From a virus, in the IMG/VR virus record IMGVR_UViG_3300025410_000016, positions 18,210-82,209 of that record: a stretch of 64,000 nucleotides of DNA. One strand, given 5' to 3'. Under the pieces are notes generated by a model that was not told where the DNA came from, did no database searches, and was given only the letters and a program-made list of their open reading frames with translations. Position 1 is the first letter of the stretch. Each line of letters starts with the position of its first letter. The position numbers were made by a program, and so were the translations under genes. Positions 1 to 64,000 of the stretch are shown here, one piece after another.

Positions 1-1
1 A

Positions 2-472
2 TCACGCCTCCTCTTCACTAGGCATCGCAAGCGCAGCGGCAAGAGCCTGGCGGACCACCTGTTGCGCCTCCCGGTAAGCATCCTCCGTGAAATCGGGGTC
101 GCCGAAGAGGTCGCCACAGATGACAGGGAGTGCCCGATCTACCATGTCGTTGGTGACCTGATCGACCGGCTTTAGCCATACGCGCCAGCCGTCGCTCCAC
201 TCCAAGTTCGTTGCCGGGCCGCGGTAGAGCACCACCTCCTCGGCGAGCGCATTGGTGTCGTCGTTGTCGATCCAGTCACCAATCAAGCACCGGCCGGCGT
301 CGATCAGTTCGTGTTCGTGGTTCCCGACCTCGAACTCCTCACACTCCTCGGGACAGTCGAGACGGCAGCCGGCTCCCTCCTTCGCCTTGCACTCAACCGT
401 CAGCGACGCTCCCCACCGGTCAACCGTGACGGTGAAGACGTGGTCCCTGAGCATTGCCTCGTGAGCGTTCAC
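2..472 (-). CDS. hypothetical phage protein
   Basis: 156-aa ORF, start overlaps stop of upstream minus-strand gene. Confidence 0.6.
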   Translation of the reverse strand: MNAHEAMLRDHVFTVTVDRWGASLTVECKAKEGAGCRLDCPEECEEFEVGNHEHELIDAGRCLIGDWIDNDDTNALAEEVVLYRGPATNLEWSDGWRVWLKPVDQVTNDMVDRALPVICGDLFGDPDFTEDAYREAQQVVRQALAAALAMPSEEEA

Positions 473-825
473 TCTGCCGCCTCAAGTGCCTCGACCAAGA
501 TGGCGAGGGCCTCAAGTTCTTGCGCGGTCGTGCCACTGCTTGCGCGACTGTGCGACCGGTACACCTCCGCCGCATCGTAGCGACGACGCAACTCCTTGAT
601 CTGTCCCGGCGTCATCTCCATGGTGACGGGCTTGGTGACGGGCTTGAGATTGTTGGCGTCGTTGATTGCGATGCCTCCGTCATGGTACTGGTAAGCAACA
701 TCTGCGTAGTTCCTGACAGACGGTCCCAAGACGGTGACGGTGAACGCACCAACCCTGCGCTGCTCGCCTTTCGTGAACGTAATGCCGCCAGCGGTGAACG
801 TGTCGGGCTTGGTGGTGTCAGACAT
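469..825 (-). CDS. hypothetical phage protein
   Basis: 118-aa ORF in a tightly packed minus-strand operon. Confidence 0.6.
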   Translation of the reverse strand: MSDTTKPDTFTAGGITFTKGEQRRVGAFTVTVLGPSVRNYADVAYQYHDGGIAINDANNLKPVTKPVTMEMTPGQIKELRRRYDAAEVYRSHSRASSGTTAQELEALAILVEALEAAE

Positions 826-1255
826 TGGGGTTCTCCCCCTCTTCTGCGCCCTTGGCTAACTCATGCAGGCTGGGCGGGCAGATCCATTCGACTTTCTCAG
901 TGACAACGGTCCGCTTGATTTTGGGAAGTGCGGCGACTGCTTTCGGGTCTGGTTCTTCGACCTGAATCTCTTCTGACCCCACCACTACCCGCTGGCAGAT
1001 GTTGTCCCGTCGAGTGAAGAGTTGGAAGCGATGCGGACCAAACTTCCTAGAGACGTTGTACCAAGTGTCATCAGAAGACTTGGCACTAGGACCAAGTTGC
1101 AACGCCAATGCGGCGAACTGCGTCGGGTCGTCTGGTCCAAAGTTGTACACAGTCAACCCGCAACCTTCGATGAGGTCGGGGTGCTGTTCAAGATGATCAG
1201 TGAGTTCCCGCAACCCGTCGATGTACGACTGCTGGTAGTCATCGAGTTTGGTCAT
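818..1255 (-). CDS. hypothetical phage protein
   Basis: 145-aa ORF with AAGGGAG RBS and ATGA overlap. Confidence 0.65.
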   Translation of the reverse strand: MTKLDDYQQSYIDGLRELTDHLEQHPDLIEGCGLTVYNFGPDDPTQFAALALQLGPSAKSSDDTWYNVSRKFGPHRFQLFTRRDNICQRVVVGSEEIQVEEPDPKAVAALPKIKRTVVTEKVEWICPPSLHELAKGAEEGENPNV

Positions 1256-1536
1256 TGCTGTCTCCCTTGTGTTCGGTGCTGCTGTCGGACCTCTGAACTT
1301 CGATCATCATCCGGCAAAGGGTCGGGCCTGGCAAACCCTCGCATCGCCAGATTCCACGCCTGCATGTAGAGCCGCCAGTTCGGGGTGCGGAGGTTGCATT
1401 CTTGCGCCAAAGCGTTGAGGCATGCCTGCTCTTCCGAGTGGTCACCACGGAAGTCGGACAGGATCGTCATCTTCGAGATGGCATCGGCGGTGCGCTCGAT
1501 CAAGCGCCGGTCAGGCAGGGAGGCTAGGTCGCTCAC
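1252..1536 (-). CDS. hypothetical phage protein
   Basis: 94-aa ORF coupled to ardC by GTGA overlap. Confidence 0.6.
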   Translation of the reverse strand: MSDLASLPDRRLIERTADAISKMTILSDFRGDHSEEQACLNALAQECNLRTPNWRLYMQAWNLAMRGFARPDPLPDDDRSSEVRQQHRTQGRQQ

Positions 1537-2429
1537 TCCTCCACCTCCTCTTCCTCATTGATCCCCAGGATCAGGTCGGCAGCCTTCTGTGCCTGCCCTG
1601 CAGCCCACACCACGATCTTGGGGTCGTCGGCGATGGACTTACGCCACCCGGCGATGTAGGCAGCGGAGTTGTCGAGCGTAGTCGGGAGTACCCCAACGTG
1701 CCCGCAGAGGAAGGCGGCGGTGAACTCGGCGACCAACTCCTCTCGGGAGTAGTTGGCATCTCCGAACCGCCCGGCCTCGCTCAACGTCTTTCGGTTGAGT
1801 CGCTTCTCCGCGCCGGTCGAGTGGCCGAGTTCGTGGAAGACGGTCGAGTAGAACTCGCCGCTCCCGGTGAAGGAGGTAAAGTGCGGGAGGCGCACCTCGT
1901 CGGTGGCGATGTTGTAGTAGGCCCGGTCGCCTCCGTAGGTGAGGGTCGGTCCACCGTCTTCCAAGTAGCGATTGATCAAGGTGGCTGCACCCGCGTCCAC
2001 CTCAAAGTCGGTGCGTTGGGCGGGCGTCTCCCACGTCGGAGCCTTGCCCTCCTCCCAATCGGCCTGACCGCTGTTGAAGAGCGTGAAGCCCCGCAGCAGC
2101 GGGATCTTCTTGATAGTGCCGTCCTCCTGCTCCTTCTCGATGATGGAGAAGTAGACCGCATACGTGCCCTTCTCACCCTTGCGGACCTGTCCACCAAGAG
2201 TGGTGATCTGCTTGTAGGTGCCCCACCACGGGGACTCGTAGTTGCACACCTCGGCGGTGAGCGACAGCATCAACTGATTGATGCCCCGGTAAGGCTTTTT
2301 GGTGGAGAGGGACTGAGCGACGTAGCCGGTGGCGATCCAAGGCTTGCGCCACGGCGCAGTCCCCTGATCCAGCGCGGCGATGATCGTCTCGGCGATCCGT
2401 TCGTACCCGTTGCGGTGATCGGTCTTCAT
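1533..2429 (-). CDS. ardC: ArdC-like antirestriction protein (ssDNA-binding plus zincin-like domain)
   Basis: PWRKPW, YRGINQLML, WGTYKQ...GGQVRKGEKG, HELGHSTG and YSREELVAE motifs typical of ArdC/DUF1738. Confidence 0.9.
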   Translation of the reverse strand: MKTDHRNGYERIAETIIAALDQGTAPWRKPWIATGYVAQSLSTKKPYRGINQLMLSLTAEVCNYESPWWGTYKQITTLGGQVRKGEKGTYAVYFSIIEKEQEDGTIKKIPLLRGFTLFNSGQADWEEGKAPTWETPAQRTDFEVDAGAATLINRYLEDGGPTLTYGGDRAYYNIATDEVRLPHFTSFTGSGEFYSTVFHELGHSTGAEKRLNRKTLSEAGRFGDANYSREELVAEFTAAFLCGHVGVLPTTLDNSAAYIAGWRKSIADDPKIVVWAAGQAQKAADLILGINEEEEVEE

Positions 2430-2470
2430 TGTTGCCTCCCTTGCCGGCCCCTACCGGCTTCACTGAGTTG

Positions 2471-2499
2471 ATTGTACCGACCAAGGCCGGTGGGATCAA
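2471..2499 (-). promoter_or_regulatory. sigmaA-type promoter for ardC
   Basis: TTGATC-17 bp-TACAAT on minus strand, followed by AAGGGAGG RBS. Confidence 0.65.
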
Positions 2500-2502
2500 C
2501 CG

Positions 2503-2982
2503 CTATTCCCAAATCTGGTGAATGGCGGCACCGCAGTTGCGTCCCGGCGCGTGCTCCCCAATGAATCCCAAGCGGCCAACGCGAGCGATGTGACTCCCGC
2601 TGTGGCCTTGACTGCGGGTGCAGGTGTAACCGTCCTTCTGTTCTCCGCACCAAACCACGCTGTAGTCGGTCGTGCGCTTTTTTGTAAGCGGTGCGGCACA
2701 AATGTTGCAGTCCATGATTCTCTCTTTCATTGTGAATGAGGCGCACGTCGTAACGTCGGGTGCTGCGTCCCGAGGCACCTCGACGGTGGCCGGCGGGAGG
2801 CAGTAGTGCTCGGGGTCGTGCTTATGGTGCCACTCGTTGTGGCGCACCTTGTCCTTCACCACTGCACCACAGGTGTTGCAGATCCCCATCTCCGTGTCGT
2901 ACACCTCCTCGGTGGAAGTGTCGGGGTCCCACGTCGAAGTCTTGACCTCGATGATCTCGTAGGTGTCCGTGTATTCGTTCAT
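2503..2982 (-). CDS. Cys/His-rich hypothetical protein
   Basis: 159-aa ORF with CxxC motifs; internal RBS-like GAAAGAGAG before MDCNIC suggests a second start. Confidence 0.5.
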   Translation of the reverse strand: MNEYTDTYEIIEVKTSTWDPDTSTEEVYDTEMGICNTCGAVVKDKVRHNEWHHKHDPEHYCLPPATVEVPRDAAPDVTTCASFTMKERIMDCNICAAPLTKKRTTDYSVVWCGEQKDGYTCTRSQGHSGSHIARVGRLGFIGEHAPGRNCGAAIHQIWE

Positions 2983-3803
2983 GCTGCCACCTCCACAATC
3001 TCGGCCTTGGTCGGCCGCTTGAAGAAACCGAACGTCTCGTCGTCGTCGCTGCGCTGCACCGTTGCGGTGAACCGCACCACCTGACCCTTCTCAACGTCAA
3101 GGGAGGAAGGAACGGTGCCCCACACTTTGTAGGAACCCTGCTCGGTCATGACCTTGACGAGCATCTTGAATCCCCCGGCGTTGTAGCCGAACGGGCTGGG
3201 CTGCCACTTGACGGTCAGCACCTCACCCTCAACTTGGACCTTGCCCTCGATGACGGGGATAGTGGGCTCGACTGGAGCCTCGCCCTTCTCGGCGTCCTTG
3301 GCGAGTGCCTTGCAGATGGCCTCGAACTGGCGGTCCGAGAGGTTCCCGTACTGGCGACCCTTGCGGAGCACGTCTTGGATGAAGAGGTTGGCGCTGGCGT
3401 CGAGCGCTTCCCAATCGGCCTCGTGGGTCGAGCGGTACTCGTTCCACTCGGTCAGGATGCGCTGGCGCTCCCGGTCGAGTTGAGCAGCCTTCCGCATGCT
3501 CTGGAACTCAGCCGTCGCCCGACCGAACCGGTTGCCGAGGCAGGTCTCGCCAACGTGGATGTGGGTCCCCGTGGGGCGGTGCAGCATCTCGGCCCCGTAG
3601 CGAAGCCCGTGCTGGCCGCAGTGGTCACATCGGGTGAGGTCTTCGCCGTACTGGCCTCCCCAGAGGGTCGAGTCATAGTTGACCTCTTCGGAGAGGCGGA
3701 TCATGGGCCGCTCGGTCTCGGTTCCCAGGTCGTAGAAGCCGATCTCGACGTAGTCCTCGGTGGTGAGGGTGGCCGGGCGGTGGATGTCGGTTCGAGTGGT
3801 CAT
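2979..3803 (-). CDS. hypothetical protein (Zn-binding N-terminus, possible OB-fold C-terminus)
   Basis: 274-aa ORF, CDHC...HVGETC, beta-rich C-terminus ending FFKRPTK; leaderless promoter upstream. Confidence 0.7.
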   Translation of the reverse strand: MTTRTDIHRPATLTTEDYVEIGFYDLGTETERPMIRLSEEVNYDSTLWGGQYGEDLTRCDHCGQHGLRYGAEMLHRPTGTHIHVGETCLGNRFGRATAEFQSMRKAAQLDRERQRILTEWNEYRSTHEADWEALDASANLFIQDVLRKGRQYGNLSDRQFEAICKALAKDAEKGEAPVEPTIPVIEGKVQVEGEVLTVKWQPSPFGYNAGGFKMLVKVMTEQGSYKVWGTVPSSLDVEKGQVVRFTATVQRSDDDETFGFFKRPTKAEIVEVAA

Positions 3804-3809
3804 GTGACC

Positions 3810-3838
3810 AGTGTACGAGAAATGAACCGAGTTGTCAA
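3810..3838 (-). promoter_or_regulatory. leaderless sigmaA-type promoter
   Basis: TTGACA-17 bp-TACACT-6 nt-ATG. Confidence 0.8.
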
Positions 3839-3890
3839 CCCCTACAGGATGACGACATGCACCAGGCGCAGGAGATGTAAGGCGACCATC

Positions 3891-4142
3891 TCCGTCTGCT
3901 CAGCCATTTCCCTCCCCTTTCGCCTCGGTGGTGGGGAACGTCACGACTCCATCCTCGCCGAACTCAGCGTCACACCAATGGCAGTGGATTGGGGGCGAGG
4001 GTCTGCAAGTCGGTTGCAGTACGGGCATCGGTTGACAAAGACGCGAAGCAGCGGCGACAGGACGCCTCCAGTCCTCCAACGGTCACAGAACCAGCACTCC
4101 GTCTGCTCAACCATTCCCCTCCCCCTTCGCCTCGGTGGTGGG
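3891..4142. repeat. imperfect ~45-bp direct repeat at gene junctions (3891-3935 and 4098-4142)
   Basis: tccgtctgctca(g/a)ccatt..cctcccc..tcgcctcggtggtggg twice; spans a gene end plus RBS and ATG. Confidence 0.8.
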
Positions 4143-4532
4143 CAGGAGGGCGACGGCGTTCACCAGATCGTCGTGGGAGTCGTTCCACTCGTCCTGGCCT
4201 GACTGCCAGAGCGACGAGGGCGAGTCAGGGTTGTTGTCCATCCAGATCGCCACAACTCGCCGGGCGGCGTCCGTCACCGCATTGGCGGCGGCGAGGGCGG
4301 CTTCCAGTTCAGCGACTCGGGCCAGCAGGTCGGGGATGTCCTGGCGGGCGTTGGCGATGAACTCGCCGTTGAGGTGGTAAAGGTGCTCGTCACGCACTAC
4401 CAAAGACGGCCCACGGAACGGTTCGCCGTCTGCGTACTTGTGCATCACGCCGAAGGTATCGGTGAACTCCCACGGCCCCGGCGTTGCCGCCTCTGCTCGT
4501 GCTCGGATGGCTTCGGTGACGATGTCGGTCAC
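4107..4532 (-). CDS. Ead/Ea22-like phage protein
   Basis: ARAEAATPGPW...FIANARQDIPDLLARVAELE signature. Confidence 0.65.
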   Translation of the reverse strand: MTDIVTEAIRARAEAATPGPWEFTDTFGVMHKYADGEPFRGPSLVVRDEHLYHLNGEFIANARQDIPDLLARVAELEAALAAANAVTDAARRVVAIWMDNNPDSPSSLWQSGQDEWNDSHDDLVNAVALLPTTEAKGEGNG

Positions 4533-4840
4533 GACTGCTCCTTTAGGGCTGTAGCGAGGGCTTCCTCAAGATTTCGGATCGGCCCAGGCTGCCAGGTGAC
4601 ACGCACCTTCTCCATGTATGCCTCTGCCACCTTGCGGGGAATGGTGATGGTTGGCTCGGGGATGGGGCGAAGTTGGGCGGGATCTGCGGGGCAAACTAGG
4701 TCCTCGCCAACGGCAACCATCAGCCATGAGTCGTGGTCTTCACTTTCATACCCCAGCACCCGGCATTTACCCACAAAGCCCCAATCCCATTCACTTCCGA
4801 TCGGAAACTGCTCTCTGGTGTTAGTAAGGGTTGACACGCA
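4529..4840 (-). CDS. hypothetical protein, paralog of 39234-39530
   Basis: REQFPIGSEW...PIPEPTITIPRKVAE...ALKEQS; probable GTG start after GAGGAG, start approximate. Confidence 0.6.
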   Translation of the reverse strand, partial: CVSTLTNTREQFPIGSEWDWGFVGKCRVLGYESEDHDSWLMVAVGEDLVCPADPAQLRPIPEPTITIPRKVAEAYMEKVRVTWQPGPIRNLEEALATALKEQS

Positions 4841-5064
4841 TCTCCTCCTCCTCTTGGGCGGTGCTGAACGCCTCCGCACAGTCTTCTCGTTCGTTCTCGT
4901 CGTGGTCCGAGATGTCCCTGCCGCAGATGACACAGCGGGTATCGTACTCGATGTCCTCATACTCGATCTCAAAGTGCATTACTTCTCTCCCTCAATCTCG
5001 TAGGCGAGGAGTGCTCGACAGAGACGGTCTGCGATCTGGTAAAGCGCTTGCTTGGCTGCTTCGC

Positions 5065-5790
5065 TCATGCCCCCTCTGGCTTGTGTGCTCGGATCTTGCC
5101 CCGACTGGTTACCGCAACCCAGCGTCCACACTCGCACCGAGTAGATCCACCGTAGGGGTGGCTGGCCGAGTAGGTCCCCGAGAACTGGCATTGCGCCGCC
5201 TTCTTGGCTGCCTTCGCCAACTCCTCGCCGTTGGTGTACTCGACCGGAGCGGAGGGGAAGCAAACCGTGCAGAGCCATGCCCCGTGGGCGGCGACCGCGT
5301 CGGCCTCGGTGAGCCCGCTCAGGTCGGTGAGCCACATGAACGTGGTCGGGCTCTGACCCTTATTGCAGGACGAGCAGTCGGTGGACGAGTGGATGTGTCC
5401 ACCGGGGACGAGGTAGAACCGGCTCCACCCCTCGTAGCGGGCGTCGGCGTCTTGGTAGGCGTCAAACTTGGCCGCTACCGTAGCCTTGGCGGTGTCGTAA
5501 GCGGCAAGCGCATTGGCTACATCGATGAGTCGGTAGGTGGAGAAGAAGCCACTGTCGACCCGGCTCCGCACCTCGTCGATGGAGTAGTTGGTCTCGGTGC
5601 CGTTTTCGTTCTTGAAGAAGTACCTCGTCTCGCCGTAGCCGCTGTAATCGGCAACGGGGTTGACGGCGTAGCGGATCTTGTCGCTTGCCCGCTTCGCGGC
5701 ATGCACGGCATCGTCAAAAGCCACGTAAGCCTTGACGATTGCTGCGTCGATGGTGGATTCCCGCTCGTTGATCTTGGAAGTAGTGGTCAT
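5065..5790 (-). CDS. hypothetical Zn-binding phage protein
   Basis: 241-aa ORF with GHIHSSTDCSSC and LCTVCFPSAP motifs; leaderless promoter. Confidence 0.7.
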   Translation of the reverse strand: MTTTSKINERESTIDAAIVKAYVAFDDAVHAAKRASDKIRYAVNPVADYSGYGETRYFFKNENGTETNYSIDEVRSRVDSGFFSTYRLIDVANALAAYDTAKATVAAKFDAYQDADARYEGWSRFYLVPGGHIHSSTDCSSCNKGQSPTTFMWLTDLSGLTEADAVAAHGAWLCTVCFPSAPVEYTNGEELAKAAKKAAQCQFSGTYSASHPYGGSTRCECGRWVAVTSRGKIRAHKPEGA

Positions 5791-5796
5791 GGGTCC

Positions 5797-5825
5797 AGCG
5801 TACGAGAAATGAACCGAGTGGTCAA
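5797..5825 (-). promoter_or_regulatory. leaderless sigmaA-type promoter
   Basis: TTGACC-17 bp-TACGCT-6 nt-ATG; spacer identical to the 3810-3838 promoter. Confidence 0.8.
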
Positions 5826-5855
5826 CCTATGTCCACAATGCCTTCTCTAAACTTG

Positions 5856-5882
5856 AGGCAGCCGCTTCGGGTGGCTGCTTTT
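5856..5882 (+). terminator. terminator-like hairpin just upstream of the endolysin
   Basis: GGCAGCCGC-TTCGG-GTGGCTGCT followed by a short T run. Confidence 0.45.
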
Positions 5883-5899
5883 CCACCTTAGGAGACTTG

Positions 5900-6697
5900 A
5901 TGGCGATTCTTACTTGCTACGACGCTGCGTATCCGCTGGCGAACCCGCCTGCTACCGATGTCGTGCTCATCTACTCGGGCGGCAACGCTACTCATATTTG
6001 GACTGCTGCGGAGATTGCTGCACAGAAGGCTCGCTTCCGTCTCCCCTGTTGGGTGCGCTCGAACCCGGTGCAAGCCAATTCCGTGTTGGATGCAAACGCA
6101 ATGGTCGCATGGTTGCATGCCCACAAGGTTCCCGCTGGGGTGGCTACGGTCCTCGACCTTGAGACGGCCGTCGCCCCCGCCTACGTGAACTCCTACGCTT
6201 CGATTTTGCATGCAGCCGGATACAGGGTTCTCCCCTACGGCTCGACCTCAACGCTGTTCAATAACCCCAAGTGTGACGGCTACTTCTCTGCTGAGCCGGG
6301 CGCTAAGTCGATTGATGCTCGTTGCGTTGCGACGCAGTACGGGTACGAAGGCACCTACGACCTTTCATGGATTGAGGACACCGTGTCATTATGGGATACC
6401 GCTCCACCTGCGCCGAAGCCGAAGCCGAAGCCACTGCCTGCCCCCACGACTCCGATTACCGTTCACATTGTCGGTGCGACTGAGGCGGCGGAACCTGGCG
6501 TGACGAGGGCCGTGCAGTCGCTCTTGCTGGCGAAGTTCAACTACGACCTTGGAACGACCGGTCCGCACAAGAACGGCATCGATGGGGTTTTTGGTGCCAA
6601 GACCGAAGCAGCCGTGAAGGCGTTTCAGACTGCCCACAAGATTGCCCCTAATGGATTAGTGACCAACACCACTTGGGTTGCTCTGTTGGAGGCATGA
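5900..6697 (+). CDS. endolysin (GH25-like muramidase plus PG-binding domain)
   Basis: VLDLET DxE motif, Pro/Lys linker, C-terminal DGVFGAKTEAAVKAFQ...NGLV...TW (PG_binding_1). Confidence 0.85.
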   Translation: MAILTCYDAAYPLANPPATDVVLIYSGGNATHIWTAAEIAAQKARFRLPCWVRSNPVQANSVLDANAMVAWLHAHKVPAGVATVLDLETAVAPAYVNSYASILHAAGYRVLPYGSTSTLFNNPKCDGYFSAEPGAKSIDARCVATQYGYEGTYDLSWIEDTVSLWDTAPPAPKPKPKPLPAPTTPITVHIVGATEAAEPGVTRAVQSLLLAKFNYDLGTTGPHKNGIDGVFGAKTEAAVKAFQTAHKIAPNGLVTNTTWVALLEA

Positions 6698-6698
6698 G

Positions 6699-7085
6699 AT
6701 GGCGGAAGACCAAGGTAGTGAGCACGCGTCGATTAGGGATGTCTACGAACTCGTAGACCGAAGCCGCAAAGAAACCACCGAACAAATTGGTGCGCTTTCT
6801 GAGCGCTTCGAGACGTTTGCCCAGGCGAATGAGCACCGTCTCTCCGTTGTAGAAACTCATCAGGCAGCCCAAGCGCAGCAGATGTCCGAAGTCTCCTCTC
6901 GGCTCGACAAGCACAACATTGACATTGGCAATTTGAAGGAATCTCAAAAGGCCAGTGCCGCCGCTGACGCTGCGATTGAGGAGAAGAGCAGGACGGATTC
7001 TAATCGCCACATTGCCCTAACGGGCGCTGCAGCCGCGATTGCTGCAGCGCTGGCGACCCTCTTCAATCGCATCCACTTTCACTAA
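6699..7085 (+). CDS. coiled-coil protein with C-terminal hydrophobic helix (lysis-associated?)
   Basis: follows endolysin; C-terminal IALTGAAAAIAAALATLF. Confidence 0.6.
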   Translation: MAEDQGSEHASIRDVYELVDRSRKETTEQIGALSERFETFAQANEHRLSVVETHQAAQAQQMSEVSSRLDKHNIDIGNLKESQKASAAADAAIEEKSRTDSNRHIALTGAAAAIAAALATLFNRIHFH

Positions 7086-7116
7086 CCGCACGACCCCAAA
7101 GAGAAGGGCGGGTCAA

Positions 7117-7764
7117 GTGTCGAGTGTCGCCATCCTTGTGCCGATCCTCAATCGTCCGCATCGCATCGAGCCTTTGTTGCAATCCATTGCAGACTCGACC
7201 ACCTTGCCGCACCGTGTCGTGTTCGCTGCAAGCGATCAGCCGAGCATTGACGAACTGACCAGACTCGGTGCGTCATTCATTACCGATGAGGGCGGGGACG
7301 AGGGATCTTACCCGAGGCGGATCAACCGGCTCTACGCAGAGACGACCGATCCCTACCTCCTCCTTGCAGCCGACGACTTAGCGTTCCGTCCGCAGTGGCT
7401 CGAAGAGGCCATGAAGGTCATGGAAACGCTTGACGGTGTCGTGGCGTTGAATGATCAGTACAACCCGGCCGGTGTCCACTTCCTCGTGAGCCGCAACTAC
7501 ATCGAGACGTTCGGTGGTTGCATGGACGATTCAGGTGTCGTGCTCCATGAAGGCTACCGGCACGCCTACTGCGACGATGAGTTCCGTGCGACGGCTCGTG
7601 CTCGTGGGAAGTGGGCTCTCGCCCATTCCGCAGTGATTGAACATCTCCATGTTGGCGCAGGCAAAGCCCCGATGGATGAGACTTACCGCATTGGCGAAGC
7701 CGCCATGCCCCATGACTTTGGCGTCTTCATGTCACGCGCCCACCTCTGGAACACAGGAGATTAG
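7117..7764 (+). CDS. GT-A/GT2 family glycosyltransferase
   Basis: VAILVPILNRP N-terminal strand, LLAADD (DxD-like), YCDDE, C-terminal EHLH. Confidence 0.85.
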   Translation: MSSVAILVPILNRPHRIEPLLQSIADSTTLPHRVVFAASDQPSIDELTRLGASFITDEGGDEGSYPRRINRLYAETTDPYLLLAADDLAFRPQWLEEAMKVMETLDGVVALNDQYNPAGVHFLVSRNYIETFGGCMDDSGVVLHEGYRHAYCDDEFRATARARGKWALAHSAVIEHLHVGAGKAPMDETYRIGEAAMPHDFGVFMSRAHLWNTGD

Positions 7765-8127
7765 ATGGCGACGATCACTCAACTCCCCGCTCCCCTGACG
7801 CTGAACGCTGTCGCAGGGAACCCGGCCATCTTGACGTTCGCCTTGACGGCGACTGACTCGTCTGGCAACCCGATCCCCTGGTCGTCGATCACGAACTACG
7901 CGATGAACGTCTACGACCAGTACGGCAACGTCCTCACTGCGGCCACGCCAACGGTGACCTCTCCCTCGTCGGGGAACGTGACCGTGACGTGGAGCGCTGC
8001 ACAGACCTCCGTGCTCGGCCAGCACCAGCAAGCCCGCATGGCGTTCTCTGTCTACATCAACGGCGTTGGTCCCTACACCCTCGCATCTGGCCAGATCGTG
8101 ATGACCCCGGAGGCGTACCCCTCGTGA
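7765..8127 (+). CDS. small beta-rich virion protein (possible appendage attachment)
   Basis: 120-aa Thr/Ser-rich ORF, GTGA-coupled to giant fibre gene. Confidence 0.6.
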   Translation: MATITQLPAPLTLNAVAGNPAILTFALTATDSSGNPIPWSSITNYAMNVYDQYGNVLTAATPTVTSPSSGNVTVTWSAAQTSVLGQHQQARMAFSVYINGVGPYTLASGQIVMTPEAYPS

Positions 8128-11100
8128 CTGAACCTGTGAACGTGACCGTCGGCGCTGCGTCCGTTGGACTCGCAGTGTCGCTTCAAGATCAGACCGTCGC
8201 CCTCACCGCTCCGGTGGGGGCTGCCAGCGTCGCGCTTGGAGTCACGGTCGGCGGGGCGGTTTCGTTCTCGCTCGGCACCATCGACCCGGTCTACTCCGTC
8301 GGAGTTGGTTCCGCGGCATCTATCGGCGTCTACTCCGCATCGGTCGGGCAACTCGGCGTCGTCGCTCTCGGAACGGATCTCGGTGGCACCGCAGCATCTC
8401 CGATCGTTGTCGGTCTCGACGGGACCCCGCTCGGTCCGCTCGCGGTCGCGAGCGTGGGGCAAGTGCTGCAGTGGAACGGCACAGCGTGGGTCCCCGGCAC
8501 GATCACCTCGGGCGTGACTTCGGTCAATGGAGCGACTGGCGTCGTTGTCCTCAACGCTGCCAGCGTGGGGGCGGACCCGGCTGGCAGCGCCGCTGCTGCT
8601 TCAATGCAACTTCTGCCGCTCTCTGGCGGGACGCTCACGGGTCCGCTGGCGGGGACGAGCGCGTCGTTCTCTGGCGAGATCGTCGCTCAGGACTTCTCTG
8701 CGACCGGCATTGGCTCGGCATCTGCAGGGGCGCGGTTCGTCGGCGGGACGACCTCCGGCGCTCCGACGAGCGGGACGTTCAATGCTGGAGACTTCATCAT
8801 CGACCAGACCGGCAAGATCTGGTTCTGCAACGTCGCCGGTTCCCCTGGCCAGTGGTTCACTGCTGGGAAGACGGCGGTGGTTCGGTCAACCTCTGCGAGC
8901 GTTGGCCCGAACGAGCAGACGGTCTGGAACGGCACCACGGCTGCTCAGACTCTCACGCTCCCTACTGCGGCAGTGTCGGGCTACACCAACATTCTGGTGA
9001 ACTACAGCACTACGCTCGCCGGGTCGGGAACGGTCACGATTGCCCCGAACACTGGCCAGTCGCTCAACTACTTCGGCAAGACTGGCAACTACAACTTGAG
9101 CCAAGGCGAAAGCGTCATCTTGTCTTACGTTGCCACGAGTGCGACGACGGGAACGTGGTACGCGGTCGAGGCGAACAACCTCGCCTACGCCTTCTTCCCT
9201 GAGGCAAGCATCACGGCGACTGGGTCGACGCTCAACAACGCTGCTCCGCTTGCACTCGGCTACAACCTCGTAACGGGCGCGACGGCGAGTGCGAACTACG
9301 GCTCTGGGACTGGCGTGATCCTGCCAAAGCCCACCATCCTCGGCACGCAGATCCTCGTCGAGAACACTTCAGCGAACTGGTTGGTGATGTACCCGACTCC
9401 GGGCGGCAACATCGACGGTGGCGGGCAGGACAGCCCCGTTTGGCTCCCTCCGAACTGCGTCTGGACTGGCGTCTTGAACTCCCTAAGCCCCGTTGCTTGG
9501 ACGAGCCTCGTTCCCGGCATGGTCGGCTCACCTGGCCAGACGACGATTGCCTACGGGTACGGGAACGCCTCTGTCGGACTGACCACGACCGGCGTGTCGG
9601 CGAACACCTACGGGCTGTCAGCCTCGACCTCGCCGACGTTGACGATCGACTCCTACGGGCGCATCACGGCGGCGTCCTCTACCCCTATCGTTATCCCCGC
9701 TTCGCAGTTGTCCTCCGGCTCCGTCAACACGACCGCTGGACAACTGACGGGTGGCGGTGCGCTATCGAGCAACCCGACGCTCGGCCTTGCGACGAGTGGA
9801 GTGTCTGCGAATACCTACGGGCTCTCGGCGTCGACTTCGCCGACCTTGGCAATCGACGCCTACGGGCGCACCACCGCAGCATCTTCAACGCCCATCGCCA
9901 TCCCGCACACCTCGGTCACCGACTGGGCGTCGAACGTGAGCGCTCTCGGTCTGAGTGTGCAGGCTGCCACTGGTGGCACGACGTGGAACGGGACTGCGGC
10001 TGACGGTGGGACGATCGTCCAGTGGACCGGCTCGGGCACGTCGACCTACAACCTGCCGACGACGGTCCCGTCGACTCCGTGGTGGGTCATCGTCACCAAC
10101 TTGAACACGACCGGCAACGTGCAGTTGGCTCCAGGGTCGAAGTTGCTCAACAACGGCAGTACGGGGTACACGGTCCAGCCTGGCCAGTCCGCTCTGGTCT
10201 GGTCCGACGGATCGAACTACCAGATGTTTGCCAACTTCTCCCCGGCCACCTACACCTTCTTGAACAACCTCGCGACTGCGTTCACCTTGATTACTACATC
10301 GGCGTCGGTGTTCCAGGGATCGACCAACACTAGGGTTGTGTTCACCGGCTCGGCGTTCGGGCAGACAGTGACGTTCCCTTGTTACTCGGCTGGCGCCATC
10401 AACATAGTCACCAACGACTCATCGCAGCCAATCAACATCGTAAGTGGCAACACGGCTGGGACTGCCGGTGTCGGCGTCATCACGAAACTCGACGGGACGA
10501 CGACGGTCGCTGGTGGTGTTGGCTCCGCCTCCGTCTCCGGAACTCCAACCATCACGAGCGGTACGGGTGGGAGTGTCACCGTCGGGGCTGCGACCTTCCC
10601 GTTCCCTGCCTCTGGTGGTTCGATCTACGTCGTCCACAATGGCGCCGGGTATGCCATGCCTTACACGTCCTACTCGGCGAGCACGTTTGTCATTCCGAGC
10701 ACCTACTCCGGCCCGACCGTGACGCTTGGGCCGAATGACTTGGTGACCTCGTACGGGTTTCTGTTGTCGCCGAACTCTTCGGTGATGATGCTCCAGCAGA
10801 CGTCGACGGCGTGGTGGGTCGTGTCTCAGAGCAGCAGTGCGAACTCACTCTACGGCGGTCCGGTGTGGAACTACGTCCCGCTGACCAACATCTTGACCTC
10901 TGCGATCACCAACGGGTCGACGATCACATCTCTCTCGACATCTGCTCTGCCGTATGCAATCAACGCCGGGTCGGTCCAACTTGTACTCGGGGCTACGAAT
11001 CAGATTCTCGCGACAAGTGGGGCGTCCGTCGGGTCGACGAGCATCCCCATCACTGGATCTCCGGTGGCATCGTTCGGCGCATCAGTTGGGACTGGGATCT

Positions 11101-14100
11101 TCCCGAACAGCATCACGCTCCAGAGCCCGTGGACTCACGCAGATCAAACCGGAACTGCATGTCAGTTGGCGGTCGGCCTAACGAGCGGCGTATCGAGCGG
11201 GTCAACGCTGACCGTGTCGCCGCTGAAGTTCGCTCTGCCAAGCGGGGCAACGGTCTACGTCTTCGCTAGCACGTCCACCTACCAGGCGTTCACCCTGACG
11301 GCGCGAGCCGAGATTGGGGCGACAACGCTCTACGTGACTGCACAGACCGCGAACGCTACGTACAACACCGCCACCAGAGTGGTCGTGGTCGGCTCGGGAA
11401 CAGTGACTCTGACGCAGAATGTCTACTTGCCTGCTGCGACTGCTGCCGGGCAACAGGTCGTGGTCGAGCGGACGCTTGGCGTCGCAATGACGGTGTATGC
11501 CCCGACGAACTCGACTCTCGGTGGCAATAACTCCTCTTACACCATCCAAGCCGCTGGAGCCAACCTGGGAGCAGTAGTCGTGTTCCAGAGTGCCACTGGC
11601 GGAGAATGGCAGCCGGTTGGATCGTTCTCTACTGACTTTTCCCACGGTTACCAAGTCTCTGGCACGCTGGAAATGTACAACAACTCGCAGTTTCGAGCGG
11701 TCCCAACGACGTTCACGTCGGCGCAAACGCTTGGGTCGGGTAGCGGCCAGTACCAGAACCTGTCGATGCTGTTCTCGAACTCATCCACGACCCCGTACAC
11801 CTCCACGTTCGGGACGTCGATGACGACGGGCATCGTCATGTGGATTGAGAACTCTGCATCGTCGGCTGGCGCGGTCATCTTCAACTGCGCTGGGACCGGG
11901 ACCATCGGAGGACTCTCTTCCTTGACGCTCCCTCCAGGTTCCAGCATGTGCGTTCGAGTTGACGTCGCGGGGAATAACCCCGTCATCGCCGTGCTCGGTT
12001 TCTTCGGTCCAAACAGTGTCGAACCGGCGACGCTGCTCGAAGGGCTGCCGTTCACGGTGTACGGCCACTCGTTCACGACGCCGCTGCAGAACAACGCGAT
12101 CTCTTGGCCTCCCGCTCAGGGCGGCACCTTCGCCCCGGCTGGGAACGGACTGGCATGGTCATGGCCGAACCGAGTCGCGCTGCGACTGCGGACGATGGAC
12201 TATGCGCTCGGTCGCCTCGGCTCGCTCCGCCTCGGAGGCATCCCCGGCACGACCCTGGCGACTACGGCGAACACGATTGTGTCTGGCAATGGCCTGCGGA
12301 ACTCTGGTGGTGTCTCGGACGCTGACGCCTACAGCGACCTCCAGTGGAACCCCGGTCATGGCGCTGTCGCAGGATCGTACGGCTTGACTCCTGCATCTGG
12401 GCTGACGACGCAGAGCGCAGCGGACCCCGGAATCGTGGCGATGAGTTGTGCAGTCAACGACGCGACCGCTCAGACCCTCCACCAGAACTCCGTCTTCGGC
12501 GGATGGTGGACAATCATGCACCGGGGCGGCACGGGCTACTCGTCGAACAACCTCTACATGTGGAGGGACTACGGCATCACGTTCCAGGGAACGGGGCTCA
12601 ACGCGAACTCGAACGGGATCGTAGGTAACGGTAGCAACTCGTACAGCACGCTCTACTGCTCGCCGCTGCCCTACACGATCTCATCTGGGCAGACGTTCCT
12701 GATTGCTAACGGTTCGTCTCTGGGCAACGGGGCTTCGTACCTGGCAGCGACGGCGAGCGCTACTGCCTCCATCGGAGCGACGCAAATCAACATCAACACC
12801 GTGACCCCTGCCTCCGGCTCATACTCGGTGAGTCAGACGTCCAGCCCGGTGAAGATGTACCCCGCCTACCTTCTCGGCACCGAAGCGACCGCCGCTGCAT
12901 GGAGCACGGCGACCTCCGCAGCAAGCGTGCAGGCAGCGCTCGCTGCGCTGAACTACTCAACGACAGTGAAGGTGTCGACGCCAACATCACCAACGGTGTC
13001 CACGACGAACGGCTCGACCTCTGCATCAGTGACGTCAGGGACAACCTATGCAGCGGACTACTTCCAAGTCGGCGACTACGCCACGATCAACGCGGCTGGT
13101 TACACCGTCGCATCCGTGGGACCCGCGTCAGTCTTCCTCCTCGGCAGCAATGCTGGGTCGACCGGGTCCTACACGGCGACCATCGTCAACCGCTACCGCT
13201 TCTACTACACGACTCCCGCTCCCGTTGCGGGGGCGGGGTCACTCCTCGGGAACCCGGTGTCTCTAGTCGGCATGGCTGGGGCGGCCCAAGACACGGTCAC
13301 CACAGCGTACGGGGGCTACACCAGTGACACGCCGCTCTACACCATCCCGCAGTCTGGCATTATCACCACGACAGCGGGGACGACTTCAGCAAGCATCCCC
13401 GCAGCAGGCACCATCACGACGACTCGCGGGTCGCAGATCGCTTCATTCACTGGGCCTCCTCCTGCTCCTGGCCAGCCCATCTGGATTGCTGGGGCGGGAC
13501 TGAGCGGTACGCACTTCCAGACCAACGTCCAAGGGGTCGGCGTGGCGTGGGGCTTGACGGCCTCGCAGGTCCGGCTGGCGAGCGCCGCGAGCGCGGGCAC
13601 CGGGTCGAGCGCGAACTGGTGGACGGTCCCCGCTCAGTACGACGCGATCCAGTCCGCCCCTACGGTCCTGACAATCACGCCTGGGGCGACGAGCGGCAAC
13701 GCTCAGGCGACTGGTGGATACCTCACTGCATGGTACGGAGGGGCGTCCGCGGTTGTCTCGTACAACACTCCAGCATCGGCTGTCGCGACCGCCCTGCAAG
13801 GTCTCACGATCGGTTCTGGGGCGTCTTGCTCGGCAACTGGTGGGTCGGTGAACTCTGCTGCCACTGTCCTGACGTTCACCTCTCCAGTCGCCGGGCTCTG
13901 GGTCGACTTCTCGACGCTCACGACGAACTTCGGCATGGCCGGTGGCTACACCGCGGCCTGGACGACGGCGAGCGCGAGCGGCACGTTCAGCGGTGTCCCG
14001 ACATGGAGCGGCACGCCCTTCTCGTCCAACCTGACCTGCACAACTGCTGCGACGATGGCAGCGGCTGCATCGGTCAACGCTCGCCTCGCATCGAGCCAGT

Positions 14101-15707
14101 GGTATGGCGTGAGCAGTGCGATCTACGGTGGAGCGGGCTTCGCCGGGGTCAAGGCTGCGTGGAAGAACGGCCTGACCGCGTCGCTGCGGTGGTTCAAGTC
14201 TGACGCTGGCGCAGCGAACAACGGCTACGCAGCCTTCAGTGGCCCGAACAAGGCGACGACGACCCTCCCATCAACTTCGACTACCCGATGCACCACGAGC
14301 ATTTACGGCGCTGCCGTGCCGCCCGGCTACACGGGTGGGCAGTTCCCCTGGGGGCAGGTCATCTACCTTCAAGGTAACGGTTTAGACACTTCGCTTTCAT
14401 GCCCGCAAGTGGGCGCGTACGCGACGGTAACGGGTGGCGGTTTCACTACGGTCAGCGGGACTGTCCTGTATGTCGGCCCGAACTCGTCGTACTTCGTGAT
14501 TAGCAACGCGACATCACAGAGCACGCTGAGCGGCATCGTAGCGAACTACACTCTCGGTGGCGCCAGCGTCGGGGCAGCATCGGTCTCCCTCAACGGCTCA
14601 ACCACTCCAGTTGTCGGCGACTACCTCTATGACGTCGTGGTCGGACACACGAGTTATCTGGCCACGGGAACGAAGATCACGTCAGTGACGGGAGCCTCTC
14701 CGAACTGGGTTGTCGGCTTGAGCGCTTCGGTGGTTACGGCAGCAACAGGTGACGTGGTCACCATGAGCACGTACGACTTGCTGACGGCGACGTTCAATGA
14801 CTGGGTGACTGAGGCAGACTCATACGCCACGGGCACACCGACGTACACGTCGAACACTAACTTCGGTGGCTCTGGGAACCAGAGCGCTACAGCGCCGAAC
14901 GCTGGAGTCGTGAACCTGGGCTGCTCGAACACCTACGGCAGCACCATCCGGACGACCAGTGTCTCGTCGACTCCTCCGTCGTACGTGCTCACGGTCAACG
15001 ACGCTCAGAGCGCTGGCGAAGTCATCGCCCTCTACCCCGTCTACCCGTACCAGAACAACGACCTCACGGTGTCCAACAGTTACTCCACGGGCTTCTCGAT
15101 GGTCGCCAGCGTCGGCCAGACGAGGTACGGCGTGCGCACCTATGGGATGCCGTCGGCGAGGACTCCCTTGCAGACGAGCCCGCTGCGGACGCAGGGCACG
15201 GTGGCGGCTCCGCTCTCGGTGACTGGTGGGTCGGTGAACACGGTGACCATCACCAAGCCTGCTGGGGACACCCTCAGCCCGACGCTCCACACGGGTCTGC
15301 CGGTGGAGTTCGACTGCGTCTTCACCACGACGCAATACCCGCCACTCGTCCTTCTCGTGGCGGAGTACTCACCACCGGCGCAGACGCTGCTCTTCATGTC
15401 ACAAGCCTTCTGCGAACTCATGCAGTCGTACGCGGACGTGTCGAGTCAATCGGAGTTCGCATGGTACGTGGTGACCGTGCCTCCGATGACGACTCTTCTC
15501 GCCAGCGATCTCAACGGCTCGACCTACCAGCAACTCCACCCGAACAACACCGGCCAGCAGAAGATGACGACGTACCTGTCGAACTGGATGGCGGCGAACG
15601 TGCCGCTCTGGTACTACGGGCCGCTCCCCTTCAGCCGGTACAACTCTCAAGGCATCGCACTGAGCGCTGGCACTACCGGCCTCGGCTCACGTATCGGCTA
15701 CGCCTAG
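8124..15707 (+). CDS. giant fibre/appendage protein (~2,527 aa) with fibre repeats and a split SGNH-like domain
   Basis: GTG start overlapping previous stop; S/T/G/A-rich; VTSVNGATG, LPLSGGTLTGPL, two TIDxYGR repeats; GHS/VND/LHPN blocks. Confidence 0.8.
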   Translation: MTEPVNVTVGAASVGLAVSLQDQTVALTAPVGAASVALGVTVGGAVSFSLGTIDPVYSVGVGSAASIGVYSASVGQLGVVALGTDLGGTAASPIVVGLDGTPLGPLAVASVGQVLQWNGTAWVPGTITSGVTSVNGATGVVVLNAASVGADPAGSAAAASMQLLPLSGGTLTGPLAGTSASFSGEIVAQDFSATGIGSASAGARFVGGTTSGAPTSGTFNAGDFIIDQTGKIWFCNVAGSPGQWFTAGKTAVVRSTSASVGPNEQTVWNGTTAAQTLTLPTAAVSGYTNILVNYSTTLAGSGTVTIAPNTGQSLNYFGKTGNYNLSQGESVILSYVATSATTGTWYAVEANNLAYAFFPEASITATGSTLNNAAPLALGYNLVTGATASANYGSGTGVILPKPTILGTQILVENTSANWLVMYPTPGGNIDGGGQDSPVWLPPNCVWTGVLNSLSPVAWTSLVPGMVGSPGQTTIAYGYGNASVGLTTTGVSANTYGLSASTSPTLTIDSYGRITAASSTPIVIPASQLSSGSVNTTAGQLTGGGALSSNPTLGLATSGVSANTYGLSASTSPTLAIDAYGRTTAASSTPIAIPHTSVTDWASNVSALGLSVQAATGGTTWNGTAADGGTIVQWTGSGTSTYNLPTTVPSTPWWVIVTNLNTTGNVQLAPGSKLLNNGSTGYTVQPGQSALVWSDGSNYQMFANFSPATYTFLNNLATAFTLITTSASVFQGSTNTRVVFTGSAFGQTVTFPCYSAGAINIVTNDSSQPINIVSGNTAGTAGVGVITKLDGTTTVAGGVGSASVSGTPTITSGTGGSVTVGAATFPFPASGGSIYVVHNGAGYAMPYTSYSASTFVIPSTYSGPTVTLGPNDLVTSYGFLLSPNSSVMMLQQTSTAWWVVSQSSSANSLYGGPVWNYVPLTNILTSAITNGSTITSLSTSALPYAINAGSVQLVLGATNQILATSGASVGSTSIPITGSPVASFGASVGTGIFPNSITLQSPWTHADQTGTACQLAVGLTSGVSSGSTLTVSPLKFALPSGATVYVFASTSTYQAFTLTARAEIGATTLYVTAQTANATYNTATRVVVVGSGTVTLTQNVYLPAATAAGQQVVVERTLGVAMTVYAPTNSTLGGNNSSYTIQAAGANLGAVVVFQSATGGEWQPVGSFSTDFSHGYQVSGTLEMYNNSQFRAVPTTFTSAQTLGSGSGQYQNLSMLFSNSSTTPYTSTFGTSMTTGIVMWIENSASSAGAVIFNCAGTGTIGGLSSLTLPPGSSMCVRVDVAGNNPVIAVLGFFGPNSVEPATLLEGLPFTVYGHSFTTPLQNNAISWPPAQGGTFAPAGNGLAWSWPNRVALRLRTMDYALGRLGSLRLGGIPGTTLATTANTIVSGNGLRNSGGVSDADAYSDLQWNPGHGAVAGSYGLTPASGLTTQSAADPGIVAMSCAVNDATAQTLHQNSVFGGWWTIMHRGGTGYSSNNLYMWRDYGITFQGTGLNANSNGIVGNGSNSYSTLYCSPLPYTISSGQTFLIANGSSLGNGASYLAATASATASIGATQININTVTPASGSYSVSQTSSPVKMYPAYLLGTEATAAAWSTATSAASVQAALAALNYSTTVKVSTPTSPTVSTTNGSTSASVTSGTTYAADYFQVGDYATINAAGYTVASVGPASVFLLGSNAGSTGSYTATIVNRYRFYYTTPAPVAGAGSLLGNPVSLVGMAGAAQDTVTTAYGGYTSDTPLYTIPQSGIITTTAGTTSASIPAAGTITTTRGSQIASFTGPPPAPGQPIWIAGAGLSGTHFQTNVQGVGVAWGLTASQVRLASAASAGTGSSANWWTVPAQYDAIQSAPTVLTITPGATSGNAQATGGYLTAWYGGASAVVSYNTPASAVATALQGLTIGSGASCSATGGSVNSAATVLTFTSPVAGLWVDFSTLTTNFGMAGGYTAAWTTASASGTFSGVPTWSGTPFSSNLTCTTAATMAAAASVNARLASSQWYGVSSAIYGGAGFAGVKAAWKNGLTASLRWFKSDAGAANNGYAAFSGPNKATTTLPSTSTTRCTTSIYGAAVPPGYTGGQFPWGQVIYLQGNGLDTSLSCPQVGAYATVTGGGFTTVSGTVLYVGPNSSYFVISNATSQSTLSGIVANYTLGGASVGAASVSLNGSTTPVVGDYLYDVVVGHTSYLATGTKITSVTGASPNWVVGLSASVVTAATGDVVTMSTYDLLTATFNDWVTEADSYATGTPTYTSNTNFGGSGNQSATAPNAGVVNLGCSNTYGSTIRTTSVSSTPPSYVLTVNDAQSAGEVIALYPVYPYQNNDLTVSNSYSTGFSMVASVGQTRYGVRTYGMPSARTPLQTSPLRTQGTVAAPLSVTGGSVNTVTITKPAGDTLSPTLHTGLPVEFDCVFTTTQYPPLVLLVAEYSPPAQTLLFMSQAFCELMQSYADVSSQSEFAWYVVTVPPMTTLLASDLNGSTYQQLHPNNTGQQKMTTYLSNWMAANVPLWYYGPLPFSRYNSQGIALSAGTTGLGSRIGYA
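9591..9905 (+). repeat. two copies of a tail-fibre repeat (GVSANTYGLSASTSPTLxIDxYGRxTAASSTPI)
   Basis: copies near 9591-9698 and 9798-9905, protein nearly identical, synonymous codons diverged. Confidence 0.8.
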
Positions 15708-15729
15708 ACCTGCGCCCACGGAGGCAAAC

Positions 15730-16677
15730 ATGACCATGACCAGCGCGTACGCACCTTTTGATGTCTCGTACAGTCAGCGGACTCCGTACTTGACCGTTAC
15801 GGAGTACCAGAACGCCCCGACCGCTTTAGACATCGGTAACCTTGTGGCAGGTGGTAGCCCTCTCGTTCAGCAACAGGCGCTCCAAGAGGTCATTGGGCGC
15901 GCCTCGTCTTGGATGGATCAGTTCTGTTGCGGAGCGTGGGGGACCCTTGCTGCGACGCAGAACATCGAGAACGGTCGAGTGTGGGGGAATCGTAATGGGC
16001 AGTTAGTCGTCCACCCGAAGTACTGGCCCATCTTGTCGGTGGACACCTTCTCCTACAGCGCCATTGGTGGGAACCAGTGGGGAGTAGGTGGTCTGTCCGG
16101 TGGGTTTGGAACGACCGCCGCTTCGATCACCCCGGCGGGGAACATCTGGATTGAGCCACAGCAGTTCGTGGTGTCTCCTTCTGGTGTGTCATCATGGAAC
16201 GTCAACTCCGCGCAAGGCATCGGCACCGCCGAGTACTTCTGCGAGTGGACGTACACGAACGGTTGGCCGGTCACCACCTTGGCGGCTTCGGTCGCTGCAG
16301 GGTCTCAGTCGATCACGTTGACGAACGTGACCGGGATCTTCCCCGGCACCGCGCTCACGCTGTACGACATGCCCAACGATGAGCAGATCCAAGTGGCGTC
16401 GACCTACTCGGTCGGCGCTTCGGTTGTGCCTCTGGTGTCCCCGCTGCAGTACACCCACTTCAGCGCCATGGCGACCAACCTGCCCCCGGCGATCAAGCAG
16501 GCAGCGATCCTGGCGACGACGGCGTTCATCAAGGAGCGGGGGTCCGGTGCACTCGTGGTGAACGACATCGGTGAGGTCACCCACAGTGAGCAGGGATCAG
16601 TCCAGAACAGTGCCGGCGATTGGGCACAAGCGGAGTTCTTGCTCATGCCGTTCCGTCAAACGTTCGTGGGGTACTAA
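15730..16677 (+). CDS. head-to-tail adaptor
   Basis: N-terminal PYLTVTEY and C-terminal LPPAIKQAAIL helices; position before tail genes. Confidence 0.7.
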   Translation: MTMTSAYAPFDVSYSQRTPYLTVTEYQNAPTALDIGNLVAGGSPLVQQQALQEVIGRASSWMDQFCCGAWGTLAATQNIENGRVWGNRNGQLVVHPKYWPILSVDTFSYSAIGGNQWGVGGLSGGFGTTAASITPAGNIWIEPQQFVVSPSGVSSWNVNSAQGIGTAEYFCEWTYTNGWPVTTLAASVAAGSQSITLTNVTGIFPGTALTLYDMPNDEQIQVASTYSVGASVVPLVSPLQYTHFSAMATNLPPAIKQAAILATTAFIKERGSGALVVNDIGEVTHSEQGSVQNSAGDWAQAEFLLMPFRQTFVGY

Positions 16678-17189
16678 TGCCCAAGACCGAAGTCCGCAAC
16701 GCGATTGAGGCGTACCTCACCCCACAGAAGTCGAACATCACTCACCTTGGGGCGGTGTACCCCGCGCTCCCGAAGGTGGCGAACGAGAGCGACCTGTTCG
16801 CGTTCGAGCCGCCCGGTACTGGTGTTGGTGCGCTGATCTTCATGTTCATCGAGTCCCAAGAAGAGACTCGCATTGCGTTCGGTGGTCCCTACAACGGGCG
16901 CAAGTTTCGTCCCTACACCTTGGCGCTGCTGTGCGTCATGAAGAGCGACCTGCGGACTGCTGCGGAAGGACAAGCCGAGTTCGATACGTTTATCGACTCC
17001 CTCACTGCGTACATCCAGGCAGACCGCAACGCCGGGGATCCCTCGGTGATCTTCCAGTGGGGTGAGGGTGGCGAGCGTTCCGGCCCCGACCTACGTATTG
17101 ACTACCCCGTGCCGAAGACGAGCAAGGGTGGGGTCATGATCTTTCAGGCGGTGGCCCGCATCACCGTCTGTGAAGTGCTCGACACCTAG
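16677..17189 (+). CDS. putative tail terminator/completion protein
   Basis: TAATG overlap; size and position between adaptor and tail tube. Confidence 0.55.
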   Translation: MPKTEVRNAIEAYLTPQKSNITHLGAVYPALPKVANESDLFAFEPPGTGVGALIFMFIESQEETRIAFGGPYNGRKFRPYTLALLCVMKSDLRTAAEGQAEFDTFIDSLTAYIQADRNAGDPSVIFQWGEGGERSGPDLRIDYPVPKTSKGGVMIFQAVARITVCEVLDT

Positions 17190-17200
17190 GAGGCAACGCC

Positions 17201-17452
17201 GTGAGCACATACAAGTACGCCTACGTCGGCGACCAGCCAACTGTCTTCACCTCTCTGCAGAACGAGGACGGGACGACTTGGGTTCCGGCGAAGGGCGAGG
17301 TGATTGAGTTGAGTGAGCCGGTAGCACACCCGCTCCTCCGCTTGGTCACGGCAGCACCCGTCATTGAAGTTGATGACGTAACCGACCCAGAACCGGACGA
17401 CGTGCCGGACAGCGACCCGGTCTCTGAGCCGGCGAAGAACGAGGAGAAGTAA
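17201..17452 (+). CDS. small acidic protein preceding tail tube gene
   Basis: GGAGG RBS, 83 aa. Confidence 0.6.
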   Translation: MSTYKYAYVGDQPTVFTSLQNEDGTTWVPAKGEVIELSEPVAHPLLRLVTAAPVIEVDDVTDPEPDDVPDSDPVSEPAKNEEK

Positions 17453-17454
17453 CC

Positions 17455-18444
17455 GTGCCATTTTTGACCGCGAACTCCTACTTTGGCCTTGCGCCAGAGT
17501 CGACCTACGGAACGGCGGCGTCGATTGCGACGTTCACCCCCGTGACGAGCCCGAAGGTCGCCAACGACGTGACGTGGCTAGACGACAGCGCCTTCCGTGG
17601 CTCCCCTGTCGATCACTACGATCAGGTCCCTGGCGTCATCAAGGCTGCCTACGACGGGAAGACCTACATCTTCTCCGACGTGTTCCCGCATCTCGTCAGA
17701 GCCGCCCTCGGTTCGACGGACAGCGTTGGTGCCTCGGTGACGGTGGTGAACTCTGCCGGCGCATCGGTGACCGCTTACCCGCACACCATCGGTCTGCAGA
17801 ACCAGGCCAACACCGGGTCCCAGGCTCCGTCGTACACCATCATCAACGACTCGGTCGACAACTCGTACCAGTTGACCGGTGCTCGTCTGAGCGACCTGGC
17901 GATTGCGGTGTCGGTGGACGCGGCGATTGACGCCACGTTCTCCTTCATGGGCAACGCCGCTTCGGTGGTGGCTTCGGTCTCCCCGAACGAGTCGACGCAG
18001 CACTTGGTCCCGGCGTGGAGCACGTCTGCGTCCATCAGTGGTGCATCGGTGGCGGTGATTGAGTCCCTTGAGATCAACATCAAGCGCAACGCCACCTCGA
18101 TCCACACCCTTGGACAGCAGGGTCCTTACAACAACTTCCAGTCGCCGATCTCCGTTGAGGGCAAGTTCCTCTTCGTGGTTGAGGCGAACGAGACGTTCTA
18201 CGCCAACGCCTTGCAGCGTGCTCAGTTGCCGGTGCGGCTGCAGTTCACTGACCCGGCCACTGGTTACAACGTGGTTGTGCAGATGTCTGCGGTCCAGTTG
18301 GAAGCCCCGGTCATTGACCAGAGCAAGTCCTACGTGACCTTGCAGGCCAACTTCGTGGCCGTCGCCAACACCACCGACGCGGTGGCGGGTGGCTACTCCC
18401 CGATCAAGTTCATCATCACGAACGGGCAGTCGACGCAGTACTAA
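17455..18444 (+). CDS. major tail tube protein
   Basis: 329 aa, FGLAPESTYGT N-terminus, beta-rich, upstream of chaperones and tape measure. Confidence 0.85.
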   Translation: MPFLTANSYFGLAPESTYGTAASIATFTPVTSPKVANDVTWLDDSAFRGSPVDHYDQVPGVIKAAYDGKTYIFSDVFPHLVRAALGSTDSVGASVTVVNSAGASVTAYPHTIGLQNQANTGSQAPSYTIINDSVDNSYQLTGARLSDLAIAVSVDAAIDATFSFMGNAASVVASVSPNESTQHLVPAWSTSASISGASVAVIESLEINIKRNATSIHTLGQQGPYNNFQSPISVEGKFLFVVEANETFYANALQRAQLPVRLQFTDPATGYNVVVQMSAVQLEAPVIDQSKSYVTLQANFVAVANTTDAVAGGYSPIKFIITNGQSTQY

Positions 18445-18480
18445 GCCGACCCCCCTGGCCCGAAGAAAGAAGGTGCCGAC

Positions 18481-18792
18481 ATGGAGATGAGTCAACTCTT
18501 CAGCCGGCGCACTGACGCGGCAGTAGATTTCAGGCCAGACGTTCGGCCCGAGTCTGCTTCCGCGCAGTTGCGCCGGCTGTCGCAGCATTTGCGGACGGAC
18601 GTTCCGCCCGCTGACGACATCATTGATTGCCCAGAAGCACTTGCCGCGTTGCGTGAGTACACGTACCGCAAGATCTTCACGCAGACCTCTCACGAGGACT
18701 TCGTGAGGTTGGACAGCACCTCGCCAGAGGTCATTGACTGGCTGATCGCTGTCCATGAAGTAGCAAGCGACGCACACCGGCAGCGCCGGTAA
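18481..18792 (+). CDS. stand-alone paralog of the tail chaperone frameshift (gpT-like) segment
   Basis: pattern LRRL..L...LREY.Y..IF...S.E.F...DWLI.V resembles the -1 frame product at 19196-19426. Confidence 0.5.
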   Translation: MEMSQLFSRRTDAAVDFRPDVRPESASAQLRRLSQHLRTDVPPADDIIDCPEALAALREYTYRKIFTQTSHEDFVRLDSTSPEVIDWLIAVHEVASDAHRQRR

Positions 18793-18812
18793 CCCAAACA
18801 AAGGAGACAGAA

Positions 18813-19232
18813 GTGCCCATCACCATTGACCTCCCCGGTGGGGAGACCGCCGTCCTGCGTGACGACGCAGACATGACCAACCGTGACGTGAAGGCGCTGC
18901 GCCGTGCAGCCCGCATTGCGTCCGGCATCGTCAACCGCCTCAAGGCGTTTGGCTTCGATGAGAACGACCCCGATACTTGGACCTCCTTCGCTGAGTTGTC
19001 CGAAGAGGACGCCGAGTCGCTTGACCTGTTCCAGCGCCAGTGCGTCGTCACCCGTCTGCAGTCATGGACGCTCGGTCGTGACCTCCCGAAGACCGTGGAC
19101 GAGGTAGACGACCTGCCCCGTCCGATCTACGCCGCGATCACGGGGGCAGCGACCAAGATCAACCTCGCCGACGACTTCGGGGTTGAGAACGCTGCAAACC
19201 CTTCAGTGGCTACCGGAGACTCCGTCAACTAA
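18813..19232 (+). CDS. tail assembly chaperone (gpG-like)
   Basis: AAGGAG RBS; between tail tube and tape measure; slippery heptamer near 3' end. Confidence 0.75.
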   Translation: MPITIDLPGGETAVLRDDADMTNRDVKALRRAARIASGIVNRLKAFGFDENDPDTWTSFAELSEEDAESLDLFQRQCVVTRLQSWTLGRDLPKTVDEVDDLPRPIYAAITGAATKINLADDFGVENAANPSVATGDSVN

Positions 19233-19426
19233 AGGCGGCGCTCAAAGGTGGCCTGCTCCTAGAACCTCTGGACACTGAGACGGCGGAGTTGTACCGGGCC
19301 TACCGGTACTGCACGCTGTTCCACTGTTCGATGTCGGAGTACGAAGACCGTCCCTACTCGGAGACCTCGTGGATGCTTGAGATCGACGCGGTGTACCAAG
19401 AAGTCGTGAACTCCGAGCAGCAGTAG
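19196..19426 (+). CDS. tail chaperone -1 frameshift extension (gpGT-like C-terminus)
   Basis: A AAC CCT (X XXY YYZ) at 19196-19202; -1 frame open KPFSGYRRLRQLKAAL...WMLEIDAVYQEVVNSEQQ*. Confidence 0.75.
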   Translation, partial: KPFSGYRRLRQLKAALKGGLLLEPLDTETAELYRAYRYCTLFHCSMSEYEDRPYSETSWMLEIDAVYQEVVNSEQQ

Positions 19427-19433
19427 GAGCCCC

Positions 19434-19892
19434 GTGAAGATCAACGTCGACCTTGCGAAGTTCTCCAAGAGCATCGAAGCCCTCATCGAAGCAGTCGATG
19501 AAGGAACGCGCCTTGGAGTGGTCGACGCCATCTCACTTGTAGAGCGGGAAGCGAAGCGGAACTTCGCCGGGCAGATCTCCATCGGGCAGGCTCGACCTCC
19601 CGGTGGGGATCGCCCGTGGGCGCACAGTGAAGCACTGAAGCGTTCCATCACCCGCTTCCCCACCGTGCCCATGCAGATCGGCGTGGGGCAATACGAGCAG
19701 AAACTCGCTCCGACCATGGTCTACGCACGGCGCGTCGAACTTGGTTTTGTTGGTCGGGACAGCCTCAATCGTCTGTACAACCAACCGCCGTACCCGTACA
19801 TGAAGCCGGCGCACGAGCGTGCCTTACCCCAACTCCTCGGCATCTTCAAGTCGCATTGGTCGAGGGCAATAAGAGGGAACCAACATGGCTGA
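19434..19892 (+). CDS. HK97 gp10-like neck/tail protein
   Basis: LKRSI...YARRVELG...PYPYMKPA motifs. Confidence 0.7.
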   Translation: MKINVDLAKFSKSIEALIEAVDEGTRLGVVDAISLVEREAKRNFAGQISIGQARPPGGDRPWAHSEALKRSITRFPTVPMQIGVGQYEQKLAPTMVYARRVELGFVGRDSLNRLYNQPPYPYMKPAHERALPQLLGIFKSHWSRAIRGNQHG

Positions 19893-22800
19893 GATCCTTG
19901 AACCAGTAGTCGTCTCCATTGCGGGCAACACCACTGAGTTCATCGCGTCTCTGGTCGAGGCGCAGCGTCAAGCAGAAGAGTTCGCCAAGAAGACGGACAG
20001 CATCGGTGGGACCGGTGGGCTTGGGAACCTTGGCGCAGGTGCGGCGGCAGACACCGAGAAGATTGTCAAGAACGCAGAGCAAGAAGGCTCGCGGGCTGGC
20101 ATAGGGTTTGGCTCGCACATGATGAGTGGGCTGGAGAAGTCCCTCTCCATGCTTGGAAGTTTTGGTCTTCCCCTCGGACCGTTGCAAGAAGGTCTTCGTA
20201 AGACGAGTGACGCCGCCCACGGCACCGCCAAGGAAGCCACCGGCCTGTTCGACACGTTGGCGGGGTACGGCAAGGTCGCTGCCATTGGGCTTGGGGCGAC
20301 GTTCGCCGCTGCGGCTGGTGAGGGCATCCACCTCTCCATTTCCTTGCAGAACGAGTCTGCGACCCTAGCGGCCAACGCCAACATCTCGGTCGCCCAGGCG
20401 ACCAAGATCTCCAATGCGTTCTTGGACACCGCCGGCACCGCCGAGTACTCCGCCCAAGAGATGACCACGGCGTTCGCCGGGGTTGCTGGTCAGTTGGCGG
20501 CGACGAAGGGTAGTGCGCTCACCACTGCTCAGTCCGTCCACTTCATGCGGCAGTCCATGGAACTCGCCACGGCGACCGGGACCAGTCTCAACACCGCTAC
20601 GAAGACCATGGCGGACACCTTGCAGGCGTTCCAGTTGAACGCTTCGCAAGCCGGTCATGTCGCTGACATCTTGACCGTTTCTTCGCATATGACCGGTCAG
20701 AGTATCGGCGGCGTTGAAAAGTCATTGACAAGAGTTCGCTCGTCCCTTGGTTCGGTGTCTCCCCCAATTGGGCAACTCGCCAGTCTTTTGGTTGACATGA
20801 CCAAGCACGGCGAAAGCGGCCGTAAGGCCATGGCTACCCTGCAGACCACGTTCACGTCGTTCCTCAAGCCGGCGCAGCAAGTGGCGAAGGCACAAGATCA
20901 GTTGAAGGTAGGTCTCCAAGACCTGCCTCCGCATCTGCGCGCCCTGGCAGCGGAGTATGAGAAGGGCAACGTCCAAGCCTCGGTGATTTCAAAGGCGACC
21001 AAGGGTCTTACCATCGGACAAGCCGCATTGTGGGGGCAGTTCAAGAAGGGTGCCGACGCCGTCAGGTTGTCGAACAGTTCTCTGCAGATGATGGGTGTTC
21101 AGGCGCTCGACTCTCACGGCAAGTTGAAGCCGCTAGAGAACATCATTGGCCAACTGCACAACCGCATCAAGGGACTTGGCCCGGCCCAGGCCGCTGCGAC
21201 GTTGAGCGCGATGGGCTTTGGCTCGGGTGCTGCGAAGATGGTCCCGGTTATTGAAGCCGGGGTGAAGGCGTACAAAGACACCGTCACTCAGGTGACTCAT
21301 GTTGGTTCTGCACATGAAGCCGCTGCCAAGCGCAGTCAGTCGCTCCAAGTGCAGTTCATGATCATGAAGGCTGCCGTCGAGGACCTGTTGACCAAGTTGG
21401 GTCAAGCGCTCATGCCGGTCATCCACGCGGTCGTTGGTGCGTTTGCCAAGGTCATTGGTGTTGTCGTGCGTTGCAAGCCGCTGCTCATTGGACTTGCAGT
21501 GGTGGTTGGTGGGATCTTGACCGCGACCATCGGTGCGTTTGCCATCCGTGGACTCGGCAAGTTGATTGCGATGCTGTCTGAGGCCGGCGGGTCGGTCATG
21601 AAGTTTGGCCGCAAGATCCATGATCTCGTTCCACCGATTAGTGCTGCCAAGCGTGCCGAGGAGGAGCACGCTGCAGTGGCGCGTGAGACTTCTCAGAAAA
21701 TGCAGAACTACGCTAAGGCTCTGACCAATTCGGTTGAGTACAACACCGAGCAACAGACTCGGGAGTTGGAGTCGTTGGCTGAGGCTTCTGGCAACACTGA
21801 GCGGGTCTGGCAATCGTCGATGGCTGGGATTGCTGAAGCCTACGGTGCTGCCACCGACGAGGTTGCTGCTGGCACTTCGGCTATGGAAGGGTCGATGGAC
21901 AGCGTCATGGCGACCGCCGAGGCAGACGGTCCTGCTACCGGGTTGGCACTCGACTCCATGCTTGGCCCCATCGGTCTCCTCATCCCGATCATCATGCTCG
22001 TGGCGACGCACTGGAAAGAAATCTGGGGCGTCATCAAGAAGGTTGCCGTAACGGTGTGGCATGTTCTTGATGGTGTGTGGGAAGGGATCAAACATGCCGT
22101 CATTACTGCGTTCGAGTTCATCAAGCACCACCTGAAGATCATCATCGAGGCCATCGTGGCGATCATCTTGGGTCCGATTGGCATTTTGGTCATCTTGCTC
22201 GTCACGCACTGGAAGCAGGTAAAGAAAGATGCCATCGAAGCATGGAACTGGCTGCTCAACTTCTTCAAGGAGATCCCCGGCAAGATCATTGGCTTCTTCT
22301 CCTCTGCGCTCAAGTGGCTTGAGAAGGCTGGCAAGTGGATCTTGCAAGGATTGTGGACCGGTCTCAAGATTGAGTGGCGCATCGTAGAGTTCTTCTGGGT
22401 CCAACTGCCGTTGAAGATTCTTGGATACTTGGCAAGCGCTGGGCAATGGCTCTATCACACTGGCCTCGACATCATCAAGGGTCTTTGGCACGGCATTGTT
22501 ACTGCGGCGAAGGATGTGTGGAACTTCTACACCAGCATCAATTCCAAGATCCTTGGTTTCTTTGTAAACGCCGGCAAATGGTTGATCAATGTCGGCATCG
22601 ACATCATCAAGGGTCTGGCAAATGGAATTGGTAAGGGTGCCAAGTTTGTTTGGGATGGGGTAAAGAACATCGGGGGAGGAATCCTTCATACCTTTACGAG
22701 TTTCTTTCACATCTCGTCACCCTCACGGCTCATGAGTGTCCACGGCCTCTACCTCATGCAAGGTCTTGCTAACGGCATCGAAGAGAACTTGAATGAAGTG

Positions 22801-23289
22801 CAAGGCTCTTTGTACCGCGTCACTCATTTGTTCACTGCATTCCAAAACAGTCTGCTGTCGCTGTTCGGTACGGCGAGTACGTGGCTCACCAAGGCCGGCC
22901 ACGATATTACCTACGGGCTGGTGAATGGGTTGACCTCTGGGATGGCGGCGGTCATGCAAGCCATGTTGCACCTGCGAGCCATGATGTCGTCAAACGCTTC
23001 AACGCTTGCACAATCGTTTACCGCATCATTACAAACGTCATTGCAAACGTCGCTGTCGTCGATGTCGCTCAATGTGGCAACTCCCGCGGCAGTGCCCGCA
23101 GGTGGTGGATCTTCGACCGTGTTGTACGTCACTTCCCCAATCAGCATCGACGGCCGTACCGTGGCCCAAGTGGTGACGAAGTACCAATTGAAGGACGCCC
23201 GAGGCACGGGGTCGGTGTATGGACGTTACGCAGGTGGTAACCAAACCGGGCTTTCGACCGGTACGAACGTCAACGGTATTTCCCGCTAA
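19885..23289 (+). CDS. tape measure protein
   Basis: 1,134 aa, Ala-rich helical, W/F-spaced repeats, FHISSPSR motif. Confidence 0.92.
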   Translation: MAEILEPVVVSIAGNTTEFIASLVEAQRQAEEFAKKTDSIGGTGGLGNLGAGAAADTEKIVKNAEQEGSRAGIGFGSHMMSGLEKSLSMLGSFGLPLGPLQEGLRKTSDAAHGTAKEATGLFDTLAGYGKVAAIGLGATFAAAAGEGIHLSISLQNESATLAANANISVAQATKISNAFLDTAGTAEYSAQEMTTAFAGVAGQLAATKGSALTTAQSVHFMRQSMELATATGTSLNTATKTMADTLQAFQLNASQAGHVADILTVSSHMTGQSIGGVEKSLTRVRSSLGSVSPPIGQLASLLVDMTKHGESGRKAMATLQTTFTSFLKPAQQVAKAQDQLKVGLQDLPPHLRALAAEYEKGNVQASVISKATKGLTIGQAALWGQFKKGADAVRLSNSSLQMMGVQALDSHGKLKPLENIIGQLHNRIKGLGPAQAAATLSAMGFGSGAAKMVPVIEAGVKAYKDTVTQVTHVGSAHEAAAKRSQSLQVQFMIMKAAVEDLLTKLGQALMPVIHAVVGAFAKVIGVVVRCKPLLIGLAVVVGGILTATIGAFAIRGLGKLIAMLSEAGGSVMKFGRKIHDLVPPISAAKRAEEEHAAVARETSQKMQNYAKALTNSVEYNTEQQTRELESLAEASGNTERVWQSSMAGIAEAYGAATDEVAAGTSAMEGSMDSVMATAEADGPATGLALDSMLGPIGLLIPIIMLVATHWKEIWGVIKKVAVTVWHVLDGVWEGIKHAVITAFEFIKHHLKIIIEAIVAIILGPIGILVILLVTHWKQVKKDAIEAWNWLLNFFKEIPGKIIGFFSSALKWLEKAGKWILQGLWTGLKIEWRIVEFFWVQLPLKILGYLASAGQWLYHTGLDIIKGLWHGIVTAAKDVWNFYTSINSKILGFFVNAGKWLINVGIDIIKGLANGIGKGAKFVWDGVKNIGGGILHTFTSFFHISSPSRLMSVHGLYLMQGLANGIEENLNEVQGSLYRVTHLFTAFQNSLLSLFGTASTWLTKAGHDITYGLVNGLTSGMAAVMQAMLHLRAMMSSNASTLAQSFTASLQTSLQTSLSSMSLNVATPAAVPAGGGSSTVLYVTSPISIDGRTVAQVVTKYQLKDARGTGSVYGRYAGGNQTGLSTGTNVNGISR

Positions 23290-23304
23290 TCAAAGGCAAG
23301 GGAC

Positions 23305-26300
23305 ATGACTATTTCAGCCGTACAAAACGTCAATGCTTTGGGCGGTGCATCGGTTTCTACCATTGCTGCGACCTTGCCTTCTCCAACCGGATCCGGCAAT
23401 ACACTGATCGCTACTATTGCTTGCCAGTACGGCTTGAGCGTGGCGAGCATTGTTGATACTGCAGGCAACCCTTGGATCAGGGCGGCGGTCGCATCTGGTA
23501 CTGGTGCGTCGGTTGGTCAATCTATTGGTTTCCCAACGACGACGAGTAGTTCGCCCGTCAATCTGCCAATTGCAGGTTACGGGACCTCGATGGCTGTTTT
23601 GAACCCTGCGGTGTTTTCTGCTTCCGGTGGAAGTGGATTCGTTGGTATCAGTGGAAGCGTTTTTGCGATTACGTACACGGGCATTAGTGGCAATTCGCTG
23701 CTCAATGTGAATTGCACCGTAGCACTTACAGCCCCGGCGTACTCACCTGTTGGCGTGTCGTTGCCCGGTACTGGCAACTATTGTGAAATCTGGTACAGCC
23801 GTGGAGTGAAGTCTGCGAGTACCACCGCATCGGTTACGTTTTCTGGGCCTCTTACTGCTGGCGCAGTCAACATTGCTGAGTTCAATGGGATTTGGTATGT
23901 CGATCCTCTTGACCAAACTGGTGCAACGTTTACCAATTACAACTACAGCGCTGGTGCTTCTGTCGGTGCGACCAGTGCATCGATGTCACCAAGGACAAAC
24001 GGTGAGTTGGTCGTAAGCGTTATCGCAAACGATCAACGTGCTGCTGCCCCCGCTGGTTATTCGTCACTCCCCTTGAGCACCTACAGCGGGTGGAACGCTG
24101 CGTACTCAATTTTGAGTGGTTCGGCTACCGTTGCCCCGACGTGGCAACTCACGACGGCTTCTAGCGTCCAGCGTTGGGCAATCGCCACGGCAACGTTTGT
24201 CTCCGGTGCGGTTGGCCTCAATCCACGTTTGCAATTCCCCGAGACTCTGGTCCAGATCTCTACGCAGTCTGATTACCTTGCCCCACTCAAGGGTTACGGA
24301 GTGTGGAGAAACATCTCGTCGTACTTGCGGAGCGCCACTCTTGGTCCGCTTGGCCGGCAACATGAACTTGACCGGGTCCAAGCCTCACAAGGTCAGTTCG
24401 TCTTCGACAACCGTACCGGTGTGTTCAATACGTGGAACACGAGTAGTTTCCTGTACAGCGGCGGGTACGGCCTTGAGCCTATGAATCCGATTCGCGTCGT
24501 TGCTGCGTGGAATGGAGTGACCTACCCCAAGTACTACGGCTACCTCACCGCGGTCGAACCGCAGATTGCTGACGTGCTGAACGTCGACACTAGGGTCAAT
24601 GCGAGCGACCTGTTCCAAATCATGTCGCTGAGGTACTTGGCGAGCAACAACTACTTCCAGCAGATCATGGGCGATAATCCCGTGGCGGTGTATCGCATGG
24701 GAGATCCGAACAACCAGATTGCTGTTGCTGACTCCTCTGGTAATGGGTACACCATGTCGCTTATCCCGAATGAGTCTGGCATGCCGCTCTTCGGAGACAA
24801 TGGGTTTTTGCTGTACGACGCAAACACTTCTGTTGATTTGACCGCTGGAACAAAAATCAGTAATGGCGGGATTTATGGAGTAAACCGCTACGGAGTTTCA
24901 ACTCCGAATAATCACTCGGCTTCTATCGTGACTCCTCTTGCCTCTGCGTCGGCAGGTTGGTCAGTGGAGTTATGGTACAAGTACACCGGCACGTCCGATA
25001 TGACTTCTGGTACTGCGTTATTCAAAGACGCTGTGAGTACGACCTCAGAGAGCAGCCTTGTCACTCCGCCGTCTTCTGATGGGTTTGGATTTGGCAATCT
25101 CGTTACCGGCAATAGTATTCCGACCCGCACGTTGGTTGTGGCAAATGAAGTGCCGATCAGTCAAGGGATTGCACTCTCCAACGCCGCAACGTCGACAAGT
25201 AGTAGCGATATGTTGACGTGCCTGCCGGGTTCGTACACCTTGTTCTCCGCTTCAACTGTTGGCGGGCAATTCAGTCTTCGTATTGGTTCTGCAGTTGATG
25301 GAAAGACCAACACGGTTTCTGGACCGGGATCGCCAAACGTGTATTGGGACCGATTGAGTTTCGGCGTCTACACGGCGAGTGCAAGTGGCGCAGTCAATGG
25401 TGCGGGCATATGGAATCACCAGTACTACTTGCCCTACGGCGCGACTTACAGCCAAACGTTGCTTGATGGTGCATGGCATCATGTCGTGTGTACATGGACC
25501 TCGGCGAGCGTGGTGAGCCTGTACGTCGACGGAGCGCTCGACACCGCGTTCACTTCCCCGCACTTCAATGCCGCTTACGCCACGGGCATGAACTTCGCCA
25601 CTCCTGCCCAGATTAGTTTCGGGTGCGACATGAATAACCCGAGTCTGCCCTCGCCTTCCACCCCGGCCAATGCCTTGCCGGGGAACCTCCAAGACGTTGC
25701 GCTGTACAACTACGCACTCAACGCCTCCCAAGTTGCCCAGCACTACCAAGTGGGGACGTGGTTCGCTTCATCAGAGGTGGGGGCTTCGGTTGGTCCTGCT
25801 TCAGCGGGCCGGCTCAACAAAGCCCTTGAGGTCATTGGTCTTGATCCAACGGTCGTACTCGTTTGTCCGTATCCGTTCAAGACGGTGTTGTACCCGGAAA
25901 CCAACTACACCACCACCACCTCGCACCTCAACTACCTGCAGACGATGACGCAGACAGAACCGGGACTCATCTTCCAGGGTCCTGATGGGTATGTGTATGC
26001 CCATAATCGTCAGTACCAATACTTGAACCCCACGACGGCGAGTGCTGCGTATGTGTACGGAGATGACCAGTCTTCCCAATACCACTACGACGGCAAGTCG
26101 TTGCAGATTGCTAAAGACGACCTTGATGTGTGGAACGACATCCAAGCGCAGTCGGGTCGAACGGCCAATGCGTTGACCGGCCAGACTGCTGGTGCTTTGC
26201 AAGAGTGGGGACCGGCGCAATCTGTCACGGTCTCGGTCTCTGCGATCAAGTACGGCAACCGGACCATGCAAGGCTTGACGGCGCTGCAGCAACTCTACGA

Positions 26301-26670
26301 CAGCGACGCTTTGGCATTGGCGCAAAACTACGCCGCTTGGTACAACTTGCCAATCAACCGCATCCAGCAAATTGTCCAGACCTCTGCAATGGCCGGCGGT
26401 GCCAACCTTGTGCCGATGCTCAACGCCAAACTGATTGACCGGGTGACGATTCGTTACACCGGACAGACTCCTGGTCCCACGTTCGTTCAAGACTCCGTGA
26501 TTGAATCGATCAAAGATGAGATTGCCCTTGACAATGGTCCAATGTGGACGACGACATGGGCGATGAGTCCGTATGAGATCTTGATGAACGCTATCTACCT
26601 GTACGACTTCCAAACCCCTGACGCCACGTTTACCGGTGCTTCGGTGACGACCGGCCAACTCGTTCTCTAG
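23305..26670 (+). CDS. minor tail protein with LamG/ConA-like domain
   Basis: follows TMP; DGAWHHVVCTW...LYVDG...DVALYNYALNASQVAQHY. Confidence 0.8.
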   Translation: MTISAVQNVNALGGASVSTIAATLPSPTGSGNTLIATIACQYGLSVASIVDTAGNPWIRAAVASGTGASVGQSIGFPTTTSSSPVNLPIAGYGTSMAVLNPAVFSASGGSGFVGISGSVFAITYTGISGNSLLNVNCTVALTAPAYSPVGVSLPGTGNYCEIWYSRGVKSASTTASVTFSGPLTAGAVNIAEFNGIWYVDPLDQTGATFTNYNYSAGASVGATSASMSPRTNGELVVSVIANDQRAAAPAGYSSLPLSTYSGWNAAYSILSGSATVAPTWQLTTASSVQRWAIATATFVSGAVGLNPRLQFPETLVQISTQSDYLAPLKGYGVWRNISSYLRSATLGPLGRQHELDRVQASQGQFVFDNRTGVFNTWNTSSFLYSGGYGLEPMNPIRVVAAWNGVTYPKYYGYLTAVEPQIADVLNVDTRVNASDLFQIMSLRYLASNNYFQQIMGDNPVAVYRMGDPNNQIAVADSSGNGYTMSLIPNESGMPLFGDNGFLLYDANTSVDLTAGTKISNGGIYGVNRYGVSTPNNHSASIVTPLASASAGWSVELWYKYTGTSDMTSGTALFKDAVSTTSESSLVTPPSSDGFGFGNLVTGNSIPTRTLVVANEVPISQGIALSNAATSTSSSDMLTCLPGSYTLFSASTVGGQFSLRIGSAVDGKTNTVSGPGSPNVYWDRLSFGVYTASASGAVNGAGIWNHQYYLPYGATYSQTLLDGAWHHVVCTWTSASVVSLYVDGALDTAFTSPHFNAAYATGMNFATPAQISFGCDMNNPSLPSPSTPANALPGNLQDVALYNYALNASQVAQHYQVGTWFASSEVGASVGPASAGRLNKALEVIGLDPTVVLVCPYPFKTVLYPETNYTTTTSHLNYLQTMTQTEPGLIFQGPDGYVYAHNRQYQYLNPTTASAAYVYGDDQSSQYHYDGKSLQIAKDDLDVWNDIQAQSGRTANALTGQTAGALQEWGPAQSVTVSVSAIKYGNRTMQGLTALQQLYDSDALALAQNYAAWYNLPINRIQQIVQTSAMAGGANLVPMLNAKLIDRVTIRYTGQTPGPTFVQDSVIESIKDEIALDNGPMWTTTWAMSPYEILMNAIYLYDFQTPDATFTGASVTTGQLVL

Positions 26671-26678
26671 GAGCAGAC

Positions 26679-27206
26679 ATGACCGCTTGGACCCCACTCA
26701 CTCCCCATGCTGCAGGCGAGTACATCTCGCTCAGTGATTGGAACAACGCAGTTGGGAACTTGAACTTCCTGTACGAGCGTGCTTACGCTATTGCGTACAA
26801 CTCCTCATCTGCCTCTGTTCCCACTGGTGGGACGAAGCAGGTCCCGCTCACTGCGTCCGCTCCCGGTGTCGTGAACTACGGCGCGACGGTGTCAGCAAAT
26901 AACGTGGTCGTTCCTTTCGACGGACTCTACCAAGTGTTGTTTGCCGTGAACTTCACGTCCGCTGCCGGCTCTGGCTCGAACGCCGTCTACTCCGCTGTGT
27001 ACCAAAATGGCAATCAGGTGATCTTGGGTTCTGAAGTTCCTTCTTATGTCCAAGGAGGTGCAACGACCAATGGCAGTGGATTGATTGCTTGCAGTGCCAA
27101 TGACACGATAGGTTTGTACGCATCGAACCTTTCAGGAAGCACCCTGTACACCAACAACGCGTTCACTGCGACGTTTCTGCATGTGAACTTTATGGGAGCA
27201 AACTAA
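26679..27206 (+). CDS. minor tail protein (C1q/TNF-like beta sandwich)
   Basis: VVVPFDGLYQV motif; last gene of tail block. Confidence 0.6.
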   Translation: MTAWTPLTPHAAGEYISLSDWNNAVGNLNFLYERAYAIAYNSSSASVPTGGTKQVPLTASAPGVVNYGATVSANNVVVPFDGLYQVLFAVNFTSAAGSGSNAVYSAVYQNGNQVILGSEVPSYVQGGATTNGSGLIACSANDTIGLYASNLSGSTLYTNNAFTATFLHVNFMGAN

Positions 27207-27233
27207 TTAGTCCCGACGAATGAAAGGTGCAGT

Positions 27234-28592
27234 GTGTCGAAGATTGACGAGTTGCCTCTGACCGCTGATCAACGTAGAGCGTTGGACGAAGACCTTGCCA
27301 ACGGTTTAGTACCTCATACCGCCATCTCCCGCAAAGTGGAGTCGTGGGGGTTCACTTGGAGCGAAGCGTCGGTCCGGCGATATCGGAGCAACATGGGGGT
27401 TGTGTTAGAGCAAAGCGATGATTCCGAAGAGGCAGATTGGGAAACCGCCAGCGTGGTCGTTGATGCTGACGGTGCGGATCTTTCTACCGGGGCGCTGACC
27501 AAGCCTCTTGACCTCTCGAAAGATTGGGATGCGGTACTCAGAGATTTTGGTTTGGACCCCGAGATCTTTTACGTCGTTGACGACACGGTTCGCATGTCGA
27601 AGTGGCAGCAGTCGAAGCGACTAGACAATGGCGACCGTGACGTGGTTTGGCTCTACTCCTACCGTGCCCGGTTTGCCCGTCGTAAGGCCGGCGCAGAACT
27701 TCTCGATCTTGACGCATTGACTGAGCGGGTACGGAACTGGAAGCCCAAGAAATACACTGCTACCTCTGACGATCTTCCAAGTACGTTCGTCGTTACTTGG
27801 GCCGACTGGCAGATTGGGAAGTCTGCCGGGGGCGGAGTGGAGCGCACCATTGAACGCATCCACGAGAGCATTGAGTTGAGTGTTGCACGCATTAGTGAAT
27901 TGCGAAAGATTGGTCGCAACATCGAGAAGATTGTTGTAGCCAACATGGGAGATCCGTCCGAAGGATGTGACGGCCAGTACGAAAGCCAACTCTTCTCTGT
28001 TGAATTGACTCAGCGTGCACAACTGAATCTGATCATGGACGAGTGGACCAACGGCATCATGGCTCTTGAACCCGATATGTTCTTGAGCGTGCTCTGCAAT
28101 CATGGTGAGTGGACCCGTCGTGGCCCAGGTACTCGCCCGGTCACGACTGACAGTGACAACGTAGGCGGATACTTAGCCGATACCCTGCAGCGGATCTTTG
28201 AGGGGCGTGACGGCGGGCCGAGTGAATGGGTCATCCCTCATGATGAGATGGTGCAGATGGTGAACTTGTCTGGGCTTGACGTAGCGTTCACTCACGGCCA
28301 CAAGATCCCGAGTGAATCAAGAGAGGTTGATTGGCTTCGCGGTCAGTCAATCCGGCTTCTCCGTGATTACGGACGTGAGCCTCGCCTCTGGGTCACCGCA
28401 CATCGTCACCACGTTCGAGTTGACGACTTTGGTCCGTGGTGGCGGCTGCAATGTCCTTCTCTTGACGGTGGGTCGAAGTATTTCACCGACACTACGAGTA
28501 AGTGGGCTACTCCTGGCACCCTCACTTTTCTTGCCGGCCAGCATGACCCTCGTGGGTTCTCTGACCTTGCTGTTCTTGGTTCCATCTCCTAA
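27234..28592 (+). CDS. calcineurin-like metallophosphoesterase/exonuclease
   Basis: ADWQIGK, NMGD, CNHGE, THGH, AHRHH motifs. Confidence 0.75.
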   Translation: MSKIDELPLTADQRRALDEDLANGLVPHTAISRKVESWGFTWSEASVRRYRSNMGVVLEQSDDSEEADWETASVVVDADGADLSTGALTKPLDLSKDWDAVLRDFGLDPEIFYVVDDTVRMSKWQQSKRLDNGDRDVVWLYSYRARFARRKAGAELLDLDALTERVRNWKPKKYTATSDDLPSTFVVTWADWQIGKSAGGGVERTIERIHESIELSVARISELRKIGRNIEKIVVANMGDPSEGCDGQYESQLFSVELTQRAQLNLIMDEWTNGIMALEPDMFLSVLCNHGEWTRRGPGTRPVTTDSDNVGGYLADTLQRIFEGRDGGPSEWVIPHDEMVQMVNLSGLDVAFTHGHKIPSESREVDWLRGQSIRLLRDYGREPRLWVTAHRHHVRVDDFGPWWRLQCPSLDGGSKYFTDTTSKWATPGTLTFLAGQHDPRGFSDLAVLGSIS

Positions 28593-28608
28593 CCCGTAGG
28601 GGTCTTTC

Positions 28609-28752
28609 GTGCTGTCGTACACCTGCGAGGTGTGCGGTGCGGTCTACGTTCTTCATCGTGGACCGCTCCACACCATGCCTCCTGCTCCGTCTCTTTTAGA
28701 ACTGATCGTGGTTGCCTCTAGCCACGATTGCTCAACCCGAAAGGATCAATAA
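28609..28752 (+). CDS. small Zn-binding protein (47 aa)
   Basis: GTG-start ORF VLSYTCEVCG...SHDC, stop overlaps next ATG; below ORF-track cutoff. Confidence 0.4.
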   Translation: MLSYTCEVCGAVYVLHRGPLHTMPPAPSLLELIVVASSHDCSTRKDQ

Positions 28753-29477
28753 TGGCTGTTCGTTACCGCCTTGGAGCACTTGCTCCCAAGCGACCTCATG
28801 GGCTTTCTACCCTTGCCGTGTACTCCAAAGGCAAGTTGCCCGCTCCTCCTTCTTCCGCTGCGATTCCACAAGTGGCTGAGTGGGGGATGCTCGACAACGA
28901 CCGGCTCGGGTGTTGCACCGTGTCTGGTGTTGGGCACGCGCTCATGGCGTGGAACTTTGAAGTGAGTGAGAACGATCACCTCCCCACTGATGCTGAAGTC
29001 GAGCAGACGTACTTTTCTCTGACTGGTGGAGCAGACTCGGGATGCGTCGAGGCCGACGTGCTTGAGACGTGGCGCACCAAGGGGCTGTTCGGTCAGACCA
29101 TTGCGGCCTACGCACCGGTTGAGACCAACGACTTCCTCGGGCTACAGCAAGCCATTGCCTTCTACGGAGCGGCGTACTTGGGCGTTGCACTCCCCATGTC
29201 CGCACAAGAACAGTTTCAAGCCGGCCAGCCTTGGACGGTAGATCCTTTCTCTCCCATCGAAGGCGGGCACTGCATCGTTGCAGTTGGTTACACCCCTGAG
29301 TACGTCCAGTGTGTCACTTGGGGTCAGGTAGTAAACGTGTCATACCCTTGGCTCTCGTCGTACCTGACGGAGTGTTGGGCTATCATCAGCAATGAGTTCG
29401 TGGAAGCCGGCCACGGAACTGCCGCCGGGATCGACCTCGATTCCCTGCGGGCTGACCTCGACAGCATCGGCCACTGA
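28752..29477 (+). CDS. papain-like cysteine peptidase
   Basis: LGCCT, GGHCIVAVGY and VTWG motifs. Confidence 0.7.
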   Translation: MAVRYRLGALAPKRPHGLSTLAVYSKGKLPAPPSSAAIPQVAEWGMLDNDRLGCCTVSGVGHALMAWNFEVSENDHLPTDAEVEQTYFSLTGGADSGCVEADVLETWRTKGLFGQTIAAYAPVETNDFLGLQQAIAFYGAAYLGVALPMSAQEQFQAGQPWTVDPFSPIEGGHCIVAVGYTPEYVQCVTWGQVVNVSYPWLSSYLTECWAIISNEFVEAGHGTAAGIDLDSLRADLDSIGH

Positions 29478-29486
29478 AAGGACATC

Positions 29487-29990
29487 ATGTCAATCAAGAC
29501 CCCGACTCCTCCTGCACCGCTTCCAAAGTGGGCGTTCCCAAAGTGGACGGACGCTCCTGCGGTCATCTCCTACCTCACCTCACTCGTCGCTGCGATCTTC
29601 GTGGTGGTGTCGTTGGTGAGCAGTAAGGGTGAGCCAACCGTTCTGCGAGCGCTCATCCCTGCCGTTGGCTTAGTGATTGCTGGTGGGGCGCAGATCTTCA
29701 ACGTCATCTCTCACCGCAAAGTGCAGGTGGCGGTGGCGGCTGCTCTGTCGAGTCCAACCAACCCAATCCTGCCATCGTGGACGGACGCTGCATCAGTGAC
29801 CTCATACCTCACGTCATTGATTGCTGCGGTGTTCGCTATCGTGACCTCGTCGACCGGTAAGGGTGAGCCTGCTGCCGTACAGGCAATTCTGCCTGCAGTT
29901 GGTTTTCTGATTGCGGGCGTGGCGCAGATCGTGAACGTGGTCATGCACCGCAACGTGCAGAAGGCTGCGCTGATCGCACTCAAGCACTAG
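29487..29990 (+). CDS. holin-like membrane protein with tandem internal duplication
   Basis: two ~75-aa units, each WTDA..V.SYLTSL.AA.F...KGEP...PAVG..IAG.AQI.NV..HR.VQ, four hydrophobic helices. Confidence 0.6.
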   Translation: MSIKTPTPPAPLPKWAFPKWTDAPAVISYLTSLVAAIFVVVSLVSSKGEPTVLRALIPAVGLVIAGGAQIFNVISHRKVQVAVAAALSSPTNPILPSWTDAASVTSYLTSLIAAVFAIVTSSTGKGEPAAVQAILPAVGFLIAGVAQIVNVVMHRNVQKAALIALKH

Positions 29991-30007
29991 CCAACTAATT
30001 CGGAACG

Positions 30008-30050
30008 CGAAAAAGCCCCCTGGCCCATGACGGGTCAGGGGGCTTTTTCG
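30008..30050. terminator. bidirectional intrinsic terminator
   Basis: CGAAAAAGCCCCCTGGCCC-loop-GGGTCAGGGGGCTTTTTCG between convergent gene blocks. Confidence 0.92.
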
Positions 30051-30055
30051 TGTCT

Positions 30056-30313
30056 TCAGTCTGCTTGGTGGTCGCGAAGGTACTGCTGCACTACTGCGTC
30101 AAGTGTGATTGGATCCTTGTAGGCAGTCACCACGTCAGCACCAAACTTGCGCTCCCGTGCTAGAAGCACCTGCAACTCTTCAACTTCAGCCTGCACACTG
30201 AGGAGTCGGTAGTGAACCCCGTGCAGTTCTTCTGCCTTGCGTACTGCGGCGTCACGTTCTTGTCGCATCTGCTCAAACGCCGCCTGCAGTTGGAACTCGT
30301 CAGTGAAACTCAC
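30056..30313 (-). CDS. hypothetical coiled-coil protein
   Basis: GTGA-coupled to the Rpf gene. Confidence 0.5.
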   Translation of the reverse strand: MSFTDEFQLQAAFEQMRQERDAAVRKAEELHGVHYRLLSVQAEVEELQVLLARERKFGADVVTAYKDPITLDAVVQQYLRDHQAD

Positions 30314-30807
30314 CAAGACCCCCCACATCCGTTTTGGTCGGGAACGTATGTCCCTCCCTCGATCCGCTCTGCCACGTAGACCTGTTGAGCGGGAGTGGCA
30401 TCAGCAGCGTTGGCCGGGAACCCAAGGCCGGCACTGTAGATCGACCAGTTGACATCGCTGATCCCAAGTCCCCCCGAGTACACCCCGCCACGGACGTACC
30501 AGTTCCCACCTTCTTCACAGACGTTGACCTTGCTCCACTCAGCCATGACGTATGGACTGGGCGGGAAACCGCTAGGCGCAGATGGCGCAGTCGTCGTCGT
30601 TGTTGAGGGAGGCGAGGTGTGCCTCCCACTCATCGTGTGTCCACCAACGGCCTTTGGCGTAGACGTGCTCGTTGAGCCAGCCCTGAGGGCGACAGTTGTC
30701 GTGGTCTTGAATGATCTTTCCGTCTCCTGTGTCTGGGCCGACATGCCGGCAATGATGAACATGACAGTGGCCGCACTAGCGGCAAGTACAGCATGAAAGC
30801 GGCGCAT
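30310..30807 (-). CDS. rpf: secreted resuscitation-promoting-factor (Rpf)-like transglycosylase
   Basis: GGAGG RBS; signal peptide; Thr/Ser linker; WSKVNVCEEGGNW...YSGGLGI...W...ATPAQQVYVAERI. Confidence 0.85.
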   Translation of the reverse strand: MRRFHAVLAASAATVMFIIAGMSAQTQETERSFKTTTTVALRAGSTSTSTPKAVGGHTMSGRHTSPPSTTTTTAPSAPSGFPPSPYVMAEWSKVNVCEEGGNWYVRGGVYSGGLGISDVNWSIYSAGLGFPANAADATPAQQVYVAERIEGGTYVPDQNGCGGSW

Positions 30808-30973
30808 GTTACGCACCTCCGATCTTCTCGATGGTGTGAACATCCGTTCGCATGCTGCCTCGCAACACAGCACCGGGAAGGGTGACAGTGCCTCGCCTTT
30901 ACGGCTTCGAGTGTGCTTCGGGTGTTCGAGAGTAGTGGGCTAATCCAACGGCAAACCTCCTTGGTTGATTTTA

Positions 30974-31378
30974 TCACTTACCAATGGACGGATTGTACTT
31001 ATCGCCGTCACGGGCACGCTTTGGTGCTTGGTTTTGCGGCCACATCCAATGATGAAAAGGAATACCTTGGATGGCTTCGGTGACATCATCATCAATCTGC
31101 ATGACCGGTACTGCACCAAGAAGACCGCGCACTTGCTCGACCGTTGCTTCTAGGTACGGAAACTTGTCGAAGTATCGAGTGACGAAGTGGGCGACGCCAA
31201 GTTTGTTTGCGTGCCACTCGGCCCACTTGGCTCCACCGCCAGACCAGAGGACAATTTCGTACCCCATGCTGTTGAGTAGCGTCATGAACTGACGCCACTC
31301 TTTGACCGGCTCGAACTCCCAACTTTGGTTAGAGCGGTTGAGTACCCCGTCAACGTCACTGAGAATGATTGGCTTCAC
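30974..31378 (-). CDS. HAD-superfamily hydrolase
   Basis: DVDGVL, WSGGG and IDDD motifs. Confidence 0.7.
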   Translation of the reverse strand: MKPIILSDVDGVLNRSNQSWEFEPVKEWRQFMTLLNSMGYEIVLWSGGGAKWAEWHANKLGVAHFVTRYFDKFPYLEATVEQVRGLLGAVPVMQIDDDVTEAIQGIPFHHWMWPQNQAPKRARDGDKYNPSIGK

Positions 31379-31839
31379 TTTCCGTACCCGTGGTTCTCCC
31401 AAGCCTCCCAGTTGGGCTCTGGCCCATCCCAAGAGGCGCACTCAACGGGCTTCCAAGTGCCCGAAGAGTAGACGTAGCAGAACAGGTCTGCGTCCCCAAG
31501 GACGTAGGCCCACTCGGTCCCCATCGAGTCACCGAACTGCGTCACCCAACTGTCGGGGCTGCTCTGGTTCTCTTGGGTCGTGTAGGCGATGCCGTAGTTC
31601 GGGACGCCGACGAACCGACCGTCTGGGTGCTCGATGCTCAACTGCTGCTCGGCGTCTCCGTTGAGCGTTGACCACCCGTAGTAGTCTTGGGTGAGCGTCT
31701 TGCGAACGGTCTCTAGGCCGTCTCGCTGCACGAGTGTCCAGAGCATGCTGCCCATCCACGTCGGGTAGCCGTCCCAATGGACGTACCGCCCCTTCCAGGT
31801 GTCTCCGTCTGGGACGGCGACGACTGATCGAGTTCCCAT
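31375..31839 (-). CDS. conserved phage hypothetical protein
   Basis: MGTRS...YVHWDGYP...EWAYV pattern. Confidence 0.7.
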   Translation of the reverse strand: MGTRSVVAVPDGDTWKGRYVHWDGYPTWMGSMLWTLVQRDGLETVRKTLTQDYYGWSTLNGDAEQQLSIEHPDGRFVGVPNYGIAYTTQENQSSPDSWVTQFGDSMGTEWAYVLGDADLFCYVYSSGTWKPVECASWDGPEPNWEAWENHGYGK

Positions 31840-31840
31840 T

Positions 31841-32041
31841 TCACTTGCTCCCTTCCAGCACTTCAACGTGCTCTTCTCTATTGATCAGATCTTGCTCTCG
31901 GATGCGTCGCCATTCTCTCTTCTGAGCGTTGCGCTTGGCTCGTTGATAGCAAGCGTTTGCGAAGTCGCTGACCAGCGCTACGATTCCGACGCCGATAATA
32001 AAAAAGGCGACGATGGCGGAAAATCCAATGAGGCTGTTCAT
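31841..32041 (-). CDS. small membrane protein
   Basis: N-terminal hydrophobic helix. Confidence 0.5.
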   Translation of the reverse strand: MNSLIGFSAIVAFFIIGVGIVALVSDFANACYQRAKRNAQKREWRRIREQDLINREEHVEVLEGSK

Positions 32042-32043
32042 CT

Positions 32044-32454
32044 CTACCACCACGAGTAGTAGTAGACCTGCATGTCCTGGGCGATGGCCTGTCGAGCCTT
32101 CTCGATGAACGCAAGGTCGTCCTGACGGTAACTATCGTCCGACGAATGACCGAAGAAAAAACCTTCCGTCAATGGAAGGGCCTCGCCGTCCTCTCGCTTG
32201 ACCGCGGCCTCAAGGCTGTCGAGGTCGGTCGGCGTGAGTTCGACGAAAGCGCAGTTGAACTCCTCTTCCCCGCCCTTCTGCTCGTACAGCCGCTCCATCC
32301 AACCCTGCAGGTTGGGGTGCTTGCGCCAGTAAGCGATCTCGGTCTTCGGCTCGATGCCGGGAGGAGGGTTCGACTCCTCCGAGGACCAGAACATGCTGGT
32401 CGGGGTGTTCTTGGGGTGCGGCAGAACCGCAAAAGCGTACTGGTCAAGGCCCAT
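32044..32454 (-). CDS. conserved phage hypothetical protein
   Basis: MGLDQY...YWRKHPNLQGWME...GFFFG...YYSWW; RBS and promoter upstream. Confidence 0.75.
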   Translation of the reverse strand: MGLDQYAFAVLPHPKNTPTSMFWSSEESNPPPGIEPKTEIAYWRKHPNLQGWMERLYEQKGGEEEFNCAFVELTPTDLDSLEAAVKREDGEALPLTEGFFFGHSSDDSYRQDDLAFIEKARQAIAQDMQVYYYSWW

Positions 32455-32490
32455 TTGTTTCTCCCTTGCTAGGTAGGTTGGAATGAACTC

Positions 32491-32519
32491 AGTGTACAGA
32501 CCTGACCCGTGGCGGTCAA
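32491..32519 (-). promoter_or_regulatory. sigmaA-type promoter
   Basis: TTGACC-17 bp-TACACT. Confidence 0.7.
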
Positions 32520-32707
32520 CCTCTGGCGGCCAAGATCTTCCGGTTGAGAACTTTGGCAACCCCCTGCGGGGTCATTGATGCAGCGTTGGCAATAGCGTGC
32601 AACGTCGAGCCTTCTGCCCGCGCCCGGACAATTGCCTCGTCACGGTTGGCGAGCGCGTCCTTGGCTGCAGACGAAAATGCTTGCACTTTCTTGAGTGTGT
32701 CGTTCAT
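32516..32707 (-). CDS. small HTH protein
   Basis: RDEAIVRARAEGSTLHAIANAASMTPQGVAKVL. Confidence 0.65.
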   Translation of the reverse strand: MNDTLKKVQAFSSAAKDALANRDEAIVRARAEGSTLHAIANAASMTPQGVAKVLNRKILAARG

Positions 32708-33213
32708 GCTCTTCCTTCTCCGTCGAACACCGCTGCGAATACTTTGCGATGTAGATCTTCAATTGTCCCATCATTGATGATGAGTACGTCAGGCTTGAAA
32801 GCGTCAACCCCGACTTCGCTTACATGCTCATTCCTTGGCCCAACGCCGGGTCGGTCGATGCGTATCACCCGACCTCCCCTGCCACGCACCTCTAGGGCTT
32901 CGTAAGCAAAACGGCAATCGGGGACGACGAGTCGACCATTGTGAGGCTCGTTGAAGAGCATGTCAACCCAGAAGTACGCACCGAACGTTGCCTTGAGATG
33001 ATCACTCGTCACCTGCAGGCTCCGTCGCCAGTAGTCCCGGTCCTTCAGTGCTTCGACCTCTTCTACAGTGAGGGAGTGCTGCGTTGCGACGAGACGCTTG
33101 ATGGGATCTGCGAACGCCTTGCGGTCCCATCCTTTTTGGATGAGTGCTTTTGCGGCTTCATCTTTACCCGAGCCTGCGTATCCGGTGAACGCAACTAGAT
33201 TGATGGAGTCCAT
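32704..33213 (-). CDS. deoxynucleoside monophosphate kinase
   Basis: GYAGSGKD P-loop, FADPIK, DCRF..E, HVSE. Confidence 0.85.
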   Translation of the reverse strand: MDSINLVAFTGYAGSGKDEAAKALIQKGWDRKAFADPIKRLVATQHSLTVEEVEALKDRDYWRRSLQVTSDHLKATFGAYFWVDMLFNEPHNGRLVVPDCRFAYEALEVRGRGGRVIRIDRPGVGPRNEHVSEVGVDAFKPDVLIINDGTIEDLHRKVFAAVFDGEGRA

Positions 33214-33359
33214 AAAACTCCCTGTCGCGGACAGTTCCATCCCTCACTGATTTGAGTGCCGGAACGATTGATGATGAGCGCCCCGTTTTGGGTTGAAGGA
33301 TCTGGACTACAAGTAGCGTACTCAAACGCTTTCTTCATCCAATGAATGTGATCCGTCAC
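33195..33359 (-). pseudogene. truncated dCMP deaminase N-terminal fragment (54 aa)
   Basis: SPDPSTQNGALII...ISEGWNCPRQG then stop; no HAE/PCxxC. Confidence 0.6.
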
Positions 33360-33646
33360 TCGACGGTCCCAATGATTTCGTGCGGGGCAAGAAACAGGTA
33401 CTCGACTTGGTCGATCTCAATGGCCTGTCCAGCATGGCGAGGAAAGAACACCCGGTCCCCTGCGGCGAAGTCAGACAGAGAGGTGCGCTGTCCGGTCTCG
33501 TTGTATGGCCCGCTTCCGACGTGGCTAATCGTGCCGTACCGAATTGGGCTTTGTGCACTCTCGGTAAGGACGAGTCCGCTCTTCGAGACTTCCTCAACCG
33601 GGTCAGCAACTAGGGCAATGCGGTTGTCATTCAATCTGAACGCCAT
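33356..33646 (-). CDS. groES: GroES-like co-chaperonin
   Basis: LNDNRI...SKSGLVL...GTISHVGSG...GDRVFF...IIGTVE, 96 aa. Confidence 0.88.
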   Translation of the reverse strand: MAFRLNDNRIALVADPVEEVSKSGLVLTESAQSPIRYGTISHVGSGPYNETGQRTSLSDFAAGDRVFFPRHAGQAIEIDQVEYLFLAPHEIIGTVE

Positions 33647-33912
33647 GACGGTCCTTTCGTTTGATGGGTCATGATGTACGGCACCAAGTTAGCGTATCGC
33701 TCGCTTGGCTTTTGCTTCTGCAAGTGTCTTGCGACACTTGTCTAGGTAAAACTCCATTACTTCACGGGGGGCGGCGTAGTCGTCCTCTCGCTCCCCCGCT
33801 GCTCGTTGCTGATGATCAAGCGCAGTCATAAGTGCACCCGCACGGCACTTCGCCGATAGTGGCATGGTTGCGATAATTGCATGAAATGTTGTGTGCAGGG
33901 TGACCGCACGCT

Positions 33913-34296
33913 TTACACAATGGCGCCCACGACATCCGTAGGCCGCTCGATGTGATCGGTGGTGCAGTCGAGGTCGTGGTAGACCCGCTGTCGCTTGATG
34001 TCTTCGATGTAGTCGAAGTCCCAAGAGTGGGCGGAGTAGCCGTGGCGGTAAGCCCAGCCGGGGTAGTCGGTCTTGCGTCGGTGGCATGTTCGACAGAGGG
34101 CTTGGAAGAGGATGACGATAAGTTGGGCACCGGGGTACACTCCTCTGCTGATGATTTCGTCAATGTCTGTGGCGGGGGCTTGTCGGCACATCTCACAGTG
34201 GGGATGCTCGGCAAGGTATTCATTACGCAACGCAGTCCGTGTGGCATCGTCAGTAATCCTCTTCTTGGAGCGGCGGTTGATCGGCGAGCGCTTCAC
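33913..34296 (-). CDS. HNH endonuclease
   Basis: CEMC...LCRTCH. Confidence 0.7.
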   Translation of the reverse strand: MKRSPINRRSKKRITDDATRTALRNEYLAEHPHCEMCRQAPATDIDEIISRGVYPGAQLIVILFQALCRTCHRRKTDYPGWAYRHGYSAHSWDFDYIEDIKRQRVYHDLDCTTDHIERPTDVVGAIV

Positions 34297-34306
34297 GTAC
34301 CATGAC

Positions 34307-34759
34307 TCACTTCCTGTCTAAGATGAGCCGACCGTCGAGGTGGTCGACCTCATGCTGAGCGATCCTTGCCGCGTGTTGGTTGAGGGAAACAGTGTGAGGC
34401 TGAAGAGACGAGTCAAAGTACGTCAACTCGATTTCTTTGAATCGCATCACCCTGCTCTTTGTTCCTGGCAGGCTAAGGCATCCTTCAAGCCCAGCACTGG
34501 TGACCTTGCTCATTGGCCGGATCATAGGGTTCAAGTAGACACCTTCTTTGAGTAAGGTGCCGTCTTGTCCCTTGGTAATGAAAAACCGCAATGAACTCCC
34601 GACCTGCGGAGCGGCTAGACCAACCCCGTGGGCAAGTTCCATTGCACCGAACATGCGCCGGCTGAGTTGACGCACCTCTTCGAGATCCGCTTCAACAACA
34701 AACCTGCACCGTTCCCGTAGTACTGGTTCTCCAAGTTTGAGAATCTTCAACTCAGGCAT
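34307..34759 (-). CDS. def: peptide deformylase
   Basis: GVGLAAPQVG, EGCLS and QHEVDHLDG motifs. Confidence 0.95.
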   Translation of the reverse strand: MPELKILKLGEPVLRERCRFVVEADLEEVRQLSRRMFGAMELAHGVGLAAPQVGSSLRFFITKGQDGTLLKEGVYLNPMIRPMSKVTSAGLEGCLSLPGTKSRVMRFKEIELTYFDSSLQPHTVSLNQHAARIAQHEVDHLDGRLILDRK

Positions 34760-34850
34760 CAGTGCGCCGTCCCTTCGCAGAGCAACATCAAAAGAGTTCC
34801 CCAGAACAATGCGAAGAGCACGATTGCGTAGATGGCAATCACGATCTTCA

Positions 34851-35144
34851 TCATTCGACTGCTATCCCCAGATACTCGCAAGCAGGTTTACCGGTCAGCC
34901 ATTCGTATTCGTCCTCTAGTCCTTCGACTGGCGCAAGGACAGAAATCTGTTCGGCCTGCTCTGGTCGCACCCGTGATTTCATCGTGCGTAATGCGGCGTG
35001 CGCTGCTTCAATCCATGAAGTCCATTGCGGTTCGTTGAGTTCTCTCGGTCCTTCTCCGCTGTAAGGGAGAGGAGATCGATGATCCGGGTTGAGTCCCTTC
35101 GCTCCACAAATAGCCCGAGCGACCTGCTCAATTTCAGTCGACAA
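34851..35144 (-). CDS. hypothetical protein
   Basis: 97-aa ORF in operon. Confidence 0.5.
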   Translation of the reverse strand: MSTEIEQVARAICGAKGLNPDHRSPLPYSGEGPRELNEPQWTSWIEAAHAALRTMKSRVRPEQAEQISVLAPVEGLEDEYEWLTGKPACEYLGIAVE

Positions 35145-35520
35145 AACGACCCTCCTTGAATGGCCTCCGTTGTAACTCGATCACTCCGTCAGGGCGACGA
35201 CGCATGTAGAAGTGCCCTCTCTCTCCTCCCAAGACATGCCGCAGGTCAATTTTGCCGCCACGCGTAACCGGGGTGCAATAAAACGCCGGAGCGTCATTCG
35301 GGTCGATGGCTTTCTGCTCAGGAGCAATTGCCGCTGTCTCTCTCCAAGCAATCCACGATCCCTCTTTGACCTTGCCGCAGTAAGTGTCATCCCCGGTCTC
35401 GGTCAAGGTGAGGTCGCCCATAGCACTGCTGACGAAACAGTTTGGGTACACCAGCCACGTCAATGAGTCGTTGGTGGAGACGAGTACTTCAACGTTGGTT
35501 GAAGTCTCTTCGTCGCTCAT
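35134..35520 (-). CDS. hypothetical protein
   Basis: 128-aa ORF, ATGA overlap. Confidence 0.55.
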   Translation of the reverse strand: MSDEETSTNVEVLVSTNDSLTWLVYPNCFVSSAMGDLTLTETGDDTYCGKVKEGSWIAWRETAAIAPEQKAIDPNDAPAFYCTPVTRGGKIDLRHVLGGERGHFYMRRRPDGVIELQRRPFKEGRFVD

Positions 35521-35807
35521 GCAACGTCCTTTCTTGGTGCGGTGAACGGTCGACGCTTGATCGGATTCTTATTGGGGGAGTTGCGCTTATTGCGCTCTCT
35601 CCACGCCGCCTTGTCTCTCTGCTCGGGATAGCGGTCGAGGTAGTCCCGGTGTGACGCCGCCCACGCCTTCTTGCAAGGCGCGCAACGACAACGCAGATTG
35701 TTGTACCCGTTCGGCGTACCGTGCCGAGGGTCCTCGGCGGACAACGTGCACTTGTGCCCGTTGCACCCGCATGGGTTCTTGGGTCCCCGAGTGAAGTCGT
35801 CGGTCAT
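35517..35807 (-). CDS. Cys-rich phage protein
   Basis: HGTPNGYNNLRCRCAPC motif. Confidence 0.6.
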   Translation of the reverse strand: MTDDFTRGPKNPCGCNGHKCTLSAEDPRHGTPNGYNNLRCRCAPCKKAWAASHRDYLDRYPEQRDKAAWRERNKRNSPNKNPIKRRPFTAPRKDVA

Positions 35808-36091
35808 GGCATCCTCGCAATCCACAGAGCGATGGCAGAGAACAGCGCCTCACGGAGATCCTTCAGTCTCTCCTGCTCATCTCCTTTCGCAGAACCCTTG
35901 ACCAACTCATTAGCCATGGACCACGCACTCACCAGACCATTGGGAGCGCACTTGAAGAACTGACTGCGAGCGTCCTCTAGTTGCTCCAACTGCGCCTGTA
36001 GAACTGGCGGCAGGTAAGGCTGTCGGGACAGTACGTCGACTGCCTCGTCGACTGCCGTTGCAAGCGTGCGAAGTAAGCCGTGCTCAGACAT
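35804..36091 (-). CDS. hypothetical protein
   Basis: 95-aa helical ORF. Confidence 0.5.
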   Translation of the reverse strand: MSEHGLLRTLATAVDEAVDVLSRQPYLPPVLQAQLEQLEDARSQFFKCAPNGLVSAWSMANELVKGSAKGDEQERLKDLREALFSAIALWIARMP

Positions 36092-36377
36092 CTACGGTCT
36101 CCAACGTTGCAGTATGGAACTGCTTGGCGCAGTCCTTGTCGAGACAGTACGCATCGAGCGCGTCGCTCTGGGTTACGCCGGCTTCGTAGCCGTCACCTCC
36201 AATGAAGACTTGGTACGGAGGCTCGGTGAGCGGCAGCCCGCAAGCCGCACAGTCATCGAGCGTCGAGAACCGCTCGGGGTGGAACGAGCGGTGGTGGTCG
36301 GCGAGTGCGAAGAGGTTGGGTGCTGGCCTCGCGGTCTGCACCACCTCCACCTTGCCAAATGCAAACTTGTCAGTCAT
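36084..36377 (-). CDS. hypothetical Zn-binding protein
   Basis: CAAC...C.DKDC; GGAG RBS. Confidence 0.5.
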   Translation of the reverse strand: MTDKFAFGKVEVVQTARPAPNLFALADHHRSFHPERFSTLDDCAACGLPLTEPPYQVFIGGDGYEAGVTQSDALDAYCLDKDCAKQFHTATLETVDV

Positions 36378-36515
36378 TTCCTTCTCCCTTTCTTTGACGC
36401 TCTTTGAGTGCTGCTCGGTGGCCCCTGTGTTCTGCAAGTGAGCACCACAGCGCTCCTAATAGAAAACCAAGAATCCAACCAACAACATACACGACGATGA
36501 CAATGGCGGCGCTAC

Positions 36516-36842
36516 TCATAGCAGCACCCACGTTCCATAGACGCAGAACGTACCGGTGGGGATTGTCGTGTGGCTGTCGGTCGACCAAGACCATGCGTCC
36601 ATTTCTTCCGGTTCGAATCCGTTTGCCACGAAACCAAAAGTGAACTCATCGTAAGGGGAACTGACTGTTGCTCCCAAGTCGTTGCGGGTGAGTACTTTCC
36701 AGCCTTGTTCTTCAAAGATCTTGCAGAGCAGGTCAATTCCTGCTTTGCATGGATCGTCTTTGTCTGCTATCCCTGATGCCCACCACTCATCGATTGGCTC
36801 AATGGAGATATCAGTTCCGGCGAGTACGTCAGTCAAGATCAT
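36516..36842 (-). CDS. hypothetical protein
   Basis: ATGA-coupled ORF. Confidence 0.5.
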   Translation of the reverse strand: MILTDVLAGTDISIEPIDEWWASGIADKDDPCKAGIDLLCKIFEEQGWKVLTRNDLGATVSSPYDEFTFGFVANGFEPEEMDAWSWSTDSHTTIPTGTFCVYGTWVLL

Positions 36843-37489
36843 GATGCACCTTCCGTGTAGGGAACGAGAGGAACGGCGCTCCATCGGAGCGGGTTGAGGT
36901 CGTGTCGGTCAAGCAAGAGATCTTGGACGTAACCAAGTGGGACCGGGAATCCTGCCCACGCATCCACTCCAACGTCGATCATCTTTCCGTTCTTGCGCCA
37001 GTACCCGTGCAGGTGACCGTGGATAAAGAAATCGGCGTCATTGGGGTCGGGACGCAAGTCGCTGAACCGGTCGTCGTAAGACGTGCAGACCGGTGGGAGG
37101 TGAGAGATGTTGATCACCCCTCCCCTCGGGTGCATGTGACGGATGCTGGCGATGCCGTTCGTCCATGGGTGAACGACCGTGCATCCTGCTTCCTCATAGC
37201 GGCGGGCGACCTTCTTCCACGCTTCACCCGTCTTCTGCCATGGGCGGTCGTGGTTACCGGGGATGAGGACCTTGCACCCGTTCATCTGGGCGACCCAAGC
37301 AAGCGACAGGTTCTTGTCACCCATCGCCAAGTCACCGACCAGCCACACTTCATCGTTAGGGTGCACGACAAGATTGTGTCGGCGGACGAGGTCGGCGTTC
37401 ATCTCCTCGACGGAGTCGTAGGGACGGTTGCAGAACTTGATGATGTTGGCGTGACCAAAGTGGTGGTCGCTACTGAGCCAAATCGTCAT
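36839..37489 (-). CDS. calcineurin-like metallophosphoesterase
   Basis: SDHHFGH, VGD, GNHD, HGHLH. Confidence 0.88.
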   Translation of the reverse strand: MTIWLSSDHHFGHANIIKFCNRPYDSVEEMNADLVRRHNLVVHPNDEVWLVGDLAMGDKNLSLAWVAQMNGCKVLIPGNHDRPWQKTGEAWKKVARRYEEAGCTVVHPWTNGIASIRHMHPRGGVINISHLPPVCTSYDDRFSDLRPDPNDADFFIHGHLHGYWRKNGKMIDVGVDAWAGFPVPLGYVQDLLLDRHDLNPLRWSAVPLVPYTEGAS

Positions 37490-37521
37490 CAGTACTTCTC
37501 GATGTCTAGTTGAGTGTCCAT
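37489..37521 (-). CDS. leaderless 10-codon mini-ORF (MDTQLDIEKY)
   Basis: ATG 6 nt after -10 box; TGA overlaps phosphoesterase ATG. Confidence 0.55.
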   Translation of the reverse strand: MDTQLDIEKY

Positions 37522-37527
37522 GGGGTC

Positions 37528-37556
37528 ATTGTATGCTACCCCAACTCAGTTGGCAA
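37528..37556 (-). promoter_or_regulatory. leaderless sigmaA-type promoter
   Basis: TTGCCA-17 bp-TACAAT-6 nt-ATG. Confidence 0.7.
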
Positions 37557-37694
37557 CCCCTGACGCGAAGCGACCCCTCGGCTTCGGTCGGGGATGCACT
37601 TAGGTCTCATCGACCTTACGCAGATCGGGCAATCGGGGTTGTGCTCACGCGGCCACCTCCCGTAGCCACTGCTCGGCCTGGTCATATGCACTGC

Positions 37695-38258
37695 TCATGA
37701 TGCCTCCCTTACGATGCCGTCTCTAGTGGAGATGACGTAGATGGTTCCCCCTACTCCGTCAGCAATCTTCGCTGCTTCATGCACTGCGGTCACAATATCA
37801 TCCTCGGTCCACACTCCGACTGTCCCGAGTACTCCGAGTGCGATCTGCGCTCCGCTCCCGATTGCCATCCGTCCGGTGGTGTCGCTGATGACGGCAAAAC
37901 TCCCATCGACCATCACCAACTTGTTACCGCAAGCGATGATGAGGTCGGCGTCGATCTTGGTCGCCTCGTCCTCTTTGTAGACCCCTGCTTCTTGCGTAGC
38001 AGAGATCATGGCAGGGACAATGGACCGGACGACCTTGCATTCGTCGAGCCCGGTGCTCCGTGACCATTGCTGTGACCAGTCCACGCAGTAGCGGAGCACC
38101 TGAGAGGTGCGGAGTTCTCCGGTGGCCCCGAAGACGTAGTTGCCATCTGACCAGATCTTCGGAGTGGTGAGTTGGCCGCGGTTGTAGCCGTCGAAGTACT
38201 CAGAGTCTCCGGCAAGTACAACCCCCCTGTCTGTCTTGGCTGCAACGACGAGGGTCAT
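37695..38258 (-). CDS. HslV/proteasome-beta-like Ntn hydrolase
   Basis: M-T N-terminal nucleophile, LAGDS, PKI, AIGSGAQIALG. Confidence 0.8.
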   Translation of the reverse strand: MTLVVAAKTDRGVVLAGDSEYFDGYNRGQLTTPKIWSDGNYVFGATGELRTSQVLRYCVDWSQQWSRSTGLDECKVVRSIVPAMISATQEAGVYKEDEATKIDADLIIACGNKLVMVDGSFAVISDTTGRMAIGSGAQIALGVLGTVGVWTEDDIVTAVHEAAKIADGVGGTIYVISTRDGIVREAS

Positions 38259-38521
38259 GAGTTGACCTTGGCGGACCGGACCTCGTACACCACGCCGTCT
38301 TGGTTGGCGACGACCGCATCATTGGTCCACCAACCGCTTGCCTCCCACTCAAGAGGCTGCTCTTGAGCGTTGCGCTCCTTGGCCCGTCCGTCCGCCTCGT
38401 CCTGGCAAGCCTTGAGTGCGTCACCCTTGGACGCGTAGATCCCGGCGAACCCGCACAGTGGCGATCCGCAGCCATACGTCGAGTCCTCGTCGTGGATCCC
38501 AGCAACCCAATACTTTTCCAT
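38255..38521 (-). CDS. hypothetical protein
   Basis: 88-aa coupled ORF. Confidence 0.5.
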   Translation of the reverse strand: MEKYWVAGIHDEDSTYGCGSPLCGFAGIYASKGDALKACQDEADGRAKERNAQEQPLEWEASGWWTNDAVVANQDGVVYEVRSAKVNS

Positions 38522-39237
38522 CAGAATCCCTTCTTGAGTACGGCGAGCAGTTCGCCGTCCACCCTGACGTTGCCGTTGCGACCAAAGCGTTGCCGCTTGG
38601 TGGCGATGCGCTGCGCTTCAACCAAGTGTAAGCCAAGGTTGGAGAGTAGGTGAAGGTGCCACGCCTCAACGGGGACGCGGACACCCTTCCTGATGTGATC
38701 GCTGATGTTGAGCACGAAGAGTCCACCGGGCTCTAGTTGGTCAACAGCAAGGCACCACGCCTTCTCGTGGAACTCTTGGTACTCCTTGCCCCACTGCATT
38801 GCTGCAGCGGACCCCTCGGTGAGTGGCCGGCCGAGCGTGTGGCGGTAGGTGTTCCGCTTGCTCCCCTCCTTGGGCTGGTGGTGGTCGGCCATCCGATTCC
38901 CGTAGCAAGGCGAGGTGACGATGGCGTTTACCGGCAACTCAAGCGGCCAGTTGCCCCGGTCGAGGCAACTCCCCACGACGACCCACGACCCTTGGTCAGC
39001 CGTCACCCAGACGTTGTGATCGGTCTGCCTCCATCCCGACCAGATTGGCTCTAGCGCCCACTCGGGCTCCAACTCGATCCCCCAGGTGTCCCACGGGCCT
39101 CGAAGTTCGTGGATCGACCCCACACCTGCAAAGGGGTCAACGATGACCCCCTCCTCGAAAGGGACGTGGTGCCGGAAGAGCACTTGGCTGATCAGTTCGC
39201 TGGTCAATCCGCTGAGCGTTGCGGGGTGAGCGATCAT
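38521..39237 (-). CDS. amino (N4/N6)-type DNA methyltransferase-like protein
   Basis: VDPFAGVGS (SAM motif I), GIELE, IVTSPCY (motif IV variant), LEPGG. Confidence 0.75.
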   Translation of the reverse strand: MIAHPATLSGLTSELISQVLFRHHVPFEEGVIVDPFAGVGSIHELRGPWDTWGIELEPEWALEPIWSGWRQTDHNVWVTADQGSWVVVGSCLDRGNWPLELPVNAIVTSPCYGNRMADHHQPKEGSKRNTYRHTLGRPLTEGSAAAMQWGKEYQEFHEKAWCLAVDQLEPGGLFVLNISDHIRKGVRVPVEAWHLHLLSNLGLHLVEAQRIATKRQRFGRNGNVRVDGELLAVLKKGF

Positions 39238-39530
39238 GACTGCTCCTTGAGGGCTTCGCGAACTAGTTCGTAGAGTGAACGAGTCAAGGCACCAGTCCCA
39301 AGTTTCATCCAGGCCCCAACCCACTCCTCCGCCACCTTGCGGGGAATGGTGATGGTTGGCTCGGGGATGGGGAAAAGAAGGCTGGGTTTACAGATCCACG
39401 CCTCCCCGTCGTCGTTGACGCAAACCGGGTCCTTCCCCTCAGTGGCGTGGTAACCCACCACCCGGCACTCGCCGAGTAGATGGTGCTCCCACTCGCTATT
39501 GATCGGGAACTGCTCTCGGATGTTGCTCAT
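39234..39530 (-). CDS. hypothetical protein, paralog of 4529-4840
   Basis: REQFPINSEW...PIPEPTITIPRKVAE...ALKEQS. Confidence 0.6.
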   Translation of the reverse strand: MSNIREQFPINSEWEHHLLGECRVVGYHATEGKDPVCVNDDGEAWICKPSLLFPIPEPTITIPRKVAEEWVGAWMKLGTGALTRSLYELVREALKEQS

Positions 39531-39925
39531 TGGTCCTCCCTTTCGGTCATGTCCTTGAGCACCTGTAGTGCTTTCCGGTATCTCTGCGACCACAAGTGTC
39601 GCTCCCTTGCGTAGAGATCCTTGTCCCCTGACTCCAACTCGGCAAGCCCAAGGCAGGCGAGCGTGACCTCAAGTGCCGCTTGGGTCTCCGTCGATGCCCC
39701 CAGGTAGAGATCAACGTAGAAGGGGTGGTCGGTGTTGATGTAGAGCACCGTCGTGCCGGCTTCCACCGCACACCGGTAGAACGACCCCTCACAGACGCGC
39801 TCGAACTCGACGGTGAACGTCTTGCCCTTGCGCTGTGCGACGAGTGCGTCGGCCATGATCTCTGTGTCGATCCCGATCTTGGCACCGCGCTTGGCGGCTT
39901 CTTGCATGAGGCTGTCGGTTGTCAT
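39527..39925 (-). CDS. hypothetical protein
   Basis: YINTDHPFY motif; GGAG RBS. Confidence 0.55.
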   Translation of the reverse strand: MTTDSLMQEAAKRGAKIGIDTEIMADALVAQRKGKTFTVEFERVCEGSFYRCAVEAGTTVLYINTDHPFYVDLYLGASTETQAALEVTLACLGLAELESGDKDLYARERHLWSQRYRKALQVLKDMTEREDQ

Positions 39926-39927
39926 GT

Positions 39928-40224
39928 TCACGAACTCTCCCTTGGGGCTTTCCTCGGGTCGTACCCGTCCCCTGTCCCGTTGCCTCTGTCCTGGTAGGTC
40001 AGATCGTATTCGATTGCCTTCCGCACCTTTGGTAGCAGGTCGTAGACGTACTGCCCTTCTAGGTAGTAGCGGTCCTCTGGGTAGTCGACCACGACGCCGT
40101 CCTTGCACACCACCGGGAACCGGTGAACGTCCTCGACGACGAGCGCCCATGCCTCGGCGATGGAGTCAGCGGTGCCGAACTCCTCGGCCCCGAGTGCATC
40201 GACGTAGACGAGGCTGTAGGTCAT
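39928..40224 (-). CDS. hypothetical protein
   Basis: ORF with GAGGTGA RBS. Confidence 0.5.
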   Translation of the reverse strand: MTYSLVYVDALGAEEFGTADSIAEAWALVVEDVHRFPVVCKDGVVVDYPEDRYYLEGQYVYDLLPKVRKAIEYDLTYQDRGNGTGDGYDPRKAPRESS

Positions 40225-40231
40225 AAGTGGC

Positions 40232-40543
40232 TCACCTCTCCCCAAGTAAGGAGAAAGTCTCGCTGTACCCAACCCTCACGCCGTCTTGGTAGTTGATCAC
40301 CATGGGGTTGCGTGGTGGGTCTTGCACCGGGGCGGCGACTGCTGCCTCTGCCTCCCGCTTGGTGCTGGTGTACCGAGCGAAGGTGTGCTCTTCACCGTCG
40401 ACATCAGTGAGGACCAGTGCGTACCGCCACTTGGCCCAACTCGGTCGGCCTTCGGCTTTGTAATCGACCTTCTCGACCGGCCCGGCGAACCGGGACTTGA
40501 TGACCTTGATCTCGCTGAAGACGGTCACTTCTTCTCCATCCAC
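40232..40543 (-). CDS. hypothetical protein
   Basis: 103-aa ORF. Confidence 0.45.
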   Translation of the reverse strand: MDGEEVTVFSEIKVIKSRFAGPVEKVDYKAEGRPSWAKWRYALVLTDVDGEEHTFARYTSTKREAEAAVAAPVQDPPRNPMVINYQDGVRVGYSETFSLLGER

Positions 40544-41208
40544 CAGAACGATGACATCGTGGGTCGGATGGGCATGAGCATGTAGCGGTAGATGCCCGTC
40601 TTCTCGTTGCCCATCTCGAACACCACCGGCTTGATGTGAGTGTCCTCTTGGGTAGCGATGGTGACCGGCAGCGGCCCACTGGTCAAGATCTTGCGAGCGG
40701 TTTCTAGTGTTGACAAGAACGCGGGGTTGAGCGTCACGCCGTTGGTGACCTTCACCGGCACGTTCACTCCGGTGAAGATGCTCTCAAGCGATGGGTAGGT
40801 CCCAGCGACAAACTTGAACGACAGTCCTCCGTCGCCCCACTTGAGCCGCCAGTTGCCCCCGTTGCGGATCGTGTCGAGCACCGGGTACTCCTGCGGGGTC
40901 GGGACCCGTCGTCCCGGTCGAACCCGCGGGCAGAACCGGTTGGCGATGACCGCTGCGGCGGTGAGTTGGTCCGAACGCAGCAACACCGTGTTCTCTGGTG
41001 CGGCGTCGTCATTGACCAAGGCGAGGTCCATCCAAGCGACGCGGTAGGAGTCGGTCGCCACGGCGATTGCCTTGGCGCTGGTCTTGGCCCAACTTGGCGT
41101 CGGCATGATCGCCACCGTCCTGGTGACGGGTCGGCTGTCGTCAGGAGATGCGGCGAGGGCGACTGCGCGCAGCGCCTTCAGGTTCCTTGGGGTCATGGTG
41201 ATTTTCAT
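40525..41208 (-). CDS. truncated DNA pol III beta-clamp-like protein
   Basis: ASPDDSRPV, VATDSYRVA, GTYP, LNPAFL, YMLMPIR. Confidence 0.7.
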   Translation of the reverse strand: MKITMTPRNLKALRAVALAASPDDSRPVTRTVAIMPTPSWAKTSAKAIAVATDSYRVAWMDLALVNDDAAPENTVLLRSDQLTAAAVIANRFCPRVRPGRRVPTPQEYPVLDTIRNGGNWRLKWGDGGLSFKFVAGTYPSLESIFTGVNVPVKVTNGVTLNPAFLSTLETARKILTSGPLPVTIATQEDTHIKPVVFEMGNEKTGIYRYMLMPIRPTMSSFWWMEKK

Positions 41209-41711
41209 TTGGTTCCTTTCATTGGTATCTGCTCAACATCGTCTTCGTGGAGTTGATCAATGTCCACGACGTACTCGCTCTCGTTGCGTTCGGTGAACCG
41301 AGCCAAGACCAAAGTCTCTGGAACGGTCACCTGCCAGAGCAAGCCCTCCGCGGTCGTACCGGCGAGTCGAGTGGCGAACCACTGCGCCTTGTCTTGATCG
41401 TCGGTCCACGACAACCCCACTGCGTAGTTGGGATGTGCGCCTCGCCAGAGCGTGACGCAACGATCCGTCAAGTCGTCGTTGGGAACGAGCGTTCCGTCAT
41501 CGGTGAGGTAGCCACCCTTGTCGGTGGCGTGGTAGAAGAAGTCGAGCCACTGCCACGTTGGGAGCATGAGGCCGGGCCACTCCGGTCCGCTCCATGCTTG
41601 GGGGAGTGCTATGCGGAACTCCTCGTCGCTCAACTCCCCGAACGACTTGAGCAAGATGACCGGCAGTTCGTTGCGACCGGCTCTTGCGCTGACCTCTGCC
41701 CAGGTCTTCAT
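41205..41711 (-). CDS. putative ADP-ribosyltransferase-fold protein
   Basis: LWRG...LSWT...AQWFA...ESEYVV (R-S-E pattern). Confidence 0.5.
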   Translation of the reverse strand: MKTWAEVSARAGRNELPVILLKSFGELSDEEFRIALPQAWSGPEWPGLMLPTWQWLDFFYHATDKGGYLTDDGTLVPNDDLTDRCVTLWRGAHPNYAVGLSWTDDQDKAQWFATRLAGTTAEGLLWQVTVPETLVLARFTERNESEYVVDIDQLHEDDVEQIPMKGTK

Positions 41712-42541
41712 CGCTTGGTCTGGTGCTCTGCAGCGTGGCGCACCTCATCGAAGTTGGGGATGGCCCGCAACTCGGCCAAGGTTTGCCGGCTCTCGGCTTG
41801 GTCCTTCAGCCGCTCAGAGATCTGGGCACCCACGTACTCGTTTACTTGAGTCAGCAACTCCTCGTAAGCAGTGTCGATGTCGTGGATCTGCTCAAGCCTG
41901 CAGGTGCCGCTGCCCACAGCGAAGGAGTGCATGGGGTATCCAGACTTAGGGTCGGGCCGAAGAGAGACCGTGATCTCGAAGACCTTCGAGGTGAACATCT
42001 TGCGGTCGTCCATCATGTGCTGGAAGTCGGCGTAGCAACCGACTGCCACCTGATACCGGTCGGTGCCTCGCACGTCGTTCCACCACCAGTTCACCGAAGT
42101 CCCTCGGTGTCCGGCGCTGTCCTCTAGTGCCTCGATCTGGCGGAGCGCCATCCTCATCGACTCGCGCTCTGCTGCTGCTTGGCGATTCTGGTAGGCGTTG
42201 GTGAGTAACTTGACGAGCAAAGTACGGGCTCGCTTGCTCTGCGGGTCGTGGCATTCCAACCTCTCAAGTTCGGTGAGCATGATGTCCTGCCCACCCTTGC
42301 TGAAGGTGAAGGAGGAACGCCTGCCCAGGTCAAGAGAGAAGATGTCCTTCTTGATCTTGCGCCACGTTGCCCAAGCGTCTCCCTCGTAGATCGGACCATC
42401 GATCTTGGTCTCTGAGCGGAAGCGGGCAACCATGCACACTTGCAAGATTGCGGCTTGAGTGTTGGTGACCGTGACCGTGATTGGCTCGTCGATGGTGACG
42501 CCGAAACCGGCGAGGGCTTGGTAGATCTCTTGTGCGTCCAT
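41708..42541 (-). CDS. hypothetical protein
   Basis: 277-aa ORF with AAGGGAG RBS. Confidence 0.65.
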   Translation of the reverse strand: MDAQEIYQALAGFGVTIDEPITVTVTNTQAAILQVCMVARFRSETKIDGPIYEGDAWATWRKIKKDIFSLDLGRRSSFTFSKGGQDIMLTELERLECHDPQSKRARTLLVKLLTNAYQNRQAAAERESMRMALRQIEALEDSAGHRGTSVNWWWNDVRGTDRYQVAVGCYADFQHMMDDRKMFTSKVFEITVSLRPDPKSGYPMHSFAVGSGTCRLEQIHDIDTAYEELLTQVNEYVGAQISERLKDQAESRQTLAELRAIPNFDEVRHAAEHQTKR

Positions 42542-42588
42542 GGCTTCTCCCTTTGGTTGGACTCAGTATCTACAGGTCGTGGTGAAGA

Positions 42589-43185
42589 TCAACCGCGCAT
42601 ACCGGCAAGGATGGACATCGAGTTCCGCTCTGCTTCGGCTTGGTCCTCAAGTGCCTTGAGGCCGGCCTCGATCACCGCAGACAGGGCGTCCATTTTGGCA
42701 ACGTCCTTGCCGAAGAAGTTCAGGGTGGTGTAGTCGGAGATGTAAGGCTTGCGCCCGTCCACCGTCGCCGCCTCTCTCAACAGAGCGGCCAACCGCTCCG
42801 CAGAGGGCACGAGCACGTTGTCGGTGTAGTTCTTGTGCTGGGCGTGGCTCTCCTTGGCGTAGGCCGAGTACTTCTCGGCGTAGGCGACCCACTCACCCAA
42901 GGGGTACAGGTTGTCGAGGCTGGCGTAGACGGTCTTGGTCTCGTCGATGGTGCCGTCAGCGGCAACTCGAACGACCGTGACACCCTTGCTGCTCTTGGCG
43001 GGGACGATCTTGCTGCCGTAAACCCCGTTGACCTTCTTGACCGGGTCGACGGAGACGACTCGAACCCGGCCCGAGTAGTTCTCGCCGCCGTTACGTCCCC
43101 GGTATGCGAACGTCATGTCGTAGTCCTTACCAGCCACGAGGTCGGTGCGGGTGAGGGACTGAGGGCGAGTGGGGGGGTTGATCAT
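42589..43185 (-). CDS. hypothetical protein (first gene of leftward arm)
   Basis: 198-aa ORF with AAGGAG RBS. Confidence 0.7.
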   Translation of the reverse strand: MINPPTRPQSLTRTDLVAGKDYDMTFAYRGRNGGENYSGRVRVVSVDPVKKVNGVYGSKIVPAKSSKGVTVVRVAADGTIDETKTVYASLDNLYPLGEWVAYAEKYSAYAKESHAQHKNYTDNVLVPSAERLAALLREAATVDGRKPYISDYTTLNFFGKDVAKMDALSAVIEAGLKALEDQAEAERNSMSILAGMRG

Positions 43186-43273
43186 TGGGGGCTCCTTGGT
43201 GTGTTCTTGACTTCCCCATAGTCTGCGACCCTACGATGAAAGTCAACAGGGTTGACATATTTTGTGAAAAGGG

Positions 43274-43302
43274 TTGACCACCAAGTTCATTTGTTGTACG
43301 CT
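43274..43302 (+). promoter_or_regulatory. leaderless sigmaA-type promoter
   Basis: TTGACC-17 bp-TACGCT-6 nt-ATG(43309). Confidence 0.8.
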
Positions 43303-43308
43303 CCGCCC

Positions 43309-43746
43309 ATGACCACTGACCGAAACAACCCATTAGATGTTTGCCAGTCCATCCCTGAGGCCAATCGGCTTTACGTCAATCTCTTCCATGAGGCAGAGGA
43401 CCATGTGCGTTTGGCTGAAGACCTGCGATTGACGCTGATCCGTCTCTCTGGTGCAGAGAAGAAGGAGTACGGCAAGCCCATCGCCAACGACATGCCCACC
43501 ACCCGTGAACTGCGAGCGTGGGCGACCGCACAGGGCATCACCCTTGAGTCCAAGGGCCGCATCCCCTCTTACGTGGTGGTCCGCTACCGCGAGGCCCACG
43601 ACCTCCCACCGCTTGAGGGGGTGAAGATTGACTCCTTGCCCGTTCGCGTCCGACGCTGGGCGAGGGAGCAGAAGATCGAAGTGAATCGCCGCGGCAAGAT
43701 CCCCGCCGACATCATCGCTCAGTATGAGGCTGCTCAGAAGGCTTGA
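43309..43746 (+). CDS. lsr2: Lsr2-like protein with two DNA-binding domains
   Basis: LRAWA..QG....KGRIP..V...Y and VRRWARE.....RRGKIPADIIAQY. Confidence 0.85.
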   Translation: MTTDRNNPLDVCQSIPEANRLYVNLFHEAEDHVRLAEDLRLTLIRLSGAEKKEYGKPIANDMPTTRELRAWATAQGITLESKGRIPSYVVVRYREAHDLPPLEGVKIDSLPVRVRRWAREQKIEVNRRGKIPADIIAQYEAAQKA

Positions 43747-43807
43747 CCTTGTCCTGTGTCACACCTCAGTGCCATGATTGAGTGAACTACTTGATGAAAG
43801 GGATTGC

Positions 43808-44689
43808 ATGACTGACGCTGCAGAAGCAACGAGCACCGCCTTGAAGATCTTCGAGGAAGTCGATGTCGCTCGACCCTTGGCCGACGACCTGCGGCTCTGG
43901 TCGATCACGACGATCCTTGGGGTGCTCGACAAGCCCGCGTTGCAGTACTGGTCCGCCACAGAGACCGCCAAGGCCGCGGTGCGAGCAGCCAAGTCCCTTG
44001 GGCAACGAGTGGACGAAGAGGGTCCCGATGCCGTGGTCGATTGGTTGTCGGGCGCTCGCTTCCGTCAACCTCAAGGCCAGCGCAGTGCAGCGCAGTTAGG
44101 TACTGACGTGCACGCCGCACTAGAAGAGTTGGCGCTGACCGGCATCATGCCAGAGGTCGATGACGAGGTGCGTCCGTTCGTTGAGCAGTTCGACCGCTGG
44201 GCGCAGATCTGGCAGCCCGAGTACATGGCCGCGGAGATGACCGTCTACAGTCCGACTTACGGCTACGCAGGCACCGCTGACGGCATCATGAAAATTGCCG
44301 GCTCGGTGGTGAACTTCGACTACAAGACGAGTCGCAAGTCCCACGACAAGAAGGGCAAGCCCACCGGCCCCTATCCCGAAGTTGGCTTGCAGATCGCCGC
44401 CGCCCGCTACGCAGAGTTCGCTGCGGGGTGGCGTCCTCGACGCTTCGAGGAGTTCCGTCGCCGCTACTACTTGCTCGGTGAAGCCGAGCGGGAGTTGGCG
44501 CTACCGGTTCCGAAGGTCGATGGGGGGATCGTGATTCACATCACCCCCGAGCACTGCACCGCCTTCCCGGTCCGCTGCGACGAAGAGATGCACCGCTACT
44601 TCCTGTACATCTTGGAAGCCGCCCGGTTCAACTTCAACGTGGCGAAGACCGTGATTGGCGCTCCGCTCACCCACACGACTGAGTTCTAA
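43808..44689 (+). CDS. PD-(D/E)XK exonuclease (RecE/Cas4-like)
   Basis: GTDVH, YAGTADG, DYKT, LQIAA. Confidence 0.8.
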   Translation: MTDAAEATSTALKIFEEVDVARPLADDLRLWSITTILGVLDKPALQYWSATETAKAAVRAAKSLGQRVDEEGPDAVVDWLSGARFRQPQGQRSAAQLGTDVHAALEELALTGIMPEVDDEVRPFVEQFDRWAQIWQPEYMAAEMTVYSPTYGYAGTADGIMKIAGSVVNFDYKTSRKSHDKKGKPTGPYPEVGLQIAAARYAEFAAGWRPRRFEEFRRRYYLLGEAERELALPVPKVDGGIVIHITPEHCTAFPVRCDEEMHRYFLYILEAARFNFNVAKTVIGAPLTHTTEF

Positions 44690-44711
44690 CCAACAAACAC
44701 AAGGAGGCATC

Positions 44712-45749
44712 ATGCCCATCATCAACCTGCAGCGTCGGCTTCGACCTGCCGGGCGGATTCGCATTGGCGAGACCGTCCCGACCAGTAAGGGAAGGGGACG
44801 CCCGGTCAAGTTGACCACGTTCCGCTTCACCTCCCCCGACCTGTCGAGCATCGAAGCAATTGCCCGGCTCTACGGTGGTGAGGTCGAGCCGTGGCCCGAC
44901 GCTCCCGGTGGCCCGCAGTACCAAGTGACCACTGAGGCCGCGTCGATCCCCGTGCTCATCCCGCCGTCTGGTCTGTCGTTCAGTCAGTTCTACGAGACGT
45001 GGTCCGGTGGGGGATGTACCCGTCGCTGCGACGGCGAGTACCAGACTGACGACAGCCCGTGCGTGTGCGATCCCGACAACCGAGAGTGCAAGCCCCACAC
45101 CCGCCTGTCGCTCATCTTGCGAGACCTCGACGGCATTGGGGTTTGGCGACTCGACACACAGGGATACTACGCCGCTACCGAACTGGCCGCGGTGGTGGAC
45201 CTGATCGAAGGGCTGCGAGGGAGTCGTCTCGTTGAGGGTCGGCTGCTGCTGCAGCAACGCTCGGTGAAGCGTCCCGGCGAGCAGACGAAGAACTTTGCCG
45301 TGCCGTGCCTCGACCTCGACTTGAACGTGGCGGAAGAGTTGGGCGGGGTGAAGTCGCACATCACTCCAATCCAGCGCCCCGACGAGATCCCTGCGTTGAG
45401 CGTGGGCGAGCAGTTGTCGGCAGTGGACAACCCCGACCGACTCCGCTCTACTCGGAGCAACGCTGCCCAGGCATTGCCGGCGACCGGGCTTGAGCCTCGC
45501 TCTGTCGAGCAGGTGTCAGATGATGCTGCCCCTGCCCGTCGCATGCTCGTTGCTGCGCTGCGAGGCGTGAAGGTGAGCGACGCCGACCAGGCTCAGTGGG
45601 CCAGTGGCATGCTCGGCAAGCAGGTGGCTGACCTCGCTGATCTGGACAAGGACGAGATCGAAGAGTTGGTGCAGAAGGTGAGGTCGGGTCTTGCGGCATC
45701 TGTCTCTCCTGAGCCGGTGTACGCACCGGGAGAGGAGCCGTTCGAGTAA
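44712..45749 (+). CDS. phage recombination protein (Gp3-like/putative annealase)
   Basis: GRIRIG, RRCDGE, CKPHTRLSLIL, GVWRLDT; follows exonuclease. Confidence 0.65.
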   Translation: MPIINLQRRLRPAGRIRIGETVPTSKGRGRPVKLTTFRFTSPDLSSIEAIARLYGGEVEPWPDAPGGPQYQVTTEAASIPVLIPPSGLSFSQFYETWSGGGCTRRCDGEYQTDDSPCVCDPDNRECKPHTRLSLILRDLDGIGVWRLDTQGYYAATELAAVVDLIEGLRGSRLVEGRLLLQQRSVKRPGEQTKNFAVPCLDLDLNVAEELGGVKSHITPIQRPDEIPALSVGEQLSAVDNPDRLRSTRSNAAQALPATGLEPRSVEQVSDDAAPARRMLVAALRGVKVSDADQAQWASGMLGKQVADLADLDKDEIEELVQKVRSGLAASVSPEPVYAPGEEPFE

Positions 45750-46150
45750 TGGACATTGAAGCCATCCGAGCGCAAGTAGAGACAGACAAGAAAGAGTGCT
45801 TGATCTGCAATCCAAGGGATTCGCTGTTGAACGAGTTCTTTCATCGTTTGGTCTTGGCATTTCACAGGAACCATACTGAACGCTCCGACCTGCTGGCCCG
45901 CATCGCTGAACTCGAAGCCGAGAACGAGCGGCTTTTTGAGGAGGTGATCGACTCCGGCGACGAAGTGAGGTTGCTGATTCACCAAAGAAACTTGGCGGGC
46001 GACAAGCGGATGGAACTGGAAGCCGCCCTCGCCGCCGCCAATGCGGTGATCGAGCGGGTGCGGGTCGAGGCTGACCGCCCGACATACTTCGCTGCGTTGA
46101 GGCGCATCGCCGCCCTCCTGCCCACCGACGAGGAGGCGACCAATGGCTGA
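45749..46150 (+). CDS. Ead/Ea22-like mosaic protein
   Basis: DLLARIAELEA...ELEAALAAANAV shared with 4107-4532. Confidence 0.55.
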   Translation: MDIEAIRAQVETDKKECLICNPRDSLLNEFFHRLVLAFHRNHTERSDLLARIAELEAENERLFEEVIDSGDEVRLLIHQRNLAGDKRMELEAALAAANAVIERVRVEADRPTYFAALRRIAALLPTDEEATNG

Positions 46151-46415
46151 CCGCATCCTGTGGAACGACGACGAGTGTATCGACGAGGTCGTGTTGCACG
46201 GCGTTATGGTGCACGTCGAGCAAATGCACGACCGATGCTGGTGGATCGGCATCTACGACCAGGAGAACCCCGACCGTTACTGGATGGGTAACTTCTCCTG
46301 CGACAGTCGTGGGCGCATGAAGTTCACCGAGCAGGAGAACGCCGGTATCGAGTGGGAGTCCGAGGCTCGGCACGAGTTGCCGTGGTACAGCCCCGTACCC
46401 GTTGTGAAACCATGA
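46143..46415 (+). CDS. hypothetical protein
   Basis: GAGG RBS, 90 aa. Confidence 0.55.
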   Translation: MADRILWNDDECIDEVVLHGVMVHVEQMHDRCWWIGIYDQENPDRYWMGNFSCDSRGRMKFTEQENAGIEWESEARHELPWYSPVPVVKP

Positions 46416-46836
46416 ACGACGACCGACGTGCTGCCATTGTGCGCGCCCTGCGCCGCAAGTCACAGCGACAACCGGCGATCACTTCCGGCCAAGCACTCAC
46501 GATCTTGTGGGGTCGTCCTGTGTCGGAATATCGGCACAATAGCGGCAGAACATTCAATGTCCCAATATCAAGACATGGGGCACTGTCTCAATATCGAGAC
46601 ATGGAGCAACGACGATGAAACCTTCACGGCGTAAGCAGCGGAACATCCAACACGATCATCGAGAACGAGTACCGGGTTGCTACCGCTGCGAACTGAACGA
46701 AGACGAGGTGCTTCCATGTGAGTGCAAAGAGGAAGATTGGATGTGTCCGAACTGCGTGACGCCGTGGAAATGTAACGGCCCGCATTTCTGTCCGAAGTGT
46801 CAAAGCAAAGACCTCTAGGAAAGGAGAATGTCAGCC

Positions 46837-47268
46837 ATGTCTGACAACACCATCACCATCACCGCCAACCTCACCCGAGATCCTGAACTCCGGTTCGCCA
46901 GTGGGTCGGGTAATGCGATTGTCGCATTTGGGATTGCCTACAACGCCAGCAAGAAGGTCGATGGCGAGTGGACGAGCGTCCCCAAGTTCTTCAACTGCAC
47001 GGCGTTCGGTGACTTGGCAGAGAATATCGCCGAGTCGCTGACCAAGGGCATGCGGGTCGTGCTCGCTGGTCATCTTGATTGGAGTCAGTGGGAGACCCAA
47101 GACGGCGAGAAGAAGAGCAAGGTCGAGATCATTGTCGACAGCATCGGTCCCGACCTGAGGTGGGCAACTGCAGCGGTGACGAAGAGGGAGCCGACCAAGC
47201 GTGAGGGTTCGAGTCGTGGCGCTAGCCGCAGTTCGGCTCGCACTGAGTATGAGGAAGATCCCTTCTAG
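46837..47268 (+). CDS. ssb: single-stranded DNA-binding protein
   Basis: ANLTRDPELRF, LAENIAESLTKGMRV, IGPDLRW, acidic tail EEDPF. Confidence 0.95.
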   Translation: MSDNTITITANLTRDPELRFASGSGNAIVAFGIAYNASKKVDGEWTSVPKFFNCTAFGDLAENIAESLTKGMRVVLAGHLDWSQWETQDGEKKSKVEIIVDSIGPDLRWATAAVTKREPTKREGSSRGASRSSARTEYEEDPF

Positions 47269-47597
47269 TGGCATCGGACCTCGAAGAGACATTGGCCGGC
47301 CAACTCCGCAAAGCGGGCGAGTCTCGCTTTGAGCGTGAGTTCCGCTTCCATCCAACGAGGCGGTGGCGGTTCGATTTTGCTTGGCCCGGTCATCTCGTCG
47401 CTTGCGAGGTCGAAGGTGGTACGTGGTCGGGTGGTCGTCACACCCGTGGGAAGGGGTATGAGTCCGACTGCGAGAAGTACAACGAGGCTGCGCTGCTCGG
47501 TTGGCTGGTGGTGCGGTTCCCAAGGTCGATGATCTTGGACGGCCGCGCACTCGCCACCGTGCAGCGTGCCCTTGATGTGAGAGAGGGTGAGGCATGA
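47268..47597 (+). CDS. PD-(D/E)XK endonuclease
   Basis: EFRFHPTRRWRFDFAW...EVEGG...RHTR...KYNEA. Confidence 0.8.
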   Translation: MASDLEETLAGQLRKAGESRFEREFRFHPTRRWRFDFAWPGHLVACEVEGGTWSGGRHTRGKGYESDCEKYNEAALLGWLVVRFPRSMILDGRALATVQRALDVREGEA

Positions 47598-47603
47598 GGC
47601 TCG

Positions 47604-47632
47604 TTGTCCTAGGGGTTCGAGCGCTGTACCCT
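47604..47632 (+). promoter_or_regulatory. candidate promoter for replication genes
   Basis: TTGTCC-17 bp-TACCCT. Confidence 0.45.
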
Positions 47633-47660
47633 GCTGAGCAGGTTCCGTGAGGGGAGACTG

Positions 47661-48626
47661 ATGGCGAAGGCTGGAAGATACTACGTCCAACTCGACGTGA
47701 ACTGGTACGACGAATGGGGACACACCGTCTCTACTGACGCAGCGCTGCTTTGGGTTTTAGCATTGGCGGCTTGCAAGAGGATGCACAAAGAGGGTTCGCT
47801 CACCTTGAGTCAACTGCGTCGGGTTGCTCCGGTCGATATGACCGACGAGCGTTTTGCGGCTGCGGTGGAAGAGTTGGGAGCATCGAACCTTGCTCCGATT
47901 GATGTAGACCCTATCGCCCCGAGTCGCCCCGATGTCGGGTCGGGATCGGGGGGCGAGTCGGGTCAGATCGCCCCGAGTCGCCCCGATGATCGGGGGATCA
48001 TTTTGCGTGGTTGGCGGGGCTGGAATGGGGCTCAATCTGACACCTCTAGCGCACAAGAGAGTGGTGCATACGGCAACCACCTGCGTTGGCATGTGAATGG
48101 CGAGAAGTCAAGCCCTGACTGTAGTTTCTGCTCTCAGGATGAAGAGATCGCCCCCGACATCGCCCCGAGTCGCCCCGATATCGGGGGCGAGTCGGGTACG
48201 GGATCGCTTAGAGTAGAGAAGAGTAGAGTAGATATCTCTTGTGTCAATTCGACACCTGCATCCTTTGAAGATGACTTCACTGCATGTTGGGCGCACTACC
48301 CTCGCAAGTATGCTCGCAAGGCTGCGTTCAAGGCGTATGTTGCTCAACGTCGCAAGGGCATCTCCGCAGATCGTCTCCTTGATGCAACCAAGCGCTTCGC
48401 TACTGCGATGCGGCTTGAAGGTCGAGAGGACCAACACGTCATGCACGGCTCGACCTTCTTTGGTCCTTCGGATCGATGGGTCGACTACGACGAAGATCCC
48501 AAGCCCGAACCTTCCGCGGTTGTAGCAGCCGGCGCAGCACCGCTTGGGCTTGAGGATTACCGAGATCAGATGGGCGAGGAGATTGTCTTGAGCGATATGC
48601 GATCTGGTGACAGGGGTGCGGCATGA
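47661..48626 (+). CDS. replication initiator protein (lambda O-like layout)
   Basis: C-terminal F..CWAHYPRK..RKAAFKAY...H..TFF; internal iterons; upstream of helicase. Confidence 0.75.
   Translation: MAKAGRYYVQLDVNWYDEWGHTVSTDAALLWVLALAACKRMHKEGSLTLSQLRRVAPVDMTDERFAAAVEELGASNLAPIDVDPIAPSRPDVGSGSGGESGQIAPSRPDDRGIILRGWRGWNGAQSDTSSAQESGAYGNHLRWHVNGEKSSPDCSFCSQDEEIAPDIAPSRPDIGGESGTGSLRVEKSRVDISCVNSTPASFEDDFTACWAHYPRKYARKAAFKAYVAQRRKGISADRLLDATKRFATAMRLEGREDQHVMHGSTFFGPSDRWVDYDEDPKPEPSAVVAAGAAPLGLEDYRDQMGEEIVLSDMRSGDRGAA
47913..48197. repeat. iterons / probable replication origin
   Basis: ATCGCCCCGAGTCGCCCCGAT exact at 47913, 47967 and 48159; ATCGGGGG(G)CGAGTCGGGT at 47945 and 48180. Confidence 0.8.
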
Positions 48627-49867
48627 CGGTGGTCCCCTCTGACCTCGGGACTGAGCAGGCTCTCCTCGGGGCAATGATGATGAATCGTCAAGCCGTTGAG
48701 GTCATGAGTACTTCACTCGCGTCGAGTGACTTCTACCGCCCGGTTCATGGAGCGATTTTTAGCGCCATCGTTGAACTGCACTCCAAAGGTGAGGTGGTCG
48801 ATGCGATGACCGTCAAAGACCTTTTGACTAAGCAAGGTTTCTCTGAGCATCTTGGCGATGGGTCGATCATGATTGATCTGCTGAACGCCGCTGGCCCGGC
48901 GACGAGTGCTCGTCAGTACGGGCAGATCATCTTGGACCGTTCGTTGCGACGGCGCATGATGCTTGAAGCACAGGAGTTGATCACCCAAGCGACGGACCCG
49001 AGCATTGACGCAGTAGACCTGTTGGAGAATCACCGAACCGTGCTCGCCTCCATGGGCTCGACCATCATCGACAAAGAGCCCGACGACATCAGCGTGCAGG
49101 AGTTCGTGAACCGACCTCGGCAGGTGATTGCTCCGTGGGCCGTGCATGGCCTGATCCGTCGTCGGCACAAGGTCATGGTGGTTGGTGGTGAAGGGGCAGG
49201 TAAGTCTTTTCTGCTTCGCTTCATCGCAATCTGCGCTGCCTACGGGGTTCACCCGTTCCGCCACACCGCCGTTGCTCCGATCCGTACCCTGATCGTGGAC
49301 TTGGAGAATCCCGAGGATGCTCTCTACGACTCCTTCGAGATGATGCTCCGCCAAGCAACCCGTCACGCCGCTACCGATGACCCGGTGAGTCGGCTTTGGT
49401 GGAAGCCGGCGGGGATCAACCTCCGCAACCGTGTCGACGTGGCGGAGTTCGAGAACGTGTTGCGAGTGCGCCGTCCCGACTTGGTCTGCTTGGGTCCGCT
49501 GTACGCCTCGTATGAGAACACCCCCGGTGACTTCGGGTGGGAGAGTGCAGCCCGCGAGGTGCAGACGGTGCTCAAGCGTCTGATGGTCCGCTACGACTTC
49601 GGGCTCTTGATCGAAGACCACGCTCCGCAGGCTGACTCTTCGGGCAAGCGGCAGATGCGCCCCTACGGCTCATCGTTCTGGCGACGCTGGCCAGACATCG
49701 GGATCGGCATGGAGCCAATCGGTGACACCGGTACAGGATTCAGGCTGAGTAGGTGGCGCGGTGACCGTGTGCCGACCGACTGGCCCGACATCATCGAGCG
49801 CGGTTCGATCAGCAACTCGCCGTGGCCGTTCACCGGTCGGTGGGACCCCAAGCCTGGCGATGCTTGA
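48623..49867 (+). CDS. DnaB-like replicative helicase
   Basis: EQALLGAMM...DFYRPVHGAIF N-domain; GGEGAGKS Walker A. Confidence 0.85.
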   Translation: MTVVPSDLGTEQALLGAMMMNRQAVEVMSTSLASSDFYRPVHGAIFSAIVELHSKGEVVDAMTVKDLLTKQGFSEHLGDGSIMIDLLNAAGPATSARQYGQIILDRSLRRRMMLEAQELITQATDPSIDAVDLLENHRTVLASMGSTIIDKEPDDISVQEFVNRPRQVIAPWAVHGLIRRRHKVMVVGGEGAGKSFLLRFIAICAAYGVHPFRHTAVAPIRTLIVDLENPEDALYDSFEMMLRQATRHAATDDPVSRLWWKPAGINLRNRVDVAEFENVLRVRRPDLVCLGPLYASYENTPGDFGWESAAREVQTVLKRLMVRYDFGLLIEDHAPQADSSGKRQMRPYGSSFWRRWPDIGIGMEPIGDTGTGFRLSRWRGDRVPTDWPDIIERGSISNSPWPFTGRWDPKPGDA

Positions 49868-49892
49868 CAGGTGTCGTTAGACCCGCTACGTT
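49864..49892 (+). promoter_or_regulatory. sigmaA-type promoter (near-leaderless)
   Basis: TTGACA-17 bp-TACGTT-8 nt-ATG. Confidence 0.7.
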
Positions 49893-49900
49893 CCTGACCA

Positions 49901-50413
49901 ATGGACCGCAAGCAGCAGAACCAAGCGCTGTCAGATCTCGATGAGTTTGTCGAGTTCGTGGCGCGCCTTGGCGAGCGTCGTAATGACCTAGAGCAAATCA
50001 TCTTGCGTGGTCGTTTCACCTCTGGGATGCGCCGGCGGCGTCGTGGTGACTTTGGAGAGATGGAAGGAACACCTGCTCCTTACTACGCCGACCCCACTGG
50101 TGAAGAGGCGATCTTTGATGAGTTGGCCGACTACACGTCGAAGCAGATCCACACCGCAGTAGTGGCGATAAAAAAAATTACCTCGGTCTGTAAAGACCTT
50201 CTTGATCTGTCGAAGGTCGATGTCAGGGAGCGTGCCGAGCGCACCATCCCTGATTGTTTGGCATGCGGGGATCCTTGTGTGAACCGGGTCATCGCCGGCT
50301 TTGATGACAAGTGCTACAAGCGTTGGCAGAGAGCCGGTCGTCCCGACCGTGCGGAGTTCATTGCTGCGACTCACGCTAAGCAAGTAAAGGCTCCGATTGA
50401 GGATGAAATCTGA
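49901..50413 (+). CDS. hypothetical protein with CxxC (possible regulator)
   Basis: 170 aa, CLACG...CYKRWQRAGRPD. Confidence 0.6.
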   Translation: MDRKQQNQALSDLDEFVEFVARLGERRNDLEQIILRGRFTSGMRRRRRGDFGEMEGTPAPYYADPTGEEAIFDELADYTSKQIHTAVVAIKKITSVCKDLLDLSKVDVRERAERTIPDCLACGDPCVNRVIAGFDDKCYKRWQRAGRPDRAEFIAATHAKQVKAPIEDEI

Positions 50414-50697
50414 TGTCTACCTCCGCCGTTCATACAATGCCGGTGGAGGAGTCTGACATTCGGCACCTCTTTGGAGGTTCCGTAATGGGCGAACATGCCG
50501 TCTGTCTTGTGTGTTATGAAGACTGGTGCGAGCCGGGAAAGCACGCATGTAGATCATGCTTGATGAGTCAAAGCATGCGGCTTGGCATGACGACCAAAAA
50601 CGTTCGACCCTCCGTCCGTCGTGGCTGGTGGGGACCAACTTCTCGGGATGTGAATCCCGAAGACATTGCCAACGGCTTCACGATTAGTGAGGTCTGA
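50413..50697 (+). CDS. small Cys-rich protein
   Basis: CLVC...CRSC. Confidence 0.5.
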   Translation: MSTSAVHTMPVEESDIRHLFGGSVMGEHAVCLVCYEDWCEPGKHACRSCLMSQSMRLGMTTKNVRPSVRRGWWGPTSRDVNPEDIANGFTISEV

Positions 50698-50711
50698 CCA
50701 GTGAGGACATC

Positions 50712-51530
50712 ATGACTGTGAAGCCCGATACGCCCCCCACTGTTTTTCAGTTCGCGCAGTTTGACAACGTTGCGTGGACGAAAGAAGCAGCCGAGACGTT
50801 CAAGGCGCTCTCTGAGGCTAAGGCTGCTGAAGCCAACGCCGCACATCTTGAAGCACTTGCCGCCAAGTTCTCCGCTGAAGCCAAGCGGGTAGAACTTGAG
50901 CAGGCTGAGTTGAAAGTCAAGATTGAGCAAGCCAAGATCAACCGCGACGGTGCGTCAATCATTTTGGGTAAAGCAAAGCGTGAAGAGCGCTTTACCATCG
51001 TGCACGATCTGTATCACCACTCCTACACTTTTGATGTCGAAGTGTCTGAGCGTTCGGTCAAGCAGTGCATCCAAATGCTGACGGCGTGGAGTCGAGATGA
51101 GCCGGGATGCTCGATTGACCTGTACATCAATTCTCCCGGTGGTTCGATCATGGACGGGTTCGCACTCGTGGACTTCTTGATCGACCTCCGTGCCAAGGGG
51201 CACCATGTCCGCACCATTGCTCTTGGCACTGCTGCATCGATGGCTGCGGTGATCTTGCAAGCCGGCGATGAGCGGGTCATGGGGTCGAACGCCTTCTTGC
51301 TGATCCATGAAGGAAGTCTCGGAGTCATCGGATCGTTCGGTGAGGCTCAAGACCAGATTGCCCTGATGACGCTCTTGCAGGAGCGGATCTTCAAGTTGCT
51401 CGAAGATCGGGCGAAGCCAATCAACCCCAAGACCACTTCTGCGTACTTGAAGCGTCAGGCGAAGCGAACTGACTGGTGGCTCGATAGCGACGAGGCGTTG
51501 CGATTGGGTCTCGTCGACAAGGTGCTCTGA
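50712..51530 (+). CDS. clpP: ClpP-like protease with N-terminal coiled coil
   Basis: YINSPGGS, AASMA (catalytic Ser), LIHE, DWWL..EA...GLVD. Confidence 0.85.
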   Translation: MTVKPDTPPTVFQFAQFDNVAWTKEAAETFKALSEAKAAEANAAHLEALAAKFSAEAKRVELEQAELKVKIEQAKINRDGASIILGKAKREERFTIVHDLYHHSYTFDVEVSERSVKQCIQMLTAWSRDEPGCSIDLYINSPGGSIMDGFALVDFLIDLRAKGHHVRTIALGTAASMAAVILQAGDERVMGSNAFLLIHEGSLGVIGSFGEAQDQIALMTLLQERIFKLLEDRAKPINPKTTSAYLKRQAKRTDWWLDSDEALRLGLVDKVL

Positions 51531-51698
51531 TGGAAGAGATCATCTGGGAAGGGGATCGGATGCTTGTCGGCTTTTTGCACGCTATCGAGCGTGCCGAAGA
51601 CGCCGCTGCCAAGTTGACCGCTCCACTTGAAACCGCTCAAGCATGGGCGGCGATTGCCCAAGCCTACGCAACCGTTTTCTAACCAAGGAACTAACGTC

Positions 51699-52466
51699 GT
51701 GAACAAAGTGACGGATCTGCAGGTCGAGCACCTGCCTATTGAAACCCTCCACCTCCACCCGCACAACGCCCGGCAAGGTGACGTTGGAGCCATCTCCCAA
51801 TCCCTTGAAGCCCACGGTCAGTACCGGCCAATCGTGGTACAGAAGTCAACGATGCAGGTTCTTGCCGGTAATCACACTTTGCAGGCTGCGTCCGCTCTGG
51901 GGTGGAAAGAGATCGCCGCGACGATCATCGATGTCGATGACGACCAAGCACTGCGAATCTTGTTGGTGGACAACCGCACCAACGACCTCGCCACTTACGA
52001 TGATGGCGTCCTGATCGACCTCCTTGAATCGTTGGTCAGAAGTGACGCCGGCCTGAGTGGTTCGGGCTTCGATGGTTCAGACCTCGATGAGTTGATCGCC
52101 GCTGGTGAGTTCACCCCAGAGGTAGAAGACGAGCAAGGTGAGCGGGTGGAGCGCAGTAGCCTCCTCGACATTGCCGACATTGCCTACGGGGATCCGAAGC
52201 ACGTCGTTGAGAACGGTGACGTGTACCGCTTGAGCAAGCGACACTACTTGGTCGTGACCCATCCTCATGTCGGATGGAAAAACTTCGTGCCGTTCCTTGA
52301 GGGCAACGCCGTGCTCTGCATCTACCCCGACCTGTACATCACCGGCTGCGATGCTGCCAAGACGACCCCGCTGGTCTTGGTCCAGCCGTCGCACTACTTG
52401 GCCGGCCATCTGCTCGACAAGCACGAGAGTCTGTTTGGTAAAGACTCCGTGGAGAAGTTGACGTGA
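51699..52466 (+). CDS. ParB-like N-terminal domain protein
   Basis: HPHNAR...GQYRPIVV...LAGNHTLQAA...DNRT. Confidence 0.85.
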   Translation: MNKVTDLQVEHLPIETLHLHPHNARQGDVGAISQSLEAHGQYRPIVVQKSTMQVLAGNHTLQAASALGWKEIAATIIDVDDDQALRILLVDNRTNDLATYDDGVLIDLLESLVRSDAGLSGSGFDGSDLDELIAAGEFTPEVEDEQGERVERSSLLDIADIAYGDPKHVVENGDVYRLSKRHYLVVTHPHVGWKNFVPFLEGNAVLCIYPDLYITGCDAAKTTPLVLVQPSHYLAGHLLDKHESLFGKDSVEKLT

Positions 52467-53410
52467 CCAAGAAGAAGAAAAAGGCAACGAGCGGCGGGAG
52501 GTTCGACCGCTCTCAGCACTTCGCCTACTTCACGGCGACCTCCGCAGAGCGGCACTTGAGTAAGGACGCCGCTCACTTGGACATCTTCCCGTACAAACAC
52601 GTCCTCGTCGCAGTGAACGAACTCGACACCCCGAAGTCGCTCGATGCGTTCCGTCGTCTGTTGGACCAGGGCCGGTCGATCCTGCTCGACTCGGGGATCT
52701 TCAACCTCGCCATGACCCACGCTCGGGCACACGATGTCCACATGGACGTGGCACTGAGCCTCGCCCCGAGTGAGATCGACGGCTTCGAGCAGTTGAAGGA
52801 TCTGTACTACCGCATCGTGACCGAGTTCAAGGATCAGGTGTGGGGAGTGATCGAGATGGACCAAGGCGGGGTGGCGAACAAGCCCACCACCCGCGCCATG
52901 ATCGAGAAGGAAACCGGCGTCATCCCCATCCCGGTCTTCCACCCGCTCCTTGATGGGTTGGAGTACTACGAACGTCTGGCGACGGAGTACGACCGGATGT
53001 GTGTCGGCAATCTCGTCCAAGCCCAACCTAACGTTCGGGTGCGGCTGCTCCATGCCGTGTATGAGTTGTCTCGCAAGCACCCTGATGTGTGGCATCACCT
53101 CTTGGGAGTGACTTCAAACCCTAACTCGTTCTCACTGCCGATCTACGGATCGTGTGACTCGTCTTCGTGGCTTGCGCCGGCACGGTGGCCGCAGGGGTGG
53201 AAGGCTCGTGCAGCAGGGCAGACCGTTGGCAGTTACGGCTCTGAGTGGTGGTACACCTCGGACAAGTATGCGAACGCTGGCAGTGAAGATCAAGCAGCCC
53301 CAGAAGTCTCGAACTACTATCGGGGCGACGCAGTCTCGCTCTTGAACGTGTTTACCTTGGAGCGCGCAATCAACGACGAGTGGGAGGCGAGGCAAGAACT
53401 ATGGGCGTGA
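52463..53410 (+). CDS. dpdA: DpdA-like DNA guanine transglycosylase (TGT fold)
   Basis: LLDSG.F, PVFH, HHLLG, SCDSSSW; within que cluster. Confidence 0.75.
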   Translation: MTKKKKKATSGGRFDRSQHFAYFTATSAERHLSKDAAHLDIFPYKHVLVAVNELDTPKSLDAFRRLLDQGRSILLDSGIFNLAMTHARAHDVHMDVALSLAPSEIDGFEQLKDLYYRIVTEFKDQVWGVIEMDQGGVANKPTTRAMIEKETGVIPIPVFHPLLDGLEYYERLATEYDRMCVGNLVQAQPNVRVRLLHAVYELSRKHPDVWHHLLGVTSNPNSFSLPIYGSCDSSSWLAPARWPQGWKARAAGQTVGSYGSEWWYTSDKYANAGSEDQAAPEVSNYYRGDAVSLLNVFTLERAINDEWEARQELWA

Positions 53411-53892
53411 TCCACGATACTTTGGTAAAGATTGGCAATCCCGAGCGGCACTTTGAACTCAACGAAATGCTCTACGGACGCCTCGTTCCTTCCCCTCAAG
53501 AGTCGAAGCAAAAACCTGATGAGGTGAAGACTGCGGTGAAAACTGATGAGGGGTCGTCGTCGGTCTGGGTTACGTTCCAATACGAAGGTTGGCACAACTG
53601 GCCCGATGCACCGGACCATCGCCGCTACCTCGCTTCCCCGCATCGACACATTTTTCATTACCGGGTTGAAGTCCCGGTCACTCACGCAGACCGCCAGATT
53701 GAGTTTCACGACCTGCGGGATGATGTAATTGTGTGTGTCCCAAATGAAAAGCAACTTGGCTCGCAATCTTGCGAACACCTTGCGAAGCGGCTGATCGAGC
53801 GGCTACGTTGGTCGGCGACATACAAAAACCTCCCGTGGATTGAAGTCACGGTGAGTGAAGATGGAGAGAACGGGGCAACGGTTCGTGGTTAG
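53401..53892 (+). CDS. dpdL: QueD paralog, DpdL-type (putative CDG decarboxylase)
   Basis: YLASPHRHIF (LxxxHRHxF), IEFH, SCE, VSEDGENGA. Confidence 0.65.
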   Translation: MGVIHDTLVKIGNPERHFELNEMLYGRLVPSPQESKQKPDEVKTAVKTDEGSSSVWVTFQYEGWHNWPDAPDHRRYLASPHRHIFHYRVEVPVTHADRQIEFHDLRDDVIVCVPNEKQLGSQSCEHLAKRLIERLRWSATYKNLPWIEVTVSEDGENGATVRG

Positions 53893-53956
53893 TGAGATCA
53901 CCAAGTCAAGTGAGGTTGCGACCCCCTGCCACCACAACAGTGGGGAGGCGCGTCAG

Positions 53957-54331
53957 ATGAAGGCAGTCCGCGGCTACTACACGATCTGGAAGCGCTTCCG
54001 CTTCTCCGCCAGCCACCAACTGTTCGGGCTCCCCGAAGGTCACCAGTGCGGAAGGCTGCACGGGCACAACTACGTGGTGGAAGTCGAACTCTCAAGCGAT
54101 GCGCTCGACGCCAACGGGTTCGTGGTGGACTTCGGTGAGTTGAAGCCGATCAAGGAGTTCATCGACGGAGCCTGGGATCACCGTCACCTCAACGACTTCT
54201 TCGATGACTGCAACCCCACCGCAGAGAACATGGCTTGCACGCTGTACTGGATCTGCTTCAACAAGTACCCGCAAATCTCTGCCGTGCGAGTCCAAGAGAC
54301 CGAAACCTCCTGGGCGGAGTACCGACCATGA
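53957..54331 (+). CDS. queD: 6-carboxy-tetrahydropterin synthase
   Basis: FSASH, CGRLHGHNY, VDFG, DHRHLN, PTAEN. Confidence 0.92.
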   Translation: MKAVRGYYTIWKRFRFSASHQLFGLPEGHQCGRLHGHNYVVEVELSSDALDANGFVVDFGELKPIKEFIDGAWDHRHLNDFFDDCNPTAENMACTLYWICFNKYPQISAVRVQETETSWAEYRP

Positions 54332-55035
54332 CCATGATCGCCATCTCCGAGATCTTCGGCCCCACCGTCCAAGGTGAAGGCCCCAACACCGGCAAGCGCT
54401 GTTCGTTCGTCCGCTTCGCCCGGTGCAACCTGTCGTGCTCTTGGTGTGACACTCCTTACACCTGGGACTGGAAGGGCAAGAACGGCAAGGTGTACGACCC
54501 TGCCCTTGAGGTCATCAAGTTACAAGCCTGGCAGATCGAAGGAATTGTCTCTGAGCACGCCACAGATCGAGTGGTCATCACTGGTGGCGAACCCACCGTG
54601 CAGATGACCGGGCTCGTCGGGCTGTGCCAGGAGTTCTACGATCACGGCTATGAAATCGAGATTGAGACCAACGGCACCCACGCCCCGTCTCCGAACCTCG
54701 ACCACTTGGAGATTGCGTGGAACGTGAGCCCGAAGTTAGGCCACGCCGGGGATCCCTACCACTTGAGGATCAACGTCCCGGCACTGAAGGCTCTGCAAGA
54801 GCGTGGAGCCAACTTCAAGTTCGTCTGCGCTAGCCAAGAGGACTTGGACGAGGTGCAGTTGCTCGTCGACTTGATCGGCGCAGACATGGGCCACGTTTGG
54901 ATCATGCCCGAGGGTAAGACCCAAGATGATGTCGAAACCCACTTACAACTACTCGCCGAAGCAGCCATCGCTAGGGGTTGGAACCTGACGACCCGGCTGC
55001 ACGTCAACATCTGGGGAGATCGCCGTGGCGTCTGA
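54328..55035 (+). CDS. queE: 7-carboxy-7-deazaguanine synthase (radical SAM)
   Basis: EIFGPTVQGEG, CNLSCSWCDT, ITGGEP, IETNG, VSPK, RLH. Confidence 0.95.
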   Translation: MTMIAISEIFGPTVQGEGPNTGKRCSFVRFARCNLSCSWCDTPYTWDWKGKNGKVYDPALEVIKLQAWQIEGIVSEHATDRVVITGGEPTVQMTGLVGLCQEFYDHGYEIEIETNGTHAPSPNLDHLEIAWNVSPKLGHAGDPYHLRINVPALKALQERGANFKFVCASQEDLDEVQLLVDLIGADMGHVWIMPEGKTQDDVETHLQLLAEAAIARGWNLTTRLHVNIWGDRRGV

Positions 55036-55927
55036 CCGTGTGATCCCAATCTCTTGGGAGATGATCGAGCAACGAGCAAAAGAGATTGCTCAGTACCAAG
55101 CCGAGAAGGAATGGACCGGGGTCTACGGTATCCCTCGTGGCGGGGTCATGCCGGCCTACTTGGTCGCCAAAGAACTCAACGTGCCGGTTGTGTCAGAACC
55201 AAGCGACGACGTACTGGTGATCGATGATTTGGTTGACAGTGGCAAGACCGCTCGTGACTTCACCCCGACACAATTCGATGCGCTGTACCGCAAGAGCCAT
55301 TCGCCCGCTCAGTATGCTTCTTCCGCCCCGGTCCTTGACGGCTGGTTGGTCTTCCCGTGGGAGAAGGAGACGAGTGGACCAGAAGATTCCATCTCCCGGC
55401 TTCTTGAGTTCATTGGTGAAGACCCCAACCGAGAAGGATTGCTGAACACTCCCAAGCGAGTGGTCAAAGCCTTCGCTGAGATGACCGGTGGCTACAAGAT
55501 CAATCCACTTGACGATCTTGGGGTGACGTTCAATGAAGATGTTGATCAGATGGTCGTGCTGTCGAACATCCACTTCGACTCTCTGTGTGAACATCACATG
55601 CTCCCGTTCTCAGGAGTAGCGACGGTCGGGTACATCCCCAACGGTTGCATCGTTGGACTGTCGAAGTTGGCGAGGGTGGTTGAAGCCTTCAGTCGTCGCC
55701 TTCAGGTGCAGGAGCGCTTGACAGATCAGATCGCTGATGCGATCAACGACGCACTGAACCCCAAGGGGGTTGGTGTTGTAGTGACCGGACACCACTCGTG
55801 CATGTCGCTTCGTGGTATTCGCAAGGCAAATGCCCAGATGACCACGTCTGCATTGAGGGGCTACATGAAGGATGATGGAACGGTGCGGGCCGAGTTCATG
55901 GCGCTGCACCGGGCGGATCTCCTGTAA
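55025..55927 (+). CDS. folE: purine phosphoribosyltransferase-GTP cyclohydrolase I fusion
   Basis: N-term GIPRGG, VIDDLVDSGKT, WLVFPWE; C-term REGLLNTPKRV, SLCEHHMLPF, GLSKLAR, QVQERLT, CMSLRG. Confidence 0.92.
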   Translation: MASDRVIPISWEMIEQRAKEIAQYQAEKEWTGVYGIPRGGVMPAYLVAKELNVPVVSEPSDDVLVIDDLVDSGKTARDFTPTQFDALYRKSHSPAQYASSAPVLDGWLVFPWEKETSGPEDSISRLLEFIGEDPNREGLLNTPKRVVKAFAEMTGGYKINPLDDLGVTFNEDVDQMVVLSNIHFDSLCEHHMLPFSGVATVGYIPNGCIVGLSKLARVVEAFSRRLQVQERLTDQIADAINDALNPKGVGVVVTGHHSCMSLRGIRKANAQMTTSALRGYMKDDGTVRAEFMALHRADLL

Positions 55928-55953
55928 CCAACCGATTTTGACGGAGAGGCGTC

Positions 55954-56553
55954 TTGACACTCGTACATGATGGGCGAGGTGACTTCCTCCGCACCCCAGA
56001 AGCAATTGCCAGAGACCAGCGTGCCGCTGACATGCGGTCGATGGGCTACACGTTCCAACAGATTGGTGACCAACTTGGCGTCACTCGCCAAGCCGCTCAC
56101 CAGATGGTGCAACGTGCGATCCGAGATGTCCCGGTTGAGGGTGTCTTGGAAATGCGTGAGGTCGAGAAGGTCAAACTCGACCGCCTCGAACGCTTCTACC
56201 ACACCGTCTTGGCTCGCAAGCATGTCAAGGTCGCCCCAAGTGGCAAGATCGTCTATGGCGAAGACGGAGAAGCACTCGAAGATGAGCAACCTCGACTTGA
56301 GGCTGCTGCTGGACTGCTGAAGGTACACACCCAAAGGGCCAAGTTGCTGGGGCTGAACGCTCCTACCGTCAATGAGGTCATCGTTTACGACATTGAGCGT
56401 GACACTCGGGTTATGCTCGACGCGCAGATTGCTGCGCTGCACGCAATCGGACTCGGAGATAAGGCTGATGAGTTCAGACGAGCGTTTGTCGCCGCTCTTG
56501 ACAGCGGTGCGGTCAGCGCTATTGACGCCGAGTCGAGAGTCGCGCCTGTCTGA
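55954..56553 (+). CDS. putative terminase small subunit (HTH)
   Basis: GYTFQQIGDQLGVTRQAAHQMV HTH; RAKLLGL; directly before TerL. Confidence 0.7.
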   Translation: MTLVHDGRGDFLRTPEAIARDQRAADMRSMGYTFQQIGDQLGVTRQAAHQMVQRAIRDVPVEGVLEMREVEKVKLDRLERFYHTVLARKHVKVAPSGKIVYGEDGEALEDEQPRLEAAAGLLKVHTQRAKLLGLNAPTVNEVIVYDIERDTRVMLDAQIAALHAIGLGDKADEFRRAFVAALDSGAVSAIDAESRVAPV

Positions 56554-58312
56554 CTTCAAGACGCCTGGCGAACTTGCCAAGGCGCTCAACCCCACAACTG
56601 TCCAAACCCCTGCACTGCAGGTGATCGACAATGCGTTCATAGAGATTGACCGGGCCGTGCAATGTATGTTGGCACGGCGCAAAACCTTCTCTCGCTTCCG
56701 TGCTCAAGGGATGAGTGAAGAGGACGCACTGCTCGCTGCTGAAGTGGAGATTCCCACTGAAGGCATCAATCGCCTGATGATCTCCATGCCTCCTCAGGAG
56801 GGAAAATCTGAGCGCTCCACGCACTACGGGGTGCTGTGGCTGCTGCGTCGTCATCCAGTTCTCCGCATTGCGATTGTGTCTTACGAACACAACGTCGCTC
56901 GTCGTATGTCGTATCTGATCAGAAACGACATCCAAACCTTCGACGGCACTGATGGCAACATCGACCTTGGACTACGGCTAAGGCGAGATAGCCGCTCAGT
57001 TTCTTCATGGGGGCTGTTAGGTGAAGAGGGGACCGTCTACGCAGTAGGGATTGGCGGGGCACTGACCTCCCGACCAGTCGACTTGCTGTTGATCGATGAC
57101 CCGGTGAAAGACTACCGCGCCGCTGATTCGGAGTTGCAGAGTCAAACCGCCTGGGACTGGTATCAAGCCGTCGCCCGTCCTCGCTTGGCTCCTGGCGCAC
57201 CTGCGTGCCTGATCCTGACCCGGTGGCACGAGAAGGACATGGCCGGCCGGCTCCAAGCCAAGCAGAAAGAAGATGAGGCGTCCGAAGTCGAGCACTACGA
57301 CAAGTGGCACATCATCAACATCCCTGCACAGGCTGACCACCACCCCGAGAATGGTGAAGTGGACGTGCTCGGTCGTGAACCTGGCGAGTTTATGGTCTCT
57401 GCTCGTGGTCGTACTCGTGCTCAGTGGGAAGCCACCAAGGTCGCCACCTCACCTCGGATCTGGTCTGGGCTGTACCAAGGGCGTCCTACCCCAGAGAAGG
57501 GCGACGTGTTCCATCGCGACTGGTGGATGCGCTATTCCACACCTCTTTGGACGACCGAAGCAGACGGCACCTACCACGTCCACGACGCTAGTGAGATTGT
57601 TCAGTCATGGGACATGACCTTCAAGGACAAGAAGTCCTCGGACTTCGTCGTAGGCCAAGTCTGGGTTCGTCGTGGCGCGTACGCGTACTTGGTGGATCAG
57701 GTGAGGGGTAGGTGGTCCTTTACCCAAACGGTCGAGGCGTTCCGTCGATTGACGGCGAAGTGGCCGCAAGCCCTAGCAAAGTTCGTGGAAGACACTGCTA
57801 ACGGACCTGCGGTCATCAGTTCGCTGCGCTCTGAGATTGGCGGCATCATCCCCATTACGGTCAAGGGTTCGAAGTTGGCCCGAGCCTCTGCAGTGTCGCC
57901 AGTGGTGCAGAGTAACAACGTGTTTTTGCCTGATACTTTTATTGCACTGTTCAATGTTGAGGAGTTGGTCGATGAAGCAACACAGTTCCCCAACTCTGCC
58001 AACGATGACCAAGTGGACGCTTTGACTCAAGCACTCGACCGGATGTACCTGAAGGGCTCTGGTGGCAAGGACTGGCTTGAGTCCTTGGCTCCTCCGTGTG
58101 CGGAGTGTGGACAGCCCAATGCTAAAGAGGCTTTGCTCTGTACCAAGTGCGGCGCAGAACTCCCTGTCGTTACCCAAACGGTTGCTGAGGCGTCTGCCTC
58201 TGTTGCCCCGGCTCCTGTGGCGCTCGACTTCAACCAAGCCGCTCTTGAAGCGATCAAACAGTTCGGTCCCAATCAACAAGGTTGGCAACCATTCCAGCGA
58301 AGTGGTTGGTGA
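56468..58312 (+). CDS. terL: terminase large subunit (start approximate)
   Basis: MPPQEGKS, LLIDDPVKD, LTRWH, SWDMTFK, VEDTANG, NDDQVDALTQA; C-terminal Zn ribbon. Confidence 0.93.
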   Translation: MSSDERLSPLLTAVRSALLTPSRESRLSDFKTPGELAKALNPTTVQTPALQVIDNAFIEIDRAVQCMLARRKTFSRFRAQGMSEEDALLAAEVEIPTEGINRLMISMPPQEGKSERSTHYGVLWLLRRHPVLRIAIVSYEHNVARRMSYLIRNDIQTFDGTDGNIDLGLRLRRDSRSVSSWGLLGEEGTVYAVGIGGALTSRPVDLLLIDDPVKDYRAADSELQSQTAWDWYQAVARPRLAPGAPACLILTRWHEKDMAGRLQAKQKEDEASEVEHYDKWHIINIPAQADHHPENGEVDVLGREPGEFMVSARGRTRAQWEATKVATSPRIWSGLYQGRPTPEKGDVFHRDWWMRYSTPLWTTEADGTYHVHDASEIVQSWDMTFKDKKSSDFVVGQVWVRRGAYAYLVDQVRGRWSFTQTVEAFRRLTAKWPQALAKFVEDTANGPAVISSLRSEIGGIIPITVKGSKLARASAVSPVVQSNNVFLPDTFIALFNVEELVDEATQFPNSANDDQVDALTQALDRMYLKGSGGKDWLESLAPPCAECGQPNAKEALLCTKCGAELPVVTQTVAEASASVAPAPVALDFNQAALEAIKQFGPNQQGWQPFQRSGW

Positions 58313-58369
58313 CACACCTCTACGCAATGCACTACTGTAATGAGTGTCCGGCCAAGACAAGGAGATCAA

Positions 58370-58783
58370 ATGGCTGAGCGTGGTACTGCAATCATCGAGA
58401 CGAGAGACAACGTGTACTCGATTCCGAGCATCGACCGGATCAGTCATGACCAGCACACCGGCACCGTGACCCTGTACCGAGGTGACGTGAGCATGTGGAC
58501 CGTGTGCGGCGTGGTGACCAGGGCGATTGCGGCATGGATTGAATTGCCCGAAGATGAGGGGTACGTCTTTGACCCCACCGAGGCGTTCTCTATGGGGGAC
58601 TTTGTTGACTGCTCTGGCACCTACAATCCCAATGGCTGCGCTGATGAGTCCGAAGACACCTGCGCCACTGGTCAGGACGGTCCCGAGGTGGCTGACGAGC
58701 CAAAAAGCCTCCTCGATCGCTTACTGGAGATCATTTGCCCGAATGAGGCGCTGTGTAACTCAGTAAGGTTCGTTTGGGCGTAG
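58370..58783 (+). CDS. hypothetical protein
   Basis: AAGGAG RBS, acidic 137 aa. Confidence 0.55.
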   Translation: MAERGTAIIETRDNVYSIPSIDRISHDQHTGTVTLYRGDVSMWTVCGVVTRAIAAWIELPEDEGYVFDPTEAFSMGDFVDCSGTYNPNGCADESEDTCATGQDGPEVADEPKSLLDRLLEIICPNEALCNSVRFVWA

Positions 58784-58830
58784 GGGTCCATGTCTACAAA
58801 CGTCAACTGACGAGTTTGTAGTCTTAGACA

Positions 58831-58901
58831 AGCGGGATGGGCCAAAGGTACGCCGCCGGCTTCATGAGCCGGAGATCCGAGTTCGATTCTTGGTCCCGCT
58901 A
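58831..58901 (+). tRNA. tRNA with CAT anticodon (Met or Ile2)
   Basis: acceptor AGCGGGA/TCCCGCT, anticodon arm CCGGC-TTCATGA-GCCGG, T arm CCGAG-TTCGATT-CTTGG; CCA not encoded. Confidence 0.85.
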
Positions 58902-58977
58902 CTAGCGATGGTGGAAATAACGACACCTCGTTTTCTTTGTTGCTTCTTCGCCACTCGATCCATGAAGGGATCTACAC

Positions 58978-61716
58978 ATGGCACTTCCGCCGTCAGTAAA
59001 ACAACACCGCAGAAACGAAATCGTCTCCAAGATGAATGGGTTCACCCCCGGTGGCGCTACTTACCCCGTCTTGACCCGCAACACGCCCAACCCCTCAAGC
59101 CCGTTCACTCAGACTGGTGGCTACGGAGGGCAGTACCAGCCTCTTGACCGTAGCGATGGCACGTTCAACTCCCTGTTCGGCCCAGGCTATCCCCTCACCC
59201 CTGACCCGCTCGATGTCCTGACTCCCGAGGGACGTTCACTCCCTCGCCGCACGCAATACCTCGTTGCGGCCAACTTGCAGTTGGTGGACCGTCGTGTCCC
59301 GTGGTCAGTGCTAAAGGGGATCGCTGACGACGTGGACGTGGTGACCCGCTGCATCCAGATCGTCCAAGACGCTCTCGTTGGGTTGGACTGGCAGTGGACC
59401 TTCAGTCAGAACATCCTGCAACAGATCATGCAGGAGTCTGGCGAGACCAACACCGCCAAGGCCATCGCCATTGCCCGAGACAAGTATGGAGACGAACTCC
59501 AACGCGTCCAAGAGTTCTTCGCCTACCCCGACCGGCGTATGGGGTTCACCTTCTCCCAATGGCTCTCCGACATCATTTGGTCGCACCTGACCTATGACGG
59601 GATCGTGATCTACCCGCAGTACAACTTGGGCGGGGAACTGCAGTCGCTCTCGACCATCGACACTGCGACGATCAAGATCCTGCTCGACAACCAAGGTTTC
59701 ATCCCTCGCCCACCTGCCCCTGCATACCAGCAAATCCTGTATGGGTTCCCAAGAGGCGAGTACACCGCTGAAGAGTTGGACGGCGATGGCAAAGTGCCCA
59801 AGGGGTTCATGAAGGACCAACTGGCCTACTACATCCGTCGCCCGCGTCCGAACTCCGTCTACGGCTACAGCCAAGTCGAAGAGTGCGTGAACATCGCCAC
59901 GCTCTACATGCAGCGCCAAGCGTGGTTGCACTCTGAGTACACCCACGGCGTCACGCCTCGCATGTTCATGACCGTCGAAGGTGCCGAGACGTGGACCCCT
60001 GAGCAGTTGGCGTTCTACGAGCAGATCATGAACGACCGCCTCTCTGGTCAAACCCAACGCCGGCAGAATATGTTCATGCTGCGCCCAGGCATGAAGCCTG
60101 AGCAGATGAAGCAGGTCGATGAGATCTACAAGCCGCTCTACGATGAGTGGCTGATCATGCAGATGGGCTCGAAGTTCGGCGTGCCCTTCCAGCAACTTGG
60201 CGTCATGGGCAAGTCCTCGCTCGGCAATCCGGCGAAGCAGGCTGAAGAGGGCGACATCGCCAACATCTTCACCCACGAGGCGCTGAAGAACTTCATGATC
60301 GACTGCATCAACGACATGGCCCGTCGCTTCTTGGGCGTTGGACCTGAGTTGACGATCAAGGTTGCCTCTGGCAGCGACGACAGCGACAGCCTGATCCGCG
60401 CCCAGGCCGATGCGAGCGACGTGGGCGCTGGGATTCGTACCCGTAATGAGGTGCGAGCCGACCGTGCGCTCCCACTCATCAACGAGGCCGAAGCCGACCA
60501 GTTGGCAATCACCACCGGACAAGGCGTGTCGTTCTTGTCTGGGCAGTTGGAAGCGCAGCAGAAGCAGCAGGAGCAAGCAATGGCCGCTCCTACTCCACCT
60601 CAACCCGGTCAAGACGGAGGACCAAGTGACGGTAGTGACCCTGAAGGGGGACGCCAGTCCACTGATCAAGCAGTTGGGGGACCTGCAGCGGAATCTGCGA
60701 ACAATGCAGGCCCGCCTCAATCACCCGAGTCAAACGTCGAGCCAAAAGACGACCCCCGACAGCCTGATACCGCGGGAGATAGCAAAGACGACAGTCCGGC
60801 AGCAAAAGAACTCGCACAATTCATGCGCTTCGCCAAGGCTCGTACTGCTAAGGGGAAGTGGCGAGACTTCACCTTCAAGCACCAAGGCCCCGCTGACGCT
60901 CGTCGACTGAACGACGCTGCCAGTACTGGCATCCCCGCGGTGTTGAAGGCCGCGGTCGACACCGTTGGGGCGACTTCTGCAGTGGCCGCTGGGATTGCGG
61001 TGCGTGCTGAAGATACCGGGCGAGTCCTCATGCTGCAGCGCGCACTCGATGAAGGTGACGCCGCTGCTGGACGTTGGGAGTTCCCCGGTGGGTGTCTTGA
61101 GTCCGGCGAGAGCACTGCCCAGGCCGCTGTACGTGAGTGGCAGGAAGAGACTGGCATTGGTCTCCCTGATGGCGAACTGGTCGGCTCATGGACGAGCCCA
61201 GACGGCAAGTACGTTGGCTACGTCTGGGAAGTCTCAAGTGAGGCAGACGTGAAGATCAACCTCGACGCCGACAGCCGGCCCATTGGCAACCCTGATGACC
61301 CTGACGGCGACGACATCGAGACCCTTGCATGGTGGGATGTCTCTGCACTGCCCGGCAACATGGCAATTAGAGACGAAGTCCAGTCAACTCCTTGGCATGT
61401 CCTCGGAGTCAACCAAGCCAAGGCGCTGCGTGAGTACAACCTGCACTTGGTTGCAAAAGAGCAAGGCGACCCGAGTGCACTGATCGACTGGTACAACTCT
61501 GGTGCTGATGGGCAGATCCAGTGGGGCGAGGAAGGCGACTTCGACGCCTGCGTTGCACTTGCTGGGAAGTACATCGATGACCCGCAGGGCTTTTGCAACT
61601 TGCGTCACCAAGACGCTACCGGGGGACCTCCCGGCAGTGAAGGGAAGAAGGGCTACATGGCTCCCGTCTTGGATGAAGCGACCATGTCATTCCTCGGTCG
61701 AGACGCCTGGCGGTAG
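58978..61716 (+). CDS. portal protein fused to NUDIX hydrolase and a small Cys/His domain
   Basis: follows TerL; YGYSQVE and TRNEVRA..LP portal motifs; WEFPGG....GE....AAVREWQEETG NUDIX box. Confidence 0.88.
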   Translation: MALPPSVKQHRRNEIVSKMNGFTPGGATYPVLTRNTPNPSSPFTQTGGYGGQYQPLDRSDGTFNSLFGPGYPLTPDPLDVLTPEGRSLPRRTQYLVAANLQLVDRRVPWSVLKGIADDVDVVTRCIQIVQDALVGLDWQWTFSQNILQQIMQESGETNTAKAIAIARDKYGDELQRVQEFFAYPDRRMGFTFSQWLSDIIWSHLTYDGIVIYPQYNLGGELQSLSTIDTATIKILLDNQGFIPRPPAPAYQQILYGFPRGEYTAEELDGDGKVPKGFMKDQLAYYIRRPRPNSVYGYSQVEECVNIATLYMQRQAWLHSEYTHGVTPRMFMTVEGAETWTPEQLAFYEQIMNDRLSGQTQRRQNMFMLRPGMKPEQMKQVDEIYKPLYDEWLIMQMGSKFGVPFQQLGVMGKSSLGNPAKQAEEGDIANIFTHEALKNFMIDCINDMARRFLGVGPELTIKVASGSDDSDSLIRAQADASDVGAGIRTRNEVRADRALPLINEAEADQLAITTGQGVSFLSGQLEAQQKQQEQAMAAPTPPQPGQDGGPSDGSDPEGGRQSTDQAVGGPAAESANNAGPPQSPESNVEPKDDPRQPDTAGDSKDDSPAAKELAQFMRFAKARTAKGKWRDFTFKHQGPADARRLNDAASTGIPAVLKAAVDTVGATSAVAAGIAVRAEDTGRVLMLQRALDEGDAAAGRWEFPGGCLESGESTAQAAVREWQEETGIGLPDGELVGSWTSPDGKYVGYVWEVSSEADVKINLDADSRPIGNPDDPDGDDIETLAWWDVSALPGNMAIRDEVQSTPWHVLGVNQAKALREYNLHLVAKEQGDPSALIDWYNSGADGQIQWGEEGDFDACVALAGKYIDDPQGFCNLRHQDATGGPPGSEGKKGYMAPVLDEATMSFLGRDAWR

Positions 61717-61718
61717 CG

Positions 61719-64000
61719 ATGGCGTTCAACTCTGACGAAGGCCGCTACGAGCACGGTCGCTTTACCTCTGGTGGTTCTGGTGGGGGTTCGATTCCCTCCC
61801 ACGCCGAGTTGTCTGGGATGAAGACCATCACCGGTCCACTCGGCAGTCAAGGTGGGACGTGGAAGCAGGCCAACGATGGTACGAAGTACTTGGTCAAGCC
61901 TCTGATCGACAAACAGCATGGCATGAATGAGATCGCCGCTGGTGCGGTGTACCACGAGGCCGGGATCAAGTTCCCCAACACTGGTGTCGTTGAAGGCGAG
62001 AACGGCCAGCACTACTTGGTGAGTCAGAAGATCGAAGGGCTGAGTCAGAAGAGCGCAGGTCAGTGGAAGTCCGACCCCAAACTCCAAGCCGATGGGGCGA
62101 AGGGCTTTGGGGTGGACGCACTACTGAGCCATTGGGACGTGCACGGCCTTGAGGCCGACAATACCTTGGTCGACAAAGGTGGGCATGCTGTTCGCATTGA
62201 GTCCGGTGGCGCAATGGCCTATCGCGCTACTGGTGGTGAGAAGCCATCGTTCGGCGCTGGGAAGGCATGGGTAGAACCCGAGACGATGCGGACAAGTGAC
62301 CAAGGTCGTGCGCTGTACGGCAAGATGACCAACGCACAAGCCGCTGATTCCCTAGAAGCCGCCGGCAAGATCAACCTCGACAACGTGCAGGCTCGTTGGG
62401 ACAAGATGGGCGTGCCGCGGTCGATGTCAGATCCTTGGATGGCAACGCTGAAGGATCGTCAGCAGCAGATCCCTGACCTCGTGTCGTCTCTGCGTGCTGC
62501 AAAGAAGGCTGTCGTGTTCAAGACCTTCGGCTTCGGCGCTCCAATTGTGTGGCGAGACTTCGGCAAGGCGTACAGCGAAGATGAGCCACGAGACGAGGCC
62601 GGCCACTGGACCTCCTCTGGTGGGGGTAGTGCTGGTCAGTGGATGAGTGAGCACGTCGCAACGACCGTCACGCAGAACCCGGTCACCGGCAGCATCGCCT
62701 CAAGTGGGCTGACGAACGACCAGCACACCGCACTTGAGCAGTACCTCGGTCCTGAGTACGCAGCGATCAACTCTGACCTGCGTGGTGGGAAGGTCTCTGC
62801 TGCGAATCCAGAGGATTGGACCGCTCACCAAGTCCAGAGCATCATCGACAAGAGTACGACCGACCGCAGCGCCACGGTGTATCGAGGCATCGACACCAAG
62901 GCCGTAGTTGACCGGCTGAAGTCCATGCCCGTTGGTGGGACCTTCAGTGACAAAGGGTTCGTCTCCACCTCGCTCCACGCCGACTCCGCTCGTCAGTTCG
63001 CCAACGGCGACCGCAACCCGCTCCTGCAGATCAACGTCCCGTCTGGTTCGCACGCCATTGGGATTGCTGGCAAAGAGAGCGAACTGCTCTTGGGTGCAGG
63101 CTCGACGTTCCGTAAGGACGGAGAGGCCACGGTCAACGGACAGACCGTGCTGAAGTTCACCTACTTGGGCGCTGACCCCGCTGGCACCGGGACGCTCCGC
63201 AAGAGCCTGATCCTGCGCCTCCCCTACCCGCCTCGGTTCATCTGGGGCGACGACACCCTCACCTACGAAGACGACTTGATGTTCTCCACGCTGAAGAGCG
63301 TGGACCCACTTGGCGCGTTCGTCGAGTCTTTGGCGAAGGAGTACAACCCCGACGAGCCTCGCAATGACAAGGGCGAGTGGACCTCTGGGGGCAACACCCC
63401 GAGCAGCGGCAAGCCTGGCGGCGGGGTGCCGAAGATGGGCGACGTGACTCCTGAATTGCTGGCCTCTCGTCTCTCGGACAAGGCCATCATGGGTGCGAGC
63501 CACAAGAAGGGCGACCGCGTCTTTGAGGTCACCTACAAAGACGGCACCAAGATCCGCATGGTCGCTGAGTCCTTCCACCACGCCAATGCCATGGGCCGGC
63601 AGTTGGGGAAGCAGTTCATGGGCGGGGCGAAGGTTGCGTCGTGTGCGTGGTGCGACCCTGCTAACGGCAAGCCACTCCCGAACGGTCTGTCACAGCAGGA
63701 GAAGTTGCAGGCCGCTGGTCTGCAGATTGGCGGGACCGCTTCTTTCAGTGAGTTCAATGCTTACCAGGAGGGTGCGACGAAGCCCGAGGGCGCATCGACT
63801 GAGCCCACTGGTGGGAAGCCCGAGGGCGCATCGACTGAGCCAATCGGTGGGAAGCCCGAGGGCGCGCAAGAACCGAACCCGGTCGACAAGACGCTCATGG
63901 AGCACATGTCGAATAAGGCACTGGTCGCCGCTCAAGCACCCGGCAGTGGACAGAAGGTCTTCACTGGGAAGATCGAAGGCTTCGACTACCCGATCCGCAT
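61719..64000 (+). CDS. head-associated multi-effector polyprotein (kinase-like + VIP2-type ADP-ribosyltransferase + unknown), 3'-truncated by window edge
   Basis: frame from ATG 61719 open to window end (absent from ORF track, translated by hand); YLVK/NE/DALLSHWD...DN kinase-like motifs; YRG/STS/ESE ART motifs. Confidence 0.82.
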   Translation, partial: MAFNSDEGRYEHGRFTSGGSGGGSIPSHAELSGMKTITGPLGSQGGTWKQANDGTKYLVKPLIDKQHGMNEIAAGAVYHEAGIKFPNTGVVEGENGQHYLVSQKIEGLSQKSAGQWKSDPKLQADGAKGFGVDALLSHWDVHGLEADNTLVDKGGHAVRIESGGAMAYRATGGEKPSFGAGKAWVEPETMRTSDQGRALYGKMTNAQAADSLEAAGKINLDNVQARWDKMGVPRSMSDPWMATLKDRQQQIPDLVSSLRAAKKAVVFKTFGFGAPIVWRDFGKAYSEDEPRDEAGHWTSSGGGSAGQWMSEHVATTVTQNPVTGSIASSGLTNDQHTALEQYLGPEYAAINSDLRGGKVSAANPEDWTAHQVQSIIDKSTTDRSATVYRGIDTKAVVDRLKSMPVGGTFSDKGFVSTSLHADSARQFANGDRNPLLQINVPSGSHAIGIAGKESELLLGAGSTFRKDGEATVNGQTVLKFTYLGADPAGTGTLRKSLILRLPYPPRFIWGDDTLTYEDDLMFSTLKSVDPLGAFVESLAKEYNPDEPRNDKGEWTSGGNTPSSGKPGGGVPKMGDVTPELLASRLSDKAIMGASHKKGDRVFEVTYKDGTKIRMVAESFHHANAMGRQLGKQFMGGAKVASCAWCDPANGKPLPNGLSQQEKLQAAGLQIGGTASFSEFNAYQEGATKPEGASTEPTGGKPEGASTEPIGGKPEGAQEPNPVDKTLMEHMSNKALVAAQAPGSGQKVFTGKIEGFDYPIR
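63780..63865 (+). repeat. 36-bp tandem repeat (~2.4 copies; KPEGASTEPxGG)
   Basis: AAGCCCGAGGGCGCATCGACTGAGCC...GGTGGG repeated in frame. Confidence 0.85.

Follow-up and report, generated by a model that had tools for sequence, protein, structure and literature searches.

The question raised by this locus is whether the tripeptide Ala-Ser-Val (ASV), which recurs in the virion proteins of a phage, marks the sites at which sugars are attached. The window, meaning the whole stretch of DNA that was analysed, comprised 64,000 nt (positions 18,210 to 82,209 of IMG/VR record IMGVR_UViG_3300025410_000016). The phage is uncultured and has a size of 82 kb.

Judged from sequence, ASV is a strong candidate, as yet unproven, for the signal that directs sugar attachment in this phage and its close relatives. 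We lean towards the reading that A-S-[V/I] is recognised by an enzyme encoded by the clade and that O-glycosylation of the serine takes place in the host cytoplasm, either ahead of assembly or in the course of it. The consensus context of the motif was usually [G/A/S]-A-S-V-[G/A/S/T]. The genes of the fibre module and the tail block were as follows:

7117 to 7764, + strand: GT2_215, a GT-A/GT2-like glycosyltransferase, first gene of the fibre module (PF00535, PHROG 14945)
7765 to 8127, + strand: Ig-like protein of 120 aa between glycosyltransferase and fibre (sub-threshold Big_1 and FlgD_ig; PHROG 1084, function unknown)
8124 to 15707, + strand: giant fibre, 2,527 aa, 20 ASV and 4 ASI
15730 to 16677, + strand: virion-block protein of 315 aa, the putative 'adaptor' of the initial annotation, 2 ASV and 1 ASI
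17455 to 18444, + strand: tail tube protein, 329 aa (PF18906), 5 ASV and 2 ASI
19885 to 23289, + strand: tape measure protein, 1,134 aa, used as internal negative control
23305 to 26670, + strand: minor tail protein, 1,121 aa, with a Laminin_G_3 domain (PF13385, E 2.7e-10), 7 ASV and 2 ASI
26679 to 27206, + strand: tail-tip protein, 175 aa, with a BclA-C-like domain (PF18573, 28.3 bits, below the cut-off of 38), 1 ASV

The true start of the giant fibre was the GTG at 8124, which overlaps the upstream stop and has GGAGG upstream. The fibre matched no Pfam or PHROG family. The label 'adaptor' for the 315-aa protein found no support in Pfam or PHROG and is kept here as a name only.

Six outer virion proteins were pooled: the fibre, the 315-aa 'adaptor', the tube, the 1,121-aa minor tail protein, the last tail protein and the capsid protein, which lies outside the window. 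Together, they contained 39 ASV vs 5.72 expected, which is about seven-fold (Poisson 6e-20). In 2,000 composition-matched shuffles per protein, the observed number was never reached for the fibre (20 vs 3.23 expected), the minor tail protein (7 vs 1.07) or the tube (5 vs 0.51). The 315-aa protein had 2 vs 0.26 (p 0.024), and the tail-tip protein had 1 vs 0.24, which alone is not significant. The capsid gene, named by the initial annotation as a check outside the window, was enriched as well (4 vs 0.45). Residues 988–1600 of the giant fibre had no ASV sites.

The enrichment was restricted to the outer proteins. The tape measure had 1 ASV vs 0.82 expected (p 0.56), the eleven internal virion or assembly proteins (5,689 aa) had 3 vs 2.91 and the 120-aa Ig-like protein had 0 vs 0.12. 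In the remaining 92 ORFs of the same genome (20,584 aa), 8 ASV were found vs 9.47 expected. The initial annotation had counted ASV by eye in the fibre, tube, 'adaptor', minor tail, last tail and tape measure proteins and had seen only scattered copies in non-virion proteins; its counts were exact, and the scattered distribution was borne out. One non-virion protein, exonuclease-like and located at 27234–28592, had two ASV vs 0.17 expected, which counts against glycosylation at ASV.

Such an enrichment could arise by chance, from the amino-acid composition, from local stretches of low complexity or from a word at the DNA level. Ala, Ser, Val, Gly and Thr are abundant in these proteins, and ASV-containing repeat units occur in some relatives. 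However, neither global shuffles nor shuffles within blocks of 10 to 40 residues reached more than 18 ASV vs the 39 observed. Block shuffles of 10, 20 and 40 residues gave means of 7.4, 6.5 and 6.0 (a maximum of 18 in 3,000). The first-order Markov expectation for five of the six outer proteins was 13.0 vs 35 observed. Hence, the initial statement that composition alone does not explain the motif survived all three controls. The low counts reported for ATV and four permutations in the fibre were also found again (ATV 3, AVS 3, SAV 2, VAS 4 and VSA 3; the fifth permutation, SVA, 1), and the five permutations of ASV were at or below expectation. Moreover, the enrichment was replicated in independent genomes. 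Together with the variation in codons described below, these shuffle, Markov-1, permutation and replication controls ruled out chance, composition and a DNA word, and the probability left to them is negligible.

The enrichment was specific to A-S-V and, to a lesser degree, A-S-I. Before SV, only A was enriched, and between A and V, only S was enriched (ATV: 5 vs 6.0). After AS, V was enriched (39 vs 5.7), followed by I (9 vs 2.5). The counts of ATV, of the remaining xSV and AxV tripeptides and of every permutation were as expected. The same pattern was seen pooled over the relatives, with 220 ASV vs 71 expected and 76 ATV vs 75. The serine codons at the 39 sites were TCG (19), AGC (9), TCC (5), TCT (3) and TCA (3), and the sites comprised 26 distinct 9-mers. 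With five codons and this many contexts, the data agree with the earlier proposal that selection acts on the peptide and not on the DNA. BLASTP among the six outer proteins gave no mutual matches at E 0.01, including for the giant fibre, which has no internal repeat. As judged from these comparisons, the motif is neither a shared domain nor a DNA word.

The tail tube and capsid sites were followed through the family. The tube protein matched PF18906 at E 1.6e-18, and its AF2 model (pLDDT 87.2) had a fold like the double tube domain of P74-26 and T5 pb6 (TM 0.66–0.70). The sites S23, S93/94, S170, S174, S193 and S198 were conserved across the family; S174 was kept in 81 and S193 in 100 of 109 tubes. 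According to DSSP on the model, the serines would be located at loops or strand ends, but S193 within a strand. In the near clade, all 11 capsids carried the motif at position 266 (ASV 10, ASI 1) and all 11 at position 309.

Such fixed alignment positions (S174, S193, capsid 266 and 309), which make up most of the tube and capsid sites, would be expected if A-S-V were a structural element, i.e. a small/small/beta-branched motif for packing or assembly with a single origin in the clade's ancestor. The glycosyltransferases (GTs) would then have other targets (different residues, DNA or the host envelope), and their possible action on DNA or envelope is itself a point against glycosylation at ASV. 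At the conserved tube sites, the residues found in place of serine were mostly Ala or Gly, with Thr being rare, so the replacements also fit a packing constraint for a small residue; Thr was not enriched. Against this, both TCN and AGY codons occurred in 18 near-clade tubes at S23 (10 and 7), S174 (11 and 4), S170 and S193, and these switches point to selection for serine itself. The six proteins have different folds without mutual similarity, and internal virion proteins were unenriched. The motif positions seem to tolerate other residues, given that T, G, R or Y occupies the equivalent positions in tubes and capsids of the far clade. Furthermore, fibres rich in A, S and V were not enriched in GT-less relatives and in Arthrobacter phage Atuin. 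Overall, a purely structural motif is unlikely.

Newly gained sequence of the clade also bears the motif. In relative L008, the ORF after the GT2_215 homologue (1,448 aa) had 11 ASV vs 1.19 expected and no BLASTP match to the giant fibre. In tube P0104, a loop insertion of ~100 aa brings three additional ASV. Portal linkers rich in Pro, Lys and Asp contain tandem SASV copies (four in G006 and three in G005), e.g. TSASVGTSASVGSTSASVAPKSSSASVAP. Packing is not expected in such linkers, and the recurrence in all three settings is a further argument against a structural origin. The initial annotation had supposed that many virion genes acquired the motif independently. This is right in part: the motif recurs in unmatched fibres, a loop insertion and disordered linkers, but most tube and capsid sites were inherited at fixed positions.

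ASV was found in 106 of the 109 tube homologues. All 106 with an identity of at least 46% had the motif, and the three without it were the most distant (36–38%). The 13 unique tubes of near-clade IMG/VR loci had 36 ASV vs 4.0 expected, none with zero. The 47 unique far-clade tubes had 6 vs 9.3, and 41 of them had zero; in other far-clade ORFs, ASV was at 1.5x, near its permutations at 1.1–1.3x. Homologues of the minor tail protein were enriched in L004 (7 vs 0.79), L006 (5 vs 0.99) and G005 (7 vs 0.58 plus 3 vs 0.38). Homologues of the 315-aa protein had 0 to 3 ASV, with 0–1 in most of those read, and enrichment of this protein in relatives is weak. Part of the counts in relatives is due to repeats within the proteins (e.g. 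SGAWxASVxG in G005 and G006), which weakens the case for glycosylation at ASV.

Enrichment and GTs co-occurred. The GT-bearing genomes G005 and G006 had 40 ASV vs 13.7 and 38 vs 13.8, respectively. Complete far-clade genomes lacked the GTs, and the GT-less complete genomes G001 and G002 (tallied whole) and G007 and G008 (read only at the locus around the tube) had no enrichment or no tube ASV. The comparison of relatives with and without a GT, suggested initially, thus came out with enrichment common to GT carriers and absent where GTs were absent. However, the contrast follows one deep split of the family and is effectively one independent contrast. This limits the support for glycosylation at ASV and is in keeping with a structural motif. 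Atuin has a 28%-identical relative of GT372 (see below) and several other GTs, yet no ASV enrichment (5 vs 4.75 in its 4,563-aa minor tail protein), which also argues against glycosylation at ASV.

The genome encodes at least five GT-like genes, GT2_215 among them. The initial annotation had placed a GT2 enzyme at the head of the structural block. A family match was found, but the PF00535 gathering score was passed only marginally (24.3 bits vs 23.3); PHROG 14945, 'glycosyltransferase', was matched at E 6e-10. 'DD' occurs at residues 86, 137 and 153, as positions in the sequence without structural placement. Beside the capsid gene, there are three more GTs (GT372, GT2_260 and GT2_244), two methyltransferases and one acetyltransferase (hexapeptide transferase), which form the candidate modification cassette together with GT2_215. 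GT2_260 and GT2_244 matched PF00535, and GT372 matched PHROG 7162. The AF2 model of GT372 (pLDDT 92.9) had a predicted GT-B fold of two Rossmann domains. Its top Foldseek matches were BshA, MshA, PimA, PglA and glycogen synthase (E 1e-11 to 1e-9, TM 0.60–0.68); the Ser-glycosylating SdgB was at rank 44–45. In Pfam, GT372 remained below the cut-off for PF00534 (E 0.051, 13.6 bits) and PF13692 (E 0.14). Precomputed matches to PF13692 or PF00534 were present for at least 7 GT372 homologues among the 120 listed of 147. No match to PDB sequences was found for GT372 by phmmer at E 1. None of the cassette enzymes had a TM-like segment, and the maximum 19-aa hydropathy of the GTs was ≤1.33.

The initial annotation had proposed that the GT2 at 7117–7764, or a partner enzyme, modifies the A-S-V serine; in the specific version considered here, this GT2 reads the motif on all virion proteins. 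Homologues of GT2_215 are located directly upstream of an ASV-rich ORF in L008 (60% identity) and G005 (44%), as in this phage. A third homologue is found in G006, where downstream ORFs were poorly called. No match was found in G001, G002 and G004. G004 has GT372 and no ASV in its tail fibres, which would suit GT2_215 as the general enzyme. It nevertheless keeps ASV, alongside GT372, in three proteins (capsid: 3 vs 0.59, 'adaptor': 3 vs 0.28, tube: 2 vs 0.35); as G004 is only 88% complete, the absence of GT2_215 there is not certain. In addition, the GT2 signature of the gene is marginal. GT2_215 travels with the fibre module and could equally be a fibre-specific extender. We therefore regard it as quite unlikely that GT2_215 serves all virion proteins. 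GT372 tracks the motif at least as well; a homologue lay within the retrieved flank at 11 of the 16 near-clade capsid loci. The large tail proteins of G004 were unenriched despite GT372 (0 vs 1.50, 0 vs 0.48 and 1 vs 0.36), which counts against glycosylation at ASV. Retention of inherited sites only, with none in the fibres, also fits a structural motif.

The comparative data demand only a trans-acting reader specific to the clade, whatever its chemistry. The motif could instead serve a different modification of serine or be read by a chaperone, an assembly factor or a factor specific to the host of the clade. In favour of this, an ADP-ribosyltransferase domain, a DnaJ-type zinc-finger protein (located ahead of the capsid gene) and the acyltransferase are encoded in the genome as well. 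However, the ADP-ribosyltransferase belongs to a MuF-linked head protein, and among the enzyme sets, only the GT cassette was seen both to co-vary with the motif and to lie among virion genes. Sugars are the usual substrates of hexapeptide acyltransferases and FkbM methyltransferases, which also speaks against a reader of another kind. We consider such a reader very unlikely.

Returning to O-glycosylation by a clade-encoded enzyme, we infer that the modification is a glycan and that the ASV serines are exposed. A soluble initiating transferase would put the first sugar onto the ASV serine. GT372, which is GT-B/GT4-like and encoded beside the capsid gene, is the best candidate for this step. 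GT2_215 may serve the fibre module, and the remaining GT-A enzymes may extend the glycan. The two methyltransferases and the hexapeptide acyltransferase would decorate it. If true, a glycan coat would cover the capsid, tube, fibre and distal tail proteins.

Virion glycosylation encoded by phages is known from Che8, Corndog and Myrna (Freeman et al. 2023, Cell Host Microbe 31:1216; as cited in PMC12363180 and PMC11256854). As summarised in the two citing papers, the proposed targets of the Che8 type are capsid and tail tube subunits with O-linkage. The phage described here resembles these systems, as far as summarised there, in its phage-encoded GTs, in capsid and tube as proposed targets and in the putative O-linkage. 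Unlike in the Che8 type, the candidate sites have internal positions, with 1 to 20 in each protein, and are spread over at least five protein families including the giant fibre; the gene set is larger by two methyltransferases and an acyltransferase. Freeman and colleagues reportedly found the glycans at the C termini of capsid and tube subunits. The experimentally glycosylated capsid and tube proteins of Che8 lack ASV, and each ends in -GS, unlike this phage, whose tube ends in -STQY. BLASTP of the validated GTs of Che8, gp108–110, against all ORFs of the present genome gave a best E of 0.007 over 43 aa (gp109 and GT2_260), which is only superfamily-level. Glycosylated proteins without ASV and enzymes not detectably related to these GTs are points against glycosylation at ASV.

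The capsid of chlorovirus PBCV-1 is glycosylated by virus-encoded enzymes. Soluble, virus-encoded machinery and a non-canonical site motif on the capsid would be shared with the present candidate. PBCV-1 differs in that its enzymes are unrelated, its host is eukaryotic and its glycans are N-linked on Asn.

The general O-glycosylation motif of Bacteroidota is D-(S/T)-(A/I/L/V/M/T). It likewise has three residues, with a hydrophobic one after the hydroxy amino acid, and occurs on many unrelated proteins (six without mutual similarity here). In contrast, position -1 is Ala instead of Asp in this phage, and Thr is unused. The Bacteroidota system acts outside the cytoplasm, where a lipid-linked glycan is transferred en bloc with the help of a flippase and an oligosaccharyltransferase; in the GT cassette of this phage, no enzyme had a TM-like segment.

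SdgA/SdgB glycosylate Ser-Asp repeats and GtfA/GtfB glycosylate serine-rich repeats of Gram-positive adhesins. In these systems, a soluble cytoplasmic GT-B enzyme puts the first sugar on Ser within a short peptide that is repeated, and other GTs extend it. GT372 has no detectable sequence relationship to them (phmmer vs PDB; Pfam GT1 below the cut-off), and no GtfB-like partner was identified. Adhesins have one long repeat region, whereas the tripeptide is dispersed over many unrelated proteins here. The predicted GT-B fold of GT372 is shared with these enzymes, and the SASV copies arrayed in tandem in the portal linkers are similar to the adhesin repeats.

The enrichment of the tripeptide Ala-Ser-Val (ASV), proposed in the initial annotation as a virion O-glycosylation sequon, is confirmed and is shared by an entire clade of phages, all uncultured. 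Each of the earlier by-eye counts was exact on recount. There were 20 copies vs 3.23 expected in the giant fibre, 5 vs 0.51 in the tail tube and 7 vs 1.07 in the 1,121-aa minor tail protein, and in each case none of 2,000 composition shuffles reached the observed number. The capsid protein, encoded outside the window and suggested as a further check, was also enriched (4 vs 0.45). For the six outer proteins pooled (fibre, a 315-aa protein labelled 'adaptor', tube, minor tail protein, 175-aa tail-tip protein and capsid; 5,040 aa), 39 ASV were found vs 5.72 expected (Poisson 6e-20). Block shuffles of these proteins (10, 20 or 40 residues), which preserve local composition, gave means of 6.0–7.4 and a maximum of 18 in 3,000 trials. 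A first-order Markov model, whose expectation already absorbs part of the ASV signal, predicted 13 copies in five outer proteins vs 35 observed.

The presumed difference between structural and non-structural proteins was borne out: the remaining 92 ORFs (20,584 aa) were at expectation (8 vs 9.47). Eleven internal virion or assembly proteins (tape measure, portal, MuF, two large head proteins, a 609-aa pre-capsid protein, connectors and chaperones; 5,689 aa) had 3 ASV vs 2.91. The sole non-virion ORF with more than one copy (2 vs 0.17) encodes a 452-aa exonuclease-like protein (window 27234–28592; PHROG 284, E 8e-38) directly 3' of the tail genes, and this counts against the sequon reading. Within the fibre, residues 988–1600 (window 11085–12923; 613 residues) had 0 ASV vs ~5 at the fibre's own density.

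The motif was specific in the six outer proteins. Only Ala was enriched before SV, and only Ser between A and V (ATV: 5 vs 6.0). After AS, Val was the most enriched (39 vs 5.7), followed by Ile (9 vs 2.5), with a mild excess of Ala (14 vs 7.9). G, A or S was favoured at −1, and G at +1 after Val. The varied Ser codons had been taken as a sign of selection on the peptide rather than the DNA. This holds: the 39 sites span 26 distinct 9-mers and both Ser codon families, which rules out a DNA-level word. BLASTP at E 0.01 gave no match between any of the six proteins and no repeat inside the fibre, so that neither an inserted domain common to them nor internal repetition is the cause. Four explanations are thereby excluded: chance, composition, a DNA word and a shared domain.

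The record is a single contig of 82,209 bp, of which the window covers bases 18210–82209. A nucleotide search (megablast) with the tube region gave no match. Protein searches of the named phage collection found no close relative, the best tube and capsid matches being 26–30% identical, and a tube-profile scan of genome contigs, run for the host, found no relative.

Gene order, read across the ends of the record
Window 56372–58312: terminase
Window 58978–61716: portal fused to a NUDIX domain, 912 aa
Between portal and capsid gene: large head-associated proteins
Genome 7132–8853, outside the window: major capsid protein, 573 aa
Genome 11271–16972: glycosylation cassette
Between cassette and lysin: leftward block
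Window 5897–6697: lysin with peptidoglycan-binding domain
Window 7117–7764: GT2 gene (GT2_215), after the lysin, start of the structural block of the initial annotation
Between GT2_215 and fibre: 120-aa Ig-like protein
Window 8124–15707: fibre, 2,527 aa
Between fibre and tail tube: 315-aa protein ('adaptor'), then small connector-like proteins
Window 17455–18444: tail tube
3' of the tail tube: two chaperone-sized ORFs, a Neck1-like protein, then the tape measure
After the tape measure: minor tail protein, 1,121 aa, Laminin_G
Last in the block: BclA-C-like protein, 175 aa

Genes of the cassette just downstream of the capsid gene
GT372 (genome 11271–12389), glycosyltransferase (GT), PHROG 7162
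GT2_260 and GT2_244, PF00535
Class-I methyltransferase
218-aa protein without assigned function
Hexapeptide acyltransferase
FkbM methyltransferase

The initial annotation had attributed the proposed modification to GT2_215 or a partner enzyme. The PF00535 match of GT2_215 was marginal (24.3 bits vs 23.3), and its PHROG match was clearer. The cassette near the capsid gene is more important. For GT372, no Pfam match rose above the cut-off, and the PDB contained no relative by sequence. Its AF2 model (pLDDT 92.9) gave BshA, MshA, PimA and PglA as the best fold matches, with the protein-serine glycosyltransferase SdgB at rank 44–45; judged from this model, GT372 is a predicted GT-B enzyme of the GT4 type. 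None of the GT sequences contained a TM-like stretch, which fits soluble GTs that work in the cytoplasm and add sugars singly. The GT372 family had 147 members at E ≤1e-5; the 120 listed were all at least 45% identical, and many of the homologues listed came from phage-sized contigs.

The protein search gave 109 tube homologues, including this phage's own. ASV was present one to five times in 106 of them, and the three without it were the most distant (36–38% identity). Most sites were fixed alignment positions.

Conserved sites in the 109 tubes
S23: AS[V/I/L] in 80
S93/94: ASV in 78
S174: 81
S193: 100, mostly ASI
S198: 52
S170: 33

By DSSP on the tube model, S23, S94 and S174 lie in loops, and S104, S170 and S198 are the first residues of short strands beside loops; S193 lies inside a strand, which limits a reading of these sites as exposed. 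The main rival explanation is that ASV is a structural motif passed on by inheritance. Where the conserved sites lacked Ser, they mostly carried Ala or Gly, which fits sites gained from A-A-V and also a small-residue constraint. The codons argue against inheritance alone. Among 18 near-clade tube genes, TCN and AGY codons were found at S23 (10 and 7) and S174 (11 and 4), and both families also occurred at S170 and S193. Such mixed usage at conserved serines is the mark of selection that has long acted on serine itself.

A profile scan of IMG/VR sorted the relatives by tube identity into a near clade (at least 52%; 15 new loci) and a far clade (37–42%; 58 loci). In the near clade, 13 unique tubes had 36 ASV vs 4.0, none with zero, and the other ORFs had 60 vs 23.1. 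Pooled over unique ORFs of 100 aa or more, near-clade relatives, which are not mutually independent, had 220 ASV vs 71, 76 ATV vs 75 and 67 ASI vs 44. In the far clade, 47 unique tubes had 6 ASV vs 9.3, with zero in 41 of the 47; the other ORFs had 116 vs 78, with a similar modest excess in the permutations (93–116 vs 87). The 'adaptor' homologues contained only 0–3 copies.

Comparing GT-bearing with GT-less relatives had been put forward as a test. The genomes G005 (86 kb) and G006 (102 kb), which carry the cassette, GT372 and a GT2_215 homologue, had 40 ASV vs 13.7 and 38 vs 13.8, some of these counts stemming from an ASV-containing repeat unit; the sites clustered in tube, capsid, minor tail and fibre-like ORFs. 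The complete genomes G001 (115 kb) and G002 (92 kb) had no PF00535 match and no homologue of GT372 or GT2_215. They contained 32 ASV vs 22.6 and 11 vs 14.5, respectively, and both had 0 in tube and 'adaptor'. Two complete far-clade phages of ~38 kb (G007, G008) had no PF00535 or GT372-profile match and no ASV in the tube. A GT372 homologue was found within the fetched flank in 11 of 16 near-clade capsid loci; the remaining five were short or had GT372 elsewhere in the record (as in L020/G006). No GT-minus member was found inside the near clade, where GT372 was present in every record long enough to judge. Across these genomes ASV followed the GTs, but a single deep split in the family separates GT-plus from GT-minus relatives, so that the contrast counts as one event.

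Genome G004 (88% complete) had GT372 and one methyltransferase, with no PF00535 or GT2_215 match. It kept ASV in capsid, 'adaptor' and tube, and its large tail proteins had 0 vs 1.50, 0 vs 0.48 and 1 vs 0.36. A division is hinted at, in which GT372 would accompany the conserved sites of head and tube, and GT2_215 the fibre module; inheritance of the motif alone fits the pattern too.

Several further results are at odds with an inherited structural motif. In locus L008, a 1,448-aa ORF after the GT2_215 homologue had 11 ASV vs 1.19 and no BLASTP match to the fibre of this phage. Fibre fragments of L007 had 8 vs 0.71, and two ORFs of L023 had 5 vs 0.27 and 4 vs 0.54. In the tube homologue P0104, an insertion of ~100 residues in a variable loop (positions 94–105) adds three ASV. 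The portals of G006 and G005 have a Pro/Lys/Asp-rich linker in which ~25 residues contain 4 and 3 copies, respectively, and where a packing role is not plausible; these tandem SASV arrays follow the portal domain, and the portal of this phage has 0 ASV. Far-clade tubes and capsids carry T-, G-, R- or Y-containing residues at the same positions, so the folds do not need A-S-V. Finally, enrichment was absent from the A/S/V-rich fibres of Arthrobacter phage Atuin and of phages that lack GTs.

A putative serine-glycosylation sequon A-S-V is the best explanation, and we lean slightly towards it. That the clade encodes a self-contained cytoplasmic O-glycosylation system reading a minimal sequon A-S-[V/I], with a presumed glycan, has in our view an even chance of being correct. 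An exterior virion protein would then gain glycans merely by evolving or inserting A-S-[V/I]; insertion would include tandem 'TSASVG' cassettes in linkers.

More distant GT372 relatives showed no such pattern. Atuin, with a 28%-identical relative, had no ASV enrichment, and neither had the neighbours, of unknown virion status, in six IMG/VR loci (L045–L050; 27–34% identical). At 27–34% identity, these relatives are too distant to inform on acceptor specificity. Atuin gene 89 (L053:16855–30546), a 4,563-aa minor tail protein, shows that tandem domain repeats can mimic motif enrichment: RVT, GVS and VSA reach 32, 34 and 37 copies in the virion set.

To our knowledge, phage virion glycosylation has been demonstrated only in a few mycobacteriophages (Che8, Corndog, Myrna). 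In these, Freeman et al. reportedly described O-linked glycans at protein C termini in 2023. This work (Freeman et al. 2023) is cited in PMC12363180 and PMC11256854. A comparison of proteins and GTs with those of Che8, where the system has been validated, revealed no connection. In Che8, capsid and tube lack ASV and both end in -GS, and gp108–110 show no detectable relation to the GTs of this phage, which accordingly falls outside that system. The two systems would serve the same end. In mechanism, the candidate system is closest to the cytoplasmic GT-B enzymes that glycosylate serines in Gram-positive adhesins, with a likeness in fold only. The principle of one three-residue motif serving many proteins has its counterpart in the Bacteroidota D-(S/T)-(hydrophobic) system, which operates outside the cytoplasm.

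Full-text literature searches gave no account of a sequon for virion glycosylation in phages. If true, A-S-V would be the first, and a portable serine glycosylation tag. Coated proteins could then be predicted from sequence alone, and phage glycan coats would be more widespread than thought (147 GT372 and 109 tube members, all from uncultured phages). The coat would span head, tail and fibres and bear on adsorption, stability and virion recognition. Glyco-engineering could also make use of such a three-residue tag on serine, together with its soluble enzymes.

Further observations concern single genes. Fibre-like ORFs of G005 (84395–85450, directly 3' of the GT2_215 homologue) and G006 (3390–5141) consist of ..SQSGAW[S/T/A]ASV[D/Q/E]G.. 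repeat units. In five relatives (L020:9627–11855, L021:4074–6406, L022:10001–12542, L023:10001–12254 and L027:10001–11872), the capsid match was 0.5–0.8 kb longer than the gene, and the gene was called as two or three ORFs, which suggests an insertion (intron, intein or homing element).

In this phage's own locus (L001, genome coordinates), a 1,185-aa protein with an Alt-like ADP-ribosyltransferase domain (ASV 0 vs 0.68) adjoins a MuF-like minor head protein (40–3597 and 3597–4868). The 609-aa protein just upstream of the capsid gene (5281–7110; ASV 1 vs 0.31) has DnaJ-type CXXCXGXG zinc-finger repeats, with PF00684 (E 1e-5) and Anti-TRAP (E 2e-6) matches, both under the cut-off, and it occupies the usual place of a scaffold or chaperone. 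A 213-aa PLD-like protein (10174–10815; PLDc_2, E 4e-15) is encoded between capsid gene and cassette. In the portal, the NUDIX hydrolase domain spans residues 670–792, and a further small domain is present at the C terminus.
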